Shown: positions 1-64,000 of the stretch, one piece after another
Position numbering within the stretch: position 1 is the first letter of the stretch
How the letters are laid out: every line of letters starts with the position of its first letter
IMG/VR virus record: IMGVR_UViG_2547132519_000001
Coordinates: 32,001 to 96,000 of that record
Reading direction: 5' to 3' (one strand)
From: a virus
Taxonomy: Duplodnaviria > Caudoviricetes
DNA length: 64,000 nt
Notes under the pieces: generated by a model
What the model was told of the DNA's origin: nothing
The model's input: only the letters and a program-made list of their open reading frames with translations
Databases searched by the model: none
Position numbers and translations under genes: made by a program

Positions 1-356
1 TTCAATTTCGCCATTTCTGTTTCATCTATTTTTCGTTGCATAGATGTAATTTGCCTGCTCAATGTATCTATTTTATTGGACACATCATGCAAATCGTTTT
101 TTAGTCTTTCATCATGTTTGATTGACTGCTCAACATCAACGCCCCTTTGCTTCCACAATTCATCAAGACTCTGTGATGTCTGAACAATGAGCTGCCTTTC
201 CTCATTTTTTTTTCGTACCCATTTTACAGGTTTACCTATTGTTTCTGAAAACTTTCCTATGATAGTTGCACTTGCATTTATTGCCGATAGAATGAGAAAG
301 CCAGTCACCAACCATGATATAATATCAATTTTTTGTAATTCTGCTATTTCGTTCAA
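1..356 (-). CDS. Holin-like membrane/coiled-coil protein (partial, runs off the window)
   Basis: Read by eye from TTG at 356: MNEIAELQKIDIISWLVTGFLILSAINASATIIG (one TM), then coiled coil; open to window edge. Confidence 0.6.
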   Translation of the reverse strand, partial: MNEIAELQKIDIISWLVTGFLILSAINASATIIGKFSETIGKPVKWVRKKNEERQLIVQTSQSLDELWKQRGVDVEQSIKHDERLKNDLHDVSNKIDTLSRQITSMQRKIDETEMAKL

Positions 357-359
357 CCA

Positions 360-770
360 TTATATACCATGCCTTTCGTAATATAATGCCTTATTTTTGA
401 TATCAAATAGAGCAGTGCCAACCAGGGAATCTAAATACTCTTCAAAGTCTGAATTGGCTAATTTTAAACATCTATAAATAGAAGTAGATAACGCTTGGCA
501 TACTTTAGTTTTAGCCAGTTCTTTTACCTCATTCTGCTTTTCTGGAGTCCAGTCGCCGGTTTTTTTAATATCTTTTACCTCTACTTCATAAACCGATTTC
601 ACTGACTTGACGACTTCTTCATATAAGATGGAGGCATATTTATCCAGCTTTTTAGTTTCTAGCCAAGCATAAGTCTGTTTCCACGCATAACCCAAGATGG
701 GTACTAAAACAAGTGTCCAGATAGTTGATAAAACTTCTGAAATGTTTATATTCTGTAATACTTCATTCAT
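360..770 (-). CDS. Phage holin (LL-H-like)
   Basis: N-terminal TM (IWTLVLVPILGYAW) then charged helical tail; in late module. Confidence 0.6.
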   Translation of the reverse strand: MNEVLQNINISEVLSTIWTLVLVPILGYAWKQTYAWLETKKLDKYASILYEEVVKSVKSVYEVEVKDIKKTGDWTPEKQNEVKELAKTKVCQALSTSIYRCLKLANSDFEEYLDSLVGTALFDIKNKALYYERHGI

Positions 771-896
771 GTAGTTTTCTCCCATTTTATAAGGATAAAT
801 GGCAAACCTATCCTGGCTATTGGAAATTTCCTCACAGGTATGTTATCCACTTTTACGCCCATTGTCTTGAGCAACCCATTTATAGTGTCTCTTTCT

Positions 897-1070
897 TTAA
901 GAATAAAATTCGGCTAATGCTCTAAATAATTCTTTATTCTTTTCATATTTATAGGTAATTAGACCGTTGATTTTTTTTACAAATGTATATCTGATACCAA
1001 TTTCGGTCAGATAGTTAATCTCAGCCAGATATTGACTTTGATACTCTTTATCGAATTTTGTTTCGTAAAT
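897..1070 (-). CDS. Small hypothetical protein (57 aa, probable ATT start)
   Basis: Open frame IYETKFDKEYQSQYLAEINYL...EFYS; SD GAAAGGA 10 nt upstream of ATT. Confidence 0.5.
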   Translation of the reverse strand: MYETKFDKEYQSQYLAEINYLTEIGIRYTFVKKINGLITYKYEKNKELFRALAEFYS

Positions 1071-1165
1071 TGTTCTTCATTCCTTTCAGGAGTAAAAAAT
1101 AGGGATATATAGTTTTCTAAGAATAGATTGCTATGTATCCCTTATTTCTACACTAATCTATTCAA

Positions 1166-1357
1166 TCATTTTTCAGGAGCAGAAGCTTCCTTAATCGTAT
1201 ATTTTCCATTATCACAATTTAAATCGACTGTTTTACCGAGATACCGTTCAACATGATCAGATTTGTTAAATACAATCTGTGTTGAGATTTTATCAATATC
1301 TACAACAATACAGTCGTAATCATAGTCGCTAATTACTTCTTTTACTTTTAGTTTCAC
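1166..1357 (-). CDS. Hypothetical protein
   Basis: ORF track; AGGAGG SD. Confidence 0.65.
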   Translation of the reverse strand: MKLKVKEVISDYDYDCIVVDIDKISTQIVFNKSDHVERYLGKTVDLNCDNGKYTIKEASAPEK

Positions 1358-1382
1358 TAATAGCCCTCCTTAAAGATGGGAT

Positions 1383-2183
1383 TTAAGCCCATCTTGTCAT
1401 CTGAATCATAGTAGAGCTGTTAGCAGCTTTCATGATTTCACATTCAAATGATGTGGGCTGAGGGTCACCTTCGGCAGAAAAGTCTAATTTCAGGTTACTT
1501 GACCATTTTAAATTCGGAATTACAACCTGAAATGCTTCATCTTTTCCAGTTTCTCTGTTTCTAATAACCGTATTGCCCACAAGTTTATATGTACCACTAA
1601 AGTGAGAAGAATCGATAACATATGTCTCAGTGGACGCAGCACTCGAAAACGTGTAGTAGACCACAAGCTTCTTATCCGCAGCTGCCGGTACTGTCAATGT
1701 TTTGCCAGTTAATGTAGCGTTAGTCATAACAATAGGAGTTCCGCAGTCATTCTCAACTTCATAAACAAGAATTCCAGAAGCCGCCTCTTTTGGTACATAA
1801 GCTAATTCGATTACGCCAGACGGAGATGCGGTAAGTGGGTATAATTCACCCTTATCAACAGGTGTAGTTCCTGTGGTATCGTATGCTGTAGCCTGTCTCA
1901 TATATACAGTCTGAGCACCGGTTACTGTAGCCACGCCTGAGATTAATTCCAATGATTTTGGAGAGAGGAGAGCATCTTCAATTGTAAGTTTACCTTCCTT
2001 ATTTAACTCCCAGGTAATTAATTTAGCATTACCCTTACCTCCTCGCGCGTAAACTTTTTCCGATGTTACCTCAATACTAGATGTTTTTAATGTATCAAAG
2101 AAAATAGATGGTTTATTTGTAGACATATCATATAAGATTACATCCATAACCTCTTTAGCACCAAATTTTGTATTAGCACCCAT
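1383..2183 (-). CDS. Major tail (tube) protein
   Basis: Beta-rich 266 aa with C-terminal LDFSAEGDPQPTSFECE typical of siphophage tube proteins; position. Confidence 0.75.
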   Translation of the reverse strand: MGANTKFGAKEVMDVILYDMSTNKPSIFFDTLKTSSIEVTSEKVYARGGKGNAKLITWELNKEGKLTIEDALLSPKSLELISGVATVTGAQTVYMRQATAYDTTGTTPVDKGELYPLTASPSGVIELAYVPKEAASGILVYEVENDCGTPIVMTNATLTGKTLTVPAAADKKLVVYYTFSSAASTETYVIDSSHFSGTYKLVGNTVIRNRETGKDEAFQVVIPNLKWSSNLKLDFSAEGDPQPTSFECEIMKAANSSTMIQMTRWA

Positions 2184-2234
2184 TTTGTTACCTCCTTAAT
2201 TTTTTGCAATAAAAAAGACCAGTAATTTACTGAT

Positions 2235-3017
2235 CTAGTTTTCTTTTTGTTTTATTTTTGAAAGCCAATGCTGAAGATTTACTTCATCACTTTTTGCACC
2301 AGCAAGTAACGCTTGTATATTTACGTGGAAATCGTCCATTATTTTTAGACGATTAAACTGATTGTTAAATTGATATATATCGTATAAATCATAGACATTT
2401 TGTAAAGGCATATGTTCAGCCTCAGCAAAGATACTTATCAAATCAGCCATTGTTAAATCATCATCGTCATCTCCAATGCGTTTTAATTTATTGACCTTTT
2501 CTCTAAGCTTCCGACGTTTCTCCAATAGACTTTTAGCCATATCGTTATCTGGATTATCTACATATTCCATATAATTAATATCAATTAGGCAATTACGGCT
2601 TTTAAGTATCTGTCTGAATTTATCATAGTTTATACTATTTAAGAGGTATTTACTTTCCTCCCCAATAATAAATCCATAATTCGCATCAAAAGTCACCTTA
2701 TTTTTAAAGAATAGACTCAAAAAAGAGGGGACTAGTTCACACATTAAGTCAGTGCTTGACAGTATTTCGCCACTTTCTAATGCTTTGTATTCTTGAAGGA
2801 GATTTAATACAACATACAGGAAAGTTGATGATTGTTCTGCATTAGATAAGTATTCTTTAGCTTTATCATCATCCATACATAACAAAGAGATGATATTTTG
2901 TGCCTTAGTAAAGCCAAAATCGGCCATTTCCCCCAGTGTCACCTTATATGTTGGGATATTATCAAAATATAAAATGCTGCCTCTCTGTAATTTATGTTCT
3001 AGATCATATTTATTCAA
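2235..3017 (-). CDS. Tail-associated protein (possible chaperone)
   Basis: 260 aa, between tail completion and tube genes. Confidence 0.5.
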   Translation of the reverse strand: MNKYDLEHKLQRGSILYFDNIPTYKVTLGEMADFGFTKAQNIISLLCMDDDKAKEYLSNAEQSSTFLYVVLNLLQEYKALESGEILSSTDLMCELVPSFLSLFFKNKVTFDANYGFIIGEESKYLLNSINYDKFRQILKSRNCLIDINYMEYVDNPDNDMAKSLLEKRRKLREKVNKLKRIGDDDDDLTMADLISIFAEAEHMPLQNVYDLYDIYQFNNQFNRLKIMDDFHVNIQALLAGAKSDEVNLQHWLSKIKQKEN

Positions 3018-3028
3018 AAGACACCACC

Positions 3029-3514
3029 TTATAGTTTGTTTTTTAAGTTGAATTCAGAGCAGCTATATATAAGCTGTTTGCCGTAATATTTATCTCCAAT
3101 AGTTAGATATGTAGCAGAATTTAGGTGAAGCTGTCCAATGCCAAATTCTCTTGAACTCTGTAGCTTTCGATCTAACATATCTGTTAGAATATCAGCTCTT
3201 GTTCCTAAGTAGCCTTTTTTCGAATATCTCATGTAATCTTTATCTTTGTGGCAGTAGCACCAAATTATAATCTTCATATCCTTTACTGAAAAATTTGCCA
3301 CTCTAGGAACATCAACTTCCATACATATATAAGATTTAGTTTCTACTTGCGTATCGTTTACATATAAATATGGAAATACATATTTATATAATAAATCATC
3401 ATAAACAGTCTCTTGATTATAATCCTTACCCAGTAGTAGTTCACATATATCATCTGATTGCGTTATAAATGATATTAGCCTTGATTTATAAATTCCTACA
3501 TCTTTTAAAGTCAT
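3029..3514 (-). CDS. Putative tail terminator/completion protein
   Basis: Size and position in the neck module. Confidence 0.5.
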   Translation of the reverse strand: MTLKDVGIYKSRLISFITQSDDICELLLGKDYNQETVYDDLLYKYVFPYLYVNDTQVETKSYICMEVDVPRVANFSVKDMKIIIWCYCHKDKDYMRYSKKGYLGTRADILTDMLDRKLQSSREFGIGQLHLNSATYLTIGDKYYGKQLIYSCSEFNLKNKL

Positions 3515-3524
3515 TCAACACCTC

Positions 3525-4562
3525 CTAAAATGCACTTATTAAAACATTGGTCGATGTTGAAAACCCACTGTGTTCATCTTTAACCGAGATTGTTAAATTT
3601 GATTGATCCATATTTTCATCATTACATGAGATGTGCAATTCGTTATTCACAATAACCATTTCTACTAAGCCTACCGGTTCAATAGTCCAGATGGGAGTCA
3701 TATCCAAATAATTACCATCTTTATCGGTTAAAGTAGCGACAAACTTCTTTTTACTACCTCCAATGCGAATAGTACTAGATCCTACATAGTTGATATGTGC
3801 AGATAAATTCGCTGTTTCATCGGGTGGATCTGGGGCCGGTGGGGGAGTAGAAGACGAAATATAACTTGCAATCCAAACCTCAGTACCGTCTATAAGCAAG
3901 ACTCGCTTATCAGTGTCTTTATTGTAGGCATCAAATGATAATGTAAGTGTCATATTGCTACCACGTCCAAAATACTGGTAATTATTTAAATTGACTTTAC
4001 GGTTTGTTAATTTATAAATGTCTGGCTCTTTAGCATCATCTAAATCAATAGGAAAACGCATATCTCTTTTAAGCTGTTTGGTTTCTTCATCAATTGGTAC
4101 TGTAAGTCCATACTGGTTGTCACCAATAGCAATTGTATTATTGCCTGAAATTCCAGAGGAGTATTTGGTGAAATCCTCTGAATATGCCCAGCGCTCAACT
4201 ATTCCACCTTTTGAGTTCTGCCACCTTAAAGGTACAGTGCATAAGTACATATAGCCTGAATGGTAAGCTTTTTCATCTGAATCAATTAGCATTACTAGCC
4301 AGTGTTGATTATTCCATTCTATATAGTCACCTAAATTAAATGGATCAGAATGTTTGGCTTTTATTTTCTTCTTAAAAGTATTTCCCTCTGTATCTTTGAT
4401 TATAATCAATTCATATGGCAGACCATTTCTACTAACAACATGATAATCAATAGTATCAGCAAAATGTTCATCTACATGTTTATTAAGTAAGTATAAATCT
4501 GTTTCCTGTTTACTCGAAGACTTGTAGGTGTTGTTTATTTTCTGAAAATATGTAATATTCAT
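3525..4562 (-). CDS. Head-closure/neck protein with C-terminal Ig-like domain
   Basis: GDYIEW motif, Pro-rich linker TPPPAPDPPD, beta-rich C-terminus; position. Confidence 0.5.
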   Translation of the reverse strand: MNITYFQKINNTYKSSSKQETDLYLLNKHVDEHFADTIDYHVVSRNGLPYELIIIKDTEGNTFKKKIKAKHSDPFNLGDYIEWNNQHWLVMLIDSDEKAYHSGYMYLCTVPLRWQNSKGGIVERWAYSEDFTKYSSGISGNNTIAIGDNQYGLTVPIDEETKQLKRDMRFPIDLDDAKEPDIYKLTNRKVNLNNYQYFGRGSNMTLTLSFDAYNKDTDKRVLLIDGTEVWIASYISSSTPPPAPDPPDETANLSAHINYVGSSTIRIGGSKKKFVATLTDKDGNYLDMTPIWTIEPVGLVEMVIVNNELHISCNDENMDQSNLTISVKDEHSGFSTSTNVLISAF

Positions 4563-4572
4563 AAAACACCAC

Positions 4573-5061
4573 CTACTCTAAGCATTGACTATAGTCAATT
4601 AATTTTTTCTTTCCAGTCAACCTGTTTACAGATGCATATTGTGAAATCTTAACTACGTTTTCATTTTTGATTTCTCTCAACATATCGGTAAATGTCTTTC
4701 TTTCTGAAGCTGGAGAAAATTGATTTAGATCACTAGGAGTCATTGATATTTTAAATGCTTTAAGTAAAGATAAATCTCTCTCAAAATAAACTTCTCTCAT
4801 TAAGTCGGATATAATACCCTGTTCTTTTTTTGTTAGATCAAAATTAAACTCTGCTATATCTTCACTATAGTCAAAGAAGTCCACATCAGGAGTACATTCA
4901 TCAACTAATCTTTCGATTGCTTCATACAAATAATTTACCGCCTGACTCCTTGCTAAAATTAAAGCTTCTTCTAATGAGACATTATAATAAGAAAAAAAGT
5001 CTCTATCCTTTTCTATTTTATAAAAAAATTTTTGTATTAAAGAATCAAATGGTGTTGACAA
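4573..5061 (-). CDS. Putative head-tail adaptor
   Basis: Helical 162 aa downstream of capsid genes. Confidence 0.5.
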   Translation of the reverse strand: MSTPFDSLIQKFFYKIEKDRDFFSYYNVSLEEALILARSQAVNYLYEAIERLVDECTPDVDFFDYSEDIAEFNFDLTKKEQGIISDLMREVYFERDLSLLKAFKISMTPSDLNQFSPASERKTFTDMLREIKNENVVKISQYASVNRLTGKKKLIDYSQCLE

Positions 5062-5075
5062 TTATGCTCGCCCCC

Positions 5076-5783
5076 TTAATTCTTCTTGGGTCTTCCAGGT
5101 TTCTTAACTGGTTCTTCTTTTACTTCTGCAATATCATTGTTAATCTCGTTAATGGTATCAGCATTAATGGAGGGTAATGCAAGCATTTTTTCCATCATTT
5201 CCTGCATTTTAGTCATCTGTTTTTGTAGAGCAATATTCTGTTCTTTTAAAGCATCTACTTCTTCAGACTGTATTGATGTTGTAACATCTTTTGGCTTAAT
5301 AACAATTTCAGTATTACGAATACCCCTGCGTAGCTCATCTGATCTAGTCTTAATGATACTTTCTATTCGCATAGAAATATCGTTGTCTGTTGAATTCTTT
5401 AAGCGAATGAATACTCCGCGAAGCCTATCGAATGTTCCAATGTCCTTAATTCTAACTAATTTTAGAAGCTTATCCATGCTCGGAGATAAAATAATGTTTT
5501 CCATCTCCTTAATCGTAAGCAAGTCTTTCCAATTTGGAATTCTTAAATAATCCTCATACATTTCTTGTTCAATCTCTTCTGGAAATCTTAGAATTCCGCT
5601 TTTAAAAGCGGCGGAGTTTCCATTAATATAAAGGATTTCTTCTAAATTAAGCGGGAGAATGGTTGGTGTTTCACTATCTACAGCTGGTTCAATAGCATAA
5701 CTATCATGCTTTGTAGATACAACAACGATATTTTCATTGTAATTAAGTAGGTTAATCGTTTTCATATCTTTAATCATATTCAA
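5076..5783 (-). CDS. Hypothetical virion-module protein
   Basis: 235 aa, coiled coil and C-terminal KPGRPKK. Confidence 0.6.
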   Translation of the reverse strand: MNMIKDMKTINLLNYNENIVVVSTKHDSYAIEPAVDSETPTILPLNLEEILYINGNSAAFKSGILRFPEEIEQEMYEDYLRIPNWKDLLTIKEMENIILSPSMDKLLKLVRIKDIGTFDRLRGVFIRLKNSTDNDISMRIESIIKTRSDELRRGIRNTEIVIKPKDVTTSIQSEEVDALKEQNIALQKQMTKMQEMMEKMLALPSINADTINEINNDIAEVKEEPVKKPGRPKKN

Positions 5784-5833
5784 ATCATCCTTTTAAAATA
5801 GGAGAGGTTTATCCCTCTCCCGTATTTGTTTAT

Positions 5834-6826
5834 TTATTTTGCCATTGTAATTTTAGCTAATTTTTCAATATCAGTAATGCAATAACCATACTCAAAGCCT
5901 GCCAGTTTCACATTGACTTTTTCCTCGTTATTATCCATTGTTTCATAAACCCTAATATCACCCTTCTGGTCAAGAGTACCAATCTTACCAGCAACACCAA
6001 AAATCTTTTTATCTGGGAGGAGATAAGCACCAGAAACAAGTTTCTTCGCACCGGAAATTGAAGCAATATTAATACCGTCGTTAAAACTTACTAGTCCATA
6101 TCTATTGAAGTTATTTTTCATATCATCAGATAAATACTGCGCACGTCCAGACATTCTTCCCAGTGCCTGTGCATACTTAGAAAGAGTTACTGCTACAGGA
6201 GATGAATCTCTATCTAAAAGGTACAAACCAAATTTGTCCCATGAAGTGAGAGAAGGAGCCGCTTCAGTTTCGGCAATAGCCTGTTCTCCACCCGCAATGG
6301 CTGTGTCTATAGTGGTAAAGATATCATAAAACTGCTTATTTCTTAGTGCTTCTACGGCATAGTTGGTAAGAAGTGCAACAGACTTAAATCCATTACGTCT
6401 CATTTCAATGTAAGGGAGTTCAAATTCAACCTGGGCAGTTTTCCAAGTGGGTTTTAAAGAAGCAAAGTCAATATATGACTTATCTACATTACCACCAATT
6501 ACGGCATCGTGTGCTTCCATTGTATTCTTTGGAGTTTTATCTACACTGTAATCATCAAATTCCCCTACCGTACCTCTGTCAAATAATTTGTCCAGTAACT
6601 CGTCTGGGGCATTGTACACTTCATCAGTTACAGTTCTTTTAATAAAAGCTCCAATTTCGCAATCCCTATCATTACCATTGGACGCAATTTCTCTTACCCA
6701 TGCATCACAAATTTCAGATACCTCTTTTTCTTCTGCGGAAAGATTTCTATTATATGTAAGCTTCTGGGCAATATTGAAAACCTGCCCATCTTTATTCATT
6801 AATTCAGCAATTTCTGTTTTTAACAT
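5834..6826 (-). CDS. Major capsid protein
   Basis: 330 aa from MLKTEIAEL with GGAGG SD; follows protease/scaffold and decoration genes. Confidence 0.75.
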   Translation of the reverse strand: MLKTEIAELMNKDGQVFNIAQKLTYNRNLSAEEKEVSEICDAWVREIASNGNDRDCEIGAFIKRTVTDEVYNAPDELLDKLFDRGTVGEFDDYSVDKTPKNTMEAHDAVIGGNVDKSYIDFASLKPTWKTAQVEFELPYIEMRRNGFKSVALLTNYAVEALRNKQFYDIFTTIDTAIAGGEQAIAETEAAPSLTSWDKFGLYLLDRDSSPVAVTLSKYAQALGRMSGRAQYLSDDMKNNFNRYGLVSFNDGINIASISGAKKLVSGAYLLPDKKIFGVAGKIGTLDQKGDIRVYETMDNNEEKVNVKLAGFEYGYCITDIEKLAKITMAK

Positions 6827-6900
6827 CTTAATTCCTCCATTCGGTTTTTGAGCATAAAAATAACGGCACCCATATGCCGTCACATTAAAAATATTTTAAA

Positions 6901-7347
6901 TTAGCCAATTACTTCAATAACATGAAGAGTATGAGTATCAACAACTTTGGTTCCACGATATACAAACTTTGTGGCATCAGCAGACTTTGCAAATTTGCCA
7001 TCAATACCAAGTGCTAAATAATCTCCTTTAATTGCTCCAGTAGAAAACTGATCTGTCGCATATCTCTCAGGAAATTCCGGAGGTACAAGTTTTACACCAT
7101 TACCTGTCTTGATTTGCATAAACATTTCTTCATAGTCAGAAAATTCTCCAAGTCCAGCGTAAATTCCATCAGCACGCTTTTCCTTTGTTACAAAAAACAC
7201 TCCTTTATCCGTAGGAGCATCTGGAAATCCTACTTCCCTGTCCTTCGTATAATCTTTTACAACACCCATACCCACAACCAAATCAACAGTAGTAATATTT
7301 GTAGAATCATACACCTTACCAGTATTTGTCTGTAATTCTCTTAACAT
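6901..7347 (-). CDS. Capsid decoration/cement-like protein
   Basis: 148 aa between scaffold and capsid genes. Confidence 0.5.
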   Translation of the reverse strand: MLRELQTNTGKVYDSTNITTVDLVVGMGVVKDYTKDREVGFPDAPTDKGVFFVTKEKRADGIYAGLGEFSDYEEMFMQIKTGNGVKLVPPEFPERYATDQFSTGAIKGDYLALGIDGKFAKSADATKFVYRGTKVVDTHTLHVIEVIG

Positions 7348-7363
7348 TATTTTATTCCTCCTT

Positions 7364-8830
7364 TTATTTACCTAAATAGCTTTTCATTATAGATTTCACA
7401 TCTAGTTGATCATCCTCTAAATTATTCAGATTTACAGAAGCAGTAGATGTTTTAATCTCATCATTATGTAGATTTTCTGATATTAAAGTCTCCTGACCAT
7501 TTAAGGATTCCATATATCTCTCAGCTAAAATTGCCTTTAGTGATTTATCATCTAGAGTATCAACATACTCCTTTAATTCTTCTGAACTTTCAATCTCTTC
7601 TTTCGTAATTAAACCTGATTTCGTAATAGAAGACACTAGAGTATTTTTCTTTTCCTGCAACTCAGCGGCTACCTTTTCCTGTTCCGCTTTCTCAAATTTC
7701 TCCTTAAACGGAGTAAGAGTACTTACTTCTGCTTTAAGTTTTGAAATTTCTTCTCCTGATTTAATAATAGCATCATCTTTAGTTGAGATTTCTGATTCTA
7801 ATTCTGCTACCTTTGTATTGATTTCAGAAATGCTAACTGTCAATTTTACATTTTCCGGATCAGAAACAGTAATAGTATCGTTGTTTACTTCGTAGGTCAT
7901 GCGCACAAAGTCTAATTCCGATTCCCTGCCATCTACCTCCAACCAAACCTCTTTATCTATTGGAAAATGAAAGGAGATCCAGCACCACTTGTCTAATTTT
8001 GCTCTACAAGCCTCTCGAATCTTTTTTCTTAAATCATATTCAGTAAGCTGAGAAATTTCAGTTGTATCATTATTTGAGGTTGCAACAGGAGTTTCTTCAA
8101 TCGCTCCTTCTGCTTTATTTTCAGCAACCTGCGTTACATTCTTTTTCAGCAAATCATTATCCTCCTTTGCTTTTTTTTCATTATCTAAACCATGACATAT
8201 AATGTCTTGGGATAGTGCCTCTGCAACAAACAATCCATTACTCATATCTGTAGAAAGGGATAATGCTTTTGCATCTACTCCATACGATGGTTTTGCATAT
8301 TCATACCCAAGTAGCGTATTAGCTAAAAACTCATAATCAGCCACTCTTTTAACACCATCTTTATATTCGTATGAAGAGATGACGATTTCCCAACTACCAA
8401 AGAGTTTCCCAATTGAAAAAAGCCGCCTTACGGCAGCTACAACATTTTCATATCTTTTCCATATTCTGTATTTAGCATAAAGACAAGGTAAATTTTTAAT
8501 AACTCCGCGAACATCTACGTCGGCATTTTCTATATATACTTCTGTATGTGTACCTATAGACTGAGTACCAAAAGAAATATTACCATTCTGATCTTTTGAC
8601 ATTTCATGTCCGGAGAATGTTGGTAGGCCCACAATATTAGTTCTATATTTTGCTTGAACTGGCATATTAACCAAGGTCTCTGCTTTCTGTTCAGCTCCGT
8701 CAGATGGGAGGAGTACACCATTTGCATTAGTGTCATCGTAGTAGCAAATTCTACTTGTAAGTTCCAAATAAGTGTTGCTTTCAGATATTTCTATAATTTC
8801 ACTCGCAATAAAAATATTTTCTGTATTCAT
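7364..8830 (-). CDS. Prohead protease/scaffold protein
   Basis: N-terminal globular domain (NANG, GH, SWE motifs) and acidic coiled-coil C-terminus; after portal. Confidence 0.65.
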   Translation of the reverse strand: MNTENIFIASEIIEISESNTYLELTSRICYYDDTNANGVLLPSDGAEQKAETLVNMPVQAKYRTNIVGLPTFSGHEMSKDQNGNISFGTQSIGTHTEVYIENADVDVRGVIKNLPCLYAKYRIWKRYENVVAAVRRLFSIGKLFGSWEIVISSYEYKDGVKRVADYEFLANTLLGYEYAKPSYGVDAKALSLSTDMSNGLFVAEALSQDIICHGLDNEKKAKEDNDLLKKNVTQVAENKAEGAIEETPVATSNNDTTEISQLTEYDLRKKIREACRAKLDKWCWISFHFPIDKEVWLEVDGRESELDFVRMTYEVNNDTITVSDPENVKLTVSISEINTKVAELESEISTKDDAIIKSGEEISKLKAEVSTLTPFKEKFEKAEQEKVAAELQEKKNTLVSSITKSGLITKEEIESSEELKEYVDTLDDKSLKAILAERYMESLNGQETLISENLHNDEIKTSTASVNLNNLEDDQLDVKSIMKSYLGK

Positions 8831-8845
8831 TTTTTCACCACCTTC

Positions 8846-8995
8846 CTAACCAAGAAGAATATTGTGTTTTTTTAACAATTCTTGCTCTAAAATGGCCTGA
8901 TCATAATTAAAATCATTTTTCTTAGCAATATCACTGACAGGTAAAGTGACTAGTAACTTTTTATTGCAACAGGGACAAATAATTTCTACTATCAT
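8846..8995 (-). CDS. Small Cys-rich protein (49 aa)
   Basis: MIVEIICPCCNKKLL..., ATGA overlap with the portal stop. Confidence 0.55.
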   Translation of the reverse strand: MIVEIICPCCNKKLLVTLPVSDIAKKNDFNYDQAILEQELLKKHNILLG

Positions 8996-10614
8996 AATGA
9001 ATCCTGCCTGGTCTGATCGTATTTTTGTTTTGCTTTATTTTTGCTGTCAGTAGGTCGCCCACCCTTATTGCCCTGTGGTTCAGTTATCTCACCTCGTCCA
9101 CTAGATGTATATGCGGTCTGCCTACATTTGAAAATTTTCTCAAATCCCTCGTCGTTCTCTTTGGATCGCTTTGCTTTTTCGTCATTTACATCTATACCAA
9201 GTAATTCTAAGCTTGATGCTAGAGAACCATTAAATATAGTATAAAGAGTAGAAGCTAAATCTTTTCGCATTTCAAAGCTAAGTGCTTCACTGTCAATAAC
9301 TTTAATAGTGGGGCAGAATTCAACAGGGAGATTATTATCTACAAGCACCTGTTTATACCATTTTTGCAAGATATCCTCGACTTGTTCAGAAATCATATTT
9401 ATTGTTCTCATAAGCTGTGTTACGGAGATATCAGAGGTACTTACAGATTGACTACCTGAATCCATTAGAAAACTGATACCAAGAGCAGCCAGAACACGAG
9501 AACGATAATTATTGACAGTTTTTGTATCAGTAAGTTCTATTTTGGGTTCTACATATAATATTTCTTCAACTGTTGGTGGAGTAGTAACTACCACTGTGGG
9601 CTGTTTCCAAGCTGCCATAAAATTTTCGTGTGCGTAACTCATTTCCTCAAATCCCTTTTTATTAAACTCAGGTCCCATTACTTCCCTACGAAGTTTTTGA
9701 TGAATTATCTTTTTGGCTTTAGCCTTGCTATTTACCCTATCAGCATTGTCGAAAGTATCAAGCATAAGTAGATCTTTAAGAGTACGAAAGATTGGAGTAA
9801 GACCGTAACTTCGATTCATATTATTAATTCTAATCACCCCAGTATACTTATGATTTAACTTTGCAAAGTCTTCTTTTGCTATAAAAGCATCGTATACTTC
9901 AATAGGGTAGTTTGCTTTTACCTCTTCTTCCATATTTTCGAAAAATAATGGTTTGTTTTTCTTAGTCTTTTTATATATTTTTTGAAGTCTAGACCGTAGT
10001 TCTCTTATATTTAAAAGAACTACGGGGTCTCCATCTATATCATAGTCTCCAAATACACAAACACTGAGAGGATAATAATCAATTTTATATTTATTGTCTT
10101 CATGTCTTAAATAGCAGATATAAGTACCTTCGTCAAAGGTAGTGGGGATAGAATTACGAATAAATCTTTTGATATTAATTGTTTTATTAAACTCTGTGAT
10201 AAAATTCTTGACTCGCTGAAGTTGTTCGGATTTATTTCTTCCAGATATATCCATATCATAAGACAATTTTGTTTTTGTGTTAATATTAGTGGTTATACAT
10301 TCATGTGTTTTTCCAATAATACCGTCTTTATTTATTTCTTTCCGTACAATAGAATTTATAATCTGTATTTTTTTTAAATCATTCTGCGTTCCATCGGCTA
10401 ACTCATCTATATATTCTGGTGTCAGTTTTTCGGACGATGAATTACCATCTTTTAAATAGACAGAATATTTTTGGTTTGATGGATCATACTTAGCAACCGC
10501 ACTGGCAAGCCATTTGTCTGTAATAGATTCTGAAGAAGTAATAATCTCCGTACCATCATTAGATGTAGAACGAATAATTACTTCGTAATCTTCTTTATTT
10601 AAATTTTCTGACAT
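8992..10614 (-). CDS. Portal protein
   Basis: 540 aa directly after terminase; YGLTP motif, C-terminal GGRP tail. Confidence 0.75.
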   Translation of the reverse strand: MSENLNKEDYEVIIRSTSNDGTEIITSSESITDKWLASAVAKYDPSNQKYSVYLKDGNSSSEKLTPEYIDELADGTQNDLKKIQIINSIVRKEINKDGIIGKTHECITTNINTKTKLSYDMDISGRNKSEQLQRVKNFITEFNKTINIKRFIRNSIPTTFDEGTYICYLRHEDNKYKIDYYPLSVCVFGDYDIDGDPVVLLNIRELRSRLQKIYKKTKKNKPLFFENMEEEVKANYPIEVYDAFIAKEDFAKLNHKYTGVIRINNMNRSYGLTPIFRTLKDLLMLDTFDNADRVNSKAKAKKIIHQKLRREVMGPEFNKKGFEEMSYAHENFMAAWKQPTVVVTTPPTVEEILYVEPKIELTDTKTVNNYRSRVLAALGISFLMDSGSQSVSTSDISVTQLMRTINMISEQVEDILQKWYKQVLVDNNLPVEFCPTIKVIDSEALSFEMRKDLASTLYTIFNGSLASSLELLGIDVNDEKAKRSKENDEGFEKIFKCRQTAYTSSGRGEITEPQGNKGGRPTDSKNKAKQKYDQTRQDSL

Positions 10615-10629
10615 TTTTCACCGTCCTTT

Positions 10630-12480
10630 CTAATCATAAGATATTGAAGAAGAGCAGAGAGGGGCAGAAGAGTAATCAGTAGGTTGTTCATCTTGAGTAA
10701 TTATTTGTCCTCGTCTTAGTTCATACAACCGATGAGCCAACATAATTAGTACATAGAACCGATCATCATGCATAGAACCCTCTTTGTCTTTTGCCAAAGC
10801 ATAAGTCTTTGTTGTTTTGTCAGCATTCTCATATTTATATATTGACGTGGTTTCAAGCTTCATTAAATCAATGTTTGCTAAAGCAGAAATTTCTTTATCA
10901 GATAGTTCATATTTCTCAATTACCTCCTCATCTGAATCCTCTTGTTTTTTAGCCATCGATATAAATTCTTGTTTGAATTCGTATGGGAACTTTATTACAC
11001 CTAAATCCATCAGCTCTATAAATTCATCAACCATCTGTGTCCTATATTTTTTAGGACTAATCAGTTTCAACTTGTCGATAGCATTAGGGTAAAGTTCCTT
11101 ATATCCAGTATATATATCATGAGAAGCATCAATTAATCCCCTATGATGCCGCCCATCATCACCAGTCCAATCATTAAGTAGACCGTCAGCATACGTTGAA
11201 ACACCACCGCCTCCAGCTCCTTGGTCGATTAATAAGCAATCGATATTTTGATAATCATTATATTGCCCGTTATAAAGAGCAAGATATTTTCTGACTTCCG
11301 CTAACTGCCTGTTTGAATCTAATTTATAGCCTTTTTTACTGGCTTTATCAAATAAATTTGCACAGTTTACAATTTCTCCAATGTACCCGTAATTTGGATC
11401 GTTGACAATATTCATAGCTCCAAGAATTGAATTGTCTAGTGTTCTGGCGGGATCTAAAGCAAGACATATAGAAGTGTTTGGTTTGTATGATAATTGTGGA
11501 AGATAAAAGCATTCATTACGTCGTACCGTACCCCATTTAATAATTTGGTTGACTCCACCATCACGAGTGGGCTGATTATAGTATTCCCTTAATGCTTTTT
11601 CTCTGTTGGCTTTCATGGCTGCATCAACCTTGTCCTGCGTTAGTAGGGCCGTATATGGTTTTCCATCCATAAATGTCTTAATGGCCGTATCACATATCAT
11701 ATCCACAACTATGTAATCTCTGTCGCCAGCTATCATTCGCTTGGTGAAGTTCTTATAATGCTGATAGAAAATTTTACTCATGTCATCTTGTGACGAAGCA
11801 TAGACCAACTGCGTTGGGCATTTTCTTTTCAAGGTGTCAGGATTAAATCCTTTGGCAGTGGAGGTCTTGAATTCCGTATTCTGTGTCGCAAAAGCTTCAC
11901 AAACTGCAATAAGTTCATCTGAAGAGAATGCCGCTTCATCAAAGAATACCAAGGTTGCTCGACGTGATCTGTTATTATCAGGGTTTCCATTTAATGTAAA
12001 TATTTCGCTACCATTGTAAAATTCTACATGGAATCCTGACTGGGCATGTCCAAAACCAGTCTTATTATTACCTGACTTTTTGGTTTCCTTTTCAACAATA
12101 TCTTTGAGAGAATCAATAGATGCCGCTGTTTTACCTATACGAAGAACAATCTCTTCAATTTTTGAAAATGTTTCTTTTGACTGATCACCAACGGAGCTTA
12201 CAATATAAATTGCTTGATTTTCATACAAAATCGCTTTGAGAACCATAAAAATAGCACCCAAAAATGATTTTCCAAAGTTTCGGCTACAACACCACAAAAC
12301 ATGTGGTTTATTCCAACTTGCTTGCAGTATGTACTTCTGGCTATCTATGAGTTTTATACCGAGCAAATCTTCACATGCAATACAGGGGTTTCGTCTATAA
12401 TAAGCAATACTTTTAGCGTCTAACTCACAGATACGCTTTTTTCTCTCTGATATTAATTTATGATAAGCCATCGTCGACAC
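10630..12480 (-). CDS. Terminase large subunit
   Basis: Walker A SRNFGKS, Walker B VFFDEAA, nuclease motifs ALDPA and HDDR. Confidence 0.9.
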   Translation of the reverse strand: MSTMAYHKLISERKKRICELDAKSIAYYRRNPCIACEDLLGIKLIDSQKYILQASWNKPHVLWCCSRNFGKSFLGAIFMVLKAILYENQAIYIVSSVGDQSKETFSKIEEIVLRIGKTAASIDSLKDIVEKETKKSGNNKTGFGHAQSGFHVEFYNGSEIFTLNGNPDNNRSRRATLVFFDEAAFSSDELIAVCEAFATQNTEFKTSTAKGFNPDTLKRKCPTQLVYASSQDDMSKIFYQHYKNFTKRMIAGDRDYIVVDMICDTAIKTFMDGKPYTALLTQDKVDAAMKANREKALREYYNQPTRDGGVNQIIKWGTVRRNECFYLPQLSYKPNTSICLALDPARTLDNSILGAMNIVNDPNYGYIGEIVNCANLFDKASKKGYKLDSNRQLAEVRKYLALYNGQYNDYQNIDCLLIDQGAGGGGVSTYADGLLNDWTGDDGRHHRGLIDASHDIYTGYKELYPNAIDKLKLISPKKYRTQMVDEFIELMDLGVIKFPYEFKQEFISMAKKQEDSDEEVIEKYELSDKEISALANIDLMKLETTSIYKYENADKTTKTYALAKDKEGSMHDDRFYVLIMLAHRLYELRRGQIITQDEQPTDYSSAPLCSSSISYD

Positions 12481-13561
12481 CGTCCTCTACAGTGGACAAT
12501 TGCGATTTTAGCTCGTCAACCTGTATAAGTAATTGACGCACTTGTTCTTTTTTGTCGTCTAATTCTTTATATAAATCGTCTATGAGTTTTATTTGTATCT
12601 CGTATACCTCTTTTTTGTCGTTTTCATCAAATAGACAATGATCCAAAAGTGCCTTTTGAGATACTGAAATTGCCCACTGTGTTCCATCCCCGCTTAGTTG
12701 ATCATAATAATCAGCTTCTGCTTTGTCGAAATGCTTTTCTCGTAAATCGCGCATTAAATATGTCAATGTCGATTTGCCCACATCTTTATTAGATCTGTTT
12801 TTTACAGAAATCTCATTTTCTTTTGCGATTTTATCATTGCTAGCAACAAGATCTTTTTTTATAATATTAAGAGTCTTGATATCGTTAGCATCTTTAACAG
12901 GATCTAAATTTGCAATTCGCTTATCACAAACATGAATCTGTTTATTGTTATTGACGATTTGCAATATTTGAGAAAGTTTGTAAGCATCTTCAGCGGAGTC
13001 CTCATCTTCTAAATATGGTGCAAGCTGATTAAATAAGAAGCGTCTGTCTTCTTCTGGATAATCTTCAAATGGATCGTATCCAATAAGTTCAATGGCGTAA
13101 TCTCTATTTTGCTTATCTTGCTTAGACCATTTAACTTCTTTGTCTTGATCAAGTTCAATGGAAGTTTTAGCTATTTCACCTGCTAAAATTGATTGTGAAA
13201 AGTCTTGGTATTGATATTGCCGTCCGTTAATCTGACGCATATAAAGTCCCATACTAAAGTTGTTATTGGCTTTTATAATACTATCAAAAAGAGAGTAATA
13301 GTATGGAATATCAAGTTTATAACACATGAATATACATGCTGACTTAGTGTCGTATTTTTTCTCGTAATATGAAAAAAGTTCATTTACACAGTCTTTGCAG
13401 ATGTGTGTAAATTTTGAGTTTTTTGTAAAAGACTCCGACCATGGAGATTTATAAAATTTACCAACCGGATTCTCATAACTTTTTCCGCAACGTAGGCACG
13501 TATAAACGTGAGAATCGTCAAAGTTATCAGTCAAGTCAGCAACTTTGGGTTTTCTTGCCAT
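12458..13561 (-). CDS. Zn-finger protein, possible terminase small subunit
   Basis: CLRC and CKDC motifs; overlaps the terminase start. Confidence 0.55.
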   Translation of the reverse strand: MARKPKVADLTDNFDDSHVYTCLRCGKSYENPVGKFYKSPWSESFTKNSKFTHICKDCVNELFSYYEKKYDTKSACIFMCYKLDIPYYYSLFDSIIKANNNFSMGLYMRQINGRQYQYQDFSQSILAGEIAKTSIELDQDKEVKWSKQDKQNRDYAIELIGYDPFEDYPEEDRRFLFNQLAPYLEDEDSAEDAYKLSQILQIVNNNKQIHVCDKRIANLDPVKDANDIKTLNIIKKDLVASNDKIAKENEISVKNRSNKDVGKSTLTYLMRDLREKHFDKAEADYYDQLSGDGTQWAISVSQKALLDHCLFDENDKKEVYEIQIKLIDDLYKELDDKKEQVRQLLIQVDELKSQLSTVEDGVDDGLS

Positions 13562-13719
13562 TTACAATACCTCCTTTGCTGTTTGTATTAAAATAAGCAC
13601 TCACCGCGAGAGCAGTAGTGCTTGTTATAGTTCCTATATTTGATTTTCAAATGAAAGTGCAGACTCAACCATAAAACAGGAGAGGTTAGAAAGTATACCA
13701 CTCACAATGTAATATTTAC

Positions 13720-13959
13720 TTAGATTTTCTTCCATCCAAAAGAAAATAGCATATAAATTAGGACGTTTTCATTTTCATTTCCTACGCAACAGGTGCTACC
13801 CATAGGAGGATATACGTCAAAGTGTGGATCTCCACTAAATGGTCCACTAGCTTTACGTTTAGTTGTTGGAAGATATTCAATTTCCTCCTCTGTGTCTATA
13901 ACAAATTCACATAGGCTTACATTTGGTTTATCGCCAAATCTTAATAATGTTCCTGCCAT
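13720..13959 (-). CDS. Hypothetical protein
   Basis: ORF track; AGGAG-like SD. Confidence 0.6.
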   Translation of the reverse strand: MAGTLLRFGDKPNVSLCEFVIDTEEEIEYLPTTKRKASGPFSGDPHFDVYPPMGSTCCVGNENENVLIYMLFSFGWKKI

Positions 13960-13967
13960 AAATCTCC

Positions 13968-14177
13968 TTAATTAAAAACGAGATCGCTAGTAAAAGCAAT
14001 CTCTGTAACAACTTTAAGTTTTGTGATTGGAATTGTTTTCATTAATTCTTTTAATTTTGTCTCAACATCATCAAGAACAGTAGAAGAGAAGTCGGTAGTA
14101 GAAGTTTCATCGACCTTTACAAAAGACCAATATTCATATGCTCCATTTGACGTAGATGTCATAATTTTGTATGTCAT
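13968..14177 (-). CDS. Hypothetical protein
   Basis: ORF track; coupled to the endolysin stop. Confidence 0.6.
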   Translation of the reverse strand: MTYKIMTSTSNGAYEYWSFVKVDETSTTDFSSTVLDDVETKLKELMKTIPITKLKVVTEIAFTSDLVFN

Positions 14178-15055
14178 GTTGTGCTCCCGTCTGATAACCC
14201 TTTATAATCTAGGGCTCCGTCCTTCAAAGTTGAAAGTACAATTTCACCAGTCACCATCTTGCCCTCAGCGTCTACGGCATAGATTTTGCCAGAGTTTTCT
14301 ACTAACTGAGATGTGCACAAAGCTCCATCTGGGCCTAAATAATACCATGCACCCTTATGTTTATACCATGTATTTTTAATCATGTTACCGGCACCATCAA
14401 ACCAGTACCATTTTCCATCTGCTTTTACCCAATCATTACAGACAGGTAGCCCAGTATCACCATTATAATATCTCCAGTTGTCACCTTCTTGCTGCCAACT
14501 GAATTTCTTTGAGGGAGCATTAATTAAAGCCGATCTAAAATTACTCCATGTATTCTGTGTGTGATTGTAAACATATGGATTAGGACAAATTTTCCCGGTA
14601 ACGTCGTAATGTCTAATTACACGATCAATTGGGATATTATATAGGTTCATTAAATATCTGGTCAGCTCAATGGTTGATTCAATGGTGGAATCTTCAAAGT
14701 ACCAGTCCCTAGAATCGGCTGCTTTAGAATTACTATTTCTTACGCACATTTCAATGTTAATACAGTTTGCATTTTTAGCAATTCCGTACAGTGATCCACC
14801 TCCAGTAGATAATTTTGAACCTCCAACAGCCCAACAGTATCTTGCGATAGGATCTGGATTATACAGCCAGACATCTCCGGAGAATCCTACAAAAAAATCA
14901 GCAGAAGCATCTGTTGTTGTCCTCTGATTATAGTAATTTATGTTTGCCTTGGCGTCACCAGTGGCACCGACGTAATGTATAACTATGTATTCAATTTTTC
15001 CAGGGCGCACAGATGTATTGTGTGTTCCGAAATTTGGATTTCGATTTATATTCAT
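14174..15055 (-). CDS. Endolysin: N-acetylmuramoyl-L-alanine amidase (Amidase_2) with cell-wall-binding repeats
   Basis: IVIHY, IEMC, RHYDVTGKICP motifs; WYWFD/WYYLG repeats. Confidence 0.9.
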   Translation of the reverse strand: MNINRNPNFGTHNTSVRPGKIEYIVIHYVGATGDAKANINYYNQRTTTDASADFFVGFSGDVWLYNPDPIARYCWAVGGSKLSTGGGSLYGIAKNANCINIEMCVRNSNSKAADSRDWYFEDSTIESTIELTRYLMNLYNIPIDRVIRHYDVTGKICPNPYVYNHTQNTWSNFRSALINAPSKKFSWQQEGDNWRYYNGDTGLPVCNDWVKADGKWYWFDGAGNMIKNTWYKHKGAWYYLGPDGALCTSQLVENSGKIYAVDAEGKMVTGEIVLSTLKDGALDYKGLSDGSTT

Positions 15056-15180
15056 GTTTATTTTACTCCTTTCAATAAGATAGGAGAGTTGTTTGCTCTT
15101 CTTTAATTGGTTTAGGATTTTCCGTTCCTATGGCATAGGTTTAAGTCTCTATACCGACTTAAATTGAATCTGATAGGAAT

Positions 15181-15336
15181 TTAATCGTTAAATACTAATT
15201 CGTATTCGCCACCACATTCGCATATATCATCTTTGGTGCATACACACCAATTTTTATTGCTTTGCTCTTTGTTTCCAGTAAATTTTTTCCCGCACTCTTT
15301 ACATGCGAAATTTAATGGTTCTTTACGTTTTTTCAC
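15181..15336 (-). CDS. Small zinc-ribbon protein (51 aa)
   Basis: GTG start, AAGGAG SD; CKECG and CECGG motifs. Confidence 0.6.
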   Translation of the reverse strand: MKKRKEPLNFACKECGKKFTGNKEQSNKNWCVCTKDDICECGGEYELVFND

Positions 15337-15382
15337 TTATGTACTCCTTTTTATTTATTGGGTAATCAATGAAAGGCGGATT

Positions 15383-16414
15383 CTATATAAATGCTTCGTC
15401 TGATTCGTCAGACTCATCGTTTTTTATGATATAGTGATTTTTTGTGGTCGTTACATCATTATGACCTAATAATTTCTGCGCTACCTCTGCTGATTTATGC
15501 TCGTAAACCACTAAATTTGTAGCTCTTGACTCTCTAAATAAATGAGGATGCACCCGGCGACCAACAATCTCGGCAAATAAATCTGAACACCACCCATTAA
15601 ATGTAGATTCAGATACTTGCCTAACTGTTCCTGTTTTCTTCACCTTAATAACAAACATATATGGATTGTTGTCGTCTCCGCGTATTTCGAGCCATTTATT
15701 GAAAACTTCCATCACTTCTTGTCCGAATTTTAATTTTCTAGGCTTCCCAATAACAGAGGCTCCTTTACAACGTATAGTATGAGTTAAATATCTTTTAGAT
15801 ATAGCCTTTTGCTCATTACCATCCTCATCAATTACAGTAATTTCTTTTTCTGTTGCAGGATAATTCACAACTTCCTTTAAAAGCTGCCTTGCTTCAGCTC
15901 TACGGCAACCTGTGGAATATGAAAACATAAGATAAGCTAATTTCTCCCATTCTTCACGTTTCTCAAGTTCTTCACAGAGGTTGATATATTCGTCAGGTGT
16001 TAGTGGCTCCTTTGGGTGCACGTAACCAGTCTTGACCACCTTCATCTCTTTTGTGACGAAAGATCTGAATGTAGGATATTCTTCTTCATACATCATCATT
16101 ATGTAGTTACATATATTGCTCACCGCTGATTTCTTAAATTTGATTGCAGAATCGGATAACCCTCGGTTTGTCAACCAGTTCAGATATCTAACAAATTCCT
16201 TTTTCTTAATATCCAAGCAACTTTTATTTTTAAGATTATCTTTAACCCAATAAAAGAATATTTTAAGTGCTGATTCATACCCGATTTTTGATTTTACCGA
16301 CAATTCGGCTTGATTTTCCAGATACTCCTTTACCATTTCTCTGTTAAATTCATTTACCTCTTTCCACATCTCGTCGGTTACGTCGTCACTTCTTTTTGCA
16401 ATTTTGGTTTCCAT
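15383..16414 (-). CDS. Tyrosine recombinase (core-binding plus catalytic domain)
   Basis: TGCRRAE, HPHLFR, LLGH...TTKNHY catalytic residues present. Confidence 0.9.
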   Translation of the reverse strand: METKIAKRSDDVTDEMWKEVNEFNREMVKEYLENQAELSVKSKIGYESALKIFFYWVKDNLKNKSCLDIKKKEFVRYLNWLTNRGLSDSAIKFKKSAVSNICNYIMMMYEEEYPTFRSFVTKEMKVVKTGYVHPKEPLTPDEYINLCEELEKREEWEKLAYLMFSYSTGCRRAEARQLLKEVVNYPATEKEITVIDEDGNEQKAISKRYLTHTIRCKGASVIGKPRKLKFGQEVMEVFNKWLEIRGDDNNPYMFVIKVKKTGTVRQVSESTFNGWCSDLFAEIVGRRVHPHLFRESRATNLVVYEHKSAEVAQKLLGHNDVTTTKNHYIIKNDESDESDEAFI

Positions 16415-16486
16415 ACATTCATCACTTCCCCTCTTTATTAATAAAAATAAGCCCGTATCCTTTGACAGATACGAACCTTCATATAA

Positions 16487-16630
16487 TCAATCTAGCTTTT
16501 CTAACAATGTTTCAATAGTCATCACTTCACCGATAGATACGCATTTATCTTGGCATGCTTCCAGTGCCTCTTTCAAAATTGAAATCTCATCGTCCGTAAG
16601 ATCGATGGTCTTTGTTGCAATATTATACAT
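16487..16630 (-). CDS. Small hypothetical protein (47 aa)
   Basis: MYNIATKTIDLTDDE...; AGGTGG SD. Confidence 0.55.
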   Translation of the reverse strand: MYNIATKTIDLTDDEISILKEALEACQDKCVSIGEVMTIETLLEKLD

Positions 16631-16645
16631 TTTTTTCACCACCTA

Positions 16646-16927
16646 TTAGATTTCTTTTACATTACTTGAAACCTTAAAGCGGATTTCATCATGTTCAGGT
16701 GTAGTCCAGGTAGATCCCTTTTTATCTCCAAGCTGTACAATTCCGGTTCTTTCGCTAACATGCTTAACAGAAAATGCTCCAAGTCCTGGTAATGTAACTT
16801 TTTCATCTTTATCAGAAGTTAAAGTTTCTTTTACCACATTTGCATATGCTGCTAAAACATCATCAACATTTTTCTGAGATAATTCGGTAGTTTCTGCAAT
16901 ATTCTTTAATACGTCTGTCTTGTTCAT
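16646..16927 (-). CDS. hup: HU family DNA-binding protein
   Basis: MNKTDVLKNIAE, LPGLGAFSV, IRFK signature. Confidence 0.9.
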   Translation of the reverse strand: MNKTDVLKNIAETTELSQKNVDDVLAAYANVVKETLTSDKDEKVTLPGLGAFSVKHVSERTGIVQLGDKKGSTWTTPEHDEIRFKVSSNVKEI

Positions 16928-17026
16928 AAAATAAATCTCCTTATAATTTTAATTTTTAGCAAATAAAATAGAAGAGTAATAAGTACTCTTCCGGTTCAAG
17001 TGTTGTGCAACTGATTTAATAAGTAT

Positions 17027-18226
17027 CTAATCTAATTGAATATCGCACAAAGCCTTTATTTTTTTATTTTCAGTGACGACAGTGACTGTTTGCTCTGGTG
17101 CGCCTACAAAGCGCCCATCAATTGCATAAGAGTCCATACCATCGCAACAACCAGATTGAATCACTTTTACTTCGTCAACGGTAGTTAATCCATTTGTATG
17201 CCTGTGTCCCAGAAAGCATAAATCTGGCAAAGGATATTTAGATCTTCTTGCTAATTTAGTCATATTGTAAACTACAGTTTTAGCGCTATCTTTATCGCCG
17301 TGACTTGCATAAACATTCCAACCTCTTACGTTAAATGTTGCAATATTAACATCTAACGTGTTATTTTCAATAAGCACATTCTTAACATTCTTAAAATCTT
17401 TGAGAAGTACATATGGAATTAGTAAGTCAAAATTTTCCCCACGAGCCGATTCTTCTTTATTAGCCGTTGATCTTGAATGATTTCCTGGTGTTGTATATAC
17501 AAATACATTAGAAAAGGCATATCGCAATTCGTCGATGAAGTGTCCGATGACATCAGATACCATTTTTATCTGTTCAATAATATTTTCTTTAGATTCAAGC
17601 CTTGCATTAGTATGAATAAGTCCATGAATCATATCGCCACCCAATATAACATAGGCATTTTGGGAATTGTAGGTAGCCCTAATATCGAATATTTCATCAA
17701 GGTATTTCTTTAATCGTGCCTGCAAAACTTCAAAATTAAATGTATTGAGTGGACTTACAATATCAACCCCCACATGAACGTCAGTGAGATGAATGATCAT
17801 ATCCGTATCACTATCAATAACAGGAGAGGGCGAGTATTCAAATATAACTGGCTCATATTTTTCAATTGCCCTTTTTACTATATTAAATAATTCCTCTCGT
17901 CTGCTTTGTTCTCGTAATATTTTATTAAGACTGGTACGCTCATCATAGAGCTTTTGTTTTTCCTTTTGGAGTTCCTGTCTCTGAATCTGTAGTTCTTTCA
18001 TATGTTTATCAGAGTCACAAGATTCAGATTTTGCATCTCCATACCCCTCCAGATAACTCTTCATATGTTTCCGGTGAGCAGATTCGTCATAGCACACTCC
18101 AAAAGCTTCGTTACACAATCTCCCAATCTCAGGATTACTTAGCCCGTAGAGATCTTTATTCTTATACAATCTTATCCGGTAAGCCTTTGGTTCTTCGTTT
18201 GGCTGTCTTAATGCCTTACTATTTAT
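17027..18226 (-). CDS. Calcineurin-like metallophosphoesterase (YonJ-like)
   Basis: DVHVG, GGD, GNH, HGD, GHRH motifs; frame extends from 18169 to an ATA with AGGTGGG SD. Confidence 0.8.
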   Translation of the reverse strand: MNSKALRQPNEEPKAYRIRLYKNKDLYGLSNPEIGRLCNEAFGVCYDESAHRKHMKSYLEGYGDAKSESCDSDKHMKELQIQRQELQKEKQKLYDERTSLNKILREQSRREELFNIVKRAIEKYEPVIFEYSPSPVIDSDTDMIIHLTDVHVGVDIVSPLNTFNFEVLQARLKKYLDEIFDIRATYNSQNAYVILGGDMIHGLIHTNARLESKENIIEQIKMVSDVIGHFIDELRYAFSNVFVYTTPGNHSRSTANKEESARGENFDLLIPYVLLKDFKNVKNVLIENNTLDVNIATFNVRGWNVYASHGDKDSAKTVVYNMTKLARRSKYPLPDLCFLGHRHTNGLTTVDEVKVIQSGCCDGMDSYAIDGRFVGAPEQTVTVVTENKKIKALCDIQLD

Positions 18227-18243
18227 ACGTCAGCCCACCTTTC

Positions 18244-18477
18244 TTATTCTTCATCGTTTTCAGATTCAATTAATTCCAGGTCCTCATCGGATTTTAACTG
18301 AACTCCAAATTCGATACTCTGATTTTTAAACGCATTAAGTAAATCAGCAATTTTTACTTCTTGCTCAATGTCGTTTTCGTCAACATATGTAATAACGGTT
18401 CCGTCTTCAGACAAAACACCTTTAACTGATAACTTATCTACGATATTTCTCTTGAATGTTAATTTGCTTTTTCCCAT
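18244..18477 (-). CDS. YonK-like protein
   Basis: Small acidic protein just upstream of the phosphoesterase, as in SPbeta yonK-yonJ. Confidence 0.55.
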   Translation of the reverse strand: MGKSKLTFKRNIVDKLSVKGVLSEDGTVITYVDENDIEQEVKIADLLNAFKNQSIEFGVQLKSDEDLELIESENDEE

Positions 18478-18545
18478 TGTTTCATTCCTTTCATTCTCGA
18501 ATTTTTACATAAAAATAGAAGAGTACCTTTTACTCTCCAAAAGAA

Positions 18546-18728
18546 TTACATTACCTGCTTGACAATATTAGATTTTCTAATCCTGTTTAAATCGGATATA
18601 CCTTTTCTGGATTCAGTGAAGTAATACTTTTTGTAACGGCTATAAGTATGATGCAAATCGCCTTCATATCCAAATGAATAGCCTAACTTCTGCAACTCAA
18701 CACTTTCTGATTTTGTAATCTGAACTAT
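18546..18728 (-). CDS. Hypothetical protein (probable ATA start)
   Basis: Track ORF overlaps the tRNA; AAGGT SD precedes ATA at 18728. Confidence 0.5.
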   Translation of the reverse strand: MVQITKSESVELQKLGYSFGYEGDLHHTYSRYKKYYFTESRKGISDLNRIRKSNIVKQVM

Positions 18729-18773
18729 TGATAAAACCTTCTTTCTAATATGTATTTCCGTATAGTACGGTAA

Positions 18774-18846
18774 CTGGCCAAGTAGGAATTGAACCCACGA
18801 CACTTTGCTTAACAGGCAAATGCTCTACCAACTGAGCTATTGGTCA
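18774..18846 (-). tRNA. tRNA-Asn(GTT)
   Basis: Cloverleaf: D arm GCTCAGTTGGTAGAGC, anticodon arm TTTGC-CTGTTAA-GCAAA, T arm GTGGGTTCAATTCCTAC; one acceptor mismatch; no encoded CCA. Confidence 0.9.
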
Positions 18847-18939
18847 ATAAAATACCAATGACACCACCACCAGAACGGTATTGTTGCCATTGGTTTGAAA
18901 GGAAAAGAATGAACTGAATAATATGAAGTAAATGAAAAG

Positions 18940-19248
18940 TTAGTTAACGTCTTTATCAAAATAACCGTTCAGCTTTCTATTATAATATCTAGTAATCTTA
19001 GGTTTTACCCGTATTCTTGATTCACATTTAATATCATCATATGTATGAATTTCTTTTTCTGGAATATAAGTACATTCCAAACTTAATCCATCTAAAACTT
19101 TAATAATTATATTCTCAGTAGGAGTTGTAGAAGATAAGTAATCAAAAATAATATTCTCTGTCGTTTTAAATACATTCCGAACTGTTGACACTTTTATATC
19201 TTCTCTCTTAGCAACCTGCTTAATAATATCTTCTTGTGTAACTAACAA
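18940..19248 (-). CDS. HU/IHF-like DNA-binding protein (divergent)
   Basis: TQEDIIKQVAKR helix pattern followed by beta arm. Confidence 0.6.
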   Translation of the reverse strand: MLVTQEDIIKQVAKREDIKVSTVRNVFKTTENIIFDYLSSTTPTENIIIKVLDGLSLECTYIPEKEIHTYDDIKCESRIRVKPKITRYYNRKLNGYFDKDVN

Positions 19249-19466
19249 ATATTATCCTCCCATCTGAACGAATTCGATTTTCTGAAGACATATCTTGATT
19301 TGTAATAAATAACATTGTATAATCTCCTTTAGTTGATTAAGTTATTTGTGCGATATGTGTTCTCCATATACACACATTTCATAGTCCACTACAAGTGGAC
19401 TATTTTAAATAGTCAAAAATAAAGTAGTCCACTATTAATGGGTTTATTTTTACTACTTTGAGCTGA

Positions 19467-22214
19467 TTACATTTTTTTATTTCTGTATCTTTTAACATTA
19501 TCAGCTATTTTTCGTTTTCGATGTTTTATGTAACAATTCTCGCATCTCTCAGTATTTGTGTCTTTTATGTCTATCTCTATATATTCCCCACAATCAATAC
19601 ATTGAATAAACTTAGTTTTCTTAATCTGAATATTTTTTTCCAAATTATTTACAATGTTCTGTCCATAGCAAAACCAGAGCAGTTGCTTGTATCGTTTTTC
19701 GTGTCCATATAAATATTCCACTAACATATCTGTAATGGTATCTTCCGAATAACCTGTTTTGCAAAACCTATCCCTAATTTTGCAAGCTACATACCTTAAG
19801 TTGTCTACATACTCATCTTTCATATTTATCATATAACGATATTTTCTATTTAGTTCGTCATGTAGATTGGCAACTTCTTCACTACAAATAGTATTTACAT
19901 TACCCATTAACAAATGATAATCAATAGAACCGAGATTTAAGCCTTTTGTGTTAATAGTTTTATTGGGAATTCTATCAAAGATCTTATTAACAAAGCTCTG
20001 ATTTCTTAATTCAACCTGTTCCTTTTCTTTATCCTTAGCATACTTAAAAAAGCCAGGTAGTTTCTTTTTGGTGAATTCTTGAATCTCCTCATTTATATGT
20101 TTTGGGAATTCGGGCTTATATAGAGTTTTTGCGTAATCAATTACAAAGTTGTTTTGACAACATAGTCGTTTAACACAATCGACGGCATGTTGTTTTTCTG
20201 TTTCTGTGCCATGAATAAACACATCATCATTCCATATTTTAGAAATATTATTACTATATATGCCAATGTTGCCTCCGGTAAAGGCCGCATTGAGTCCAGA
20301 GTAAATGTTTTTGCTATTTAATTGCATGGGTTCTGCTTTACGCATATTATAGTAAAGCGGTACAACCCCATTCATATTACGTTCTGCAATTGCTATAAAG
20401 CTAGAATCTGCTACAACCAAACTTTTATCACCGTCAACATCAAACTGGAGAATTTTACTTATTAAATCGTGAACACTGGTATAAATAGCATTAGTGGTAA
20501 ACCATTCTTCAGTTTTCAATACTCGATCCCCATAACCGTCGCTCGCAACATTAAACCTTATAGCATGTTCTTTGTATAAATGTGGACTTCTTAAGCAATC
20601 CAATTTATCACTTTTTTTGAAGAGATTACAAAAAACTTCTTTGTTTGATAACAAACCATTAGGTTGCTCTATACCTTCAAACCAATATTCACATGCCGCA
20701 TAAAAATCTGGAAGTAAAAAAGTATACTTGCCAACCACCTCAAGCTTACCACTACGATATTTCTTTAAAAGACTATCTTTAACCTCACGAATCACATCTT
20801 TTGCATATGTGTCTGATAAAAGAGAAGGATATATCTTGATGGCTTTTTGAAATGGAGTCATTTTTGTGTTGTATGGAGTAACCCCCAATATATTTAACAT
20901 AGTATCTTTTGACGTACATACACTCTCTATTTTTTTAGCAGATTTTTGTACCAACGTATCTATTTCAGAATCACTTATGTTCGTTAGAGTTTGAAGCATT
21001 TGATAATTAATTTTTGCATTCTTAACTCTATCTTCTTCAACATTACAAATACCGGCTGTACAATTATATTTTTTATAAAAGGTTTTATACTCATCCCACG
21101 AATCATAATATTTTTGCATTTTAAATTGGCTTTTTGTAAAGATTACTTGTATATCTTCTTTGATTATATCGTGTTCTTTTCCATAAATATCTTTAATAGT
21201 TGAAGGGCAATGGTTAATTTCAACAAATCTTCTAAAATCAAATACCCCTAGTAAGCCTTTAACCCATGGTGCACGAAACATAAAATTCTTTTTGCTTACG
21301 CTTGGTAACATCATACCTGCACCGTCAGTATGAGGAATTGGGACATAATCTGTTTTTCTGGTAATGGAATAATCAGATTCGTCTATAAAATCAAAAGTGC
21401 CATATACATTCGTTTCAAAATCATCAATTACAATTGATTTATCAATGTCAAATTCTTCCCATAGATCTGTTGCAGAATTAGTGAGAGCCATATATGCAAG
21501 GTGTTTATTAACATTGTTTCCACCTTTGGAGTTGATTTTATCAATAGTTAATCCACACATTACAGTTTTTTCAATACGGTTCCAGATAGAATCTTTTATA
21601 AAAACTGCCTTTTTCTTACGAATCTGACCAGCCGATGAAGTAAAATACTTATATTTTTCACCTTTATATGTAAATCCATAATAAGATAGATCTTTAAATA
21701 CATCAAAATAATATACCTGTATAACCATTAGTGCATCGGTAAGCTCATCTTGCTTTATTCCAATCGTTCTGGTAAGTGCAGAATCGAAAACAGAAATCAC
21801 ATTGTTATCGGTTAAGCAATTATCCCTTATTTCTCGTATATGGTCTTTCCCATTTGTTATTTCATTTTGATAGATCTTATTAGATAGGAGAGAAAGCAAT
21901 TTTTCCTTTGATTCATTCGCTTTCTTTCTTTTATGAATTATAAGTTTATTCCATTTTACATATTCTTTTATAGTTTCCATATGTTCTGGTAATATCTCAG
22001 TTTCAACTTCTTCAGATTTGTTTGACTTTAATAATTTAATATCTTTTTTAGTATATCCATATTCGTTCAACCGTTTTTCTAAATCAGCAAGTTTATTATT
22101 TAAATAATTACGTTCTCTACGATACTTACAGTTCATATCGTGTAAATATTTCTCGTGATTACTATAAAAATGACCAGTATCGACAGAATAAATGTTACAT
22201 TGTTTATCTAGCAA
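19467..22214 (-). CDS. yonO: YonO-like single-subunit DNA-dependent RNA polymerase
   Basis: 915 aa; TDGAG, RAPWVKG, RSPH and QFDVDGD (DxDGD) motifs; C-terminal CxxC..CxxC; upstream of late genes as in SPbeta. Confidence 0.85.
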   Translation of the reverse strand: MLDKQCNIYSVDTGHFYSNHEKYLHDMNCKYRRERNYLNNKLADLEKRLNEYGYTKKDIKLLKSNKSEEVETEILPEHMETIKEYVKWNKLIIHKRKKANESKEKLLSLLSNKIYQNEITNGKDHIREIRDNCLTDNNVISVFDSALTRTIGIKQDELTDALMVIQVYYFDVFKDLSYYGFTYKGEKYKYFTSSAGQIRKKKAVFIKDSIWNRIEKTVMCGLTIDKINSKGGNNVNKHLAYMALTNSATDLWEEFDIDKSIVIDDFETNVYGTFDFIDESDYSITRKTDYVPIPHTDGAGMMLPSVSKKNFMFRAPWVKGLLGVFDFRRFVEINHCPSTIKDIYGKEHDIIKEDIQVIFTKSQFKMQKYYDSWDEYKTFYKKYNCTAGICNVEEDRVKNAKINYQMLQTLTNISDSEIDTLVQKSAKKIESVCTSKDTMLNILGVTPYNTKMTPFQKAIKIYPSLLSDTYAKDVIREVKDSLLKKYRSGKLEVVGKYTFLLPDFYAACEYWFEGIEQPNGLLSNKEVFCNLFKKSDKLDCLRSPHLYKEHAIRFNVASDGYGDRVLKTEEWFTTNAIYTSVHDLISKILQFDVDGDKSLVVADSSFIAIAERNMNGVVPLYYNMRKAEPMQLNSKNIYSGLNAAFTGGNIGIYSNNISKIWNDDVFIHGTETEKQHAVDCVKRLCCQNNFVIDYAKTLYKPEFPKHINEEIQEFTKKKLPGFFKYAKDKEKEQVELRNQSFVNKIFDRIPNKTINTKGLNLGSIDYHLLMGNVNTICSEEVANLHDELNRKYRYMINMKDEYVDNLRYVACKIRDRFCKTGYSEDTITDMLVEYLYGHEKRYKQLLWFCYGQNIVNNLEKNIQIKKTKFIQCIDCGEYIEIDIKDTNTERCENCYIKHRKRKIADNVKRYRNKKM

Positions 22215-22226
22215 TTTTTTCCTCCA

Positions 22227-22775
22227 TTAAATACCATTGCATTCCCAAAAGTCTTCCATTGAATCATATCCACAACCAACTATGCAATCACAAAACATCT
22301 CGTAACCGCAAGCGGCATCATTTGCTTTATTTAAACATTCATCGTGATTATCGCAATGTCTGCAAGATGGAATTTTGTCACAATTTTCTTCTGCAAACTT
22401 ACAAGTAGTCCAATTTTTTATAAAATCATCTATGTCGCTTATTTCTTCGTCTTCTGATTCAGTAATCTCTAATCCCTTTTCAAAACAATTAAGCTCGTAT
22501 TCATACCTGTCTATGTATTTCTTGAAGAACCCATCAGTTAGGAGATCCGTTACATATTTTGCCATATCTCGCTTAATAGACTTCATATCAGATTCCATTA
22601 TAACGTTAGCTGCTTCTTCAATCAGGTCCCATTTCTCAACTGTATTATCGCGCAGTCGGAGAGTAGTATAATATTTTTTCTTCTCTTTATCCCACCTTGC
22701 CATAGCGATAACTGTATACCCGTTCTGTAAATCTATTGAAATTATTACGTTTGCCTCCGTTACATATCTAAGCAT
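22227..22775 (-). CDS. Hypothetical protein, Cys-rich C-terminus
   Basis: ORF track; GGAGGTG SD. Confidence 0.65.
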   Translation of the reverse strand: MLRYVTEANVIISIDLQNGYTVIAMARWDKEKKKYYTTLRLRDNTVEKWDLIEEAANVIMESDMKSIKRDMAKYVTDLLTDGFFKKYIDRYEYELNCFEKGLEITESEDEEISDIDDFIKNWTTCKFAEENCDKIPSCRHCDNHDECLNKANDAACGYEMFCDCIVGCGYDSMEDFWECNGI

Positions 22776-22977
22776 TTATTTCACCTCCATTTTTTAGTCT
22801 ATCTCTATTTTCATAATTTTTAATACACTGTATATCAAATTTCATATCAGAAATAATCCGTCCTGCAATATCACTCATTGTTGAGAAACCTCGATACTCT
22901 GTATTAAAGCTTTCTACATTAATAACACCTCCATATGTTCTGTGATTTCTGTTTGTATATGTATTTGTTCCTGTCAT
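22768..22977 (-). CDS. Hypothetical protein
   Basis: ORF track; AAGGAG SD. Confidence 0.65.
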   Translation of the reverse strand: MTGTNTYTNRNHRTYGGVINVESFNTEYRGFSTMSDIAGRIISDMKFDIQCIKNYENRDRLKNGGEINA

Positions 22978-23088
22978 GTAATTTGTAATTCTCCTTTTAT
23001 ATTTAGTTTTTTGTTATTGTTTCTTTCATCATTGACCGCCTTTCTGGTGATCAGTGATTGATATAACTATGATTGGTTATTCTCTGTT

Positions 23089-24045
23089 TCATGTACTTAT
23101 AAAGTCGTATTTCTCAAAAACATTTACATCTCGTATTTTTTCTAAATAATCGTCGTAACCATCTTTTTCATATAACATTTCATATTTCTTATTCTCTGAA
23201 ACTACATAGTCATATATGGTTTTAATCTCATGCTTTGAATATTTTTTGTCGTTTCCTTTTAATAATTGGACATACATTTGAGCTAGGCGACGATTATTAT
23301 TAACCGTATTGATGTTCCTTTTAACATATTTATAAGACTCTTTGTATTTTTGGCCTTGTAATACGAAACTATCTATGTATTCTCTATCGCACGGTCTACC
23401 ATACGCATTTGATAGTTGACGTATTTTTTTATCATCGGTAATCACAAAATCATTTTGCCTATTGACATAGAGGAGTCCGATGTCTTCAAGAATTTTGTTA
23501 TACTCGACTATAGATCGTTCTGATATTCCTGATATTTGTGATATGTAGTCAATCGTGAAATTTCCAACGACATGATTCTTCGATATATACGGGTCTAGCC
23601 AAACCTCAATTTTTGAGCTGATTGTACTTATGATAAATATGAAATATTTTAATAGAAGAAAGTTATTGGTATTTTCAACATGAAATATTTTACGCACTTC
23701 ATCAAAGGTGATCATTGTATACTTTGAATTTTTAAATTCAATCCAAAGTGGAGAGCAGTCTAATATGTAACACTTGTTTATTTCTCCTATTTGACTAACA
23801 ATTGATTCTTTAATTAGCTCGTCTAATCCACACCTTATAAAATTCACTTTATATTTGGTTGGCTTAACATCTTCAAACAGGTAATAGTAAATTTGTTGCG
23901 GCGTTATACAATGTTTCTTAAATGTAGGTGAGTTTAGTGCTTGCAAAGCACAATAGACTCCTATCGCATAATTGGATATAGCTGGTGAGTTAGAAATATA
24001 GTCCGGTATGAACAGATATTTATCTTTATTGTCATCTTGGTTCAA
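23089..24045 (-). CDS. Winged-HTH protein, replication-initiator-like
   Basis: TIDYISQISGISERSIVEYNKILEDIGLL wHTH; inverted repeat upstream. Confidence 0.55.
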   Translation of the reverse strand: MNQDDNKDKYLFIPDYISNSPAISNYAIGVYCALQALNSPTFKKHCITPQQIYYYLFEDVKPTKYKVNFIRCGLDELIKESIVSQIGEINKCYILDCSPLWIEFKNSKYTMITFDEVRKIFHVENTNNFLLLKYFIFIISTISSKIEVWLDPYISKNHVVGNFTIDYISQISGISERSIVEYNKILEDIGLLYVNRQNDFVITDDKKIRQLSNAYGRPCDREYIDSFVLQGQKYKESYKYVKRNINTVNNNRRLAQMYVQLLKGNDKKYSKHEIKTIYDYVVSENKKYEMLYEKDGYDDYLEKIRDVNVFEKYDFIST

Positions 24046-24305
24046 AATGGGATAGAAACTCCTTTCTCCTTATAAAATAAGGATTTAAACTTATCAGGGT
24101 GCAAAAAACAGTCAATTTTGAAAATCTAAGTCCATAGACGTTTGAAAAAAAATTAGCCAAAAGTGACCGAAATTTGCAGTGTATTAATTAGTTACTGAAT
24201 ATTAATTAGTAAATGATTATAAGGCGTCTCTCTATTTAGATTGTTTGGAGAGTGGAATTTAGGTACATGGTTATATTCTCTGTTTAAATATTTCTTCTCT
24301 CTGTA

Positions 24306-24512
24306 TTAGATATTACTGTAATTCTGTAATCCAGTTTTAGTGGAATATACAATTGATCCATCTTTAGTGTATGTAACTCTATCAATGTGGTAATCAAAGC
24401 AATGGTCATAGAATGTGTCACCTGGCTTTGGAGTTGTGTACTTTGGTAAGTTGAGATTAGATGATTGATAATGATATTGCTGTTGTGGCAGCTCTCTAGT
24501 GTAAATCATCAA
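24306..24512 (-). CDS. Hypothetical protein
   Basis: ORF track; AAGGAGG SD. Confidence 0.55.
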   Translation of the reverse strand: MMIYTRELPQQQYHYQSSNLNLPKYTTPKPGDTFYDHCFDYHIDRVTYTKDGSIVYSTKTGLQNYSNI

Positions 24513-25402
24513 AATGGTTGTCCTCCTTATAGATATTTTTTTGATTGAGTGTCTAATACTTAGTTCTCTTATGAAAATATAAATCTTTACAAATTTAACA
24601 AAGATACTACCGCCTTACACAATCGTTCCGATTGTTTCAGTTGCTTGGCTTCCATGCTACGCATGTCATCCAGGAATGTTGTTTCTATTGAAAAAACTAA
24701 TAATATATCTCTAGATTAATGGTGAGGCTTGTAGTGCAATATGTATTTATCTATTTAAATGTAAAAGTATGCCCCTCTGTAGTCGTAAGCTTATGTGCTT
24801 CTATAGGTAAGAATTGAAGATTTAGAATTGAATTTTAGCCAATAAAAAATAGGCATGATGATCTATGCCTACATATTAAGGAATGTTCGGTTTGTTTAAA
24901 GTGAGGATAAGGAAAAGTAGATAATCTGACAAATCGGTACTATTTAAAAATGAATTATTATTGAGCTGTATGTTACCACTTCGAGAGAGTGGTATTTTTT
25001 GTGCTGCTAAATATGGGATTCATATTGATTTACTTGAGATATGTGTAATTTGTGTAAATAGGAGATGGGTGATCAGAGATGGTGATTCAGCCAAAATTGA
25101 GCTGAATTCGGGAAAGGCTTGGATTTATAGGGGATTTCTAAGATTTGCGTGATGATATTTATAGATTTGAGAATAATATAAATTATCTGATAATTATTTT
25201 GCATTATATTATAGAGAGAATCGGGATTTTGCTCGAAGTGTGCACCGAAGTGTTTTGATGAATTGTGTGTGTAAAAAATACAATTGTAATGTAAATTTTA
25301 ACATAATGTGTGGATGGAACTGATAGGGGGATAATCGAAAATGAAAACCATTTTCAAAATGTAAACCTACCCCCTATAGCTAAAATGTGCTGTAAATTAA
25401 GG

Positions 25403-25435
25403 TTTAATTGGTTAATGTACAATTAACCAATTAAA
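25403..25435. repeat. Perfect 14-bp inverted repeat with 5-bp spacer
   Basis: TTTAATTGGTTAAT-GTACA-ATTAACCAATTAAA. Confidence 0.85.
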
Positions 25436-25622
25436 TTATGAATCAGCCTAGGACGTGAATGGACGTGACTGTGTCATCGTATACGTTGTGGTAACAAGTG
25501 ATAGTTGTATTGCGTACACAATTGATATGTTCGATTTTCATCAAGTAATCACTTAACGAAAATATATAATATACGATACGTTCAGTATTGATATTTATAT
25601 TACAAAACTATTCTTATTCACA

Positions 25623-25832
25623 TCAATAAAATGTCTTGTGCGTATCTCTGGTCACAATTTGTAAATCACAGTCAAGTAAATCCATCCACTCTATAAAATC
25701 AGCTAAGCTATAAGTCCCACGATTAATCTTGTTTCTAAGTGATTGTGGTTGTATATTCAACTTTGCGGCTAGACCATTAATGTCCATGTTTCTTTCCTCA
25801 AAGACTTGTTTTAATACTTTCTTTGCGTCCAT
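25623..25832 (-). CDS. Cro/CI-type HTH regulator
   Basis: INGLAAKLNIQPQSLRNKINRG HTH; AGGAG SD. Confidence 0.8.
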   Translation of the reverse strand: MDAKKVLKQVFEERNMDINGLAAKLNIQPQSLRNKINRGTYSLADFIEWMDLLDCDLQIVTRDTHKTFY

Positions 25833-25882
25833 AACGATCACTCCTTTTAAATATAATATTATTCTATCAGTGCGATATTGTC

Positions 25883-25988
25883 AAATCAATTATGATTCGT
25901 ACATACTCAAAAACATGATGAAATAAATCGCAAAAGATTTAAAATAAATCAAAAATGTGTTGACGGCAACTCGAAAATGAGTTATAAT
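25883..25988 (+). promoter_or_regulatory. Sigma-A promoter with phased operator array
   Basis: TTGACG(25960)-17-TATAAT(25983); AAMTC-N6-GAKTY boxes at 25883, 25925, 25946, 25968. Confidence 0.75.
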
Positions 25989-26055
25989 AAGATATAAGAT
26001 AAAGGTAAGGAAACAAACCAATATCTTAAATCATAGGAAAGGAGAAACCTACATA

Positions 26056-26199
26056 ATGGGTAAGGGTAACAAAAAGCTCAAACTCAAAAGCGATAAGGTT
26101 AAACTACTAATAGCATATGCAAGCGTTGTTACAGCAACGGCAAGCCTACTAAAAGTAATATTCGACTTTATCATACAGCTAATGAGTTTGAGACACTAG
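26056..26199 (+). CDS. Small membrane peptide (47 aa), candidate type I toxin
   Basis: GAAAGGAG SD; MGKGNKKLKLKSDKVKLLIAYASVVTATASLLKVIFDFIIQLMSLRH. Confidence 0.6.
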   Translation: MGKGNKKLKLKSDKVKLLIAYASVVTATASLLKVIFDFIIQLMSLRH

Positions 26200-26258
26200 A
26201 CTCCTTTGTGGTTTGTGGGATAATTACCCACCGCCACATCTCCATTATAAAACATGAT

Positions 26259-26384
26259 ATGAAAAAAGTAAACCTAGTATTCATTGTATCGTCAATCATT
26301 TTTTTACTAATTTCACAAAGTATTGTTTCTCTCTTTCTTTTCACCATGAGCCTATCAAATTGGTTTGTGGGAAGCAAAGAGTAA
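26259..26384 (+). CDS. Small hydrophobic peptide (41 aa)
   Basis: MKKVNLVFIVSSIIFLLISQSIVSLFLFTMSLSNWFVGSKE; no clear SD. Confidence 0.35.
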   Translation: MKKVNLVFIVSSIIFLLISQSIVSLFLFTMSLSNWFVGSKE

Positions 26385-26385
26385 A

Positions 26386-26456
26386 CAAAAAAAGGTGCGC
26401 GTCTACGAAACGCACACCTGCAAAGGAAAACACATAGATATGTGTCTCACTCCAAC
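26386..26456 (-). ncRNA. Candidate ~70-nt antisense sRNA
   Basis: Minus-strand TTGACA(26491-86)-17-TAATCT with TG extension; hairpin AGGTGTGCGT/ACGCGCACCT followed by T7. Confidence 0.5.
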
Positions 26457-27195
26457 AAGTTGAGATTAACACATTTCTAGCATTCTGTCAATTCTGACAG
26501 AGAGTTTTCCCAAATAAATAGAGAATTACAATTTAGTAGCATCATTACCGATTGACAAAGCTACAAGCAGTCGACCGCTTATCTATAACATTTCTTAGAT
26601 AGAACCCAATTTATGAATCGTCTGGCTGATGTGGCACAGATAGGCCGAAAGGCTATAAGGAACATTGAAAATAGGATAAATCCGCAACGTATGAAATATG
26701 TACACGCTATACCTCAAAGGATAGCAGGAAGAAACCAGAAGACGTTAGGCAGGATGAAACAAACCGCTAAAAGACTATAGGCAAGACGGAAGCAACTACC
26801 TATAGAGGCAGAAACAAAGCGGTATATAAATAAATAAGCGATAATATAGAATCAAAGCCGTAAGGCTTAATTATAGAATTGCAGTCAATAGCAAATAAAA
26901 AAAGAATGTGATGTAAGCGAAAAGTAATACATTTTTATCAGTTTTACAATGCAAACGAAAATACACCATTGCAGTATATAGCAAAAGGGTTTTGATGAAG
27001 TCGGGCAAAAGTGAAAAGCTTGTACCTGATTAGCAAGTAGTAGACAGAATCAAAATAGATATGCTTTCCCTGTCTGTAATACCGTATAGAAGCAAGTTGT
27101 TTAAGTAGTACGTAAGTATGAAATAACAGCTTGCTTTCTCGTTTGTATGAATATCTGATAAAGATAATAAATTAATGTAGGAGGATATAAACAAT

Positions 27196-28089
27196 ATGAT
27201 AAAAGAAACTGATCTATTAGAAAACAAAGAGTACAGAGAAAGACTAGTCGTTAAAGTGGAAGTTTTGGAGAAGGTAAAGAAGTTGCTTCTTATTCCAGGC
27301 ACAGAATTGGCAACAGTCAGACAAGTGGCAAATTATTACGAGGTAGGAGAGGAGGCAATAAAATCATTAGTATATAGAAGTCGTGATGAATTAGAAAAAG
27401 ATGGTATTTCATCAATGACAGGCAAGGAAACCAAAGGCTTTTTAGAAAGTTGCAACTTGCAACCTTCTAACTTTCGCGGTGGGTTTGAAGCGGACGGTAT
27501 GCGTTTTAGTAACAGAGGCAACACTTTATTCCCTCGTCGAGCTATCCTTCGTATAGGTATGCTGCTTAGAGATTCAGAGATTGCAAAGGAAATCCGCACA
27601 CAGCTTCTTAATATAGAAGAAAAGGCAACACCGGAAGTCAAAACGGCAGATATTACAGAGGAGCAGACTCTTGCGCTTTCCGTTGGTATGGCCTATGCAA
27701 GCGGTGATCCTACGGCTATTATGATTGCAACCACTAAAATGATGGACTATAAAAACCGTCATATCGCCAAATTAGAAGAGTCAAAGAAGGCCCTTGCTAA
27801 TGGTATTCTGGAATGGGAAGATAGAAGCCGTATTAATTTTGCAGTCCGTAAGATGGCTATTTTTGCTAGAATCACAACGGGTCAGGCGTGGAACGAACTG
27901 TACAAACAGCTGAAAAATAAGTATCATATTGATTTACCGAGTAGAGGTAAAAAGCCCTGGGTACAACATGTAACTGAAAAAGAATGGCAATGCGTTGTCA
28001 AAGCATTCTCTGCACTATGTGAATATTATGAGTTGGAACCAAGCGAAATGTTTCACGATTTAAAAATTTTCGAGGAAGTAGAAGCTTAA
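27196..28089 (+). CDS. Phage antirepressor-like DNA-binding protein
   Basis: ATVRQVANYYEV and FPRRAILRIGMLLRDSEIAKEIRTQLL motifs. Confidence 0.65.
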   Translation: MIKETDLLENKEYRERLVVKVEVLEKVKKLLLIPGTELATVRQVANYYEVGEEAIKSLVYRSRDELEKDGISSMTGKETKGFLESCNLQPSNFRGGFEADGMRFSNRGNTLFPRRAILRIGMLLRDSEIAKEIRTQLLNIEEKATPEVKTADITEEQTLALSVGMAYASGDPTAIMIATTKMMDYKNRHIAKLEESKKALANGILEWEDRSRINFAVRKMAIFARITTGQAWNELYKQLKNKYHIDLPSRGKKPWVQHVTEKEWQCVVKAFSALCEYYELEPSEMFHDLKIFEEVEA

Positions 28090-28093
28090 AATT

Positions 28094-28129
28094 AGGACTT
28101 ATAGCGGTCAAATGTTATGAGTCCTTTTT
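28094..28129 (+). terminator. Rho-independent terminator
   Basis: AGGACTTATAGC...GTTATGAGTCCT followed by T run. Confidence 0.65.
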
Positions 28130-28154
28130 GATACCATAAAATAGGGAGGTTTTC

Positions 28155-28322
28155 ATGAAAAGGAAACTATTAATTATAGCACTTGTCATAAGTGCTTTTT
28201 TATTTGGACGTTTTGGTAACATGAACACCATAGACATGAATAGAGTAACAAATATCCAAGGAGACGCAAAAGGCGCACAGATCACTCTTGTAGACGGGTC
28301 TGGCTACTATTGGGAAAGGTAG
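28155..28322 (+). CDS. Small secreted/membrane protein (55 aa)
   Basis: GGGAGG SD; MKRKLLIIALVISAFLFG... Confidence 0.6.
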   Translation: MKRKLLIIALVISAFLFGRFGNMNTIDMNRVTNIQGDAKGAQITLVDGSGYYWER

Positions 28323-28332
28323 GGGAATTACA

Positions 28333-28635
28333 ATGAGTAAAGTATATTTAGACAATGGATTATATGTGAAGACACCTAGCAATCTTATTTATAAAACCGA
28401 ATCAATCGAAATGTACGACTCCACATCATATCTCACAATCAACTTAATATTAGTTGCAGGATACAACTATATTAATACAGATGAAAATGATATTCAAGGA
28501 TATGTTTCAGCGAGCAATTTCGTTGACGGCGTTCAAGACGAAACTGTCGTTCAATACTTCATGGTGGAGAGTATGAAACAGTGTTTAATTGATAATGGAT
28601 ATGAAATACTAGACACTTTGCCAATGATTCATTAA
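28333..28635 (+). CDS. Hypothetical protein
   Basis: ORF track, SD. Confidence 0.65.
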   Translation: MSKVYLDNGLYVKTPSNLIYKTESIEMYDSTSYLTINLILVAGYNYINTDENDIQGYVSASNFVDGVQDETVVQYFMVESMKQCLIDNGYEILDTLPMIH

Positions 28636-28669
28636 AGATAAAATATCCATTTCATAGGGAGGTAGAAAG

Positions 28670-28840
28670 ATGAAACCAGTTGATTATTTAATTACAGATT
28701 TACAGAGAATGAAAGATAAAAGAGAAAATATCTGTAAGGAACTTGGAAACGGATATGACTGGCAGTTGGTAGAAAGCTTAATTGCTATTGAGAACAAGAT
28801 TAAGCAGACCGCAGATAGAATTGCAGAAATGATGAATTAA
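28670..28840 (+). CDS. Hypothetical protein (56 aa)
   Basis: GGGAGG SD; MKPVDYLITDLQRMK... Confidence 0.6.
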   Translation: MKPVDYLITDLQRMKDKRENICKELGNGYDWQLVESLIAIENKIKQTADRIAEMMN

Positions 28841-28887
28841 CTAAAACAGAATACAATCAATCGATTATTTTATGAGGAGAAAACAAT

Positions 28888-29271
28888 ATGCTGCAAGAAT
28901 TGAAAATTGGAAAATGTATCGTCAATTCTGATGGAGATATTATTGAACTAGAACGCGAGTTTTACGGTCAAGGAATGATTTTTAAGGATGAACACGCATT
29001 TCGATACGAAGAAAAGATCCCGTGTTATGTGCCAGAATTATCTGACACAGTGTATACAAGGGAGGATTTTCTACGAATGTGTAATAATCAAGAAGATATA
29101 GCAAATGTGTTATTTGAATCCGTTGACTGGCAACACCCGGAAACATATTTAGATGAACAGTTTAAAGAAGAAGAAATGAACATTTGTAAGACTTGCGGAA
29201 AAATATTTCTTAGTTCTGAGGTTGAGAATTGCCCATATTGTGGAATTCTGGTGGCAGAAGAAATCTCATAA
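28888..29271 (+). CDS. Hypothetical protein with C-terminal zinc ribbon
   Basis: CKTCG...CPYCG. Confidence 0.7.
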   Translation: MLQELKIGKCIVNSDGDIIELEREFYGQGMIFKDEHAFRYEEKIPCYVPELSDTVYTREDFLRMCNNQEDIANVLFESVDWQHPETYLDEQFKEEEMNICKTCGKIFLSSEVENCPYCGILVAEEIS

Positions 29272-29308
29272 AATTATTCTTTCTTTTGAAAATTTGGAGG
29301 TAATCAAA

Positions 29309-29521
29309 ATGGTTAAATTAACAAGAACAGAATTAACATGGATTATTGGCGAAATAGATAAAAGTGTATCAAGTATTACAAATGACCTAAGTCGCTTTCA
29401 AAAAATGAGCACCATAGAAAAAGGCTTATTAGAACTTAAATGCGAAAATTTGACTACTATTTCAAATAAGCTACAAAAAGTGCTTAATGAAAAAGGCAAG
29501 CGAATTGCTATAGAACAGTAG
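29309..29521 (+). CDS. Hypothetical protein
   Basis: Start reassigned to MVKLT using GGAGG SD. Confidence 0.65.
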   Translation: MVKLTRTELTWIIGEIDKSVSSITNDLSRFQKMSTIEKGLLELKCENLTTISNKLQKVLNEKGKRIAIEQ

Positions 29522-29597
29522 AAAGAGGTATTTTATTACGGTATATCTCTTTTTTAATAGAAAAAGTTTAAACACTTCCAAGGCAAGAGGTGACACA

Positions 29598-29795
29598 GTG
29601 AAGAGAATTAAGAAGCTTAAAGGCTGGGGAATTTACCAGAACAATAATAAGGAGATAGAAGAACACAGATTCAATATAACAGTCTTACACCCGGATAATA
29701 TGGAATATGCTTATATGTGCAGCCCTTCAGACTCTGACATGGAATTCGATACGGTAGAAGCAGCTGAATGTTGGATCAATAACTATGATAAATGA
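29598..29795 (+). CDS. Hypothetical protein
   Basis: ORF track, GAGGTG SD. Confidence 0.65.
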   Translation: MKRIKKLKGWGIYQNNNKEIEEHRFNITVLHPDNMEYAYMCSPSDSDMEFDTVEAAECWINNYDK

Positions 29796-29842
29796 ATTGA
29801 GGATTTTAAATCTATATAGACAAGATAGAAAGAAGGAATATA

Positions 29843-30103
29843 ATGATAGCATATAGAAAAGGAAATGGAAAAATAAAAGAATTATTTGGATACGGAATCA
29901 TTGCAGATGATGTAATTAAAAACAATGGATATCAAAAAGTCGATGTCTTAGACATAGAAAATTATAAAGATATTCAATGGGAAGGAATTGAATTTAATCG
30001 TTTATTTATGAAAAATAATGTACTATACCGATTTAATGAATGGAATGTACTATATCCGTATAAAAGCTTGAATATTCAAGAGATAGGATTGATATCTGAA
30101 TAG
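29843..30103 (+). CDS. Hypothetical protein
   Basis: ORF track, SD. Confidence 0.65.
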   Translation: MIAYRKGNGKIKELFGYGIIADDVIKNNGYQKVDVLDIENYKDIQWEGIEFNRLFMKNNVLYRFNEWNVLYPYKSLNIQEIGLISE

Positions 30104-30131
30104 AATAGTACTTTCAAAGGAGGTTATAAAG

Positions 30132-30323
30132 ATGAGTTATGATATACAATTAACCGACAAGGAAGACATAAGAATAGGTGACACGATTTTGTGCAATGAC
30201 GGAAACATAAGAACAGTATGCCGTAATAATATAACAAGAGGATTTACGGGGTTGTGTATTTTTGGCGATCCTTACCGACTGGGATATGAAAAAGTTAAGA
30301 AAGTTATCAATTTAAAATTTTAA
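30132..30323 (+). CDS. Hypothetical protein
   Basis: ORF track, AGGAGG SD. Confidence 0.65.
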   Translation: MSYDIQLTDKEDIRIGDTILCNDGNIRTVCRNNITRGFTGLCIFGDPYRLGYEKVKKVINLKF

Positions 30324-30418
30324 TAAACGAATAATTTTATCCCCAGTTTGAAGCCATTGGACAGCGTTCCGGTGGCTTTTATAGTGGGAATAAATGAAAA
30401 TATATGGAGGATTATATT

Positions 30419-30994
30419 ATGAGAAAAGAATATACGATAGAACAGATGGCTGAAACAAGATGGTTTTATAGATTCACAGAGCCAAACGCAAAGGGCGAAA
30501 CACTTACAATCGAAATGTCCTTATGCACTAATAGTGGCGGAAGTCATGCGCTTCCGGTTTTATGGAAACAGCATGGATATATAGATAGAGTTTTAGAGAC
30601 ATACTGGAGTATATCAACGTATGTAAGAGACACAGAGGGCGCTTGTTATGGTCGCTATAATCCACAGCATAAATTAAGAGAAGATGGTAAAGGAATGGTA
30701 ATAAATTTTGATTGGATGTTTGATGCCACAGAAGATAATAAAGAAAGGTTATTTGATGAAGTGTATAGGTTATTTTCATCAGTAAAAGGTGAAACAGCTA
30801 CAGAAGAAAAGGTTAGAAAAGTAAAAGAATTTGCGAAAGAAAGAAATATTGAAGTTATGACAGAAATGCCAGAGGGATGGATTGATTTGGGTTATCGTAC
30901 GGCCCCAATTGGTTCAACTTATATGGGCAATATGAAATCTAATCGTCATAATCTTAGAGACGCAAACAGAAGAGAAGCACTACTATTAGTTTAA
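30419..30994 (+). CDS. Hypothetical protein
   Basis: ORF track, GGAGG SD before MRKEY. Confidence 0.7.
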   Translation: MRKEYTIEQMAETRWFYRFTEPNAKGETLTIEMSLCTNSGGSHALPVLWKQHGYIDRVLETYWSISTYVRDTEGACYGRYNPQHKLREDGKGMVINFDWMFDATEDNKERLFDEVYRLFSSVKGETATEEKVRKVKEFAKERNIEVMTEMPEGWIDLGYRTAPIGSTYMGNMKSNRHNLRDANRREALLLV

Positions 30995-31009
30995 GGAGGT
31001 AAATAACAC

Positions 31010-31255
31010 ATGCAAACTATCATTAAATATATAGAAGAAAAAACAAAAGTTTCTTTTGGGAGTATAAAAGATAGAGAGTGTTTTTATAGCGGAAGCGTTT
31101 TATATATGAAAATCTTACAGCAGGATTTAGACCATTTCAAAATAGATAATATAAATGCTATAAGCATTATAAATGCCGGTTTGACATTTTTTGATTTAGA
31201 TGAAACAGTATACAGAGCAGTTAGAGAAGTAGTGAAATTTAATAATAAACATTAA
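31010..31255 (+). CDS. Hypothetical protein
   Basis: ORF track, AGGAGG SD. Confidence 0.65.
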   Translation: MQTIIKYIEEKTKVSFGSIKDRECFYSGSVLYMKILQQDLDHFKIDNINAISIINAGLTFFDLDETVYRAVREVVKFNNKH

Positions 31256-31288
31256 CATTAAGATTATAGAAAGAAATGGGGCAATATT

Positions 31289-31759
31289 ATGAACATGGAT
31301 ATTTTGGCGGTAGATATTAAACATTTATCAACATATGATTTTCTTCAGGACGGAGAAACAGAGGAAGAACTTTTAAAACGTGCCAATGACTATAGACAAA
31401 ACAATATTGATTCATGGAATAAAAATTGCAAAGATTATCCATGCGAACGATTTGATCAGTATTTAAAAGAAGCATTTAACAAGGAATACAGGGTTATGAC
31501 ATGGAGCGAATTTGAACAGCTGCAAAGAGATTCTTATATTAACCAACCACTAGAAGAAACTACAGAGGAATGTTATGAAAATGCTTTGAATGTACTTCCT
31601 CCTTTAAAATGGTGCGCAATAGACGGAGTGGAAATGTTTTGTATGTCTGAAATGTATACGGGAACCTATACAAACCAGTATGCTAGGTATAAAGGGAAAT
31701 ATTATACAAAAATGGTTGATATTATGGATAAAACTACTTGGATTAATAATTATTTATAA
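31289..31759 (+). CDS. Hypothetical protein (conserved-looking LNVLPP...FCMSE motif)
   Basis: ORF track. Confidence 0.65.
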   Translation: MNMDILAVDIKHLSTYDFLQDGETEEELLKRANDYRQNNIDSWNKNCKDYPCERFDQYLKEAFNKEYRVMTWSEFEQLQRDSYINQPLEETTEECYENALNVLPPLKWCAIDGVEMFCMSEMYTGTYTNQYARYKGKYYTKMVDIMDKTTWINNYL

Positions 31760-31821
31760 GAAGATATAACAGTATAAGCGGATGAAAAGTAAGTTTCATT
31801 TAGAAAGCGGAGGAAAATAAA

Positions 31822-32298
31822 ATGGCCAAATATAAAATGATAATTAATACAGACAGATATGTTTGTAGAAGATGTAGTAAAAAGAATTGGGAACCAGGAA
31901 CAAGAAACGATTATATGCTTGCTATTAATGGTGTTACAAGAATGCTAAACAGCATGAAAGAGGTTATGTGGCAATTAGAATTATTTCATGGAAATTCCTT
32001 TCTTTCTTCTGAATACGACGAAGAGAAAAACAAAGAAGAGAATTATCATTTATCTGATAAATATATTGCATTCTTAAAAAAGAATGAAATAACGTATCAT
32101 GATAGGCTGTGCAAATTTGATAGAACACAATACTTGTCAGGCTACGGGTGGATGCAAGGTTATTTTTGTATTGGCAATGTTTTAAGCGAATTAAAAAATA
32201 ATGGATCAGTCAAGGTACCTTTTGAATGGCTTTATGATATGAGGCAGTACGATAAAAATATGAATGGCTGCTATATGGAAATTGTTAAAGTCAGTTGA
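31822..32298 (+). CDS. Hypothetical protein
   Basis: ORF track, GGAGG SD. Confidence 0.7.
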   Translation: MAKYKMIINTDRYVCRRCSKKNWEPGTRNDYMLAINGVTRMLNSMKEVMWQLELFHGNSFLSSEYDEEKNKEENYHLSDKYIAFLKKNEITYHDRLCKFDRTQYLSGYGWMQGYFCIGNVLSELKNNGSVKVPFEWLYDMRQYDKNMNGCYMEIVKVS

Positions 32299-32548
32299 AA
32301 GACGAATTTTATGTGTTAACATAGGATAATTTAAACAGAAAGGAAGAATTAGGAGGTAATGTTGATTGAATCATAATGATATACCATTAAACGAAATACG
32401 TGATTGGTTTAAATATGGTAAAAAATACAAATGGATCGAAGAACACTATAGTATAACAAGAGAACAAATTGAGGAATGTATCAGAAGGTTTGTTGAAGAA
32501 ACAATGGGAAGTTAATGAAAGGAAAATTTTATTCAAGGAGGATTAAAA

Positions 32549-32890
32549 GTGGACGCATTTACAAATAAAGAATTGGAAATTATCAGTAATGGATTATTAT
32601 GCTTGATCGCAAACGCTGGAAAGGCAAAGGGGCTTGTTATTGATGCTGCTTCACAGAATAGCATTGATGATTACATGAAAGCATTACAGACGCTAAATTC
32701 AAAGGTTTGCAAAGCAGATAGAGGGGCAGGAGATGTGCCAAGCCGCAGAGAATTGAGAATAGAGGGAGTTTTATATTTTTCTATGTTGGAGAATGAAACA
32801 GAAGAACATGCGAAGGAGCGATTTTGGAAATCGGCGTATGAATCAGGTATTATTATCAATGATGATTGTTGTTCTTATGACATTCAATAG
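32549..32890 (+). CDS. Hypothetical protein
   Basis: ORF track, AGGAGG SD. Confidence 0.65.
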   Translation: MDAFTNKELEIISNGLLCLIANAGKAKGLVIDAASQNSIDDYMKALQTLNSKVCKADRGAGDVPSRRELRIEGVLYFSMLENETEEHAKERFWKSAYESGIIINDDCCSYDIQ

Positions 32891-32929
32891 GGGTAATCAA
32901 ATTGTAATTTGATTCTGAAAGGAGTAAAT

Positions 32930-33115
32930 ATGATTGATTTATTTATTGGAAATTATGAAAGAATTTTAGGAAATAGAGTATTTATAAAACAAAAAGAAAA
33001 ATTTGTTTCAGGAACTCTTGAGAGTTTTTTGTTTGATGGAAATAAAAAACTCAACGTAAAACTCGATAATGGAAAACTTATTAAAACGGATAGAGTATAT
33101 GTAGATAGAAAATAG
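32930..33115 (+). CDS. Hypothetical protein
   Basis: AAGGAG SD before MIDLF. Confidence 0.6.
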   Translation: MIDLFIGNYERILGNRVFIKQKEKFVSGTLESFLFDGNKKLNVKLDNGKLIKTDRVYVDRK

Positions 33116-33136
33116 ATTTTAATGGAGGAAAATATA

Positions 33137-33388
33137 ATGAATAATTTTAAACCAATTTGTTGTAATAACAACGAGTGTGATTTCTGGAACGATAATAAAT
33201 GTCTTTACGGAGGAACTGGAGAAATAACTCCAAATCCAGAAAATGAAAGTGATTGTAAGTCATTTGAACCATTTAATGAAGAGGACGAAGAAAATAATTG
33301 CTGTACCTGTAGATATTATTCTGGATCTTGTGATTTAAATGGGAGTGGTTGTCGGACGGCACTATTAGAATTTTATGAGCGTAGATAA
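33137..33388 (+). CDS. Cys-rich hypothetical protein
   Basis: GGAGG SD; two Cys clusters. Confidence 0.65.
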   Translation: MNNFKPICCNNNECDFWNDNKCLYGGTGEITPNPENESDCKSFEPFNEEDEENNCCTCRYYSGSCDLNGSGCRTALLEFYERR

Positions 33389-33438
33389 AAAACAGGTTTT
33401 ATGTGATTGTAATGGATAAAATAAGATAGGAGAGAGTT

Positions 33439-33765
33439 GTGACAAGAAGAAATATTATATTTAAAGATAAAAATACAGGTAAGCTATACGTATCTCCCGA
33501 ATTTAATGGAGATAAACGAGAAATAGAAAATCGTGGCTTTAATCTTGATAGCTATTATAAGAACTGGGATGAAATTTTGAATGATTTTATTGGAATAATG
33601 ACTTTATACGACTTTAAAATGATCAGTAGAAAAGTCCAACGATATGGATCTAGTTTTCTTGGCGAGGTTGAAATACTTCCAGTAACACAGATACACGATA
33701 TTGGTCAGATTGAAAATGATGAGGTATATCTTTTATATAATGGAATAATTAAGAGAGTCGTATAA
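33439..33765 (+). CDS. Hypothetical protein
   Basis: ORF track, AGGAG SD. Confidence 0.65.
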   Translation: MTRRNIIFKDKNTGKLYVSPEFNGDKREIENRGFNLDSYYKNWDEILNDFIGIMTLYDFKMISRKVQRYGSSFLGEVEILPVTQIHDIGQIENDEVYLLYNGIIKRVV

Positions 33766-33932
33766 AAAGCACATTTTATGAGGAGAAAAGGTGATAATAT
33801 GGACGGTAACAGCAGTAAAAGCAACAATGGAAAGGATATATACATATACGACACAGAAGGCCACTATACGTGGCACAGTAGCTTTGCAGAGGCACTTGAA
33901 GACGTAAGGAAATCTATGAGAAAGGAATAGTC

Positions 33933-34157
33933 ATGGTAAACACAGTCAAAAGCTACGATGATTCGTATAGTTACGGATCAGTTATACATAAGCGAAAAAC
34001 AAGTCAATTAAATAAGTTTCGCAGGATTATGGGAAGCATTTTATTTCTGCTTTCTTTTTTTGTGCTCTATAAACTGCCAGATCAGAGCGGTAATTGGACA
34101 TTGACGGCCTGTATGTTAATTTTGGCGGTTGCATTATTTTACATTGGGAGGAATTAA
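33933..34157 (+). CDS. Small two-TM membrane protein
   Basis: Two hydrophobic segments. Confidence 0.6.
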   Translation: MVNTVKSYDDSYSYGSVIHKRKTSQLNKFRRIMGSILFLLSFFVLYKLPDQSGNWTLTACMLILAVALFYIGRN

Positions 34158-34384
34158 AAGTGAAGTTTAGATATGTACTAGATAATGATAAACAAATAAA
34201 AGTGTACCGTGGAGATATGTACCTGGGTAAATATAAAAGTTTTGACGAGATTTTTACTCTAATTATGGCGATTACTTGAGACGCGGCCTTGTCGGTTATC
34301 CAATCGGATTGTAAAAGCCGTAGCCTTCAATGGCAATCAAGGCATTTCTGGCAATTCAAAATAAATTAAAAAGGAGAAATTAAT

Positions 34385-34576
34385 ATGAAATATGGTGTAT
34401 TAGAAGAATGCAAAGATTTTATTAAGATTAAACAGGCTTTTGGGCACAGAACTTTAAGATATTATCAAAATCAATTAGAGGAGTATCTGAATAAGCAATC
34501 AGAAGAACACCCGGCTATTGTGTGTTGGTATACGGGGACAATGAGCACAGAAGATTTTATAGTGATGTGTAGTTGA
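34385..34576 (+). CDS. Hypothetical protein
   Basis: ORF track, AAGGAG SD. Confidence 0.6.
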   Translation: MKYGVLEECKDFIKIKQAFGHRTLRYYQNQLEEYLNKQSEEHPAIVCWYTGTMSTEDFIVMCS

Positions 34577-34609
34577 ATGAAGTCTTTTATTGAGAAAAGG
34601 AGAGAAAAA

Positions 34610-34969
34610 ATGAAAGAAATAGTAATAGGTTCTGATAAACAACCAAATTTTAACAGTATGACTTTATGGGAATGGGCTCCAATTTCAGAAAACTCTATAT
34701 TTTACATACTCGAAAATGATCTGTTTGAAAACATTATCTTGTATGTTGATAAAAATTCTAATGAAGGAGAAGATCTTAAAAAATGGTTAGATATAGACAC
34801 AAATAGAAACAAACAATCTGTTTATGAAAAAGCATTGGAATTATTAATACCTTGGTTAAGCACGGAAGATTTGTATGAAGCTTTTACGGTAAAATCTAAA
34901 AAAGCGCATGAAGATGGGTATAGAAGAGCACAGATAAATATATGCAAGGCTCTTGGTATCGGTAGATAA
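34610..34969 (+). CDS. Hypothetical protein
   Basis: AAGGAG SD before MKEIV. Confidence 0.65.
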   Translation: MKEIVIGSDKQPNFNSMTLWEWAPISENSIFYILENDLFENIILYVDKNSNEGEDLKKWLDIDTNRNKQSVYEKALELLIPWLSTEDLYEAFTVKSKKAHEDGYRRAQINICKALGIGR

Positions 34970-34996
34970 AAGCGTGATTTGATGGGAGGAATTGAA

Positions 34997-35371
34997 ATGG
35001 AAAATTTTTTGAGATTTGAATATTATAGAGCCTTAGATGAATCATTTTCTTACATGGTTGGCGATTTAAAAGATAGATTTGCAGATGATACCATTCTTCT
35101 CTCAAATGAGAGCGGAAAATGGAGTGTAGTAAATAAGGCGCTTTACAGTGCAGAAACAAGAAATATTGTTGAAGAAGAGGTGGAGAAATATTTCGATAAT
35201 AAGAGAAATGAAGTAATCCGTCTTATATTAGAAGAAGATTTTCTTCCATTAAATATTCAAATTATAAGAGAAGACTCTGGCTTCAAAACAGCAATGTACG
35301 AAATGATTCAAGAGGGTACATTAAGATTTAGAAATTGTGAAGGCGCGGCCGTTGAGCTGAATGAGGCGTAA
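34997..35371 (+). CDS. Hypothetical protein
   Basis: GGGAGG SD before MENFL. Confidence 0.65.
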   Translation: MENFLRFEYYRALDESFSYMVGDLKDRFADDTILLSNESGKWSVVNKALYSAETRNIVEEEVEKYFDNKRNEVIRLILEEDFLPLNIQIIREDSGFKTAMYEMIQEGTLRFRNCEGAAVELNEA

Positions 35372-35390
35372 ATTGAAAGGAGAAAGAGGT

Positions 35391-35621
35391 ATGGCTGATT
35401 ATAAGATGGATTATATAAAGACTCTAAGAGACGAGGATATGGTGTGGATTCAAAAAGATGGTGACGACGCTGAGATTAAACAGCTCATAGGCATTGATAC
35501 AGGGCAGAAATACGGAATAGGGGATAGCGTTGTACGTGTAAATATTTCTACAAAACCTAATGACGTGCTTAAATGCCAATGGAATGGAAGGACTTTCTAT
35601 TATGTTGTATTAATCCGATAG
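35391..35621 (+). CDS. Hypothetical protein
   Basis: AAGGAG SD before MADYK. Confidence 0.6.
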   Translation: MADYKMDYIKTLRDEDMVWIQKDGDDAEIKQLIGIDTGQKYGIGDSVVRVNISTKPNDVLKCQWNGRTFYYVVLIR

Positions 35622-35685
35622 ATGAAATCATGGCGTTTTGTTATACACTGTACCCTATGTCTGTATAAAATGAGGTTAATTAAAT

Positions 35686-35946
35686 ATGTGTAAGTTTTGT
35701 GAGCGTAGAAGAGATGTTGGGTTAGGTTGGCAGCAACCAGAGCTTGAGAACCTACGTGGGAATATTGTTGAAGAGTTAGAGTTTAAGGCAGTGATTCATG
35801 TTTACCAGACGGCTAATCCAGAATTGATTATATCTTCTCATAGATTCTTCCCTGATGTAATTGGAACGGAAGGTATAGCAAAAATTTATATTCCTATAAA
35901 ATTTTGTCCTTACTGTGGTAGAGAATTGGGAAAACAGAGTAGATAA
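35686..35946 (+). CDS. Zn-binding small phage protein
   Basis: MCKFC...FCPYCGREL. Confidence 0.7.
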   Translation: MCKFCERRRDVGLGWQQPELENLRGNIVEELEFKAVIHVYQTANPELIISSHRFFPDVIGTEGIAKIYIPIKFCPYCGRELGKQSR

Positions 35947-36122
35947 AAGAGATATTTTATAAGAGAGTATAATTTGGGTAAATATGTCTTTGAACGTAAA
36001 AATAAGAGCTGAATTGTCGAAAAATATGTTAATAAATATGTTGTTGTAAACGCAAATGTGTATTATAATATATTTGAAATTACGGCCGTATTTCAAATAT
36101 AATCTTAATAAGGAGAGATAAA

Positions 36123-36599
36123 ATGAAGAAGAGAAAAAGTGTTATTACTTTGGTTTTAATAGCGACGTTGTGTTTTTCGTCATCAGCATATGCTGCGACT
36201 AAAAATAATGGCGTCTCAACTACGGTGCCAGCTAATAGTGAAATTGGTGTAATTAAGCCTGATAGTACATCTGTACCTGATCAAGATCAGATTTATAAAA
36301 ATGGAAAAAGTAACGATGTTGAAGGCTCAGCTACTCATGACAGCCTATACACTAGTAAATGCTTTAAGGGTGTAACATCTATCGACTTTTCCATTACCAA
36401 TAATCGTTCGAGTTCTCAAAAAGTAAAGTTAGGTAAATACACGAGCTTAGGAAATTGCGTTTATGGAATAGAGACAATAACATTATCGGGTAAAAAAACA
36501 ACAATCTCATCTTTTAAGAATCTAAGTAGTAGTACATATTATTTTCTAGAATTCCCCGCACCATCAGACTTTAGTGGAACAGTAACAGGAAATAAATAA
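36123..36599 (+). CDS. Secreted protein with signal peptide (moron-like)
   Basis: MKKRK + hydrophobic core + AYA cleavage site; own TATAAT promoter and terminator. Confidence 0.75.
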   Translation: MKKRKSVITLVLIATLCFSSSAYAATKNNGVSTTVPANSEIGVIKPDSTSVPDQDQIYKNGKSNDVEGSATHDSLYTSKCFKGVTSIDFSITNNRSSSQKVKLGKYTSLGNCVYGIETITLSGKKTTISSFKNLSSSTYYFLEFPAPSDFSGTVTGNK

Positions 36600-36620
36600 T
36601 AAAATTAATAATGTTAAATA

Positions 36621-36656
36621 AAAACTAGCAGCATTCAAGTGATGCTAGTTTTTTTT
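36621..36656 (+). terminator. Rho-independent terminator
   Basis: AAAACTAGCA...TGCTAGTTTTTTTT. Confidence 0.75.
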
Positions 36657-36722
36657 GTAGACAAAAGAAGTTTTTAATTTTTAATAATAAATGCACAATT
36701 TCAAAGAAAAAAGGAGAATGTA

Positions 36723-36905
36723 ATGAGTAGAACGACATCAAGTATTATGAGAATTAATAAAGAATTTGATAAAATTTCAGGATTAGATGGTATTGTTGCC
36801 GACATGTTAGAAGAAAAAGAAAAGGAGATTAGAGAAATGGTTGATTACATTTTAGAAAATCATCCGGAAGCAAATATATTTGATTATTATGGCACTGGCA
36901 AATGA
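36723..36905 (+). CDS. Hypothetical protein
   Basis: ORF track, AAGGAG SD. Confidence 0.6.
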   Translation: MSRTTSSIMRINKEFDKISGLDGIVADMLEEKEKEIREMVDYILENHPEANIFDYYGTGK

Positions 36906-37165
36906 AATCAGGATTTTGAGGTGAAAAGATGGATTTGGAACAAATTAAGAGAAGATTAAAAATCAAACAATCCGTTATGAATAGCTATATTAATCAATGT
37001 GATGATATACAAGATATGAAAATGATGCTTGAAAAATTGGCTGATGATTTTACAAAGTTGGCAGATAAAATACCAACAAAATAAGTGTTTCATAATTAAG
37101 TGTTGATATTTGTTTACATTAGGAGTATCTTTATTATAATAACCAGTTATGAAAGGGGTGTCGGT

Positions 37166-37501
37166 ATGGAGATTGCGGAGTTAGAAAAGGTTATTCTTGA
37201 AAAATTAAGCAAGGGGTTGCTTGATGGAATGATTGGAAATGAGTTTATCACAGGAGATCACGCAAAGGTCGGTTTTCAAAAAATCATAAAAGATGGAATA
37301 CCTCAAATTATCCGTCGGGGTGCAGACAGTAAGTTTTTTAACAATAAAGAAAATGTGCGAGTGGCTGGAAAAGTTGTGAAAGAATTGTTTGATACCAGTG
37401 CCAAAAAATTATTATTTTTACAAAAGTATGGTTGGTTAATGAATGACGTTGATGTTAAGGCATATAGTGCGCTGTTCAAACCAAAGAAGAAATATAAATA
37501 G
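37166..37501 (+). CDS. Hypothetical protein (own promoter and terminator)
   Basis: AAGGGGTG SD before MEIAE; TATAAT upstream; hairpin at 37520. Confidence 0.65.
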   Translation: MEIAELEKVILEKLSKGLLDGMIGNEFITGDHAKVGFQKIIKDGIPQIIRRGADSKFFNNKENVRVAGKVVKELFDTSAKKLLFLQKYGWLMNDVDVKAYSALFKPKKKYK

Positions 37502-37592
37502 ATAGTTAAATAATAATATGGCTAGCAACGGTCAAATGTTGCTGGCTATTTTCTTGCAAATATAGAGAATAAAAGCGGAGACATAATATAAT

Positions 37593-37775
37593 ATGAATAA
37601 AGCAATAAGTTGGAGATCAGATAAGCATTTTACAGGGTGTGGAGCAGAGTATCAATGCACAAATGCGTATGTGAGATATGAAACCCCCATGCTTGATGTT
37701 GTCGATAATAGTGGAGAATTAATTGCGGTGGACATTAACGATAAAGATTTTATCTTTAATCATAATAGCAAATGA
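37593..37775 (+). CDS. Hypothetical protein
   Basis: ORF track. Confidence 0.55.
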   Translation: MNKAISWRSDKHFTGCGAEYQCTNAYVRYETPMLDVVDNSGELIAVDINDKDFIFNHNSK

Positions 37776-37799
37776 ATCTGGAATTTTAAACAGTAACAT

Positions 37800-38102
37800 A
37801 TGAACGTCGAGGTGATATATTTGAAAAAACATGAAAAGCAAGATTGGATAGTGCAGTATGTTAAAATGTCAAAATTAAAACATGTGGACATTTTTGATGA
37901 AGAATTTGTAGAAACCTATATTGATTGCTGCCAACCTAAAAAAGTAATAGTGCAGCCATATGGTGCTCATACCGTTCCGGAACTTGGAAAGTATCTAAGT
38001 GAACTATACCATTCCAATGTATTAAATAGAGTATCTATAGGTTTGACGCAATGTTATTCAGGTTTTCCAAGATGGTGTTACTCATATTATTTGAGAAATT
38101 GA
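37800..38102 (+). CDS. Hypothetical protein
   Basis: ORF track. Confidence 0.6.
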   Translation: MNVEVIYLKKHEKQDWIVQYVKMSKLKHVDIFDEEFVETYIDCCQPKKVIVQPYGAHTVPELGKYLSELYHSNVLNRVSIGLTQCYSGFPRWCYSYYLRN

Positions 38103-38114
38103 AGGAGAGAATTT

Positions 38115-38300
38115 ATGCTAATATGGTTTAAGTGTGAAAAGGAAAATTTAATGTTGGGAGTAGAAACAGACACAAAACCCACACTAGGAGACACAGTACT
38201 AGTCAAGAGAAAGGAATATAACGTTGATAAAGTGACATGGTGCTTAGAGCAAGCGCCTGTACAATCTGGATTATTGATAAAAATATCCCCAATAGATTAA
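38115..38300 (+). CDS. Hypothetical protein
   Basis: ORF track, AAGGAG SD. Confidence 0.6.
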   Translation: MLIWFKCEKENLMLGVETDTKPTLGDTVLVKRKEYNVDKVTWCLEQAPVQSGLLIKISPID

Positions 38301-38344
38301 TAGGGCGTAAAACTCACATTTGACTGTGAAAAGGGGAGGTACAG

Positions 38345-38632
38345 ATGTTGATGAATGAATATGGAGATATAATTTTCATCACAAAGTATTATTATAGAGA
38401 CGATATAAACCCAAATACTACATTTTACAGCGACAGACTTTATCAGTGGGATTGGGAAAAATATAATAAGTGCCATAAAGAAATGTTTTGTAATTATGAT
38501 TTTGCAAATATTGAAAAGTTCCTAAATCTATATTATCCAAACCGCAATTTGAAACTGATTTATGTTGAACAGCAAGAAAATGCAAGCAACGGATTTCCAT
38601 ATTGGAGATTCGAGTGTCACATGGATAAATAA
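38345..38632 (+). CDS. Hypothetical protein
   Basis: ORF track, GGGAGG SD. Confidence 0.65.
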   Translation: MLMNEYGDIIFITKYYYRDDINPNTTFYSDRLYQWDWEKYNKCHKEMFCNYDFANIEKFLNLYYPNRNLKLIYVEQQENASNGFPYWRFECHMDK

Positions 38633-38965
38633 GAGTTTATCAATGTTGTATTTGATGAACAGGAGGTAAAATACATGAATAATTTTACAGAACAGATCCC
38701 GGAGCATGTATCACCGGAAGTCAGAGATAAGTGCAACAATTAGTGGCGTAACTCTAATGCGTCATGATATAATAGGAAGAAAATGAAAAGGGTGGTAAAT
38801 AAAATGCCAGTATTTATAATAATTATAGCTTGGATTATTTATTTGATCTGGGACAAATACCAAAGGGAAGTCCCATCATCAAAAAGGAATATTGATTTTG
38901 TTAAGCGTTATAATGAGCTATACAAAGATATGCCTGATATGCAAATTAAGTAAAGGAGTGGTTAT

Positions 38966-39226
38966 ATGGAGTGGAAAGATTTGAGTAACGAAGCAAAGTC
39001 AATTATAGAGTGGGTAGAAGATCCACGCTCAAATAAAAGGCGGACGGTCGAGGTAGAACTAAATAAAGAATTTGTGTTTCCGATGAGTTTTGATGGCATG
39101 CCTAAAAGTATTATGGTTACAAAAGATTTGTACAAAGAAGTATTAAAGTTTGCGACTGAGGATAAAAACTTGTTTTGTGAACAATTTTTAGATGGATTGA
39201 TATTTAGTGCTCACGGTAAATGTTAG
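38966..39226 (+). CDS. Hypothetical protein
   Basis: ORF track, AAGGAG SD. Confidence 0.65.
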   Translation: MEWKDLSNEAKSIIEWVEDPRSNKRRTVEVELNKEFVFPMSFDGMPKSIMVTKDLYKEVLKFATEDKNLFCEQFLDGLIFSAHGKC

Positions 39227-39269
39227 ATTTTATAGACTTACGCAATAAGGATAGGAAAGTAATTTTTCG

Positions 39270-39479
39270 ATAAGTGCAATACTGGAACAAGGTGAAATAG
39301 TAGATGATAGCGGAGAGTACGAGCGATATTATTCTGATTCTCCTGGTGGCGAATTTATTAGGTTAAAGATTATTAATTATGACGACAAATTATACGTATA
39401 CAAAGAAAAGGTAACTGAGGATAGACAGCTCAATAAAAAATCAGAATGCGTCGCATTTTATGAGTTAAAATGTGAGTAG
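39270..39479 (+). CDS. Hypothetical protein (no ATG; probable ATA start)
   Basis: Open 69-codon frame ISAILEQGEIVDDSGEYE...LKCE between two boundary motifs. Confidence 0.45.
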   Translation: MSAILEQGEIVDDSGEYERYYSDSPGGEFIRLKIINYDDKLYVYKEKVTEDRQLNKKSECVAFYELKCE

Positions 39480-39508
39480 AAACTATATTTGATGAAGGGA
39501 AGATAATT

Positions 39509-39736
39509 ATGTTCAGAGAATATATGCAAAAATTGTCAGATCAACAATTAATAGATGCATTTGGAGAACTACAAGACTCGCAAAGTTTGGGAATATTAAA
39601 ACCTGGTGGAGAAGTAAGAAGGTTGATGGGAGTATATAAAGATTTTTATTCAACTACTGAACCTTCTATTTCAACGGTTGAGAAGGAAATTTATTATGAA
39701 ATGGCTATGAGATATTACGTGGGAAAAGAACGGTAA
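39509..39736 (+). CDS. Hypothetical protein
   Basis: ORF track. Confidence 0.6.
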   Translation: MFREYMQKLSDQQLIDAFGELQDSQSLGILKPGGEVRRLMGVYKDFYSTTEPSISTVEKEIYYEMAMRYYVGKER

Positions 39737-39769
39737 AATGATTCTTTGATATAGATAAAAGGGGATAAA

Positions 39770-40078
39770 ATGTTTGGACTATTGCTTGCAGGATTATTTG
39801 GTAAAGGGGCTCATACGGCTTATAAAGATATAGAATTTGATGCAAAAGCTCAAGCAGCTGGTCATAGGCTGCTCATAGGCTGCAATTCATCGAATGAGGT
39901 TATTAGAACTAAATGCATTTTTTCTGATACTCCTGATATGCCTAGGTTAACAGATATAGAGCTTAGCACTATAGAAGAATGGTATAGTAAGAATGGCGGG
40001 GTAAGCAGAGAAATTATGATGGGTTATTATAAACAAACCGGCAAATTTTTATTTGATGCCGTAAGAGAAAAACAATAG
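39770..40078 (+). CDS. Hypothetical protein
   Basis: ORF track. Confidence 0.6.
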   Translation: MFGLLLAGLFGKGAHTAYKDIEFDAKAQAAGHRLLIGCNSSNEVIRTKCIFSDTPDMPRLTDIELSTIEEWYSKNGGVSREIMMGYYKQTGKFLFDAVREKQ

Positions 40079-40351
40079 AAAGCCACTGGATAAATCTGGT
40101 GGCTTTTATGATGGTGAAATAGTATAATGGAGGGTATAGAGAGGTACAAAGTAGTGTAAGAAATTTAAGGAGATACTCTATGAAAAGATATATGAATGAA
40201 CCAGTAGATTATGTATTTACAGATGAGGACGTAGTTAAGGAGTATAAAAGATTTAGTGATATAAAAAGAACGGCCTCAGTGTTTTGTATAGATGCTAAGA
40301 TCGTTAAACAAATCTTGAAGAAAAAGGGAGAAAGATAGAAAGGAGATTTTT

Positions 40352-40624
40352 ATGAATTTTATACCTAAATTTGAGAATGGAAATAATGAAACTTTATTAT
40401 TAGATACTCCTTTTTATGTGGAATGTCTTAAGTACGCAGATGAACATAAATTAAATGTACTTTATACCGAAACGGAAAGCACTAGCGCAGTCGAGACGAT
40501 TCTAGAATTTAAAAAGCGTGGATACTCTCATGGATTATATGAAGTGCCTACGTTTGCACCAGGTGGGCTGAGATTGGGAAATAAGATATATTGTAGATTT
40601 ACTAGAAAAATAATTGATAAATAA
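40352..40624 (+). CDS. Hypothetical protein
   Basis: ORF track, AAGGAG SD. Confidence 0.65.
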   Translation: MNFIPKFENGNNETLLLDTPFYVECLKYADEHKLNVLYTETESTSAVETILEFKKRGYSHGLYEVPTFAPGGLRLGNKIYCRFTRKIIDK

Positions 40625-40637
40625 AAAGGGAGGAAAA

Positions 40638-41027
40638 ATGGATAAAAAAGACTTTAATATAGGTCAAACTGTATACTTAAAAGTTATACCAGGAAGCAAT
40701 GCCTCAAGGTATATAGATAAATCCAATCCAGATGAATGGATTAAAGAACGGGTTGTAATAAAAATTGGAAGTAAGTTTCTAACGGTGGCTATTGATAATG
40801 AAAATAGAGGCGGGGAGGAAAAATTTCATATCCAAAACATTTCTACTCATCGTCATGATGTTGGGCAAAATTATAAACTCTATTTAACCAAGGAATCAAT
40901 TTTAGAAGATCAAGAGTGTGAGAATTTGTATCGCAAAATAAAAAATGGATTCTCCGATTGGGGGAATGAAGGAAAATATTCATTGGATCAACTTAGATGT
41001 ATTATTAAAACGTTGGAGTTGAAATGA
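40638..41027 (+). CDS. Hypothetical beta-barrel-like protein
   Basis: GGGAGG SD; FNIGQTVYL and VIKIGSKFLTV. Confidence 0.65.
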   Translation: MDKKDFNIGQTVYLKVIPGSNASRYIDKSNPDEWIKERVVIKIGSKFLTVAIDNENRGGEEKFHIQNISTHRHDVGQNYKLYLTKESILEDQECENLYRKIKNGFSDWGNEGKYSLDQLRCIIKTLELK

Positions 41028-41049
41028 TTATTTGATTGGAGGGATTACC

Positions 41050-41403
41050 ATAGGTTACGATATGTATTTGATTAAAGCCGACAAAAGGAAGTTAAGCACT
41101 CTTGATGGTCTGAAGATATATTACGAAGAAATGGAAAGGGCTACAATATCTGATATAAATAGTTATGATCCCATATTGAGAAGGTTCCACAACGATAGAG
41201 AAGATTTAAGATGGGTATGGGAAGAATACAACTATATACCGAGTGATGTATTCTCCGATATTGTGAACTGGTTAAAAGAAAAGATAGAAAATGAAGATTT
41301 CGAACCTGGTTATGATAGAATGTATAGAATGGTCTATGACAACATTAAGGATTGGTTGCCATTAAGAAAATATGAAGCAGTGTTTTTTGAAGAAGATGCT
41401 TAG
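41050..41403 (+). CDS. Hypothetical protein (probable ATA start)
   Basis: GGAGGG SD 6 nt before ATA. Confidence 0.55.
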   Translation: MGYDMYLIKADKRKLSTLDGLKIYYEEMERATISDINSYDPILRRFHNDREDLRWVWEEYNYIPSDVFSDIVNWLKEKIENEDFEPGYDRMYRMVYDNIKDWLPLRKYEAVFFEEDA

Positions 41404-41438
41404 AACACATAAAATAATAGATTTATAGGAGGCTATCA

Positions 41439-41639
41439 GTGAGTGATAATATTTTTACTAAACCAGATAGACCATTTTTGTTATTAAGCGAAAACAATAA
41501 TTCTGTGGTTAGCTACTTTTGGTGCGAGACTGAAGAAGAGCTTCAAGAAGTTGCAAAAGATCTGATTGCAGATGGAGACAAAGTGATTGAATCTATCGAA
41601 ATTGGAAGTTGTCGCGATATAGATATAAAAATCTTATAG
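41439..41639 (+). CDS. Hypothetical protein
   Basis: ORF track, AGGAGG SD. Confidence 0.6.
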   Translation: MSDNIFTKPDRPFLLLSENNNSVVSYFWCETEEELQEVAKDLIADGDKVIESIEIGSCRDIDIKIL

Positions 41640-41647
41640 GAGATTTT

Positions 41648-41869
41648 ATTGAAAAAATCATAGCTACGTATAAAAATGCGGTTGAACAGGGGTTTGACAG
41701 TATTGTACTTGTGATAGATGCAGATGTTGATGAGACATATTATATCAATGATACCGTAAATGGATTCCAGTGCGATAGTTTTGATTACTATTTTGATGAC
41801 TTAGGTTCAGTTGCTGAGGAATTGTTTAACAGAATAAATGGTAATGTTACTGAAATAAAAATAGAATAG
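41648..41869 (+). CDS. Hypothetical protein (probable ATT start)
   Basis: AGGAG SD 5 nt before ATT. Confidence 0.5.
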   Translation: MEKIIATYKNAVEQGFDSIVLVIDADVDETYYINDTVNGFQCDSFDYYFDDLGSVAEELFNRINGNVTEIKIE

Positions 41870-41882
41870 GGGAAACAGTAAG

Positions 41883-42140
41883 ATGAAAACGTTATGTGAT
41901 TTAGAAGAGATGAAGAACAAAGGGCACGATTCTTATGAAAATTATTATGATTATTTTATCGCATACTTATCACATTGCTACGTGTCTAAACTGAGCGGAT
42001 TTGCAATTGTAAAATCAGAATTGTCAAAATGGGATAATGAGTCTCAATTTGTTATATTAACAAAGCTGATTGAAGAATTGAGAGAGATGGATATGCAGTC
42101 TGGGTATGATAAACTATTAGAGTTGTTAAATGAAAATTGA
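41883..42140 (+). CDS. Hypothetical protein
   Basis: ORF track. Confidence 0.6.
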   Translation: MKTLCDLEEMKNKGHDSYENYYDYFIAYLSHCYVSKLSGFAIVKSELSKWDNESQFVILTKLIEELREMDMQSGYDKLLELLNEN

Positions 42141-42159
42141 GATTCAAGGAGGAAACCAA

Positions 42160-42339
42160 GTGAATAGCTTTGAAAAGGAACAAGATAAAATTTTAATGTT
42201 AGAAAAGATGAAAGAAGATTTCTGGGAAACTAAGACTAATGAAGATTCATCATACGAAGAAGTAGAAAGAGATTTTAATGAAATGATAATAGCACATGAG
42301 GCTGATGAAAGAGAAATGGGTATAGAAGAAGATGTATAA
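42160..42339 (+). CDS. Small acidic protein
   Basis: AGGAGG SD before GTG; very Glu-rich. Confidence 0.6.
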   Translation: MNSFEKEQDKILMLEKMKEDFWETKTNEDSSYEEVERDFNEMIIAHEADEREMGIEEDV

Positions 42340-42528
42340 GATGGAAGATTAAAATCTAAGATTTAAGGCGTTGTTTTCATAAAATTTTAAGGCGGATTTA
42401 GACACTAACGAAAGATCCTATTATAATTGGATAGGAAATATACCGGTGTCTAATTGTGATGTATACTCAGCAAAAGGATATGTGATTTTGCAAAGGCAAG
42501 ATGAAGTTTTAATATAAGAGGTGTAATT

Positions 42529-42933
42529 TTGATAAACGAAAATCAAGTTGTTGACTATATCTGTAAATATTTAGAGGACAATAAATATACTGTTGATGAG
42601 CATCGAAATACCTATGAAAGGGGTTATGACATTGTCGCATTTAGCAAAGACGGTAAAAAGCTAATTATTGAAGCCAAGGGTGGTACAAGTTCAAAGCCTG
42701 GAACAAATCGTTTTGGGAAGGATTTTGATAGTAAACAAGTTAGACATCATATTGCTATGGCACTTTATGCGGTTGGTAAAGCCATAACCTCTGATCCGGA
42801 ATGTGAAGTTGGTATTGCAATACCTAAAAACGATGAACACATAAAGGCTTTGAAAAGAATACGGAAGGTTATTGATGTTCTGACGATTAGAGTTTATTGG
42901 GTTTCCTCTAATGGTGAAGTTACTGTTGAATAA
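42529..42933 (+). CDS. PD-(D/E)XK restriction-endonuclease-fold protein
   Basis: E...GYDIVA...IIEAKG motif. Confidence 0.75.
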   Translation: MINENQVVDYICKYLEDNKYTVDEHRNTYERGYDIVAFSKDGKKLIIEAKGGTSSKPGTNRFGKDFDSKQVRHHIAMALYAVGKAITSDPECEVGIAIPKNDEHIKALKRIRKVIDVLTIRVYWVSSNGEVTVE

Positions 42934-42976
42934 TCATAATGAAACTAGGGATTTATTTAAAAAGAGGGGATTATCT

Positions 42977-43567
42977 GTGAAATTACTTAATTACTACCGC
43001 ACCATTGAAAAATTCTGGCATATTGGGGAGAAATGGGATAAATTATCTCCTTCAGAAAAAAACGCTATTGAGTTTGCTCACACAAATATAAATCCAGAAC
43101 CAAATCGAATGGCTGCTGATGGAATTCACTACTCTTTAGAATATTGTCTTGCACATTCGGGGGAAAGAATCAATGAAAGATATCGTCGTGACAGGCCAGA
43201 TCCGATTGATTTACAGATTGCTGATATGATTGCTAACCATAGAACTAAAATTCCCGTCGTACTTTATCGGGGCGTATGTGAAGCTGTCTTTCGTAAGATG
43301 TGTGAAAATGCACAACATATAGACAATGCTGATTTTTATGAAAAAGCATTTTTACAAACATCTCTTGTAAAAGGACATGAAATCAAGTCACAATACCACT
43401 TGAGAATCTACGTACCAGAGGGGGCACAGGCAATTTATTTGGGAAATGTGAACTACGAACAGAAATACTATGAAGTAGTTTTGCAGTGTGGATCAAGGCT
43501 CAAAATCATTTCCATGGACAATAAATATATAAATTGTAGGCTTTTATTAGAATATGAATATAAATAA
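42977..43567 (+). CDS. ADP-ribosyltransferase (VIP2/exoenzyme-like, R-S-E type)
   Basis: VLYRG, FLQTSL, YYEVVL motifs; GTG start after GAGGGG SD. Confidence 0.75.
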   Translation: MKLLNYYRTIEKFWHIGEKWDKLSPSEKNAIEFAHTNINPEPNRMAADGIHYSLEYCLAHSGERINERYRRDRPDPIDLQIADMIANHRTKIPVVLYRGVCEAVFRKMCENAQHIDNADFYEKAFLQTSLVKGHEIKSQYHLRIYVPEGAQAIYLGNVNYEQKYYEVVLQCGSRLKIISMDNKYINCRLLLEYEYK

Positions 43568-43591
43568 TTGATTTAATATTATGGGGGAAGC

Positions 43592-44917
43592 ATGGATACA
43601 ACTGACGATATTCTGAATAGACAAGTTTTTCTGGAAAACCTAAAAAAAATAGTGGAGATGCTATCTAATGAAAGAAAAAGTAGCACGTTTGCAATTAACG
43701 GTGAATGGGGAAGTGGTAAATCGTTCGTACTAAAACGCTTTATAGAAGATATTGAAAATATTCAATCAGAAGATACGGTGTCGGAGAAATATTTAGTATT
43801 TTATTATGATTGTTGGAAATATGATTATTATGAAGAACCATTAATCGCAATTATAGCAGCGATGTTTGAAATGGCAGAAGAAAAGTTAAAGTTTCTTAGT
43901 ACAACATATGATAAAACAATGAAAGCGACTTGGAATACTGTAAAGAATAGCTTGGAAACTATAGCTGGAGAGTTTTGTAAAAGCAAAATAGGATTTGATC
44001 CATATAAGTTTATAGGTGATGTAAAAAAGGAATATAAGGAGGTAACAAATAGTAGACACGAATTTGATAATATGTTTTCTTTTAAATTAACTCTTGATAC
44101 TATAAAAAAACAATTGCAGAGATTAGCAAATAATCATACTATTATTATTATAGTTGATGAAATCGACAGATGCTTGCCAGTATATGCGATTAAAATACTC
44201 GAGCGATTGCATCATACTTTTTTTGATATTAAAAATGTTATAGTGATAATAGCAGTTGATGGTGATCAATTGGATAATACAATCAAACAAATTTATGGGC
44301 AAAATACCAACGTCAATAGATATCTTAAAAAATTTATAGATTTCAAATTAAACTTAGATATAGGCAAGACTAATTTAAATTATGCAGAAAAATATTTATC
44401 TTATTTTAGTAAATTCTATGTTAACTCAGAATTATATGAAGTAATGGAGGTCCTAGCAAGTTTACTTGATAATATTGATATGAGAACACAAGAAAAGTTG
44501 TTCAATAAGGCCGATACTATACATAGGATTGTTAGTAGTGAGAAAAATGATATCTCTTTGTTATTTTTTGAAATGATGTGGATAATTTTGACTTATAAAC
44601 AAGATTCTCAAAATCTTAGGTGGGTAGTAAGTGGGGATAACAGTTTTAAAATTACTAGAAGTGAAAATGACATGGAAATTAAAATTAAGGAAATTGCTGA
44701 TCAATATTGTGGGCCTTCTTGCGCAAGAATTGATGGTAAAGATTATTTAATTGTTAAAAATTCAGCGGTGGGTAAGTCGTTTTTTTACTTATCTTCAATA
44801 TACAATAATTTAGAAAATGGTACTTGTGGAATCCACTTTTTTGATAACGCAAATGAATTAATGGATGAAATATTAAAGGCTCAGAATTTTGTTTCTCTGA
44901 CGTACCTAATTCAATAA
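43592..44917 (+). CDS. KAP-family P-loop NTPase
   Basis: GEWGSGKS Walker A, IIIVDEIDRC Walker B, YLKKFID. Confidence 0.9.
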   Translation: MDTTDDILNRQVFLENLKKIVEMLSNERKSSTFAINGEWGSGKSFVLKRFIEDIENIQSEDTVSEKYLVFYYDCWKYDYYEEPLIAIIAAMFEMAEEKLKFLSTTYDKTMKATWNTVKNSLETIAGEFCKSKIGFDPYKFIGDVKKEYKEVTNSRHEFDNMFSFKLTLDTIKKQLQRLANNHTIIIIVDEIDRCLPVYAIKILERLHHTFFDIKNVIVIIAVDGDQLDNTIKQIYGQNTNVNRYLKKFIDFKLNLDIGKTNLNYAEKYLSYFSKFYVNSELYEVMEVLASLLDNIDMRTQEKLFNKADTIHRIVSSEKNDISLLFFEMMWIILTYKQDSQNLRWVVSGDNSFKITRSENDMEIKIKEIADQYCGPSCARIDGKDYLIVKNSAVGKSFFYLSSIYNNLENGTCGIHFFDNANELMDEILKAQNFVSLTYLIQ

Positions 44918-45192
44918 AATCATCGTTTTACGAGATTAGAAATAAACACTTGTCAAGACATTAGCGTCTTGTGGGTTGAAAATGTTGGTTTAGTAGGGTT
45001 TGTAAATAGTTAGAAGGCATTGGAGAATTATTATCCAGTGCCTTTTATAGTATCTATAAATTAGTGATCAGGAAAGGAAGTAAATATTATGCAAACACAA
45101 TCAATAGAAAACGCACAGAGTAATGTGATTCAATTGTAAGCGCTACATAAAGAAGTGTATTGATCTTTCTGGATTTTTCACCTCTCGAAAAA

Positions 45193-46794
45193 TCAAATAG
45201 TACCTTTATTCAAGCCACAGGATTTTTGCATTGCTTCTGACCAAGGCATCAGTTCTTCCAGGATACTATCGGGCTCATTTTTGTAGTCCAGCATCTTAGT
45301 CATAACTGTTTCCAGATAAAGACGGATGTTTAATCCATTTGCTTTGGCTGTTTCTGCAAGCGTGTAAACAATTGCACTTGCTTTGGCACCTTTTACAGTG
45401 TCATGAAAGAGGAAGTTTTTTCTTCCCATAACATATGATTTCACGGCTCTTTCAGCTGCGTTATTACTAATGGAGCATCTTCCATCAAGGAGGTAATTCT
45501 CCATATACGATTTTTGGTTTTGGGCATAGTTAATTGCCTTGGCAAGCTTTGATCCGCCAAGGGCATTTATCCCATTCACCCACTTCCAGAATGCATCCAG
45601 TACAGGTCGCTCCAGTTCAAGACGCTTTTTCTGTCGCTCTTCTGGTTCTAAGTCTTTCAGTTCTTTCTCTATCTGAAAGAGTTGGTTGCAGTAGGAATAG
45701 CCTGTGTAGGCTTCAGATTTTTCGGAGCATGATCCCTTCTTCTTGGGAATCGCTTCGAACATATATCTTCGAAGATGTGCCCAGCACCCGCATCGGGTAA
45801 TGTCACTCAAACGGTTGTATCCGCTGAAGCCGTCCGTATGGACAAACCCGTGATAATCAGCAAGGAACTTTGCTGCATGATAGCCGCCCCTTGATGGTTG
45901 ATACTCGTAAAGCACAATCCGGTGCTCTTCAAATGCACCGCTGGTGTACAACCATATGTAAGACTTTGATTCTGGAGTCTTGCCATCTTCATTCAAAACC
46001 TGGCATGTCGTCTCGTCTACATGAATGACGGACTGCCTAAGAAGATACTCATGATATCTCTCATAAACGGGTTCCAGATATTCTTCTGCGCATGTATTGA
46101 ACCAGCTGGCAATGGTTCCACGATTCAGCTTGACTCCCAGCTGTGCCCAATCCTGCTCCTGACGATAAAACGGAAGATAGTTCGTACACTTCTGATACAT
46201 GATGTAAGAGACCGCTGTAGCAGAAGCCATACTGTGATTGATGAGTGGCTTTGGCACAGGTGCCTTCTCAATGGTTGAATCACCATCTTCACGGCACTGT
46301 GGACATGCATAGCTATGCTGTACGTATTGGACACGTTCCACTTTTGCTGGAGTGATATGAATCTCTTCACGAACAACTTTGGAGCCGATATCTTCCATTT
46401 TAGTATTACAGTAAGGGCAGTTACGAGAATCACCTTCCAGTAAAAGCTCAATGGTCCTTATCGGTACATTTTTTGTAAGTTCATCATGCGTAGCACGGGA
46501 TTTTTTCTTCTCATGCGCTGTCACATTGATCATTTCCGGTTCGTGAACGTGTTCATCAATTCCCAACTGATCGAACAAGCTGAGTTGTCCGTCAATGTAA
46601 GGTAAGTTCGATGATTTCTCACTGGAAATACCAAAGATTTTTCGTTTCAGTTCATTAATTGTTTCCGTGAGGTTTGCAATGGTCTGGTTTAATTGTTCCA
46701 TCTGATGATCTTTTGCTTCCAGCTGTTTGAGCAGATTACTGACCAGCAGATTCATGTTAAGATCTTCGGTTTCAACAGACTTTTTCATGACCAT
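45193..46794 (-). CDS. tnpC: IS66 transposase TnpC
   Basis: Leucine zipper, CPYC/CPQC finger, HVDET, CWAHLRR, NNAAER. Confidence 0.95.
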   Translation of the reverse strand: MVMKKSVETEDLNMNLLVSNLLKQLEAKDHQMEQLNQTIANLTETINELKRKIFGISSEKSSNLPYIDGQLSLFDQLGIDEHVHEPEMINVTAHEKKKSRATHDELTKNVPIRTIELLLEGDSRNCPYCNTKMEDIGSKVVREEIHITPAKVERVQYVQHSYACPQCREDGDSTIEKAPVPKPLINHSMASATAVSYIMYQKCTNYLPFYRQEQDWAQLGVKLNRGTIASWFNTCAEEYLEPVYERYHEYLLRQSVIHVDETTCQVLNEDGKTPESKSYIWLYTSGAFEEHRIVLYEYQPSRGGYHAAKFLADYHGFVHTDGFSGYNRLSDITRCGCWAHLRRYMFEAIPKKKGSCSEKSEAYTGYSYCNQLFQIEKELKDLEPEERQKKRLELERPVLDAFWKWVNGINALGGSKLAKAINYAQNQKSYMENYLLDGRCSISNNAAERAVKSYVMGRKNFLFHDTVKGAKASAIVYTLAETAKANGLNIRLYLETVMTKMLDYKNEPDSILEELMPWSEAMQKSCGLNKGTI

Positions 46795-46882
46795 GTACCT
46801 CCTTGAATGATATACTTATTATACCACAAAGGAGACCGCAAAGCCAGTAAATAAGCGGTTCTGCGTGTACTTTATCAGATGC

Positions 46883-47236
46883 TTAAAAGGGCTTTTTGGC
46901 AACGGGTTTAATTGCCTTTGGCTGCTCAATAGAAAGACCTTCCATAAGCCAACGGAATTCCTGTCTGGTCAAATTTCTAACATCTTCTGAATTACGTGGC
47001 CACTGGAAACGGCCGGAATCTAACCGTTTATAAAGTAACACAAAACCATCTTTGTCAAAATGCAGTGCCTTCAGTCTGTCGCATCTTTTTCCGCAGAAAA
47101 GAAAAAGGGAATTACTGAAAGGATCTAACTCATAGGTATCCCGGACAATTGCCATAAGACCGTCTATGCTACGCCTCATATCGGTGTAGCCGGCCACAAG
47201 AAATATCTTTGCCACGCCGGAGAGATCACCTAGCAC
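46883..47236 (-). CDS. tnpB: IS66 accessory protein TnpB
   Basis: TDMRRSIDGL and KRLDSGRFQWP. Confidence 0.95.
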   Translation of the reverse strand: MLGDLSGVAKIFLVAGYTDMRRSIDGLMAIVRDTYELDPFSNSLFLFCGKRCDRLKALHFDKDGFVLLYKRLDSGRFQWPRNSEDVRNLTRQEFRWLMEGLSIEQPKAIKPVAKKPF

Positions 47237-47595
47237 AGTTGTCGCAACGCATTTAATGTTGCTGTAATAATGGCGGCATCTGCATTGTTACTGATAGCCA
47301 AAACAAAGCCATTGTATTCCAGATGGATTGCAATCCGATCCGTTTGTTTTTTAGGAAGAACTGCTTTTGTTTCTTGCAGTTCGTTGTAGTGAATTGGTAC
47401 AACTTCTGTTTTCTCTAGAACTTTTGGAACAGAGTCAGGAATCATAGAGGCTTTCTTCCTCAGCCGCTTTATATTGTAATAAAAAGAGCTGGTAGGTATA
47501 CCATTCTGACTGCACCAGGCGTAATCAGATAAGCCGCTTACGCGGCACTGCTGGATGCAATCCATCCAGTATTCATCTTTTTGAGCTTTTGTCAT
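47230..47595 (-). CDS. tnpA: IS66 accessory protein TnpA
   Basis: SGLSDYAWCSQNGI...FYY HTH. Confidence 0.9.
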   Translation of the reverse strand: MTKAQKDEYWMDCIQQCRVSGLSDYAWCSQNGIPTSSFYYNIKRLRKKASMIPDSVPKVLEKTEVVPIHYNELQETKAVLPKKQTDRIAIHLEYNGFVLAISNNADAAIITATLNALRQLC

Positions 47596-48596
47596 ATTTT
47601 AAAATCCTCCAAGAAAATATGGAGTAAAATGATACAAAAGTTTGAAGTAAAATAGCAGTGAAATGCTACAACCTTTGTTGTTCAAGAACAGAACTTAGAG
47701 TGAATTACTCCAACTGTCCTTATTTTACAGCAAAAAAAGTCAATTAGCACGACGGTAGATTATGTTGCGCTTACATTCAATTAGAGGTAGTTAAGAAGTC
47801 AAAACAGAATCCAAAGCTGAAGACAGACGGAGCAGAAAAGCAGACTCCTAATAATAATTCTGTAGATCGTTGGGTATACCCCATTAGAGAAAAATCAGAT
47901 GTTAAAAAGTGTATTGATTATTTACATGAGAAAGCATTGTCAGCAACCAGGTTGGACACACAAAGAGCTGCATATCGTGATTGGTTTCTTTTTGTCGTTG
48001 GAATCAATGTTGGATTACGTGTGTCAGATTTGACTCGGCTTAAATGGGATAATATTTTTGAGGCTGACATGAAAACTTTTGTCGATGGAAGAAATAAAGA
48101 AGAACAGAAAACTGGTAAAATGAAATTAATCTGTCCAAACGAATATATGAAGAAAGTAGTCAAAGAGTATTTGTATTTCTCTGACGTTGAACCAAAAGCT
48201 GACAAGTACGTGTTCCTGTCTGGGAGAAAGAATAAAGACGGGGGATATTCGCAGATTTCGGATGCAGCCGTTGAGAAAATGATTAAGGAAGTAACAGGGG
48301 CTTGTGGCATCACAGGAACCTACAACACTCATAGTCTTAGGAAAACCTATGCTTATCACAAGTATATGATGTATGTGCGGAATAATGATCCTCTCTCTCT
48401 AGTTAAGGTACAGAAGGATCTAAATCATAGGAATAGCAGCGATACGGCTAGGTATCTTGGTATTACGAGAGACGAGCAGATTAAAAGTAGTATGGAACTT
48501 GGAGAATATTGGGATTTATAATGGAATAGAGGCTTGAAGTGTGGTAAAATAGAGGAAAATAAGTAATTGCGGCAATATAGAAAGGAGGAGTTGTAC

Positions 48597-49352
48597 ATGT
48601 TGGATTTAATTGACGATATAGAAACTGCGTTGTTAAGTGACAACTTGCGATGTGCGCTAGGAATGGCTCTAACTTTGCCAGATATTTGTGGTCAAATAGA
48701 ATTTCCTACTCAAAAAGATGTTGGGAAAAGATATACTGGTTGGTGTGAAAAATACTTATTTAATCAAGGCTGTCACTCTCATATTCCTTTTACTGAAAAT
48801 ATTCCAGATAGTGAACAAAGAGTTATTAGCCCAGAAATTTGTTATAAATTACGATGTGCTTATTTACATTCAGGCAACTTAGAGCTTAATCAGAGAAAAG
48901 GGGATAGCTTTATTGAGTTTAGGCTTATAATATCTCATCCGCAAGATGAGGGGATTTACGTTGAGACTGTCGTTAAAGATCAATATATGACAATAGATAT
49001 TCGACATTTAACAAGAGTAATTTGTGACACTGCAAAAGAATATTATAGTAATCATAATTCAAAAGAAGATTTTCAATCAAAACATATTCGTATAATAGAT
49101 GTTACAAGAGAGTCGGAGAAGGTGAGTGCCTTTCTTGAGCGTAAAAATGAAATAGACGATAGGGAAAATGCTTTACTTGATTATAATCAATTATCTAAAG
49201 GAGCAAAAAAATTACTTGAAGATATACAAAGTGGACGCAACAATGTAAGTTCATTGACTAAAGCAGGTAGAGAAATTACTCAAGAAGAAACTGATTTAAT
49301 GATCCAGTACTATGAATTAATAAAAGGAGGGTTTTTAATCTTTAAGTCCTAA
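48597..49352 (+). CDS. HEPN-like protein
   Basis: ALTLPDICG and RCAYLH (RxxxxH) motifs; GGAGG SD. Confidence 0.6.
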   Translation: MLDLIDDIETALLSDNLRCALGMALTLPDICGQIEFPTQKDVGKRYTGWCEKYLFNQGCHSHIPFTENIPDSEQRVISPEICYKLRCAYLHSGNLELNQRKGDSFIEFRLIISHPQDEGIYVETVVKDQYMTIDIRHLTRVICDTAKEYYSNHNSKEDFQSKHIRIIDVTRESEKVSAFLERKNEIDDRENALLDYNQLSKGAKKLLEDIQSGRNNVSSLTKAGREITQEETDLMIQYYELIKGGFLIFKS

Positions 49353-49380
49353 TAGATTGTATAATAATGGAGGAAATACT

Positions 49381-50028
49381 ATGGATGTGGAATCTGTCAA
49401 ACAGGAAATTGCAGACCTAGTTGCTACTAAGGAATCTTTGATTGCTGATTTAGACACGCAAAAAAATACCTTGATTAATATTTTAAAGCCATTTATAAGC
49501 ACTGAATTGCAGAAAATTATAGAGGAAGAAGTTAAGAAGAATCCCAGCCACACTAAATCATTGGGAATAGAAAAATTAAGTGACATGAAAAAAAGATTAA
49601 ATAATTTATTGGTTTCTTCCGACTCATTAGTTAATAAAACATTTTCAGATAATCAGTTTTGGATTCATGTAAACTATAAAATTATCGAAGAAAGAGATAG
49701 TTTTGGTCAAAGATATAACAATAAAAAGACAGCAACTAATAAAATTATAGAAGGCATAAAGATTGTCTTTGGAAAAGCAGGAGAGATACTTGTAGATTAT
49801 GGTTATGATAAGACTGGTTCGGATCGCACTTCTAGGTGGCAAACATCAGTTAATTCAGAAATAGTTTTTGGATCAAATCACGGCTTTTATATACCTGAAC
49901 ATATAGATCATGAAATAAAAAAATATTCTGAGAGTATATCGCCTTTACATGACACTATTGATAAATTAAATAAATTGGATAAAAAATTTAATCAGCAAGA
50001 AGCATTAGATTTATGGGAACAAGCCTAA
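49381..50028 (+). CDS. Hypothetical coiled-coil protein
   Basis: GGAGG SD before MDVES. Confidence 0.65.
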   Translation: MDVESVKQEIADLVATKESLIADLDTQKNTLINILKPFISTELQKIIEEEVKKNPSHTKSLGIEKLSDMKKRLNNLLVSSDSLVNKTFSDNQFWIHVNYKIIEERDSFGQRYNNKKTATNKIIEGIKIVFGKAGEILVDYGYDKTGSDRTSRWQTSVNSEIVFGSNHGFYIPEHIDHEIKKYSESISPLHDTIDKLNKLDKKFNQQEALDLWEQA

Positions 50029-50066
50029 AAATAAAAGAACTGTTTCAATGTAAAAAAGGCGATAGG

Positions 50067-50342
50067 TTATTTACTATCGTCTTTTTTTATCTCGTCATGA
50101 TATTGGCTTAGCTTATTATAATAGGCAAACAATCGTTTAAGCGTTGGGTCGTCTGGAACAATAATTTCATTTGGGGTACATTCCAGTTCTTTGCACAATG
50201 CCTCCAATGTCTCTAATTTTATACTTGTAGAATCTCCATTGTAAATTGCAGTTATTGTAGGGTATGTGACTCCGATCCGCTTCGCAAGTTCATATCTGGT
50301 CATCCCTTTTTCGGCGAGTTTCTCTTTAATATGCAGTCGCAT
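50067..50342 (-). CDS. Xre/Cro-CI family repressor
   Basis: RYELAKRIGVTYPTITAIYNG HTH. Confidence 0.9.
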   Translation of the reverse strand: MRLHIKEKLAEKGMTRYELAKRIGVTYPTITAIYNGDSTSIKLETLEALCKELECTPNEIIVPDDPTLKRLFAYYNKLSQYHDEIKKDDSK

Positions 50343-50419
50343 TATATACACCTCACTTTATATATAATATAGCATATATAGATAAGAAAATAAATATAAA
50401 ATATATTTACTATATATAA

Positions 50420-50448
50420 TTGACTTTATATAAAATATATTATATAAT
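50420..50448 (+). promoter_or_regulatory. Sigma-A promoter for the mazF-like operon
   Basis: TTGACT-17-TATAAT within an AT-rich stretch of TATATA repeats. Confidence 0.7.
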
Positions 50449-50496
50449 GTGTATCATAGAAATTGGAAATTTAAGGAAAGGAGAATGCGGATTACT

Positions 50497-50853
50497 ATGA
50501 CACAAGATTTAAAACGATACGATGTTGTACTTGTGGATTTTGGAAAAGAAACAATTGGTTCAGAGCAGGGGGGAGTTAGACCAGCGGTTATTATTCAAAA
50601 TGACATGGGCAATCTACATAGCGGTACCACCATTGTCTTTCCATTTACTACTCAACTCAAACGCCTCAATCAACCGACGCATACTCTTATTGCTAAAGGA
50701 AAGCATAAAGGGTTGGTTGAGGATTCTATGGTATTAGGTGAGGCTATTAGACAGATAGATCAGAAAAGAATACAAGAATACCTTGGCACAATAACCGACA
50801 TTAATGAAAGGAACGAAATTAAGCGTGTGTATGCCGCAAATTTCGGAGAATAG
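50497..50853 (+). CDS. mazF: PemK/MazF-family endoribonuclease
   Basis: GSEQGGVRPAVIIQND signature. Confidence 0.9.
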   Translation: MTQDLKRYDVVLVDFGKETIGSEQGGVRPAVIIQNDMGNLHSGTTIVFPFTTQLKRLNQPTHTLIAKGKHKGLVEDSMVLGEAIRQIDQKRIQEYLGTITDINERNEIKRVYAANFGE

Positions 50854-50861
50854 GTGGTTAA

Positions 50862-51143
50862 ATGCATTATGTTGAAATGACCATAGAAGAAGCTAATGAA
50901 TACTATAAAGGGACAAAAGGGAAAACGGTATTAGTAGCTGTACAGGATTTAGAAAAAGATGATGTAGTAGAATTTACAAAACGAAATAAAGATGAATGTG
51001 TGAATATCATAAATGAAGCTGAAACAATTGCAAGAGTATATGATGATTTTATTAATCAATTGAGAGTTTTCACTGAAAAGCAATCAGATATAAGGAATAT
51101 TGTACCACGAGGAAAATTGAGTACAATATTGTTAAAAGAATAA
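50862..51143 (+). CDS. Hypothetical protein
   Basis: ORF track, AGGTGG SD. Confidence 0.65.
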   Translation: MHYVEMTIEEANEYYKGTKGKTVLVAVQDLEKDDVVEFTKRNKDECVNIINEAETIARVYDDFINQLRVFTEKQSDIRNIVPRGKLSTILLKE

Positions 51144-51156
51144 TTTAGGTAAAAAA

Positions 51157-51217
51157 CAAATATATGTTCGAAAAAAGTCAACTTTTACTTGACTAGCACA
51201 TATGTTCGATGTATAAT
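51157..51217 (+). promoter_or_regulatory. Sigma-A promoter overlapped by LexA(DinR)-like boxes
   Basis: TTGACT(51189)-17-TATAAT(51212); AGCAC-ATAT-GTTCG at 51195 and CAAAT-ATAT-GTTCG at 51157 versus consensus CGAAC-N4-GTTCG. Confidence 0.65.
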
Positions 51218-51487
51218 CAAAACAGTTTAGATGGCAGTTATTTCCTGACATAAAAATTGCAGCCTATTAAGGATCATAGGTGTTGGCGCACCTCCTCTAA
51301 ACAGGCTGCAATTTACATAATTAAACACAATACATAAATTCATTTTTGGCGAAATGAATTTAAGAGATATAGCAGAAAGCTATACTTGATTTTATTTTAC
51401 ATAATTTATTAGTAATAGTCAAGTATTTTCATATAATCAGCGTTTCTGCTAAATGTATCCAATTAGAAAAAGAGAATTATATATTAT

Positions 51488-51559
51488 ACCTCATTAGCCA
51501 AGTGGTAAGGCACAGGATTTTGACTCCTGGACTCACTGGTTCGATGCCAGTATGAGGTG
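51488..51559 (+). tRNA. tRNA-Gln(TTG)
   Basis: Acceptor ACCTCAT/ATGAGGT, D arm GCCAAGTGGTAAGGC, anticodon arm CAGGA-TTTTGAC-TCCTG, T arm ACTGG-TTCGATG-CCAGT. Confidence 0.85.
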
Positions 51560-51632
51560 GTATTTTGGTCGGCAAAAAATGCAAGACCTTAGTTAAAGTC
51601 GCTCATCAACAGAAATATAGGGAGGATTTTAA

Positions 51633-53675
51633 GTGGAAGAAGAGCAAAAACAGCAAATTTTAGAAACGTATGCTTCCAATGATATGGCAAAGCTACGTAA
51701 GATATCGTATCCATTATTTATAAAATTTGGAGGAATATCTGAAAAGGATCACGATGATTTTTATAGTAAAGCCAACATGGAATTGTGGAAGGCAACTGAA
51801 GTCTTTGATGAAGAAAATGGAGTACCTTTTGAGGCATATCTATTAGGATGTCTTAAAAGAAAGTTTATGACGGAAATGACGGGCTTAAATAGAGAAAAAC
51901 GTAAAGCAGACAGGATAGCTTCATCTCTAGATACTCCTATAGGGGAGGAAGGAATAACTTTAGGGGATCTATTAGCATCTGATTTTGATTTAGAATTATC
52001 CACTATTGACAAAATGGAACTCTCAACCTCCGAAAACACAAATAAATATCTGGAATTACTCACAACAAGACAAAGGCAAATTGCAGAAATGATAATGGAG
52101 GGTTATAAACCACTAGAAATCAAAGAAAAATTGGGACTTACAGAGAATCAATACATAAGTAATTTAAAAGATATGAAGACATTTGAAAAGGCTACAATAT
52201 TAAAACAAAATAATTTTGTTCAAATCGAGGAGGAAATATCAATGAACGATAGCTTCACACAGACACTAGAGAAAAGTAAATCAAACCGGCTGAGCATATC
52301 ATCTATTATGAAGAAAATAGATAATCGCACAATCAGATTTGATCATCCTCTTCAAAGAGCATCTGAGCAATGGAGTCCAGCCATGAAGGGAAATTTAATA
52401 TCAGATATTTTGCAAGGAAATCCAATACCTCCCCTCGTTTTTGCAGAACAGATTATCAATGGTTTGGCAATGATTTGGGATTTAGATGGTAAACAGCGGT
52501 GCACAAATGCTCATTCGTTTATTAATGGTAATTATAAAATCTCCAAGAACATCAGGCGGTGGAATATAATTTACCAAGCTCAAATCGTAAATGATGGTAG
52601 ACCGGTGCTAGATGAGAGTGGCTTTCCTACGAGTGAAAAGAGAGAATTTGATATAAGGGGTAAACGGTTTACTGACTTACCGGAAGAATTGCAGGACAAG
52701 TTTAATGAATATAACTTTGAAATTGTGCAGTATTTAAACTGTTCAAGTGAGGATATTGCTTATCATATCGCGCGCTATAACGAAGGCAAGCCCATGTCGG
52801 CTTCTCAGAAGGGTATCACAAGGCTTGGTGAAGAGTTTGCTTCCATAGTAAAGAGTATATCAGGTATGCCGTTCTTTAAAGATCTTGGTGGATATAAGGT
52901 TTCAGAAGGTAATAACGGAACTGTAAATCGTGTGGTTATTGAATCTGTAATGGCAGCTAATTTCTTAGAAGATTGGAAAAAGAAGCAGGAAGATATGTGT
53001 GAGTATATGAAGGAAAATGCTACCACTGAATGCTTTGAAGATTTTGAAGATATGGTCGGTAGAATAACAAATGTTGGAACTGAAGATGTTTTCAATATGT
53101 TTGACTCCAAGGATTCCTTTATCTATTTTGGATTATTCGCACGATTTGTAAATTCTGGATTAAATGACGAGAAGTTTATAGAATTTATGGCTGAGTTCTC
53201 TCAGTCCTTACATAGCAAAGAAGTTGATGGCGTGACCTTTGATGATCTTAATGGTAAATCCACTAAAGATAAGAATGTTGTCATTAGTAAGATTAATCAT
53301 TTGGAAAAGTTAATGAATGATTATTTGCATATAGAAGCAAAAGATATCAATACTACTGTTGAAGCTTTGTCAGTAATCGATTTTGTTAGAGATAACATAA
53401 ACTCCGAAGTATTAGAAGAAGATATAGATGATTATTACGATATGCTAGACAGCTACAAGCTGGACAAGAAGTCTGCATTGCTAAGTTGGAAAAATGAGCC
53501 TTCTCTTATTGCTATAATAGCCTATTCTTGTGTAAACGATGTCAATTTAGATGATTGGATTATTGAGTACTTTAAGAAAAATGAGACATTTATGTCAGAC
53601 CAGAAACAGAATTACTTACATATGTTAACTGATTATGAAGAATTCACACAGTTAATGAACAGCCATGCAGTCTAA
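51633..53675 (+). CDS. Sigma-70-like domain fused to a DUF262 (ParB/Srx-like) domain
   Basis: N-terminal LWKATEVFD...FEAY (region 2) and LTTRQRQIA...EIKEKLGL (region 4); C-terminal LQR...W and DGKQR. Confidence 0.7.
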   Translation: MEEEQKQQILETYASNDMAKLRKISYPLFIKFGGISEKDHDDFYSKANMELWKATEVFDEENGVPFEAYLLGCLKRKFMTEMTGLNREKRKADRIASSLDTPIGEEGITLGDLLASDFDLELSTIDKMELSTSENTNKYLELLTTRQRQIAEMIMEGYKPLEIKEKLGLTENQYISNLKDMKTFEKATILKQNNFVQIEEEISMNDSFTQTLEKSKSNRLSISSIMKKIDNRTIRFDHPLQRASEQWSPAMKGNLISDILQGNPIPPLVFAEQIINGLAMIWDLDGKQRCTNAHSFINGNYKISKNIRRWNIIYQAQIVNDGRPVLDESGFPTSEKREFDIRGKRFTDLPEELQDKFNEYNFEIVQYLNCSSEDIAYHIARYNEGKPMSASQKGITRLGEEFASIVKSISGMPFFKDLGGYKVSEGNNGTVNRVVIESVMAANFLEDWKKKQEDMCEYMKENATTECFEDFEDMVGRITNVGTEDVFNMFDSKDSFIYFGLFARFVNSGLNDEKFIEFMAEFSQSLHSKEVDGVTFDDLNGKSTKDKNVVISKINHLEKLMNDYLHIEAKDINTTVEALSVIDFVRDNINSEVLEEDIDDYYDMLDSYKLDKKSALLSWKNEPSLIAIIAYSCVNDVNLDDWIIEYFKKNETFMSDQKQNYLHMLTDYEEFTQLMNSHAV

Positions 53676-53716
53676 TAATTACATATAAGAAACGGAATTT
53701 TGTTGGAGGGTAAAAG

Positions 53717-54064
53717 ATGGCAGAGTTACAAGTAGAAGATATCAAGAACAGAGAAATAGTTTATGGTTGTGCATTTAATATTGATTTTGATAGGCATAGT
53801 TGGTATGGAGGACAGGTAGTACATAACATATGCAAACCTGTCAAAGGTATGGTTAAAAAACCTGAATATATCTCTTCATATGGACGATTTTATCTTTTAA
53901 AAAGAGATGGGACGACTAGGCGGTCTGGGGTGGTTTCTACCGAATCAAGACATTTTGCGAGAACTTATGAAGAGAGCGTAGAGATTTACAACCAGCTCAT
54001 CAGAGTTAAAATGGAAAAATTAAGAAAAATAGCAGATGAACTTGAAAATGAATTGTTGAAATGA
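53717..54064 (+). CDS. Hypothetical protein
   Basis: ORF track, GGAGG SD. Confidence 0.65.
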   Translation: MAELQVEDIKNREIVYGCAFNIDFDRHSWYGGQVVHNICKPVKGMVKKPEYISSYGRFYLLKRDGTTRRSGVVSTESRHFARTYEESVEIYNQLIRVKMEKLRKIADELENELLK

Positions 54065-54095
54065 ATCTTACATGATAAATAAGAAGGAGGTAGTT

Positions 54096-54650
54096 GTGGA
54101 TTTACAAGTATTATATAAAGAGTGTGTTAATTTATTATCTTCAATAGGATATGAAACAAATGTATCAAGTATAACTTTTAACAATAGATTGAGCAGTACA
54201 TATGGATTATATTATGAAGATGATTTTAGTATTGAAATAAACGAGAAGGTGTTTAACTTAGCCAGTAAAGACCAAAACATAACCACTATAATACATGAGT
54301 TGTCCCATAACATAGATCATATGTTGAATGGGAGCATTGATAGGTATTTAGAGGGACATGGAGAGAATTGGATGAAAATCGCTAATGACATATCAGACAA
54401 ACTTGGGCTTCAAATTCAAAGATACACTCCATTTACAATTCCAATCCATTACGATAAAAAATACCACCATACATATAAATGCAATAATTGTGAAGCAGAA
54501 AAAATGGTCATGTCTAAATTTAAAGATGAAAGCAAAGTGAGAAGTGGTAGATGTAAATATTGTAATTCAGATATAAAGTATCTTTTTAATGGACAGTATG
54601 CTATCAGTATGAAAAATGGAGAAAGAACTATACAGCTAGATAATTATTAA
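54096..54650 (+). CDS. SprT-like zinc metalloprotease
   Basis: HELSH, HG..W, C-terminal CxxC..CxxC. Confidence 0.8.
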   Translation: MDLQVLYKECVNLLSSIGYETNVSSITFNNRLSSTYGLYYEDDFSIEINEKVFNLASKDQNITTIIHELSHNIDHMLNGSIDRYLEGHGENWMKIANDISDKLGLQIQRYTPFTIPIHYDKKYHHTYKCNNCEAEKMVMSKFKDESKVRSGRCKYCNSDIKYLFNGQYAISMKNGERTIQLDNY

Positions 54651-54683
54651 AATGGTTCATTCATTTGAGTATAAGGAGGAGAG

Positions 54684-55319
54684 ATGGATAAATATTTAAG
54701 TATTATTACAAATTTTGGTTGTCATGGTAGATGCCCATATTGTGTCGTCAGAGAGAATGGGATTAAAGTTCCAGAAACGACATTATTTGGACTTGGCAAT
54801 TTAAAAAGTGCCATTGAAGAAACGGGAGCAAATATTATATCTGTTTCCGGAGGTGGAGATCCATTACATAAGTACAAGGAACATAAATATTGGTACACAG
54901 AATTGTTTGCTATGCTGAACAACATGAATGTGCCACTTGAGATGCACACTAGCTATTTAGAATCTAAGTTCCCATATGAGAAATGTAGAAGAGTGGTTTA
55001 TCATTTACTGACACTCGATCAGTTAGATGAAGTCACTAAACTGGAAAAAGAGATTGTTAGGGTAGTCTATGTTATTGAAACATGGATGACTAAATCAGAT
55101 ATTGAGTACATTTACAACTACGTGCAAAGGAGTCGTGATATTGATGAACTGAGTTTTAGACAGCTTGTGAATGGAAACTTTGAAGAAGAATTTCATATGC
55201 ACGATTATCTTAAACGGTATCACGGTATGAAATGGCATTACATAGAACAATGTGATTACAATGATTATTACGTTGAGGGGAAGCTATATAAGCGGTTTTC
55301 AGATATAGGTAAGGAATGA
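54684..55319 (+). CDS. Radical SAM protein
   Basis: CHGRCPYC (CxxxCxxC), SGGGDPL. Confidence 0.85.
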   Translation: MDKYLSIITNFGCHGRCPYCVVRENGIKVPETTLFGLGNLKSAIEETGANIISVSGGGDPLHKYKEHKYWYTELFAMLNNMNVPLEMHTSYLESKFPYEKCRRVVYHLLTLDQLDEVTKLEKEIVRVVYVIETWMTKSDIEYIYNYVQRSRDIDELSFRQLVNGNFEEEFHMHDYLKRYHGMKWHYIEQCDYNDYYVEGKLYKRFSDIGKE

Positions 55320-55404
55320 GTCAATAGAGAAAAGGCGCATGTAATAAATGTAAACTAAAAAGCACGTAGAGCATTTAAAACAATAAGCAAAGGAGAGTGA
55401 TTAT

Positions 55405-55608
55405 ATGTTAGCAGTTATTGTGATTTTGGTAGGAGTAGCTTTAGAAATTGTGAAAGCAAATGCGTGGTTTATTGTACCTGATACGGCGATTTATATTGTT
55501 TTTGGAATAGGCGTGGCTCTTGCAATTGTCTCTATCGTTAGCAGTATTATTGCTAAAAAAAGATTTAATAGTACGTCTGAGAGAGTAAATCGCTTTATGA
55601 GAAAATGA
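55405..55608 (+). CDS. Small two-TM membrane protein
   Basis: Two hydrophobic helices. Confidence 0.65.
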   Translation: MLAVIVILVGVALEIVKANAWFIVPDTAIYIVFGIGVALAIVSIVSSIIAKKRFNSTSERVNRFMRK

Positions 55609-55656
55609 TATAAGTTTTCAAAGAAAAATTAAAATCATATGAAGGAGAATAAGATT

Positions 55657-57710
55657 ATGGAATTTATTAAATTTAAAGAGGATTACAAAAGAGATTTGCA
55701 GAGATAAGCAAGGATTCAATACATTTATTTGAGGTAAACGTGGATAAAGATGAATTATGGAACACGTATCTTGATAGTTTTCCGGTTGGAACAAACAAAA
55801 TTTTCAGAGAAAGAAGAGAATATGATTGCAGTTGCTGCCGTCAGTTTATCAAGAATATTGGTAATGCAGTCGTCATCAAAAATAATGAGGTTCAAACGAT
55901 TTGGGAATTAAATCTCGGAGATAAAACATATCAGCCAGTATGTGATGCTTTATCGAACCTTGTTAAATCGCATATGGTAAATGACGTCTATGTAAGCAAA
56001 TTTAAAAAGATTGGTACTGACTTCAACTATGAAGATATGAATGGTAAGACACATAAATGGGATCATTTCTTCTTGGAACTCCCGGACAAGTTCTATGACG
56101 GAAGTTCTAGGTCTGAAGGTGACATTAAAGGCGGATTTAGAGATACCAGAAACGTTTTTAAGCGTTCATTAGATGAAATCTCCATGGACTCTCTAGATAC
56201 AGTTTTAGAACTTATTGACTCTAATACGCTTTACAAGGGAGAAGAATGGAAAACTGCTTTGGTTGAATTCCGGAAATATAAAAAGGAATATGACAATCTG
56301 AGAACAGAAACAGAGAGAGAGTTATTTGCTTGGGAGAAGTCGGTAAAAGCGGGTATGGCAATAGGAAGAATTCGCAACCATAGTATTGGTACGCTTCTTT
56401 TAAATGTTAGTGAAGGAATGAATTTAGATTTGGCAGTTAAGAAATATGAGCAGATTGTAGCACCGTCGAATTATAAAAGACCAAAGGCTATTTTTACGAA
56501 GAAAATGCTTGAAGATGCGCAGAGGACTATTACAGAGCTTGGATATATGGAGTCTTTACAGAGAAGATTTGCAAACCTAGATGATATTACAGTAAATAAC
56601 ATTCTCTTTTCTAATAAAGATTCTGCAAAACGAATTGGCGGAGTTGATGATATTTTTGGAGATATGGCAAAAGATGTAGCTGTGAGTCCAAAGCGATTCT
56701 CAAGGGTTGAAGAAATTTCCGTGAAAGACTTTATTGATAGAGTTCTCCCAACCGCGAAAGAGATTGAAACTTTTGTAGAAAATAAACACGATAAAAACTT
56801 TGTGTCTTTAATCGCTCCAATTAACCCTGAAGGCAAGACAATGTTTAAGTGGAATAACGGAATGAGCTGGGCATATACAGGCAATATCACAGACAGCGAC
56901 ATGAAACAGAACGTGAAAGCGGCTGGAGGCAACGTAGATGGAGTTCTTAGATTTTCTATCCAATGGAATGAAGATGGAAGGGATAATTGTGATTTAGATG
57001 CTCACTGTTACGAACCGAATGGTAATGAAATTTATTATGGAAATGATAGAAAGCCGGGTATTTCTAGGCTAGGTGGTCAATTAGATGTAGATATCATAGA
57101 TCCAAATGGAAAAGTTGCAGTAGAGAACGTTACTTGGGGAGATAAAAATAGAATGCAACCAGGTACATATAGATTCTTTGTAAATCAATTTTCTGGTAGT
57201 GTAAGAAATGGGTTCCGTGCTGAGATTGAGTTTAATGGAGAAATTTACACATTTAATTATGACAGATCAATGAGAAGTGGCGAGAATGTGTCTGTTGCAG
57301 ACATTGTACTTAGTTCAAATGGAGAATTTACTATTAAAGAAAAATTAATTGGAAGTTCAACAATTTCAAGCAAAGTTATTTGGGGAATTAACACAAATCA
57401 GTTTGTTCCTGTTTCTGTTATCTGTTATAGTCCAAACTATTTTGATGAACAGGAGGGAATTGGTCATCGTCATCTATTCTTAATGTTGAAAGATTGTAAA
57501 AATGGCGAAGAACCCAATGGCTACTATAATGAGTTTCTAAAGAACGAACTTGCTGAGCACAAGAGAGTCTTTGAGGCTCTAGGTGCAAAGTGCCACGTAG
57601 AAGATATGGAGGATCAGCTTTCGGGTATCGGATTTAGCATGACAAAACGTGCAGAATTAGTTGTAAAAGTTAAAGGCGCAACTGAGAGAATCATGAAGAT
57701 TAAATTTTAA
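55657..57710 (+). CDS. Large phage protein (CSCC motif; C-terminal DLDAH domain), apparent frameshift near 55680
   Basis: SD and ATG at 55657 (MEFIKFKE) joins the 55740 ORF only through a -1 shift. Confidence 0.6.
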
Positions 57711-57729
57711 TAAAAAGGAGAATGTGATT

Positions 57730-58116
57730 ATGAGTAACGTAAATTTATTTGAGGTAGCAACAAAAAATAAGATGAGATTCCCATACAGAGGTAGTGTCTC
57801 GGTTGAAGATTTATGGGATCTTCCTTTAACAGCATTGGATTCTGTATTTAAAATCCTGAATGCACAGGTCAAGCAGTCAAAGGAAGAAAGTCTTCTAAGT
57901 ACAAAATCTAAAGAAGATGAAGTGTTAGAAAATCAGATAGAAATTGTAAAGTACATTGTTTCTGTAAAATTAACGGAAAAGGCAGCAAGAGAGGATGCAA
58001 TAGAGAAAAAGGAAAAGAAGCAAAAAATCATGCAGATTATGGATAATAAACAGGACGAAGCTTTACGGAATGCATCAATGGAAGATTTACAGAAGATGTT
58101 AAATGAATTAGGGTAA
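57730..58116 (+). CDS. Hypothetical coiled-coil protein
   Basis: RFPYRG...EDLWDL motif; AAGGAG SD. Confidence 0.7.
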   Translation: MSNVNLFEVATKNKMRFPYRGSVSVEDLWDLPLTALDSVFKILNAQVKQSKEESLLSTKSKEDEVLENQIEIVKYIVSVKLTEKAAREDAIEKKEKKQKIMQIMDNKQDEALRNASMEDLQKMLNELG

Positions 58117-58216
58117 TGTGATTTGGGGAGGTCAGACTCCCCAAGTTAATTTCAGAAGATGAAAGAGGGATTTTAAAGAGGAAATTTCATGTAAATTAGA
58201 ATTTTAAGGAGGAAAC

Positions 58217-58446
58217 ATGAAGCGGTCGGATTTGGAAAAATGTTTAGGTGAATTAGTAGAAGTGCATTTTTTTGATGGCGAAGTTATCCAAGGTTGTCTC
58301 AGAAAAACACATGATGAGATGTTTAAGAATGACGCAAATCTGTATATACCAATTAATAGGTATTTTGTTACTAAAATAAGAACTCTAAGGTATGCATAAG
58401 CTTTTTGTTTCGAACTTCACATGTTAAGAAGCTTAAAGTTGATTAG
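58217..58446 (+). pseudogene. Hypothetical protein with apparent frameshift near 58375
   Basis: Continues in the -1 frame as NSKVCISFLFRTSHVKKLKVD. Confidence 0.45.
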
Positions 58447-58464
58447 GATTTTACGGAGATAAAA

Positions 58465-58651
58465 TATGATAAGTAAAGATTATGTTATCTGTCCTTTTTG
58501 CAAGAAAGACCATAGTAAGAACAAAGCAATAGGGACAAGCGGATAAATAAATCACACTGGTAGTGAGCGTTCTATCACCTGTGAGAGATGCGGAAAAGAT
58601 TTTCGTTGTTCATGTGAAGTCCAGATAAAATATAAAACAAGTAAGAATTAA
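58465..58651 (+). CDS. Small zinc-ribbon protein
   Basis: MISKDYVICPFC...CERCGKDF; GGAG SD; boundaries approximate. Confidence 0.55.
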
Positions 58652-59014
58652 ACTGATATTTAATGGATTATATATGTTCTCTTAAATCTGAAAATTAATT
58701 ACAACGTAAAGAAAAATGTCCCCAAGGTTAATATGAGGACATTTTTCAATCAAAGGTTTAACAGCCAACAAAATACTTCATTAACAACCTATTGTTATTT
58801 CCGCATTGCCATCCTGACACCTTTGTATGATGTGTCTTTTGAACACAAGATTATTATGAGCATAATCTATAAAAATATTATGGTAATAACAGTAAAAGAA
58901 ATGGTAGATATTGCAACGTCGAGTTTGCTGTAAAAAGACCATTATTCTAACATATATGTTGGAGTAATTTCCTAATTATTGGTCAGACTAATCATAAAAA
59001 ACTTGGAGGTTATT

Positions 59015-59290
59015 ATGAGCGACGTAGAGGTTTGGGAATTATTAAATAAGATGTCAAAGGAGAATCACCGAGAGCGGATGGCAAAGACGCCAGAAAGGAT
59101 AGAGTATTGTATTAAGCAGTTTGAAGATAATGGGATAGAATATAATCTACTCAATAAAGAGATAGGCCATTTTCATTGTCATAGAAAGAGCGATGGTAAG
59201 TTATATCAATTTTGGGCAGGAACAGGAAAAATCAGAGGATTAGAAAGTGTTAGAGGAATTAAGGAACTGATGAGAATTTTATTACAATGA
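59015..59290 (+). CDS. Hypothetical protein
   Basis: GGAGG SD before MSDVE; FWAGTGKI motif. Confidence 0.65.
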   Translation: MSDVEVWELLNKMSKENHRERMAKTPERIEYCIKQFEDNGIEYNLLNKEIGHFHCHRKSDGKLYQFWAGTGKIRGLESVRGIKELMRILLQ

Positions 59291-59350
59291 AAATACTATC
59301 CAGAGCATAATCACGTCTTTTAATTCTTAGAAGGAAGGAGAGCGATAATC

Positions 59351-59689
59351 ATGAGTGCAAAGAAGGATTGTTCATTAAGTGATGTAAAATTATTAAGGGA
59401 ATTGATTTTAGAAAACCCAGAACTTCCGTTAATTATTTTTTGTGGGGAAGATTCGTGGAGTGGAGAACATGCGTATGAACAAGTCAATGCTAGTAAAGGG
59501 GAAATTGAGAGTCTTATATTATATGGTGATACATGGTTGACAGAAGAAGACTATGCAGAAAAATTAACAGATGATTTAAGTGACGAAGAAGAATATAAAA
59601 ATTTATCAGATGAAGAATATAGAGAAATGATTGACAGAAAAGTATCGGCATCAGAATTTATAAAGGCCATTGTTATATGGATTGGGTAA
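59351..59689 (+). CDS. Hypothetical acidic protein
   Basis: ORF track, AAGGAG SD. Confidence 0.65.
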   Translation: MSAKKDCSLSDVKLLRELILENPELPLIIFCGEDSWSGEHAYEQVNASKGEIESLILYGDTWLTEEDYAEKLTDDLSDEEEYKNLSDEEYREMIDRKVSASEFIKAIVIWIG

Positions 59690-60264
59690 TTAAATTAGTA
59701 TTTTATTAGTAATAAAAATGAGAAAGGTGACAGTATGGACGAAAAATTTTATCAATCAATTATATCTGGAATTCAAGAAATGGAAGCATTAAAAGATGAC
59801 TATGAAAAGAAACAGGCACCTGGTGTGGTTTTGGAAGTATCAATAATATGATAAACCCTATGAAACGAGCAGTTTCCAGAGGAATGTATTCTGGAAAAGT
59901 CGAAGAACTTAGAGATCTGACGGCAATCATGGTTGAAGCACAGAAGCATAATAACTCGACAACCACAACCGCTATGGGGGAGCAGATTATTTACGAGTTG
60001 CTCGTTCAGTCAAACTGAGATTTGGTTTACCATTAAAAGGTTGTTTTTAATGATGAAGTACTTCGCAACATCTTGCGATAAACACAATAAACGGAATGTG
60101 TAAAGGAGAGAATGTGAAAGTTTTAAAAGTATTTGAGAAAACTCAACTAGAAGTGGGATAAGCATTAAATTTAATTACCAGTAACAATAATTAAAGATCA
60201 GGAAACAACAAATAAATTAGTAAATGAATCCTGTCAATGCTGATTTTAAATGAAAAGGAGAAAA

Positions 60265-60771
60265 ATGAAGAAGACGCTTATTGTAGTAGACATGCAAAAT
60301 GATTTTATTGATGGCTCTTTAGGAACTATTGAAGCACAGTCTATCGTGAAAAAAGTAAAAGATAAGATTACGGAATATCAAAATCGTGGAGATGAAATAA
60401 TTTTTACAAGAGACACTCACCTTTCTAATTATTTACATACTAATGAAGGAAAGCATCTTCCAATTGAACATTGTATTTTTGGAGAAAAGGGTTGGTTTAT
60501 TGCAGATGGATTAGAAGTTCCAAACTGTAAATATGTTGATAAATCTACGTTCGGATGGTGTTTCTGGAATAACATGAAATTCGATCAGGTAGAACTAATT
60601 GGTCTATGTACTGATATTTGCGTAGTCTCTAACGCTTTAATTCTTAAAGCGTCATTCCCTAATATTGAAATTACAGTAGATGCAAGTTGCTGTGCAGGAG
60701 CCACACCGGAAACCCATAAAGCCGCATTAGAAACCATGAAAATGTGTCAGATTAATGTGATTGGAGAATAA
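60265..60771 (+). CDS. pncA: Nicotinamidase / isochorismatase-family cysteine hydrolase
   Basis: VVDMQNDF, DTH, HC, DK, GLCTDICV catalytic motifs; NAD operon context. Confidence 0.85.
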   Translation: MKKTLIVVDMQNDFIDGSLGTIEAQSIVKKVKDKITEYQNRGDEIIFTRDTHLSNYLHTNEGKHLPIEHCIFGEKGWFIADGLEVPNCKYVDKSTFGWCFWNNMKFDQVELIGLCTDICVVSNALILKASFPNIEITVDASCCAGATPETHKAALETMKMCQINVIGE

Positions 60772-60772
60772 C

Positions 60773-61579
60773 ATGATAAAAATAGAAAGCTGCATTGTAG
60801 ATGTTAAGAAGTTTCCAGATGGGACATTACTGTTCAAGGAGGATATTCCAATTGATTTTCGGGATTATAGGGAGGCAACTCTTGAGTGGCTTTTTGAAAA
60901 CAACGAAGAATTGATTGTCCTTATTTATCTTGTAAAGCATCTAAAATCACATGGCCTGAATAGTTTATACCTTAAGATGCCATATATTCCTAATGCTAGG
61001 CAGGATAGGGTAAAAAATACAGAAGATGTATTTACACTAAAATACTTTGTAGAGATTATTAATTATCTGGATTTTGATTCTGTAACTGTTCTTGATCCTC
61101 ATTCAAACGTAAGCGAAGCTTTAATTAATAATATTATTGTCAACTCACCAGAAAAATTAATCTCTAAAGTAATTTCAAAAATAGGTGAAGATAATTTAAC
61201 AATGTTCTATCCTGACGAGGGAGCTATGAAAAGATATTCAACATTGTTTGATATACCTTATGCTTTTGGTATTAAGAAGCGAGATTGGGAAACAGGTAAA
61301 ATCAATGGATTAGACGTATCTGGAATGTTGGAGTTTATAAAAGGAAGAAAAGTTTTAATTGTAGATGATATTTCAAGTCGTGGAGGTACTTTCTATTACA
61401 GTGCAAAGAAACTAAAAGAATTAGGCGCAAAAGAAGTCTACTTGTATGTATCTCATTGCGAAAATACTATTCTTGAAGGAGATGTATTAACTAGTGGCTT
61501 GATTGAGAAAGTATATACAACAAATAGCATTTTTACAGAAAATCATGAAAAGATAGAGGTAATGAATTATGAACAATAA
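60773..61579 (+). CDS. prs: PRPP-synthetase-like protein (Adps-like)
   Basis: FPDG, PYIPNARQDR, DPHS, YPDEGA, VDDISSRGGTF. Confidence 0.85.
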   Translation: MIKIESCIVDVKKFPDGTLLFKEDIPIDFRDYREATLEWLFENNEELIVLIYLVKHLKSHGLNSLYLKMPYIPNARQDRVKNTEDVFTLKYFVEIINYLDFDSVTVLDPHSNVSEALINNIIVNSPEKLISKVISKIGEDNLTMFYPDEGAMKRYSTLFDIPYAFGIKKRDWETGKINGLDVSGMLEFIKGRKVLIVDDISSRGGTFYYSAKKLKELGAKEVYLYVSHCENTILEGDVLTSGLIEKVYTTNSIFTENHEKIEVMNYEQ

Positions 61580-63041
61580 AATCAACCCTATGTTATTGAT
61601 AGATTTCTATAAGGCAGTTCATAGTGATATGATTAACCCCAAGATGACCAAATCAGTGTCATATTATACTCCAAGAATGAGCAGAGTAGATAGGTGGGAT
61701 AAAGTAGTAATGTTTGGACTGCAAATGTTTTGCAAAACATGGCTTGTTGATTATTTTAATGATAATTTCTTCTATCTAAACAGGGAAGAAGTTATATCTG
61801 AATATGAAAGAGTATTGGACGCTTCTCTCGGTAAAGGAATTTACGATTCAATTAAAATTAGAGAGATACATAAGTTAGGGTATTTACCTATCGAAATTGT
61901 TGCTTTACCAGAAGGAACATTGGTGCCAATTCATGTTCCAATGTTCGGAATAACTAATACTCATCCGGGCTTTGCATGGCTTCCACAAGCCTTAGAGAGC
62001 TTGATTTCAGCTGAGATGTGGTATCCGCAAATTACTGCTACTGTTGGCAAGACGTACCGAGATATTGTCAATAAGTATTATAGTCTGACTTGTGATGATA
62101 ATATTCCAAGGGCAAAAGCATTGGGAGCATTTGATTTTAGAGGTGATATGTGTGTAGATGCTGCATTAAAAGCTGGTGCAGGTTGGTGCATGTCATTCTT
62201 AAATACGGCTACAGTTCCTGTCATTCCATATTTAGAGGATATGTTTAATTGCGATTGCACGAGTGAACCTGTCGCATTTGGGTCAGTTAGTACAGAACAT
62301 TTTGTGATGTGTAGTAACTATGCGATTGACGGTGATGAAATTACGTTCCTAAAGCGGTTACTAACAGAGTTGTATCCACATACTAGTTTTTCTTGTGTTC
62401 TTGATAGTTATGATTACTGGAATGTGATAGATAATATACTTCCACAATTATATGATGAAATTATGGATCATGATGGTTGTATGATGATGCGCGGAGATTC
62501 TGGTGATTGTGTTGATGTAGTTACAAAAACGGTATTTAAACTTTGGAATCTGTTTGGAGGGACTTTAAACAAAAAAGGATATAAAGTGCTTGATCCTCAT
62601 GTCAAAGCAATTTATGGGGATAGCATTACGATTCAGAGGTGCGAAGAAATATATAAGATTCTTATGGAGAATGGATTTGCTTGTAGCAATGTGGTTTTAG
62701 GAGTAGGATCTTTCTCTATGCACTGCATTGAAGAAAATAATATATTAAAACCTTTTACAAGAGACACGTTTAGTTCATGTATTAAAGCTTGTTATGCAGA
62801 GGTAGACGGTAAGTGCTATCCAGTGTTTAAAGACCCGAAAGATGGCGGATTTAAAAAAAGTCAAAAAGGAATATGCCATGTACATTTAAATGAAGATGGA
62901 GAATTAGTGTATAAGGATGAATATACAACTGAAAGTATCCCAGAAGGTAATTTATTGCAGACAGTCTTTAAAGATGGCGAACTTATTAAAGAGTATTCAC
63001 TTAAAGAAATTCGAGATATTTTGAATGGAGGAAAATTTTAA
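61569..63041 (+). CDS. Nicotinamide/nicotinate phosphoribosyltransferase-like protein (Nampt/Namat-like)
   Basis: DFYKAVH, FDFRG, STEH, DSYD, RGDSG, YGDSIT, KKSQKG. Confidence 0.9.
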   Translation: MNNKINPMLLIDFYKAVHSDMINPKMTKSVSYYTPRMSRVDRWDKVVMFGLQMFCKTWLVDYFNDNFFYLNREEVISEYERVLDASLGKGIYDSIKIREIHKLGYLPIEIVALPEGTLVPIHVPMFGITNTHPGFAWLPQALESLISAEMWYPQITATVGKTYRDIVNKYYSLTCDDNIPRAKALGAFDFRGDMCVDAALKAGAGWCMSFLNTATVPVIPYLEDMFNCDCTSEPVAFGSVSTEHFVMCSNYAIDGDEITFLKRLLTELYPHTSFSCVLDSYDYWNVIDNILPQLYDEIMDHDGCMMMRGDSGDCVDVVTKTVFKLWNLFGGTLNKKGYKVLDPHVKAIYGDSITIQRCEEIYKILMENGFACSNVVLGVGSFSMHCIEENNILKPFTRDTFSSCIKACYAEVDGKCYPVFKDPKDGGFKKSQKGICHVHLNEDGELVYKDEYTTESIPEGNLLQTVFKDGELIKEYSLKEIRDILNGGKF

Positions 63042-63778
63042 TGTTTGATGCAAAGAAAATAAAAAATGAGATAGTAGAGTGGATTAAAAAGTTCTTTGAA
63101 AAGAATGGCAATGGCTGTAACGCTGTTGTTGGAATTTCAGGCGGTAAAGATTCAAGTGTCGTTGCTGCATTGTGCGTAGAAGCCCTTGGAAAAGAACGGG
63201 TTATTGGAGTATTAATGCCAAACGGGGAGCAGAATGATATTGATATGGCAAAACTTCTAGTGAATACTTTAGATATTAAATACCACATTGTAAATATCCA
63301 CGATGCAGTTAAGGCCATAAAATATGAAGTGAAATCTAGTCTTAATGATCATTGGAGCATACAGTCATCAACGAACTTACCAGCTAGAATTAGAATGGCT
63401 ACATTATACGCAGTATCTCAAACCGTTAATGGACGTGTAGCTAATACTTGCAATCTTTCTGAAGATTGGGTCGGTTACGCAACCCGTTATGGAGATGCGG
63501 CTGGAGACTTTAGCCCATTGTCTGGATTAACAGTTTCTGAAGTAAAAGCTATTGGATATGAACTTGGTCTTCCAACTAGCCTTATTGAAAAAACTCCTAG
63601 TGATGGTCTTTGTGGTAAATCAGATGAAGATAATCTTGGTTTTACTTACGATGCTTTAGACAGATATATTCGTACAGGGGAAATTGACGATCAAGATGTA
63701 AAGGTCAGAATTGACAATATGCATTTAAAAAATAAGTTTAAATTGGAGCTTATGCCAAGTTATAAAATTATCAGTTAA
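63041..63778 (+). CDS. nadE: NH3-dependent NAD+ synthetase
   Basis: GISGGKDS, ARIRM, NLSE, GYATRYGD, PSDGL...DEDNLG. Confidence 0.95.
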   Translation: MFDAKKIKNEIVEWIKKFFEKNGNGCNAVVGISGGKDSSVVAALCVEALGKERVIGVLMPNGEQNDIDMAKLLVNTLDIKYHIVNIHDAVKAIKYEVKSSLNDHWSIQSSTNLPARIRMATLYAVSQTVNGRVANTCNLSEDWVGYATRYGDAAGDFSPLSGLTVSEVKAIGYELGLPTSLIEKTPSDGLCGKSDEDNLGFTYDALDRYIRTGEIDDQDVKVRIDNMHLKNKFKLELMPSYKIIS

Positions 63779-63824
63779 AACACGTCTTTCAATGGAGAAT
63801 ATATAAATGGAGGTGAAATGAATT

Positions 63825-64000
63825 ATGATTCAAGACGTATTAAAACTTATTGAGAAAAAAGAGAAATTGCAGATTCTGTTGGAGACTGTTGGTATTGAAT
63901 TAAAAGAGGCTGCCAATAATTTAGACCTTGATGCTTTAGAAAATTGCGACTATGAAACAATGAAGGGCTTGTATAATCAAGTTCAATATTTAATTGATGA
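63825..64000 (+). CDS. Hypothetical protein (partial)
   Basis: MIQDVLKLIEKK... open to window end; GGAGGTG SD. Confidence 0.55.
   Translation, partial: MIQDVLKLIEKKEKLQILLETVGIELKEAANNLDLDALENCDYETMKGLYNQVQYLID

Follow-up and report, generated by a model that had tools for sequence, protein, structure and literature searches.

A Cre/Xer-type tyrosine recombinase with a conserved motif at its stop codon borders a variable gene interval in an SPbeta-like Lachnospiraceae prophage

Introduction

Late-expressed tyrosine recombinases are a conserved feature of many large Firmicute phages. The closest described examples are Tyrovirus gp50 (Tsamsa gp227, Thrax1 gp50) and ORF131 of Lactococcus phage 949, which are co-transcribed with late genes; in Tsamsa and 949 the gene lies in the structural module, between the neck and tape-measure genes. 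Our literature search on this family yielded PMC9703825 alone, and nothing on the Lachnospiraceae group or on an adjoining accessory slot. In its passages on gp50, that paper places a putative site, in which 11-bp inverted repeats flank a 6-bp core, immediately 3' of the stop codon of the homologue, and names it a putative attP; no variable accessory slot is described for gp50 in those passages. We observed the inverted repeat 3' of the homologue in the Tsamsa sequence; ORF131 of 949 leaves no intergenic room for a site.

Phage P1, a large phage, carries in Cre a single two-domain recombinase that is not a classical integrase, with one short site beside its gene; loxP is perfectly symmetric (13-8-13), and cyclisation or plasmid dimer resolution are the roles of Cre. 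XerCD/dif elements such as IMEX and pdif modules consist of accessory DNA flanked by recombinase sites with a 6-bp spacer and 11-bp arms, depend on host Xer enzymes and often have one degenerate flanking site. Integrons combine a tyrosine recombinase with an array of variable genes, the attI site lying 5' of the divergently transcribed intI and each cassette ending in a folded attC. In T4-like phages, promoter-stem-loop repeats flank hyperplastic regions; these short conserved intergenic elements occur in many copies at the borders of exchangeable gene blocks, and exchange is by homologous recombination.

Here we describe a recombinase locus in a 64 000-nucleotide stretch of DNA (the window) from the IMG/VR record IMGVR_UViG_2547132519_000001, and compare it with these systems. 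The features of the locus are listed in table 1.

Results

The gene product, REC, is a Cre/Xer-type two-domain tyrosine recombinase encoded in the late gene block of an SPbeta-like Lachnospiraceae prophage. It has no arm-binding domain. The catalytic domain matched Pfam PF00589 (3.2e-17; 63.3 bits versus a curated cut-off of 27.1), and REC also matched PF02899 (1.8e-6) and phrog_1, annotated as integrase (3.1e-34). The AF2 model showed a two-domain fold (pLDDT 78.8), for which Foldseek returned XerA (8e-9), Tn1549 Int (1.2e-8) and Cre (1.6e-8) as the best folds, with IntI behind them at rank 42. R171/R172, K217, H291, H318 and Y328 were invariant in both of our alignments (8 and 27 sequences), and R294 was conserved in them except for a lysine in L046, a 32% relative; from the motif positions of the tyrosine recombinase family, we take these to fill the R-K-H-R-H/W-Y roles. 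The initial annotation had drawn attention to an insertion after the first catalytic arginine. This insertion is real: the Arg-I helix and the G-K-x-R strand are 36 residues apart, versus 11 in archaeal XerA (4a8e), and modelling predicts that residues 188–215 form a long β hairpin. It is, however, a family trait and not peculiar to REC; the Tyrovirus gp50 family likewise has an extended β hairpin after Arg-I, 10 residues shorter than that of REC.

Sequence similarity groups REC with Tsamsa gp50/gp227 and Lactococcus 949 ORF131 in one family. Matches to REC were found in 156 phage records, 154 of them covering at least 80% of its length, as well as in 43 viral contigs and 50 metagenome contigs. 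Identity to the Tsamsa-like Bacillus phages and the Lactococcus 949 group was 41–47% over at least 93% of the length (47% over 96% for the Tsamsa homologue, 41% over 96% for 949). A metagenome scan for relatives gave none closer than 79%. REC stands out as a conserved island in a highly mosaic gut-phage group, being 64–95% identical where the neighbouring genes are 21–35% identical. Like gp50 and ORF131, it belongs with the late genes, sharing its strand with HU and with the terminase, portal and head genes, but it is situated between HU and terminase and not between neck and tape-measure genes. The same phage encodes Ku, an ATP-dependent ligase and a YonO-type RNA polymerase.

Table 1. Features of the recombinase locus, in window coordinates.
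Feature	Coordinates	Strand	Remarks
Terminase large subunit	10630..12480	−	phrog_2 1.9e-20; Pfam Terminase_6N 1e-4
367-aa terminase-small-like gene	12458..13561	−	phrog_3314; position before TerL; 98% identical in L055
Terminator-like hairpin, T-rich tail	13595..13623	−	directly before the RBS of the terminase-small-like gene
Site 2	13651..13668	−	TTGAGT-CTGCAC-TTTCAT; variant of the single-copy 18-mer TTGAATCTGCGCTTTCAT
79-aa ORF	13720..13959	−	48–51% identity to a small ORF occupying this slot in 14 loci of the MT835469-like clade
69-aa ORF	13968..14177	−	no family match; covered by silage contigs
Endolysin	14174..15055	−	N-acetylmuramoyl-L-alanine amidase with choline-binding repeats; Amidase_2 1.9e-17; Choline_bind_3
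51-aa zinc-ribbon-like ORF (CxxC)	15181..15336	−	no Pfam/PHROG family match
Site 1	15367..15386	−	ATAGAA-TCCGCC-TTTCAT(TG); 18-mer itself at 15386-15369
REC, 343-aa tyrosine recombinase	15383..16414	−	SAM-like core-binding and catalytic domains
Terminator-like hairpin	16449..16478	−	between the 51-aa upstream ORF and REC
51-aa ORF directly upstream of REC	16487..16642	−	48–74% conserved in several lineages

Both motifs of the initial annotation were found on the minus strand where it had placed them: the recombinase stop lies within ATAGAA-TCCGCC-TTTCAT (15386-15369), and the weaker TTGAGT-CTGCAC-TTTCAT (13668-13651) precedes the terminase operon. In the first of these, site 1, the TAG stop codon (15385-15383) falls inside the left hexamer. 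Of 56 distinct relatives, 19 have a site 1-like motif 3' of the REC stop, versus 1 of 380 control windows; it occurs in the basal and several other REC clades, and at a threshold of two mismatches the remaining 37 contexts, the largest clade included, gave no match. The sequence is kept while its distance to the stop varies from 0 to approximately 22 nt and the flanks are unrelated. In the window its dyad symmetry is weak (ATAGAA against ATGAAA, 4/6), and no inverted repeat was called 3' of the REC stop in the window or the 14 relatives scanned; the L043 site, on the other hand, is a near-perfect palindrome, CACTTTGAAA-CTACAA-TTTCAAGTG. Tsamsa shares the short site directly 3' of the stop codon (as described in the gp50 passages of PMC9703825), but there the inverted repeat is clear (11-6-11, or with 15-nt arms), whereas the REC motif is 6-6-6 and weak in its left arm. 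The L043 palindrome, together with this gene-plus-site arrangement at another genomic place in Tsamsa, ties site 1 to the recombinase. In L052 the first ORF beyond site 1 lies on the opposite strand, which fits a REC-linked element better than a promoter. No such motif was found after the stop of a second recombinase fragment in the window (47937-48521). Most likely, the cognate core site of REC is the conserved motif WTRRAW-N6-TTTCAW that follows its own stop, here ATAGAA-TCCGCC-TTTCAT.

Site 2 lies 90 nt upstream of the start (13561) of the terminase-small-like gene, the first of the packaging/head operon. It recurs upstream of the terminase in six lineages: allowing up to two mismatches, the 18-mer was found on the gene strand only, at +1572 to +3917 after REC, and in four genomes there is one perfect or one-mismatch copy per genome. 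It is identical in L055, L052 and L041, with different flanks on both sides. Its occurrence covaries neither with REC clade, terminase allele or RNA-polymerase allele nor with site 1. Many relatives have hairpins equivalent to the one that follows site 2, with different stems, before the terminase-small-like gene.

The initial annotation treated both motifs as sites, the second as the weaker. They share little beyond TTTCAT, itself present 151 times in the window (118 ± 11 expected), so their likeness there is at chance level; what stands is that both are conserved and specifically placed in relatives. The pattern ATAGAA-N6-TTTCAT, with up to two mismatches, had 56 window matches against 30 expected, site 2 not among them, and the best self-matches of the post-stop sequence were within the shuffled range in all 28 loci tried. 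The 6-6-6 architecture alone means little: a generic scan with TTGAAW-N6-TTTCAW gave 44 matches in the 134-kb record versus 14 in shuffles, and a looser pattern mostly catches reverse complements of ATGAAA gene starts. The spacers also differ (TCCGCC in site 1, CTGCAC in site 2, or 6 versus 7 nt if the GARTC and TTTCAT flanks are aligned), which makes present-day recombination between the two sites unlikely; no joint between them was seen in four sequencing runs, all of which consist of contigs, in which starts, ends and rare joints would not show. Two or three site-like elements follow one another in lineages with the c13-c14-c18 gene set. Loci carrying the downstream motif CTCCAATTTCA have no second copy of it near the terminase. 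Judged by sequence and position, both elements are conserved and specifically placed among relatives (19 of the 56 for site 1, six lineages for site 2) beyond what chance would give.

Between the sites lie the zinc-ribbon-like ORF, the endolysin and two small ORFs of 69 and 79 aa, as had been claimed, and the proposed distance of about 13 kb between endolysin and holins was measured as 13.4 kb to a holin-like ORF (360-785, phrog_13712). Comparison of gene content between REC and terminase showed that the interval, far from being invariant, is among the most variable stretches in relatives, ranging from no genes (L006, L044 and L045) to approximately 7 kb (L015/L016). L005, L055, L052 and the silage relative have other DNA in place of the zinc-ribbon-like ORF. 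The slot contains an endolysin only in the nearest relatives: homologues are present in L005 (73%), L052 (77%) and the silage contigs, and in L055 only the C-terminal 108 aa are homologous (75%), the N-terminal domain being different. Relatives also have homing endonucleases (GIY-YIG and others), TnpB and tRNA genes in the slot, and across relatives its contents include lysis, anti-repressor and tail-fibre genes; an Rfam search of the window, L005, L055 and L052 found tRNAs only. The gap between REC and terminase is thus an accessory-gene hot spot with site 1 at one border. The suggestion that the endolysin is swappable agrees with this variability and with its restriction to the closest relatives; the cassette mechanism put forward for it is not supported.

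By sequence alignment, DNA homology between close relatives breaks at the two motifs, with exceptions, and with the caveat that a conserved element beside a conserved gene ends a BLAST block by construction. Among the 11 close pairs whose REC homology block passes the stop codon, it ends 15–23 nt past the stop in 10; the blocks shared by the window with L005, L055, L052 and the silage contigs end at 15365-15368 (silage at 15365). L008 and L061, whose REC DNA is 99% identical, diverge right after CTCCAATTTCA. On the terminase side, the blocks shared by the window with L055 (from 13670) and by L041 with L020 begin at the first bases of site 2. Breakpoints off the motifs were seen in L042 and L043 (REC 96% identical), which diverge at the stop codon, in the silage relative, which diverges at 13726 and not at site 2, and between L055 and L052, where homology continues through site 2 to the terminase start.

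Discussion

We favour, at roughly even chances, the reading that REC is a non-integrase Cre/Xer-type recombinase with the adjacent motif as its core site, that it has a resolution role and that an exchange hot spot arises as a by-product. During lytic growth, REC dimers would bind site 1 and recombine sister or co-infecting genomes, a resolution like that of Cre/loxP or Xer/dif. As a by-product, site 1 may become a preferred crossover point at which downstream DNA is exchanged or captured, which would make the gap between REC and terminase an accessory-gene hot spot. At the terminase border, site 2 may represent a further, related element or a remnant of one; since its spacer is unlike that of site 1, the block would be stable within one genome and exchangeable between genomes. 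We infer binding and cleavage by REC at the motif, the resolution role and any share in the variability of the interval from these comparisons.

A bolder version, which we consider unlikely, is that REC and short sites with shared arms and unlike spacers form a natural cassette-exchange slot before the packaging operon, through which co-infecting relatives swap blocks. Relatives with the same sites would exchange whole blocks, carrying endolysin, holin, anti-repressor and tail-fibre genes or tRNAs, through two site-specific crossovers, and a circular DNA could be captured if it bore a matching site. The spacers seen among sites are TCCGCC, CTGCRC, CTCCAA, TAAGCA and GAATTG; because unlike spacers cannot recombine, a block would be stable within one genome. 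Such a slot would differ from integrons and would be the phage-encoded equivalent of the engineered technique of recombinase-mediated cassette exchange.

It is possible, if rather improbable, that the motifs have a regulatory function instead, serving the YonO-type RNA polymerase as late promoters or a dimeric regulator as operators, and that REC acts elsewhere or on a different site. They would then mark the starts of late transcription units, and the interval, as dispensable DNA lying between conserved modules, would vary by homologous or illegitimate recombination with help from homing endonucleases. Every copy of the motif is intergenic, co-directional with the genes and ahead of gene groups, and the elements in series described above would suit such a role; a promoter is also a natural left border for an exchangeable module, and the homing endonuclease genes frequent in the slot could produce its variability without REC. 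According to the relevant passages of PMC5467207, the single YonO promoter of SPbeta lies just downstream of the HU gene, an equivalent place, and its sequence is still undefined. However, the SPbeta yonN-yonK gap has no similar motif, neither site has a sigma-70-type promoter, and there are only two copies in the whole record, with one site 2 copy per genome. The motif is found with polymerase alleles only 22–24% identical to that of the window, and L028, with a 73% identical polymerase, lacks it. The opposite orientation of the L052 ORF beyond site 1, the L043 palindrome and the Tsamsa arrangement likewise argue for a link to the recombinase. That both sequences are functionless, the conservation after the stop merely reflecting shared ancestry of the 3' flank of the gene, is very doubtful: the chance-level likeness within the window and the commonness of the generic architecture would allow it, but site 1 keeps its sequence at varying distances and amid unrelated flanks, control windows matched only once in 380, and three genomes that differ on both sides of site 2 share the same 18-mer.

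The initial annotation proposed an integron-like locus, in which REC would actively capture and excise cassettes at an attI-like 3' site, with site 2 as the distal cassette site. A variable interval with motifs at both borders and an adjoining recombinase invites this comparison, as do the relatives with serial elements, and a conserved element does exist at the 3' end of REC, with a published precedent in the family. The attI-like reading of it, though, and the cassette picture as a whole are not supported: there are no site-like or repeated elements between the four genes and no attC-like hairpins (the only hairpins found are terminator-like), the site lies downstream of REC and points the same way as the genes, and the spacers are unlike in sequence and length. 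A late-expressed enzyme that deleted the endolysin would be costly, IntI is a low-ranking fold match, and relatives have homing endonuclease and tRNA genes in the slot; we regard an active integron-like system as quite improbable. Even less credit can be given to REC as the prophage integrase with site 1 as attP, despite the phrog_1 match and the attP label given to the homologous site in the gp50 passages of PMC9703825. We rejected this reading on the evidence of L052 (a complete Lacrimispora chromosome) and L055 (a 300-kb contig), in which phage genes flank REC on both sides, and REC and terminase are only 2–4 kb apart (4 kb in L052). REC is thus not at the prophage end in either; on the complete Lacrimispora chromosome (G001), that end, 84 kb from REC, has a separate tyrosine integrase of 459 aa next to host genes. 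Homologues are, moreover, treated as a structural-module gene in phage records and papers, including those passages of PMC9703825.

Read as a non-integrase recombinase with its own core site, REC has a parallel outside the family in Cre/loxP: a single two-domain enzyme among whose best fold matches is Cre, with one short site beside its gene in a large phage. It differs in that loxP is perfectly symmetric and in that the phage of REC also encodes Ku and an ATP-dependent ligase. With IMEX and pdif modules the locus shares the 6-bp spacer, accessory DNA flanked by sites and a flanking site that, like site 2, may be degenerate; here the phage supplies the enzyme, and the arms are short. The likeness to integrons ends with a tyrosine recombinase beside variable genes, as neither a 5' divergent attI nor attC is seen at the REC locus. 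The repeats of T4-like phages resemble the motifs in their intergenic position at the borders of exchangeable blocks, but here one or two copies lie beside a recombinase.

If REC acts at the adjoining motif, a conserved family of late recombinases would gain a function, part of the modular mosaicism in these phages would be explained, and a small recombinase/site pair might serve Lachnospiraceae genetics. If the motifs prove instead to be promoters, a YonO-type polymerase would have its first candidate promoter sequences.

Genomic setting of the recombinase

The window covers bases 32001-96000 of its parent record (134,298 bp; classed by IMG/VR as a provirus, 82% complete), which showed no host flank over its length. 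It carries Ku and an ATP-dependent ligase in its left part and nucleotide and replication genes in its right part. Its minus strand bears the head and tail genes, numerous small genes lie on the plus strand, and there are two IS66 copies. On the minus strand, from 24 kb to 0.4 kb of the window, a YonO-type RNA polymerase, an SbcD-like exonuclease, HU and a 51-aa ORF precede the 343-aa tyrosine recombinase (REC). The endolysin is one of four small-to-medium genes that come after REC; beyond these are the genes for terminase, portal and head and a holin-like ORF. The gene content after REC and the 13.4-kb distance from endolysin to holin-like ORF agree with the initial annotation. The order polymerase-HU-...-terminase-portal is that of SPbeta; SPbeta has no recombinase where the window carries REC. 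The YonO-type polymerase groups this Lachnospiraceae prophage with the SPbeta-like phages. The polymerase is 46% identical to SPbeta YonO and only 21-25% identical to the alleles at the same place in relatives.

Coordinates of the features described (L-numbers, relatives' loci; G000, record containing the window; G001, Lacrimispora chromosome carrying L052)
Feature	Location	Strand	Remarks
REC	window 15383-16414	-
Site 1, ATAGAA-TCCGCC-TTTCAT	window 15386-15369	-	at REC 3' end
Site 2, TTGAGT-CTGCAC-TTTCAT	window 13668-13651	-
Endolysin	window 14174-15055	-
Conserved endolysin 5' leader	window 15056-15102; L005 11480-11526	- (window)	CTCCT can pair with AGGAG ribosome-binding site; possible translational control hairpin
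Terminator-like hairpin, then (C)TTAATTTATT	window 13595-13623	-	directly ahead of ribosome-binding site of terminase-small-like gene
Terminase-small-like gene, 367 aa	window 12458-13561	-
YonO-type single-chain RNA polymerase, 915 aa	window 19467-22214	-	phrog_8308 3e-249; Pfam RdRP
IS66-family copy, ORFs 121 + 117 + 533 aa	window 45193-47595	-	adjoins 194-aa fragment of second tyrosine recombinase (47937-48521)
IS66-family copy, ORFs 121 + 117 + 533 aa	G000 22190-24592	+
Phage-borne Ku and ATP-dependent DNA ligase	G000 984-2683 (L048)		end-joining pair; record's left end
NAD salvage/synthesis set	window 60250-63778	+	isochorismatase-family, phosphoribosyltransferase-domain, NAMPT-like, NAD synthase
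ABC-transporter permease and ATPase, NMT1/OmpA-domain protein	G000 96739-100992 (L050 1239-5492)		within phage; NAD genes one side, replication genes other
NAD-dependent ligase	L050 18441-20000		beyond NAD set
Conflict-type genes	window 42911-44917, 50449-50853, 51633-53675; G000 111783-112811	+ (window); - (G000)
tRNA genes	window 18774-18846, 51488-51559; L055 11355-11428, 12420-12504	-, + (window)	both L055 genes inside REC-terminase interval
Large serine recombinases	L109 7220-8794 and 12464-14056 (G001)		LysM/GH18 gene between
Long non-coding, structured-looking stretch after REC	L005 11050-11480		no Rfam match
Comparable non-coding stretch after HU gene	SPBc2 (L108) 11824-13504		same relative place as after REC

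The conflict-type genes include an ADP-ribosyltransferase-domain ORF adjoining a KAP NTPase, a MazF/PemK-like ORF, a 680-aa fusion of sigma-70 region 2 with a GmrSD_N domain, and a reverse transcriptase.

The nearest relatives of REC both lie in prophages: L055 (a Lachnospiraceae contig, 95%) and L052 (a complete Lacrimispora chromosome, 92%). In each, REC is embedded among phage genes to left and right, with the terminase 2.3-4 kb downstream of it, while one end of the Lacrimispora prophage has a separate 459-aa tyrosine integrase adjoining host genes, 84 kb from REC; a role for REC as the integrase was rejected on these grounds. On the other side, 68-74 kb from REC, two large serine recombinases adjoin host genes and may mark the other prophage end or else belong to a separate element. 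The thymidylate synthase-NrdD-NrdG-dUTPase block of this chromosome reaches the prophage edge and ends there with the 459-aa integrase. In the window's record, NrdD, NrdG and a truncated dUTPase ORF make up the final three of the ORFs scanned towards its right end.

The REC family

REC has a Pfam Phage_integrase domain and a SAM-like N-terminal domain, and its catalytic residues are conserved in relatives. A structural model (pLDDT 78.8) predicts a helical N-domain joined by a linker to a catalytic domain. The insertion described in the initial annotation is present, modelled as a long hairpin (residues 188-215); it is common to all close relatives, and the Tsamsa and 949 versions lack 10 of its residues. 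Foldseek ranked XerA, Tn1549 Int and Cre at the top, with IntI at rank 42. REC was matched in 156 phage records, best in Tsamsa-like Bacillus phages (160-170 kb, 45-47% identity), with 41% identity to the Lactococcus 949 group and further homologues in Staphylococcus, Enterococcus and Lactobacillus phages. These homologues are not classical integrases and, unlike REC, those of Tsamsa and 949 lie immediately ahead of the tape-measure gene. The Tyrovirus group is named after its three tyrosine recombinases, and its description gives a putative site directly 3' of the homologue's stop codon, with 11-bp inverted repeats flanking a 6-bp core (PMC9703825). We also saw this repeat in the Tsamsa sequence. 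Recombinase family and post-stop site are already in print for Bacillus phages.

A variable interval between REC and terminase

We gathered 43 viral, 6 genome and 50 metagenome loci. REC identity was 64-95% in most, with distant or partial copies (32-54%) in L046, L056, L057, L097, L103, L105 and L106. Alleles of neighbouring genes are diverse (large terminase subunit, TerL, 23-90%; polymerase 21-75%), and in MT835469 identity is 73% for REC but 21-27% for polymerase, exonuclease, HU, TerL and portal. Across the viral loci REC forms a conservation island in a very mosaic genome group.

The interval from REC to the terminase-small-like gene is not invariant, in keeping with the swappable slot of the initial annotation: it spans 58 nt (L006, L044, L045) to approximately 7 kb (L015/L016) and differs in content, holding GIY-YIG and other endonuclease-like genes, a GmrSD_N-domain protein, Bro-N and AntA proteins, TnpB, tail-collar proteins, a ToxN-like ORF or tRNA genes. 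Among relatives, an endolysin occurs there only in L005 (alongside a Hol44 holin), L052, L055 (likeness limited to the cell-wall-binding part) and two silage-metagenome contigs. Several other relatives have a tRNA-like sequence immediately ahead of the terminase, and MT835469-like loci have a long, structured-looking non-coding stretch directly after REC. The 1.7-kb gap after the SPbeta HU gene is said to contain an unannotated RNA (PMC5467207).

Conserved motifs at the interval borders

Both 18-mers of the initial annotation are present, with the REC stop codon TAG (15385-15383) inside ATAGAA. Taken alone, their likeness is at chance level. TTTCAT occurs 151 times in the window, ATAGAA-N6-TTTCAT with up to two mismatches gives 56 matches that do not include the 'weaker' site 2, and self-matches of the post-stop sequence were no better than those of shuffled sequence. 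Allowing a one-base gap, the sites read GAATCCGC-CTTTCATTG and GAGTCTGCACTTTCATTTG; TC[CT]G-N1-3-CTTTCATT, a pattern derived from these two sites, matches only them in the window's record.

Comparison across relatives gave a different picture for site 1. In many lineages WTRRAW-N6-TTTCAW directly follows REC (ATAAAT-CTCCAA-TTTCAT, ATAGAA-CTCCAA-TTTCAA, TTAGAT-TCCCCA-TTTAAA and, in L043, the near-palindrome CACTTTGAAA-CTACAA-TTTCAAGTG), 0 to approximately 22 nt from the stop codon, and the DNA beyond is unrelated between lineages. With three 13-nt exemplars and up to two mismatches, it was found in 19 of 56 distinct contexts and in 1 of 380 control windows at seven other offsets, a count that is not independent since these contexts also supplied the exemplars. 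Placement after the REC stop is specific. The basal REC clade and several others have the motif, and the MT835469-like, L047-like, L010-like and L013-like clades lack it; in the window's clade the stop codon has come to lie within the left hexamer through a deletion.

The site-2 18-mer TTGAATCTGCGCTTTCAT (up to two mismatches) occurs on the gene strand only, 1.6-3.9 kb after REC and ahead of the terminase. It was found in the window, L055, L052, L041, L020/L070/L089 and L100, and each of the four genomes searched has a single copy. L055, L052 and L041 share an identical version despite differing flanks on both sides. The 18-mer tracks neither the terminase allele nor the REC clade, since it is found with three different terminase alleles and with REC clades that are 72-95% identical. 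Where the c13-c14-c18 gene set is present, lineages carry further elements of this type one after another: TTRRAW-GAATTG-TTTCATTGG (five lineages) and TTWAAA-TAAGCA-TTTCATTGGG (two lineages).

Homology often ends at these motifs, with the caveat that a conserved element beside a conserved gene ends a BLAST block in any case. The REC block ends at 15367/15368 against L005, L052 and L055 and at 15365 against the silage contigs, one of which has 1949 nt between REC and lysin (366 in the window); L008/L061, 99% identical through REC, diverge directly after CTCCAATTTCA. On the terminase side, the block shared with L055 (88%) starts at 13670, two bases ahead of site 2, and that of L041 and L020 begins exactly with the 18-mer. 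Exceptions are L042/L043 (96%), which part at the stop codon, and a silage relative at 13726; L055-L052 homology continues through site 2.

What the motifs may be

We put at about even the chance that the conserved motifs are a recombinase site. The 6-bp spacer, the palindromic L043 version and the single-copy motif speak for it, as does a 260-aa opposite-strand ORF directly after site 1 in L052; by analogy, so would the gene-plus-site layout common to 47%-identical homologues located elsewhere in their genomes. That the motifs are instead regulatory elements is possible though doubtful: their orientation, intergenic positions and serial arrangement in some lineages would suit this, and SPbeta's single YonO promoter, still undefined, is at the equivalent place (PMC5467207), but a sigma-70-type promoter fits neither site. 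Terminator-like hairpins lie ahead of HU, REC and the terminase. The pre-terminase hairpin has equivalents in L005, L009, L018, L027, L031, L032, L038, L047 and others with completely different stems, so that structure is kept and sequence is not; it is terminator-like but leaves no room for a promoter behind it. The initial annotation had proposed a cassette locus with an attI-like site, with REC as an alternative candidate catalyst. An active, integron-like system of this kind is quite unlikely because the genes are not separated by sites, the position and orientation of the site differ from those of integrons, and the spacers are unlike.

Our literature searches found neither a Lachnospiraceae SPbeta-like group, nor REC in a position ahead of the terminase, nor a motif and second element coinciding with the borders of an endolysin-holding variable slot. 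As far as searched, the SPbeta-like group in Lachnospiraceae, its pre-terminase REC and the pairing of motif and second element at the slot's borders are new.

Follow-up and report, generated by a model that had tools for sequence, protein, structure and literature searches.

The gene junctions of this phage raise a question: what is the short palindrome that recurs there, and what might it do? The window, which is the whole stretch of 64,000 nucleotides analysed here, corresponds to positions 32,001 to 96,000 of IMG/VR record IMGVR_UViG_2547132519_000001. An initial annotation had read the segment 28638-44931 as an integron-like array of gene cassettes, with an 18-bp site at most gene junctions and a tyrosine recombinase gene just beyond its end. 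Taken as a whole, that interpretation is partly supported by the analysis described below.

We confirmed that the palindromic motif is real and specific for a 6-base spacer. All 33 listed coordinates carried the quoted letters, and the strict 18-mer WTRAAA-N6-TTTYAW was found 11 times in the window against 1.29 expected, a number reached in 0 of 100 dinucleotide shuffles. The site is 16-18 bp long, with the form (A)TRAAA, six free bases and TTTYA(T). Exact copies of the core TRAAA-N6-TTTYA numbered 9 at 28-45 kb of the window, compared to 0-4 at other spacings (N0-N15), and 26 in the 134-kb genome, compared to 1-10 at other spacings; at 28-45 kb, everting the N6 arms gave one exact match and placing them in direct orientation gave none. 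On allowing up to one mismatch, 40 sites were seen in the array at N6, and 12, 17, 19 and 17 at N4, N5, N7 and N8, indicating that ∼23 of the 40 are real and the remainder AT-rich background. The spacer was indeed fixed in length and different in sequence each time, since no two of the 26 exact centres in the genome were alike. Classed by eye against the core, 8 of the 33 listed sites were exact (28638, 31782, 32295, 32515, 33385, 33762, 35943 and 44914) and 20 carried one mismatch, while 5 were weaker, four having two mismatches (28856, 32896, 39476 and 43560) and one, a shifted palindrome at 38624, having four. The sites are given below without strand, together with their counterparts in the related genomes G001 and G003.

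28638..28655, exact, centre TATCCA; same centre at a colinear place in G003; a 33-bp block, 28641-28673, matches G001 at 97% identity, its flanks being unrelated
30100..30117, one mismatch, centre TAGTAC; colinear same-centre partner in G003, flanks dissimilar
31782..31799, exact, centre AGTAAG; same centre in G001, where ∼330 bp are inserted directly after the counterpart
32295..32312, exact, centre GACGAA; left-arm TGA is the stop of ORF 31822-32298; G001 homology stops at 32307, within the site
32515..32532, exact, centre GGAAAA; letters matched
33105..33122, one mismatch, centre AATAGA; colinear same-centre partner in G003
33385..33402, exact, centre AACAGG; left-arm TAA terminates ORF 33122-33388; G003 has a colinear partner with this centre
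33762..33779, exact, centre AGCACA; TAA terminates ORF 33439-33765; G003 has a colinear partner with this centre
34573..34590, one mismatch, centre GAAGTC; colinear same-centre partner in G003
34966..34983, one mismatch, centre GCGTGA; colinear same-centre partner in G003
35943..35960, exact, centre GAGATA; same centre in G003 and G001, colinear, flanks unrelated
36687..36704, one mismatch, centre GCACAA; colinear same-centre partner in G003
36902..36919, one mismatch, centre TCAGGA; same centre in G001; no blastp match for the flanking ORF on either side
37076..37093, one mismatch, centre TAAGTG; colinear same-centre partner in G003
41019..41036, one mismatch, centre TGATTA; same centre in G003 and G001, colinear
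41409..41426, one mismatch, centre TAATAG; same centre in G003 and G001; G001 homology begins at 41402; of the adjoining ORFs, the downstream one is 55% identical, the upstream one unrelated
42349..42366, one mismatch, centre TCTAAG; same centre in G001, colinear, flanks dissimilar
44914..44931, exact, centre TCATCG; TAA terminates the KAP-NTPase gene 43592-44917; final site ahead of the split integrase gene
28856..43577 (span), 15 further listed sites, at 28856, 29268, 29519, 29792, 30323, 32896, 37772, 38307, 38624, 39216, 39476, 39733, 42130, 42939 and 43560; letters as quoted; 10 with one mismatch, 4 with two, 1 with four
50031..50048, beyond 28638-44931, exact, centre GAACTG; strict 18-mer match
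58159..58176, beyond 28638-44931, exact, centre GAGGGA; colinear same-centre partner in G003
60033..60050, beyond 28638-44931, exact; strict 18-mer match
63775..63792, beyond 28638-44931, exact; TAA is the stop of ORF 63041-63778
15369..15386, one mismatch, centre TCCGCC (minus-strand reading); the YomM-like gene has its stop codon within the left arm

No same-centre partner was found in G001, G003 or the relative G004 for any of the 15 further sites, and some of these are therefore likely to be AT-rich background.

The sites lie between genes, occupying about a quarter to half of the junctions rather than most of them, and the left arm often supplies the stop codon (TAA or TGA) of the preceding gene. 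Neither a -10 element nor the ribosome site lay at a fixed distance from the site, and averaging 99 starts gave no strong fixed upstream pattern. The arms have an inverted 5-6-5 layout, extended to 11-6-11 in SPbeta, which is that of tyrosine-recombinase core sites, as had been suggested. Their R and Y positions combined independently, both in Perkons (AT 17, GC 10, AC 14, GT 11) and in this phage (7, 8, 6 and 5 in the same order), and 0 of 12 flanking position pairs were more complementary than shuffles. Arms without co-variation favour a double-stranded site for a two-part protein over a hairpin.

Is the array confined to this segment? Further copies occur at 50031, 58159, 60033 and 63775 and across the rest of the early arm (genome 56-134 kb), where 20 of the exact sites lie. 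The late arm had no clear excess, with 6 exact matches against 0-5 and 42 one-mismatch matches against 27-49. SPbeta carries 29 exact sites at 65-134 kb, compared to 0-6 at other spacings, and the five SPbeta-family genomes (SPbeta and four relatives) have 34-45 sites each, compared to 0-8 at spacings N3-N9. Perkons has 52 sites against 6 for a control pattern (against 1-13 in a separate count), G001 has 13 against 6, and the relative G002 has 49 against 15. Sites at least equalled the reversed control in all 35 IMG/VR records with a YomM-like gene (1161 against 179, summed by hand), and the single record without such a gene had 0 sites against 2 for the control. No excess was seen in three AT-rich Firmicute phages of similar size, namely K (5 vs 5), A511 (2 vs 3) and SPO1 (1 vs 0). 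The motif is thus a genome-wide trait of the whole SPbeta-like clade, SPbeta included, and not a local array.

We then compared the centres between related phages. This phage and G003 share 20 same-centre site pairs, 19 of which have no flank similarity. Colinear order holds for 17 of the 20, compared to a mean of 6.7 and a maximum of 11 in 1000 trials with shuffled centres. G001 shares 17 such pairs, 10 of them without flank similarity, and in that comparison 11 of 12 flanking ORF pairs had no significant blastp match. Within the SPbeta family, both 80-bp flanks were at the null score in 51 same-centre pairs, which represent 17 distinct centres; the chance level is 0.3-0.44 per genome pair. 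G004 shared only 6 centres, against ∼3.6 to 7.7 by chance, with no order. In 24 anchor pairs (16 from G003 and 8 from G001), identity fell to background just beyond positions 0-15, and the degenerate arm positions 1 and 14 differed in 8 and 10 of the 24, respectively; because these pairs were chosen by identical centres, centre conservation is partly built into the test. An unbiased test, for which only 7 pairs were usable, found changes at 0 of 42 centre positions and 16 of 756 flank positions. The centres had been taken as heterology that a recombinase tolerates, but each site keeps its own centre, in the same order, despite unrelated flanking genes, which suggests that different phages exchange DNA at matching sites. 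With the same sites in the same order and different genes between them, the sites resemble fixed joints at which genes are swapped.

Breakpoints of homology were examined in the SPbeta family. Between SPbeta and its four relatives, 58 of 324 homology ends lay ≤25 bp from a site, compared to 4.2 expected, and a breakpoint was held by 21 of 24 motif junctions and 39 of 95 others (Fisher p = 5.5e-5), or 14 of 16 and 24 of 48 for gaps of 20-150 bp only (p = 0.009). This excess supports part of the initial annotation. However, none of 46 clean insertions or deletions among the five genomes had a site at both ends, and 17 of the 46 halted at one side of a site and left it in place. The record therefore does not show site-to-site cassettes being excised or shuffled inside a single genome, as had been envisaged. 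Sites stayed with the downstream flank in 71 pairs and with the upstream flank in 36, a roughly twofold bias that is also expected of a 5′ control element of the next gene. Metagenome contigs of relatives contained 11 skipping joints, and 6 of these ended ≤5 bp from a listed site. Joints ended within that distance of 28856, 29268, 29792, 30323 and 37772, one of them connecting site 29792 to site 30323; another ended at 35943, and another began at 44928. In one contig, 38101-39769 was replaced by 38 letters with a single site. Laboratory hybrids of phi3Ts and SPbeta gave a different picture: 7 of 13 parent switches were resolved to 29-87 bp and contained no site, and the other 6 lay in stretches of 1.4-18 kb that are identical in both parents, where they cannot be placed. 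The available part of the report on these hybrids assigns 15 of 16 junctions to homologous regions (bioRxiv 10.1101/2020.05.06.055103). Ordinary homologous recombination thus suffices in the laboratory.

We consider the chances about even that the sites are addressed joints for cassette exchange between related phages. A dimeric (two-part) phage protein would read the double-stranded sites, and the six-base centre of each copy would serve as a kind of address. Copies would be fixed joints in the short spaces that separate accessory early genes; on an encounter between related phages, DNA would be exchanged between sites sharing the same centre, and the gene or genes between two differently addressed sites would be replaced with the gene order undisturbed. 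We infer that crossing-over takes place inside the site. Such exchange would resemble recombinase-mediated cassette exchange between heterospecific lox or FRT sites, and also dif modules. In the literature searched, we found no observed binding, cutting or exchange at such a site.

The chief competitor, which we regard as unlikely while still giving it real weight, is that the sites are dispersed operators, akin to stoperators, through which a dimeric phage DNA-binding protein silences or times the early arm. The binder would be a helix-turn-helix protein or a recombinase-fold regulator like MrpR, acting between genes, and the link to breakpoints would arise as a by-product, each site being part of the next gene's expression unit. 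Dyad symmetry, the 5-6-5 geometry, the short gaps and the many copies per genome fit this proposal, as do the downstream-biased inheritance, the clean indels that halt beside a site and the lack of site-to-site events. There are also precedents in the accessible portions of earlier reports: the stoperators of L5 and Bxb1, with 24 and 34 intergenic copies, respectively (PMC3029335), the 17-bp dyad repeats of cluster O mycobacteriophages, present in >30 copies and there described as of unknown function (PMC4351075), and the conversion of a recombinase fold into a repressor within the SPbeta clade itself (PMC10516654; bioRxiv 10.1101/2025.11.27.690993). However, recognition of the arms alone would not explain why centres remain individual and ordered between unrelated flanks when the degenerate arm positions have changed in 8 and 10 of the 24 anchor pairs. 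The variable distance to -10 elements and ribosome sites also argues against an operator, and, as far as the published account available to us goes, the ten peaks from MrpR ChAP-seq lie at SPBRE, a box that differs from this motif and is not palindromic. Stoperators, moreover, are asymmetric and oriented, unlike the symmetric sites here.

The other alternatives fare worse than addressed joints or operators. It is improbable that the motif acts in RNA, as a small AU hairpin or a processing or translation signal before the ribosome-binding sites of a polycistronic early mRNA. Overlap with the preceding stop codon and a Shine-Dalgarno-like sequence 1-23 nt downstream of early-arm sites (17/29 in SPbeta, 25/41 in Perkons and 9/20 in this phage) would suit such an element. 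Yet A-C combinations were seen at 14 of 52 sites in Perkons, as independence predicts, extended pairing was absent, five A-U pairs make an unstable stem, a reader of single-stranded RNA would have no use for dyad symmetry, and the ribosome-site distance is variable. Still less probable, and already largely refuted, is the integron-like array, in which a neighbouring recombinase that tolerates unlike centres would capture genes, excise them as circles and reshuffle them within one genome. In its favour are the unit layout (site, ribosome site, ORF, site) in a single orientation, a recombinase-family gene 158 bp past the last site and the metagenome joint between two sites. Against it stand the absence of indels bounded by two sites, 26 different centres conserved and colinear in relatives instead of shuffled, and sites that span the whole early arm and occur clade-wide. 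We found no folded attC-type structure at these 16-18 bp sites and no single capture site or cassette promoter that stood out; promoter-like sites (106 vs 91.3, sd 10.4) and terminator-like sites (5 vs 4.7) showed no excess. The adjacent recombinase gene, furthermore, is split by an insertion element here, yet the array resembles those of relatives. We see hardly any chance that there is no element at all, and that the motif is generated by AT-rich gaps, the favoured stop context TAAAA and leaders rich in U, spaced at a preferred gap length. Real stop codons do lie in the left arm of many sites, and ∼17 of the 40 one-mismatch matches in the array are expected from background. The sharp peak at N6, missing from everted and direct arrangements, and the lack of excess in K, A511 and SPO1 nevertheless refute a compositional by-product; the 99 averaged starts and the conservation of whole sites in order between phages also speak against it.

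Which enzyme might act at addressed joints? Two tyrosine-recombinase-family genes of the window are candidates, one of them interrupted:

15383..16414, minus strand, YomM-like tyrosine recombinase, 343 aa, intact; Pfam Phage_integrase and SAM-like N domain
45089..45135, plus strand, first 15 codons and two bases of a split tyrosine-recombinase-family gene (261 aa); frame resumes at 47783
47783..48521, plus strand, remaining 246 codons of the split gene; Pfam Phage_integrase (E 1.9e-15), phrog_216 integrase
45136..47774, minus strand, IS66-family element, 2639 bp, with terminal inverted repeats; interrupts the 45089 gene after codon 15
45193-46794, minus strand, tnpC, DDE transposase (533-aa ORF), within the IS66-family element
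46883-47236, TnpB-like gene, within the IS66-family element

The YomM-like recombinase is a candidate reader of the sites. Its best solved relatives are XerA (E 4.3e-5) and XerD, it retains the R, K, H, R, H and Y positions (in SPbeta YomM, K replaces the second catalytic R), and its gene is one of only 6 common to this phage, SPbeta and Perkons by blastp. A site lies at the 3′ end of the YomM-like gene at 34 of 78 loci, which is only ∼2 times the junction average and includes many near-identical prophages. We speculate that this clade-conserved, Xer-like, YomM-type recombinase could be the exchange enzyme. The gene at 45089 is a second candidate. A tyrosine-recombinase-family gene does start there, as had been noted, and its translation contains the R, K, HxxR, H and Y motifs; however, the gene is cut by the IS66 element, and the array does not end at it. 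The insertion duplicated an 8-bp target, ATTCAATT, present at 45128-45135 and 47775-47782. The large ORF beside the array encodes the IS66 transposase, of 533 aa. In run X1, a 2639-bp contig corresponding to the IS66-family element was present at ∼4x phage depth.

The 64-kb window represents bases 32001–96000 of a virus record of 134,298 bp. It encodes a YonO-type RNA polymerase of 915 aa (19467–22214, minus strand), which shares 43–47% identity with the versions in SPbeta, the Psychrobacillus phage Perkons and others. Terminase and structural genes occupy the minus strand until ∼24 kb, and a long plus-strand arm of small genes begins at ∼26 kb. The polymerase and this two-arm layout indicate that the window phage is a distant SPbeta-like phage. 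Searches of the phage collection with the array DNA (28638–44931) by megablast and blastn returned no matches, and no relatives of the ORF at 36123–36599 were found among viral contigs.

The initial annotation had described 33 copies of a palindrome in the small-gene arm, each with two short arms and a six-base centre of its own, and the quoted letters were present at all 33 coordinates. Compared with the core TRAAA-N6-TTTYA, 8 of these sites were exact, 20 carried one mismatch, 4 carried two and 1 carried four. Enrichment over shuffled background was evident: the expected number of strict 18-mers in the window was 1.29, whereas 11 were present, a number reached in none of 100 shuffles. Between 28 and 45 kb, TRAAA-Nx-TTTYA was seen 9 times at x = 6 and 0–4 times at all other x within 0–15, and at x = 6 the everted and direct arrangements of the half-sites occurred once and never, respectively. 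Exact matches in the whole genome numbered 26 at x = 6 versus 1–10 elsewhere; for the early arm, the figures were 20 versus 1–8 for exact copies and 98 versus 40–82 with one mismatch, and no clear excess of the motif was seen in the late arm. When one mismatch was allowed, the array gave 40 hits versus 12–19 at neighbouring spacings, implying that roughly 23 array sites are real. Palindromes of 6 bp of any sequence around N6 were enriched weakly (14 versus 4–15); it is TRAAA/TTTYA that carries the signal. The proposed confinement of the array to 28638–44931 was not borne out, as the motif runs on at 50031, 58159, 60033 and 63775. Between 56 and 134 kb of the genome (from 24001 in the window), the same half-sites showed a smaller second peak at a spacer of 13, with 8 exact copies where most other spacings have 1–4; allowing one mismatch raises the number to 82.

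The motif recurs throughout the clade. SPbeta has 29 exact copies in 65–134 kb, versus 0–6 at other spacings, and 7 in the remaining genome, all located between annotated genes. Its relatives phi3T, SPR, Goe14 and SPbetaL4 have 34–45 copies apiece, and Perkons has 52 versus 1–13. Among the IMG/VR records carrying a gene like SPbeta yomM, copies were at least as numerous as those of the reversed control pattern in 35 of 35, summing by hand to 1161 versus 179, with four weak cases (8 versus 7, 11 versus 7, 15 versus 6 and 11 versus 4). One record without such a gene had 0 copies versus 2 of the reversed control. A D-1873 contig gave 13 versus 8, and no excess of the motif was present in Staphylococcus phage K (5 versus 5), Listeria phage A511 (2 versus 3) or Bacillus phage SPO1 (1 versus 0).

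We then asked what kind of site this is. The degenerate positions of the left (R) and right (Y) arms combine as independence predicts, both in Perkons (AT 17, GC 10, AC 14, GT 11; n = 52) and in the window phage (AT 7, GC 8, AC 6, GT 5; n = 26), and complementarity of the flanking position pairs was not above that of shuffles. Pairing of the arms is thus not selected, which led us to reject hairpins, extended ones included, in either RNA or single-stranded DNA. The attC sites of an integron are imperfect inverted repeats whose paired positions co-vary, since they fold in single-stranded form; the independent arms seen here, in sites of 16–18 bp, do not agree with the integron-like array first proposed. 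The consensus in SPbeta is dyad-symmetric, about tcTAgA-TAAAA-N6-TTTTA-TctAgA (11-6-11, 28 bp); it is RA-TRAAA-N6-TTTYA-TY in Perkons and gA-TRAAA-N6-TTTYA-W in the window phage, where about 6–7 bp per arm are conserved, and flank preferences around the core are roughly symmetric as well. A dyad-symmetric consensus is the pattern given by a dimer on double-stranded DNA, and the likeness of the arms suggests that a single protein may read the sites.

The stop codon of the upstream gene often lies in the left arm, and a Shine–Dalgarno sequence follows somewhat more than half of the sites, at a variable distance of 1–23 nt. A −10 element at a constant distance from the sites was looked for and not found, which ruled out promoter identity. 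Neither promoter-like sites (106 versus 91.3 in shuffles) nor terminator-like sites (5 versus 4.7) were in excess in the array, whereas an integron array is headed by a capture site and a cassette promoter beside a single intact integrase. YonO promoter identity was also ruled out: according to the available text of PMC5467207, the whole late operon is transcribed from one start site, and it is the early arm that has the higher density of the motif.

The strongest result came from comparing the centres of sites between relatives. The array homology found by blastn between the window phage and G003, a relative whose YomM is 88% identical, consists of six short patches only. Nevertheless, 20 pairs of sites in the two genomes share the same six-base centre, and for 19 of them both 80-bp flanks align at the null score. 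Seventeen of the 20 pairs are in equal order, against a mean of 6.7 and a maximum of 11 in 1000 shuffles of the centres, which keep the number of shared centres fixed and of which the colinearity figure alone counts; random positions gave at most 7 in 200 trials. Twelve of these anchors are among the originally listed sites (28638, 30100, 33105, 33385, 33762, 34573, 34966, 35943, 36687, 37076, 41019 and 41409), and comparison with a second relative, G001, gave anchors at 31782, 35943, 36902, 41019, 41409 and 42349. The spacing of successive anchors varies between genomes, for example 280 versus 164 bp and 811 versus 1503 bp, and 11 of 12 flanking ORF pairs in the comparison with G001 have no significant blastp match. 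The anchor pattern was not seen in G004, a further related genome, which has 6 centres in common in an order that is not kept.

Directly beyond the 16-bp core, identity was at background in 24 anchor pairs (16 from G003 and 8 from G001), and the two degenerate arm positions differed in 8 and 10 of the 24. Changed wobble positions together with the same centres suggest that anchors are old, diverged sites whose centres have been retained. In the SPbeta family, 51 pairs of sites share a centre (17 different centres in all) while both of their flanks align at the null score, compared with ∼0.3–0.44 expected by chance per genome pair. Anchors were selected by their identical centres, and an unbiased test of the centre rate had seven usable pairs.

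Breakpoints of homology were determined by comparing SPbeta with phi3T, SPR, Goe14 and SPbetaL4. Ends of homology fell within 25 bp of a site centre in 58 of 324 cases, versus 4.2 expected at random places, and within 15 bp in 45, versus 2.2 expected. Since phage mosaics break at gene borders anyway, we made the comparison at the level of junctions, taken from annotated SPbeta gene coordinates in the early arm. At least one breakpoint was held by 21 of the 24 junctions that have a site and by 39 of the 95 that lack one (Fisher p 5.5e-5); when only gaps of 20–150 bp were counted, the figures were 14 of 16 and 24 of 48 (p 0.009). At base level, there are cases in which homology begins at the first base of a site or stops at its last base. 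At SPbeta site 87599, two comparisons (phi3T and SPbetaL4) showed the left arm joined to a centre that matches the one at SPbeta site 88400 base for base.

On the other hand, clean indels among the five SPbeta-family genomes numbered 46. None had a site at both ends; in 17, one of the two ends lay at a site, and 29 had no site at either end. By size and place, many of these resemble mobile insertions. Site-to-site excision within a genome is therefore not in the record. Metagenome contigs of relatives from three runs contained 11 joints that skip sequence. Six of them end no more than 5 bp from a listed site, and one does so on both sides (29788 to 30322); in another, 38101–39769 is replaced by 38 letters containing a single site. 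These joints are weak evidence, given 90% likeness, small shares in the three runs, short sides and other organisms. Taken with the indels, they speak against cassettes excised or inserted as two-site units, as first proposed.

We also painted the laboratory hybrids Hyb1–3 by parent. Seven of 13 parent switches were resolved to 29–87 bp, and none of these contained a site. The other six lie inside stretches of 1.4–18 kb in which both parents are identical, and four of the six stretch ends coincide with sites, as read off the listed coordinates. The authors of the hybrid study state, in the portion of their report available, that junctions fall in regions of homology, which indicates that ordinary homologous recombination produces hybrids in the laboratory. 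The hybrid data neither show nor exclude exchange at the sites.

A block of 33 bp at 28641–28673, comprising a site centre, right arm, ribosome site and ATG, is 97% identical in G001, whose copy has a degenerate left arm. A contig from metagenome run X4 matches the block too, with unrelated sequence before 28640 and after 28672. The block is off-centre relative to the site, and some exchanges therefore seem to stop just past the start codon.

The recombinase genes of the window and the element that interrupts one of them are as follows.

15383–16414, minus strand: YomM-like recombinase, intact, 343 aa, in the late arm
45089, frame resuming at 47783 and ending at 48521: split recombinase gene, 261 aa once the IS is removed
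45136 and 47774: terminal inverted repeats of an IS66-family element of 2639 bp, with the 8-bp duplication ATTCAATT on both sides
45193–46794, minus strand: IS66-family DDE transposase, 533 aa, E 5e-90
46883–47236: IS66 Orf2-like gene

A tyrosine recombinase gene had been placed at 45089. A gene of the Phage_integrase family does start there, but it is broken by the IS66 element, which with its target duplications spans 45128–47782. The reconstructed 261-aa protein shows R, K, HxxR, H and Y motifs, as is usual for this family. The probable source run contained a contig of exactly 2639 bp at ∼4x phage depth (2589.6 versus 655.6), and loose ends at 45136 run into other flanks, indicating further copies of the IS in the host. 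This IS-split gene adjoins the array at its downstream end, and further sites occur to either side, as far as 63775, which is not the layout of an integron.

The YomM-like protein, on the other hand, has counterparts in SPbeta (YomM, 33% identity) and in Perkons (31%), and its gene is among just six common to all three phages by blastp. Its best relatives of solved structure are XerA (E 4.3e-5) and XerD (E 0.0038). The catalytic R-K-H-R-H/W-Y residues are kept; at the second R, the SPbeta and Perkons proteins have K. A one-mismatch site contains the gene's stop codon, and 34 of 78 related loci have an exact site at −15 to +70 of the stop, a figure that includes many near-identical loci and compares with a junction average of already about a quarter. 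Co-occurrence in one clade makes the YomM-like protein a candidate recombinase for the sites.

Sites in conserved order, replacement of the cassettes between them and the lack of site-to-site deletions fit exchange between equally addressed sites. Such sites of different phages would exchange DNA, so that the cassettes between them would be replaced and the order of sites kept. We give even weight to the proposal, drawn from sequence comparison, that the sites are joints for exchange between same-centre sites of related phages. An identical core of 12–16 bp is very short for general recombination, given minimal homology lengths. It is less probable that the exchange is carried out by a tyrosine recombinase, for which the YomM-like protein is one choice. 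It is similarly doubtful, though possible, that we are dealing with natural cassette exchange, in which a clade-conserved Xer-like recombinase would act at 30–80 orthogonal, centre-addressed sites per genome and accessory genes would be swapped by slot. Co-infecting or resident relatives would then trade these genes one slot at a time, with gene order always left intact, which would amount to programmed phage sex for anti-defence and other accessory genes.

The main rival holds that the sites are operators or stoperator-like elements spread over the genome, each inherited together with its downstream gene; we consider this explanation somewhat unlikely. Retention of sites with the downstream rather than the upstream flank (71 versus 36 pairs) and the one-sided indels favour it, but if a protein read the arms alone, the individual centres would not stay constant as flanking DNA is replaced and wobble positions in the arms drift. 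The remaining explanations, an RNA element, chance and the integron model as first written, are each unlikely.

If the sites are exchange joints, they would provide a mechanism for mosaic boundaries at gene borders in large phages, would allow accessory genes, anti-defence included, to be traded with synteny kept, and could supply natural recombination sites, orthogonal to one another, by the dozen. B. subtilis 168 with SPbeta and phi3T would allow a direct test of this idea. If they are instead silencing or timing operators, they would define, after MrpR, another regulator that acts across the genomes of this clade. Although SPbeta is a model phage, we found no paper describing this palindrome of 30–50 copies in SPbeta-like phages, which the 1999 SPbeta genome paper may mention; the available part of bioRxiv 10.1101/2021.11.22.469490 has no mention of a palindrome or motif.

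The closest described systems are dif modules, PeSLs, stoperators and cluster O repeats. The dif site is 28 bp long with an 11-6-11 arrangement, like the SPbeta consensus. The phage sites have dif-type geometry, with inverted arms and a spacer of strictly 6 bases, and the 343-aa YomM-like protein is an encoded Xer-family recombinase with its catalytic residues. In pdif systems of Acinetobacter plasmids, dif-like sites flank adaptive gene modules that recur in different replicons, with XerC/XerD involved, as described in the available text of Mindlin et al. (2019; PMC6449649). As in pdif, many sites with two arms and a 6-bp centre are scattered through accessory regions, and a Xer-type enzyme is presumed. 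However, the two arms of a pdif site differ, one belonging to XerC and the other to XerD, and the enzymes are those of the host, whereas the phage sites have like arms and a phage-encoded candidate. Furthermore, the phage sites are viral, lie between nearly adjacent small genes and have their own centres in conserved order, and while pdif modules are mobile, movement of a whole module from site to site was not seen in the phage indels.

PeSLs of T4-type phages combine a strong sigma-70 promoter with a terminator hairpin, and recombine by homology, with mini-circles formed from neighbouring copies, in the portion of Arbiol et al. (2010; PMC2839356) available. Like the phage sites, they are short repeated intergenic elements in hyperplastic small-gene regions of a large phage, and that text regards them as likely drivers of modular shuffling. 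Relatives differ by insertions, deletions and replacements located at PeSLs, and the phage sites resemble them in their breakpoints, both by random places and by junctions. Unlike PeSLs, the phage sites have no fixed −10, co-varying stem, or promoter or terminator excess, their conserved block is 16 bp with a unique centre, and site-to-site deletions were not seen.

A parallel to the proposed exchange is offered by heterospecific lox and FRT sites of Cre and Flp, in which identical arms with different centres make orthogonal sites. A cassette between two unlike lox or FRT sites swaps with a cassette between the same pair, free of deletion and inversion. Equal arms with unlike centres are exactly this orthogonality feature, and such exchange matches the pattern of indels and colinear same-centre sites in the phages. 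In contrast to the exchange proposed for the phages, lox/FRT cassette exchange is engineered and uses 13-bp arms and 8-bp centres. We know of no natural phage system with dozens of orthogonal sites.

At stoperators, an immunity repressor binds and elongation is blocked. In cluster A phages, stoperators bound by one phage protein (L5 gp71, Bxb1 gp69) number 24–34 copies per genome in short intergenic gaps, according to available parts of PMC3029335 and PMC9283540. In both cases, a single short site recurs many times over, for the most part where neighbouring genes are separated by little DNA. Stoperators, however, are 13 bp, asymmetric, oriented with transcription and monomer-read, without a free centre or an address per site, whereas the core of the phage sites is dyad-symmetric. 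Cluster O mycobacteriophages have more than 30 copies of a 17-bp dyad repeat, with predicted dimer binding and a function unknown to the authors in the text available (PMC4351075). As described there, the repeat is, like ours, denser in the small-gene arm; its 7-bp arms and 3-bp centre, mostly TTT, are not the geometry of the phage sites. The same text places few if any of these repeats at indels across five genomes, whereas the phage sites are enriched at breakpoints.

SPBRE, the operator of MrpR/YopR/SroF in SPbeta, is likewise a repeated intergenic element of this phage clade, and its reader has a tyrosine-recombinase fold (available text of PMC10516654 and bioRxiv 10.1101/2025.11.27.690993). 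These sources describe a non-palindromic, monomer-read box of 15–26 bp that contains AATATGTATA and occurs at about ten promoters. It differs in sequence from the palindrome, and SPBRE identity was ruled out. The published ChAP-seq of MrpR shows, in the part of PMC10516654 available, ten SPBRE peaks only; the box containing AATATGTATA is shared by 9 of these 10 promoter regions, and the palindrome is not their common element. Upstream of aimR in SPbeta (26171–26260, record 76171–76260), a palindrome lies directly beside an SPBRE box and promoter as a separate element. At this single location, both SPbeta repeats adjoin.

The distal array encodes a phage ProQ C-terminal-like protein (40614–41027), a NOV_C-like protein (42529–42933), an ADP-ribosyltransferase-like protein (42911–43567) and a KAP-family P-loop NTPase (43592–44917). 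This stretch looks like accessory or conflict cargo. Further downstream, a 680-aa ORF (51633–53675) has both a match to sigma-70 region 2 (E 4e-6) and, at its N-terminus, a GmrSD/ParB-like nuclease domain (E 3e-8), which is an unusual pairing, and a Nampt/NAPRTase-like gene (61569–63041) lies within a nucleotide or NAD salvage cluster. Assembly of the probable source run is fragmented at 39869–40857 into several contigs of 61–760 bp. Depth is raised there (848.9 versus 655.6), and loose ends at 40092 and 40133 are common to metagenome run X3; a short repeat or variation in this segment may be involved.

Follow-up and report, generated by a model that had tools for sequence, protein, structure and literature searches.

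A four-gene prophage operon that may route NARP1-type rebuilding of NAD+ through nicotinate

Described NAD+ rebuilding systems and the present locus

The NAD+ reconstitution pathway NARP1 consists, in the available portions of its preprint and of two structural papers, of the enzymes Adps and Namat, with representatives in the phages SPbetaL1, Bas63, FADO and ICP1 (Osterman et al., 10.1101/2024.02.11.579819; structures in PMC12774641 and PMC13586617), and as published in the available part of the Osterman preprint it is a system of two genes. Two further phage systems have been described: NARP2, which consists of Nampt and Nmnat of Vibrio phage KVP40, and NARP3, which consists of PnuC and NadR (PMC13464706). 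The locus reported here resembles NARP1 in that its Adps-like and Namat-like genes adjoin and their products share 42% identity with the respective SPbetaL1 proteins, in the fold of the transferase (TM 0.92), and in the retention of the catalytic His, the ribose-site Arg and Asp, the clamp residues R40 and F392, and TRD. It differs from NARP1 in its base pocket, where the amide-binding Asp is replaced by Ala, an Ala by Ser and a Gly by Asn, in a 9-residue hairpin insertion in the clamp helix, in the nicotinamidase and NadE genes that flank the pair in one operon, and in the predicted product of the transferase, which is NaAD in comparison to NAD+ for NARP1.

The operon also shares its first and last enzymes (nicotinamidase and NH3-dependent NadE) and the deamidated intermediates with the Preiss-Handler pathway (PncA, PncB, NadD, NadE), which is distinguished from it by a PncB-family enzyme and NadD, both missing from the operon and replaced there by a kinase of the Adps type and a transferase of the Namat type. 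What it would have in common with NARP2 and NARP3 is the phage-borne rebuilding of NAD+ from pyridine precursors; both of these systems, however, proceed via NMN, need an adenylyltransferase and do without nicotinate, nicotinamidase and NadE, while the present phage carries no adenylyltransferase.

The window, the whole stretch of 64,000 nucleotides that was analyzed, lies within a 134,298-bp provirus record (CheckV completeness 82%) derived from a large prophage of a gut bacterium. It was recognized as phage DNA because it contains portal, terminase, endolysin, holin and integrase genes, with DnaB, primase, Pol III alpha and NrdD/G downstream. The ORF listing gave four consecutive ORFs on the + strand (60250-60771, 60761-61579, 61569-63041 and 63041-63778), which were annotated as follows.

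60265..60771, + strand: nicotinamidase (PncA-type, isochorismatase-family hydrolase; PF00857, 86.8 bits)
60773..61579, + strand: Adps-like PRPS-fold pyrophosphokinase, predicted ADP-ribose pyrophosphate synthetase (similarity to SPbetaL1 Adps)
61569..63041, + strand: Namat-like transferase with remodelled base pocket, predicted nicotinate ADP-ribose transferase making NaAD (Namat 9w5x/9w5w nearest)
63041..63778, + strand: NadE, NH3-dependent NAD+ synthetase (PF02540, 189.3 bits; TIGR00552, 189.8 bits, nadE cut-off 63.65)

The nicotinamidase ORF is open from ATG 60250, and its likely start is ATG 60265, the start given by the original prediction, with AGGAG at 60256-60260. The Adps-like ORF is open from TTG 60761, in which form it has 272 aa, equal in length to SPbetaL1 Adps, whose N-terminus aligns from residue 5 of this longer ORF; the likely start is ATG 60773, with GGAG at 60763-60766. 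The tight coupling of the four genes that had been noted is borne out by the junctions, as 1 nt separates the nicotinamidase stop (60771) from the Adps-like ATG (60773), 11 nt are shared by the Adps-like gene and the Namat-like gene, and 1 nt is shared by the latter and the NadE gene.

Among solved structures the nicotinamidase comes closest to the pyrazinamidase/nicotinamidase of Pyrococcus (1ilw/1im5, E 1e-11), with which D14, K98 and C124, the catalytic Asp-Lys-Cys, and D55, H57 and H74, the Asp-His-His metal site, align. Among 71 distinct homologues from related loci, D14, D55, H57, H74 and C124 are invariant and K98 is kept in 65. NadE is a protein of 245 aa with one domain and without a glutaminase domain, the family match spanning residues 5-239, and its SGGxDS loop, present as SGGKDS, is kept in 72 of 72 homologues.

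Based on these gene identities and on the transferase pocket described below, we consider it probable that the operon is a deamidated form of NARP1, which would rebuild NAD+ from its breakdown products via nicotinate. The splitting of NAD+ would supply ADP-ribose and nicotinamide as starting materials; the nicotinamidase would convert nicotinamide to nicotinate, the Adps-like kinase would form ADPR-PP from ADP-ribose and ATP, the Namat-like transferase, in which the amide-binding Asp is lost, would join nicotinate and ADPR-PP directly to NaAD, and NadE would convert NaAD, ammonia and ATP to NAD+. Since NaAD would be made directly in the third of these steps, a NaMN adenylyltransferase would be unneeded. 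In the phage, the presumable role of such a route is counter-defence against NAD+-depleting systems. No description of a nicotinate-routed NARP1 variant was found in the literature searched: the available text of the Osterman, aRES and RyR preprints mentions neither nicotinamidase nor PncA, NadE, nicotinic acid or "deamid," and that of the Namat structure paper has no mention of nicotinamidase, PncA, NadE, nicotinic acid or "nicotinate."

The base pocket of the transferase and the genes beside it

The Namat-like protein matches phrog_448 (498.5 bits) as well as PF04095 and PF18127, and among solved structures it is related to Namat 9w5x/9w5w at E 7e-110 in comparison to about 1e-42 for human NAMPT. 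Its AF2 model (pLDDT 92.0) gave TM values of 0.92 with Namat, 0.89 with HdNadV and 0.86 with human NAMPT. None of the PncB family models matched this transferase, and they match a separate host gene instead; the sole family-model match was NF006629 at 403.5 bits, the label of which is unreliable, as the validated Namat itself matches NF006629 at 593.7 bits. The Nampt-like catalytic core is kept, with H244, R308, D310, F188, R191, D12 and Y14 equivalent to Namat His245, Arg306, Asp308, Phe189, Arg192, Asp13 and Tyr15, respectively. The pocket residues that are changed are encoded as follows.

62202..62210, + strand: codons N212-T213-A214 (A214 for the amide-binding Asp, Namat D215; N212 for the invariant Gly, G213)
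62289..62291, + strand: codon S241 (in place of Namat pocket Ala242)

According to the available text of the structural work, Namat D215 forms a hydrogen bond with nicotinamide and the D215A mutation lowers NAD+ output 8.1-fold (PMC12774641), and the substrate specificity of NAMPT is defined by Asp219 (PMC7096376, available part). This residue, D215 in SPbetaL1 Namat and D219 in human Nampt, is Ala214 in the present enzyme; judged by this residue, the one that hydrogen-bonds the nicotinamide amide in Namat, the enzyme would not be a nicotinamide transferase and may act like Namat on another base. Across 151 family sequences, position 214 is D in 95, A in 35, S in 18 and other in 3, position 212 is G in 97, K in 21 and N in 20, and position 241 is A in 95, S in 53, G in 2 and E in 1, and of the 53 sequences with S241, 51 have A or S as residue 214. 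The positions that best separate the two classes all border known nicotinamide contacts, namely 184/186 (by F188), 212/214, 238-241 and 306 (by R308).

The results showed that the pocket type is linked to the neighboring genes. We scored 261 viral loci, counting neighboring genes within 6 kb. Among 135 loci with an [A/S]..S pocket, the nicotinamidase was found in 126, Adps in 131, nadE in 124 and both accessory genes in 117, in comparison to 0, 118 and 0 for nicotinamidase, Adps and nadE, respectively, among 123 loci with the canonical Asp (D..A) pocket. In the whole records of 50 D..A phages there were no matches to PF00857 (0/50) and just two weak partial matches to PF02540 (24.1 and 18.8 bits). 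The gene order is variable, the nicotinamidase being upstream or downstream and Adps being 2.7 kb off in loci L071-L084. The set is found, too, in phAss-1, a gut phage that is unrelated and TAG-recoded and in which a canonical clamp is combined with the pocket R-T-A-T.

In the midpoint-rooted transferase tree the changed pocket is confined to one side and arose essentially once, so the linkage represents one ancient retained change and not repeated convergence. The Adps tree placed 69 of 75 sequences within a clade of 71 with a support of 0.0, and a separate clade is thus weakly supported.

The original prediction had held that the transferase must use nicotinate. Two independent lines of evidence, the change of D215 to A214 and of A242 to S241 and the class linkage (126/135 and 124/135 in comparison to 0/123), support this claim, and we infer that nicotinate would be the base. 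It has also to be asked whether this could be a canonical, nicotinamide-using NARP1 pair lying beside an independent nicotinamidase and NadE that boost host salvage, an explanation which is helped by the solid Adps and Namat orthology and by Ser241, which could in principle take over the hydrogen bond to the amide in place of Asp and so keep nicotinamide specificity. We consider it very improbable, as the residue whose loss is so costly to the validated enzyme is missing, the nicotinamidase would use up the very base that the transferase needs, and accessory genes that are near-constant with the changed pocket accompany the Asp-type enzyme in none of the 123 loci.

The ribosyl donor and the adenylyltransferases

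The pocket change informs on the base and is silent on the ribosyl donor. This leaves room for ordinary Preiss-Handler salvage, in which nicotinate from the nicotinamidase and PRPP from the Prs-like enzyme would be joined to NaMN by the Nampt-like enzyme, by then specific for nicotinate, host NadD would give NaAD, NadE would complete the route and ADP-ribose would be unused. We regard this reading as rather unlikely.

The Adps-like protein has 42% identity (112/265) to the validated SPbetaL1 Adps with a score of 162 bits, in comparison to a top score of 69.7 bits against 29 solved PRPP synthetase sequences, which marks the Prs-like protein as an Adps relative and argues against the Preiss-Handler reading. 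The family match is phrog_619 "ribose-phosphate pyrophosphokinase" (242 bits). The score on the Prs model TIGR01251 was 112.1, a mere 0.9 bits under the cut-off of 113, which could be taken in favor of the Preiss-Handler reading, but the validated Adps is also below this cut-off (106). The gene adjoins the Namat-like gene as expected of the Adps clade, 97% of which is encoded beside a Namat homologue according to the available part of the preprint (Osterman et al., 10.1101/2024.02.11.579819, section 8). The PP loop, which the available text describes as remodelled in Adps for donor binding (Cys215-Ser220, with an aromatic lid of Phe221/Phe223; PMC13586617), reads DDISSRGGTF (DDISSRGGTFYY) in comparison to DDLSSFGGTF in SPbetaL1 Adps, with Ser at the Cys position, as in SPbetaL1, and Ser as the equivalent of Asp216. 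The commonest loop type in both pocket classes is DDIC..G.TF, Cys being present in 69 of 76 changed-class and 61 of 73 canonical sequences, and the Phe after GT, which is kept here, is found in 46 of 76 and 73 of 73, respectively. The enzyme is predicted to pyrophosphorylate ADPR, and ADPR-PP rather than PRPP would be the donor.

The clamp helix of the transferase is encoded as follows.

62706..62765, + strand: selectivity-clamp helix region GSFSMHCIEENNILKPFTRD (9-residue insertion relative to Namat motif GSFTYQYNTRD)

With its 9 extra residues the region departs from the motif GSXxXxXxTRD, in which X at positions 3 and 7 is aromatic: the position-3 aromatic and TRD are kept (F382 for F392; T397, R398 and D399 for T398, R399 and D400), while no residue can be aligned with position 7, the second aromatic that stacks (Y396). 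In the AF2 model, helix 381-385 is followed by hairpin strands 386-389 and 392-395, with a pLDDT of 87-89 for the block. Because the clamp is interrupted and Y396 unalignable, this lineage may have gone back to PRPP, and the available text of the preprint and of PMC12774641 reports that Namat accepts PRPP in vitro. Against this, R39, which aligns with the clamp-loop stacking residue R40, and F382 are kept, and the corresponding R40 and F392 double mutant of Namat is the most damaging clamp mutant, at 16.6-fold, in the available part of the structural paper (PMC12774641). Moreover, basal members of the changed-pocket class such as phAss-1 have an intact clamp motif and nevertheless carry the nicotinamidase and nadE.

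No adenylyltransferase had been seen in the operon or window, and this absence extends to the whole 134,298-bp provirus record, in which neither the NadD model TIGR00482 nor PF01467, a fold shared by NadD, NMNAT and the N-terminal part of NadR, had any match. Since every host has NadD, a missing phage adenylyltransferase proves nothing in itself. PF01467 matched 7 of 49 records with the changed pocket (2 of the 17 that are at least 90% complete) and 5 of 50 with the canonical pocket (2 of the 18 that are at least 90% complete), and changed-pocket phages thus have no excess of adenylyltransferases over canonical NARP1 phages, which speaks against the Preiss-Handler reading. In the K-S-S sublineage, however, an archaeal-type NMNAT-like gene directly adjoins nadE in 18 of 51 loci, and in one phage of 245 kb there is a NadD-like gene at a distance of about 8 kb, so that a mononucleotide route fits at least there.

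The same NMNAT-like genes bear on a Francisella-type mononucleotide route, in which nicotinate and PRPP would give NaMN, the NadE-like enzyme would convert this to NMN, and NAD+ would then be made by an NMN adenylyltransferase of the host or, in some lineages, of the phage. Eight solved NadE relatives were found at E<=1e-20, among them 3fiu (106.7 bits), which we take to be the Francisella enzyme reported to prefer NaMN. All eight are NH3-dependent NAD synthetases by depositor name, and the top match 2e18 (133.2 bits) and the other six thus stand against this route by their names, which do not speak of substrate preference. As NMNAT is absent from this phage and from 15 of 17 near-complete relatives, and as the Adps orthology objections made to the Preiss-Handler reading apply here too, we give this route a very slim chance.

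Chromosomal copies in gut Clostridia

Bacterial homologues of NARP1 have been described, and in the available text a Paenibacillus foliorum pair, the Namat of which is 71.9% identical to SPbetaL1 Namat, was assayed with nicotinamide (PMC12774641); judged from this identity and assay, the pair is taken to be of the nicotinamide type. It resembles the copies found here in Konateibacter and Ruminococcus in being an Adps-Namat pair on a bacterial chromosome, and differs in that the Clostridia operon has the changed pocket together with the nicotinamidase and, in most cases, NadE. In a collection of species-representative genomes, 253 stretches encode a relative of the transferase, and the present transferase shares 84% identity with its chromosomal counterpart in Konateibacter massiliensis. 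The operon copies of Konateibacter and Ruminococcus albus 8 have genes for transporters, regulators and glycosidases as neighbors instead of phage genes, and the module is therefore not phage-only; in bacteria its role may be the recycling of ADPR and nicotinamide.

On balance we lean toward the view that the transferase has a new activity, that of a nicotinate ADP-ribose transferase (ADPR-PP + nicotinate to NaAD + PPi), which would be the core of a four-enzyme route without a mononucleotide or adenylyltransferase step. If this is true, the pathway would be present in well over a hundred large gut phage contigs and in chromosomes of gut and rumen Clostridia, where it would serve phage counter-defence and a so far unrecognized ADPR-recycling branch of bacterial NAD metabolism, respectively.

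That the operon is chromosomal in bacteria with NadD-type salvage could again be read in favor of Preiss-Handler. In all five genomes examined among the bacteria with the chromosomal operon, however, there is another PF04095 gene besides one or more Prs above the cut-off (157-175 bits), and the two of these PF04095 genes that were scored are canonical PncB (687 and 697 bits on NF006695, cut-off 469). With the carriers' own PncB-type gene and Prs the module would be redundant, which argues against a plain Preiss-Handler duplication. NadA is present in four of the five genomes.

Given the chromosomal context in Konateibacter and Ruminococcus albus, the genes by themselves also do not imply a role in counter-defence. 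The chemistry could be that of deamidated NARP1 with the prophage operon being a host-derived housekeeping passenger of gut Clostridia, as the high identity to the Konateibacter copy, the non-phage surroundings and the many stretches in species-representative genomes would suggest. We hold this to be quite unlikely, as the set is also found in the unrelated recoded phage, a counter-defence role is demonstrated for canonical NARP1 in the available part of the Osterman preprint, and many phages with large genomes retain the set, including some whose genomes have terminal repeats and an estimated completeness of 100%.

The four proteins and the predicted route

NAD+ depletion is among the commonest anti-phage strategies of bacteria, and NARP1, in which Adps converts ADPR to ADPR-PP and Namat joins ADPR-PP with nicotinamide to give NAD+, is the principal phage countermeasure known so far. 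The operon analyzed here is predicted to be a variant of NARP1 that we have not found described, with a new enzyme activity, and it comprises the following genes.

60265-60771, +, gene 1: isochorismatase-family hydrolase; closest solved relative Pyrococcus pyrazinamidase/nicotinamidase
60773-61579, +, gene 2: PRPS-like (Adps-like) protein; 112.1 bits on the Prs model, just below its cut-off of 113
61569-63041, +, gene 3: Nampt-like transferase; nearest solved structures are the Namat crystal structures (E 7e-110, in comparison to about 1e-42 for human NAMPT)
63041-63778, +, gene 4: NadE, a 245-aa single-domain NH3-type enzyme

The ORF listing and the family searches bore out the four coupled genes of the original prediction: four consecutive plus-strand ORFs run head to tail across 60250-63778, with a gap of 1 nt between genes 1 and 2 and overlaps of 11 nt and 1 nt at the two following junctions. 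Because of the ribosome-binding sites and the homologue N-terminus, ATG 60265 and ATG 60773 are the likely starts of genes 1 and 2. Neither promoter nor terminator scans of 59600-64000 gave an excess over shuffled sequence (17 sites against a shuffle mean of 20.9, and 2 sites against 1.4, respectively), and among public runs no RNA data set was listed for the operon.

In the nicotinamidase, both the catalytic Asp-Lys-Cys and the metal-binding Asp-His-His residues aligned with those of the Pyrococcus enzyme, and these active-site residues are conserved across 71 distinct homologues from related loci. The PRPS-like protein shares 42% identity (162 bits) with the Adps of the reference phage SPbetaL1, to which the ORF as listed is equal in length (272 aa), and the best solved PRPP synthetase reached only 69.7 bits. 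SPbetaL1 Adps, which according to the main text of the Osterman preprint makes ADPR-PP, itself scores 106 bits on the Prs model, likewise just below the cut-off. The AlphaFold model of the transferase (pLDDT 92.0, pTM 0.91) is nearest by fold to Namat, with TM values of 0.92 to Namat, 0.89 to HdNadV and 0.86 to human NAMPT, and all eight solved relatives of the NadE protein at E<=1e-20 are NH3-dependent NAD synthetases. As to database names, the validated SPbetaL1 nicotinamide ADPR-transferase scores 593.7 bits (cut-off 405) on NCBIfam NF006629 (PRK09198), titled 'nicotinate phosphoribosyltransferase', and that name, which many family members bear in databases, is therefore uninformative on the substrate.

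In the proposed pathway, the nicotinamidase would convert nicotinamide to nicotinate, the Adps-like enzyme would form ADPR-PP from ADPR and ATP, the transferase with its changed pocket would join ADPR-PP and nicotinate into NaAD, and NadE would convert NaAD, NH3 and ATP to NAD+. Such a nicotinate route would not be starved where host nicotinamidase rapidly clears nicotinamide, a plausible advantage, and its ATP-driven final step would pull the pathway forward. The known systems NARP2 and NARP3 use routes different from this one, NARP3 consisting of PnuC and NadR. In the main texts of the literature searched, we found neither a Namat that uses nicotinate nor NARP1 combined with nicotinamidase and NadE, although members of the class could be listed in Table S1 of the Osterman preprint or in the supplementary tree of PMC12774641.

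Base pocket and clamp of the transferase

The transferase was aligned onto SPbetaL1 Namat, with residue roles taken from PMC12774641. The catalytic core (D12, Y14, F188, R191, H244, R308 and D310) is retained, as are the clamp residues R39 and F382, which are equivalent to R40 and F392 of Namat, whose double mutant is the most damaging clamp mutant in the main text of PMC12774641. Three pocket substitutions relative to Namat were found, namely D215 to Ala214, A242 to Ser241 and Gly213 to Asn212. In the same main text, D215 hydrogen-bonds the nicotinamide amide, and its human NAMPT equivalent, Asp219, is described as fundamental to substrate specificity in that of PMC7096376. Judged from the residues, loss of the Asp would remove carboxylate repulsion, and Ser241 can hydrogen-bond the carboxylate. 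The Nampt D219S mutant reportedly accepts nicotinic acid. At position 212, Lys is present in 21 of 47 full-length changed-pocket members, where it could also bind the carboxylate, and Arg in the gut phage phAss-1. The motif GSFTYQYNTRD of the Namat selectivity-clamp helix corresponds to GSFSMHCIEENNILKPFTRD in the transferase, the nine additional residues forming a short hairpin behind the helix in the AlphaFold model.

A total of 1.84 billion representatives were searched and the best 150 were aligned with the query. In this alignment, query included, the Asp column held D 95, A 35, S 18 and other 3 times, and the Ala column A 95, S 53 and other 3 times. The columns covary, with G-D-A found 93 times and [A/S] together with S 52 times. 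Discrimination between the two classes is best at positions 184/186, 212/214, 238-241 and 306, which adjoin known nicotinamide contacts, and the pocket signature provides a simple testable sequence rule: G-T-D with A-TEH for the canonical class, and x-T-[A/S] with S-TEH for the changed one.

Phylogenies with Adps and Namat had been proposed as a check in the original prediction. A FastTree of 142 near-full-length transferase sequences, rooted at the midpoint, put all changed-pocket sequences on one side. In the Adps tree, a separate changed-class clade received weak support. In the transferase tree the basal changed-pocket branches retain the canonical clamp, so the pocket change appears to have come first, and essentially once, with the clamp insertion later. 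Many Namat homologues, such as the representatives P0161, P0195 and P0198 (550-1114 aa), have large intein-like insertions, for example directly behind GS[FY] of the clamp helix or ahead of TEH, the catalytic His motif, and these insertions account for the many 'two-stretch' matches.

Linkage in viral loci and the adenylyltransferase question

Four alignment-based IMG/VR scans gave 258 loci with at most 6 kb of flank on each side, to which four GenBank phage regions were added. The loci were scored by HMMs built from first-round matches; a scorable transferase ORF was found in 261 of the 262, three of these being fragments without a pocket call. Two scans aimed at basal intact-clamp lineages gave mostly canonical loci and loci of the K-S-S sublineage (named, like the others, by its pocket residues), and the basal group was reached through phAss-1 alone.

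Genes accompanying the transferase in viral loci, by pocket class; at least five contigs of the canonical class (D..A) are counted twice, having been fetched by different scans
Pocket; loci; nicotinamidase; Adps-like; nadE; both accessory genes
[A/S]..S; 135; 126; 131; 124; 117
D..A; 123; 0; 118; 0; 0

The absences in the [A/S]..S class were mostly at contig ends, and gene order varies between its lineages. Across the whole records of 50 Asp-class phages, PF00857 was found in none, and PF02540 gave two weak partial matches (24.1 and 18.8 bits, profile positions 3-101). That the operon is a nicotinamide-using pair which happens to lie beside unrelated genes seems to us very unlikely.

The same association is seen in phAss-1, a TAG-recoded gut phage, where nicotinamidase, Prs-like, Nampt-like, small ORF and NadE genes are consecutive, and the transferase has the pocket R-T-A-T with an intact clamp. 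The small ORF encodes 139 aa of no known function, and the NadE homologue is annotated merely as a hypothetical protein (L268, OQ749652.1). The main text of the phAss-1 paper gives the nicotinamidase only as a table entry and does not mention the pathway. Among 50,697 GenBank phage records, 2043 had a transferase relative, just one of them above 60% identity, and only 51 had a NadE relative; this scarcity may explain how surveys of isolate phages came to overlook the class. Neither a megablast search with the operon among GenBank phages nor a single-protein scan of viral contigs gave a match, and relatives were reached by the alignment-based scans.

The main alternative is Preiss-Handler salvage based on PRPP, with NadD supplied by the host, which we consider rather unlikely. 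The original prediction had noted no adenylyltransferase in the operon or window, and TIGR00482 and PF01467 searches found none in the whole 134,298-bp record. Of the changed-pocket phage records, 7 of 49 contained PF01467 (2 of 17 among those at least 90% complete), as did 5 of 50 canonical ones (2 of 18 among near-complete records), so adenylyltransferases are not enriched in changed-pocket phages. Within 6 kb of the transferase, none was found in the 74 loci of N-A-S, the lineage of the window itself. The counter-evidence to an adenylyltransferase-free route comes from two sources. In the K-S-S sublineage of gut phages, 18 of 51 loci have an NMNAT-like gene of archaeal type (61.6 bits, well below cut-off) adjoining nadE, and in one phage of 245 kb a NadD-like gene (104.5 bits, cut-off 112.45) lies about 8 kb from the transferase. 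The K-S-S pair is located as follows.

L170-L234, e.g. L270:1387-1962 beside L270:2197-2958, both -: NMNAT-like gene next to nadE

The K-S-S phages may run a mononucleotide branch alongside or in place of the ADPR route. A Francisella-like route, from NaMN to NMN, is a long shot.

Chromosomal copies and phage setting

Scanning a collection with a single genome for each species gave 253 relatives, the best 80 of which (67-92% identity) were mostly from gut or rumen Ruminococcus, Lachnospiraceae, Oscillospiraceae and Eubacteriales. The order nicotinamidase-Adps-Namat-NadE was found in 63 of these 80 loci, the remainder being mostly cut by contig ends. Ruminococcus albus and relatives (L304, L307, L308, L312, L316 and L317) have the first three genes without nadE despite several kb of downstream flank, and presumably depend on a NadE encoded elsewhere. 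The neighbors in Konateibacter massiliensis and R. albus 8 were transporters, regulators, a two-component system and a glycosidase, with no phage genes.

A second PF04095 gene occurs in all five carrier genomes examined, both of those retrieved being canonical PncB (687 and 697 bits), and each genome has at least one Prs above cut-off (157-175 bits); NadA was found in four of the five. PRPP and NaMN production by the operon would therefore duplicate functions that carrier cells already have through a PncB-family gene and Prs, which tells against Preiss-Handler salvage and favors a different job, ADPR recycling. Since the operon occurs on bacterial chromosomes, the phage copy may be host-derived, and by analogy with canonical NARP1 we infer a counter-defence role for it.

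If true, the nicotinate-routed form would extend NAD biochemistry by a new enzyme reaction and explain reconstitution in hosts whose own nicotinamidase quickly clears nicotinamide, and the pipeline names 'nicotinate phosphoribosyltransferase' and 'ribose-phosphate pyrophosphokinase' would conceal a distinct pathway. This predicted pathway is abundant among phages of the human and animal gut and also in genomes of Lachnospiraceae, Ruminococcus and Oscillospiraceae.

The window corresponds to bases 32001-96000 of a 134,298-bp IMG/VR provirus record (CheckV completeness 82%) with portal, terminase, endolysin, holin and integrase genes; DnaB, primase, Pol III alpha, methylases and NrdD/G lie downstream. 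Immediately after nadE (window 63825-64000 onward; L002:825-5992 in the continuation of the record, equal to record 95825-100992) there is a 241-aa ORF of no family, followed by an ABC transporter with a BPD_transp_1 permease, an ABC_tran ATPase, two unknown ORFs and an NMT1/THI5-like binding protein fused to an OmpA domain. It is conceivable that this is a pyridine or pyrimidine importer; as a member of the system it was rejected, permease and ATPase being found in only two scored loci, both changed-pocket. Further features of the phage are listed below.

Window 45193-47595, -: IS-type transposase set (phrog_688, 358.6 bits, and phrog_623), in a stretch of higher G+C, 0.41 against about 0.33; looks like an insertion sequence within the prophage
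Window 50449-50853, +: MazF-like gene
Window 55740-57710, +: 656-aa protein 2.5 kb upstream of the operon, full-length phrog_1735 match (857 bits), without Pfam family or known function
L002:16783-17811, -: reverse transcriptase, PF00078
Window 18773-18847 and 51487-51560: two tRNA genes, Asn-GTT and Gln-TTG
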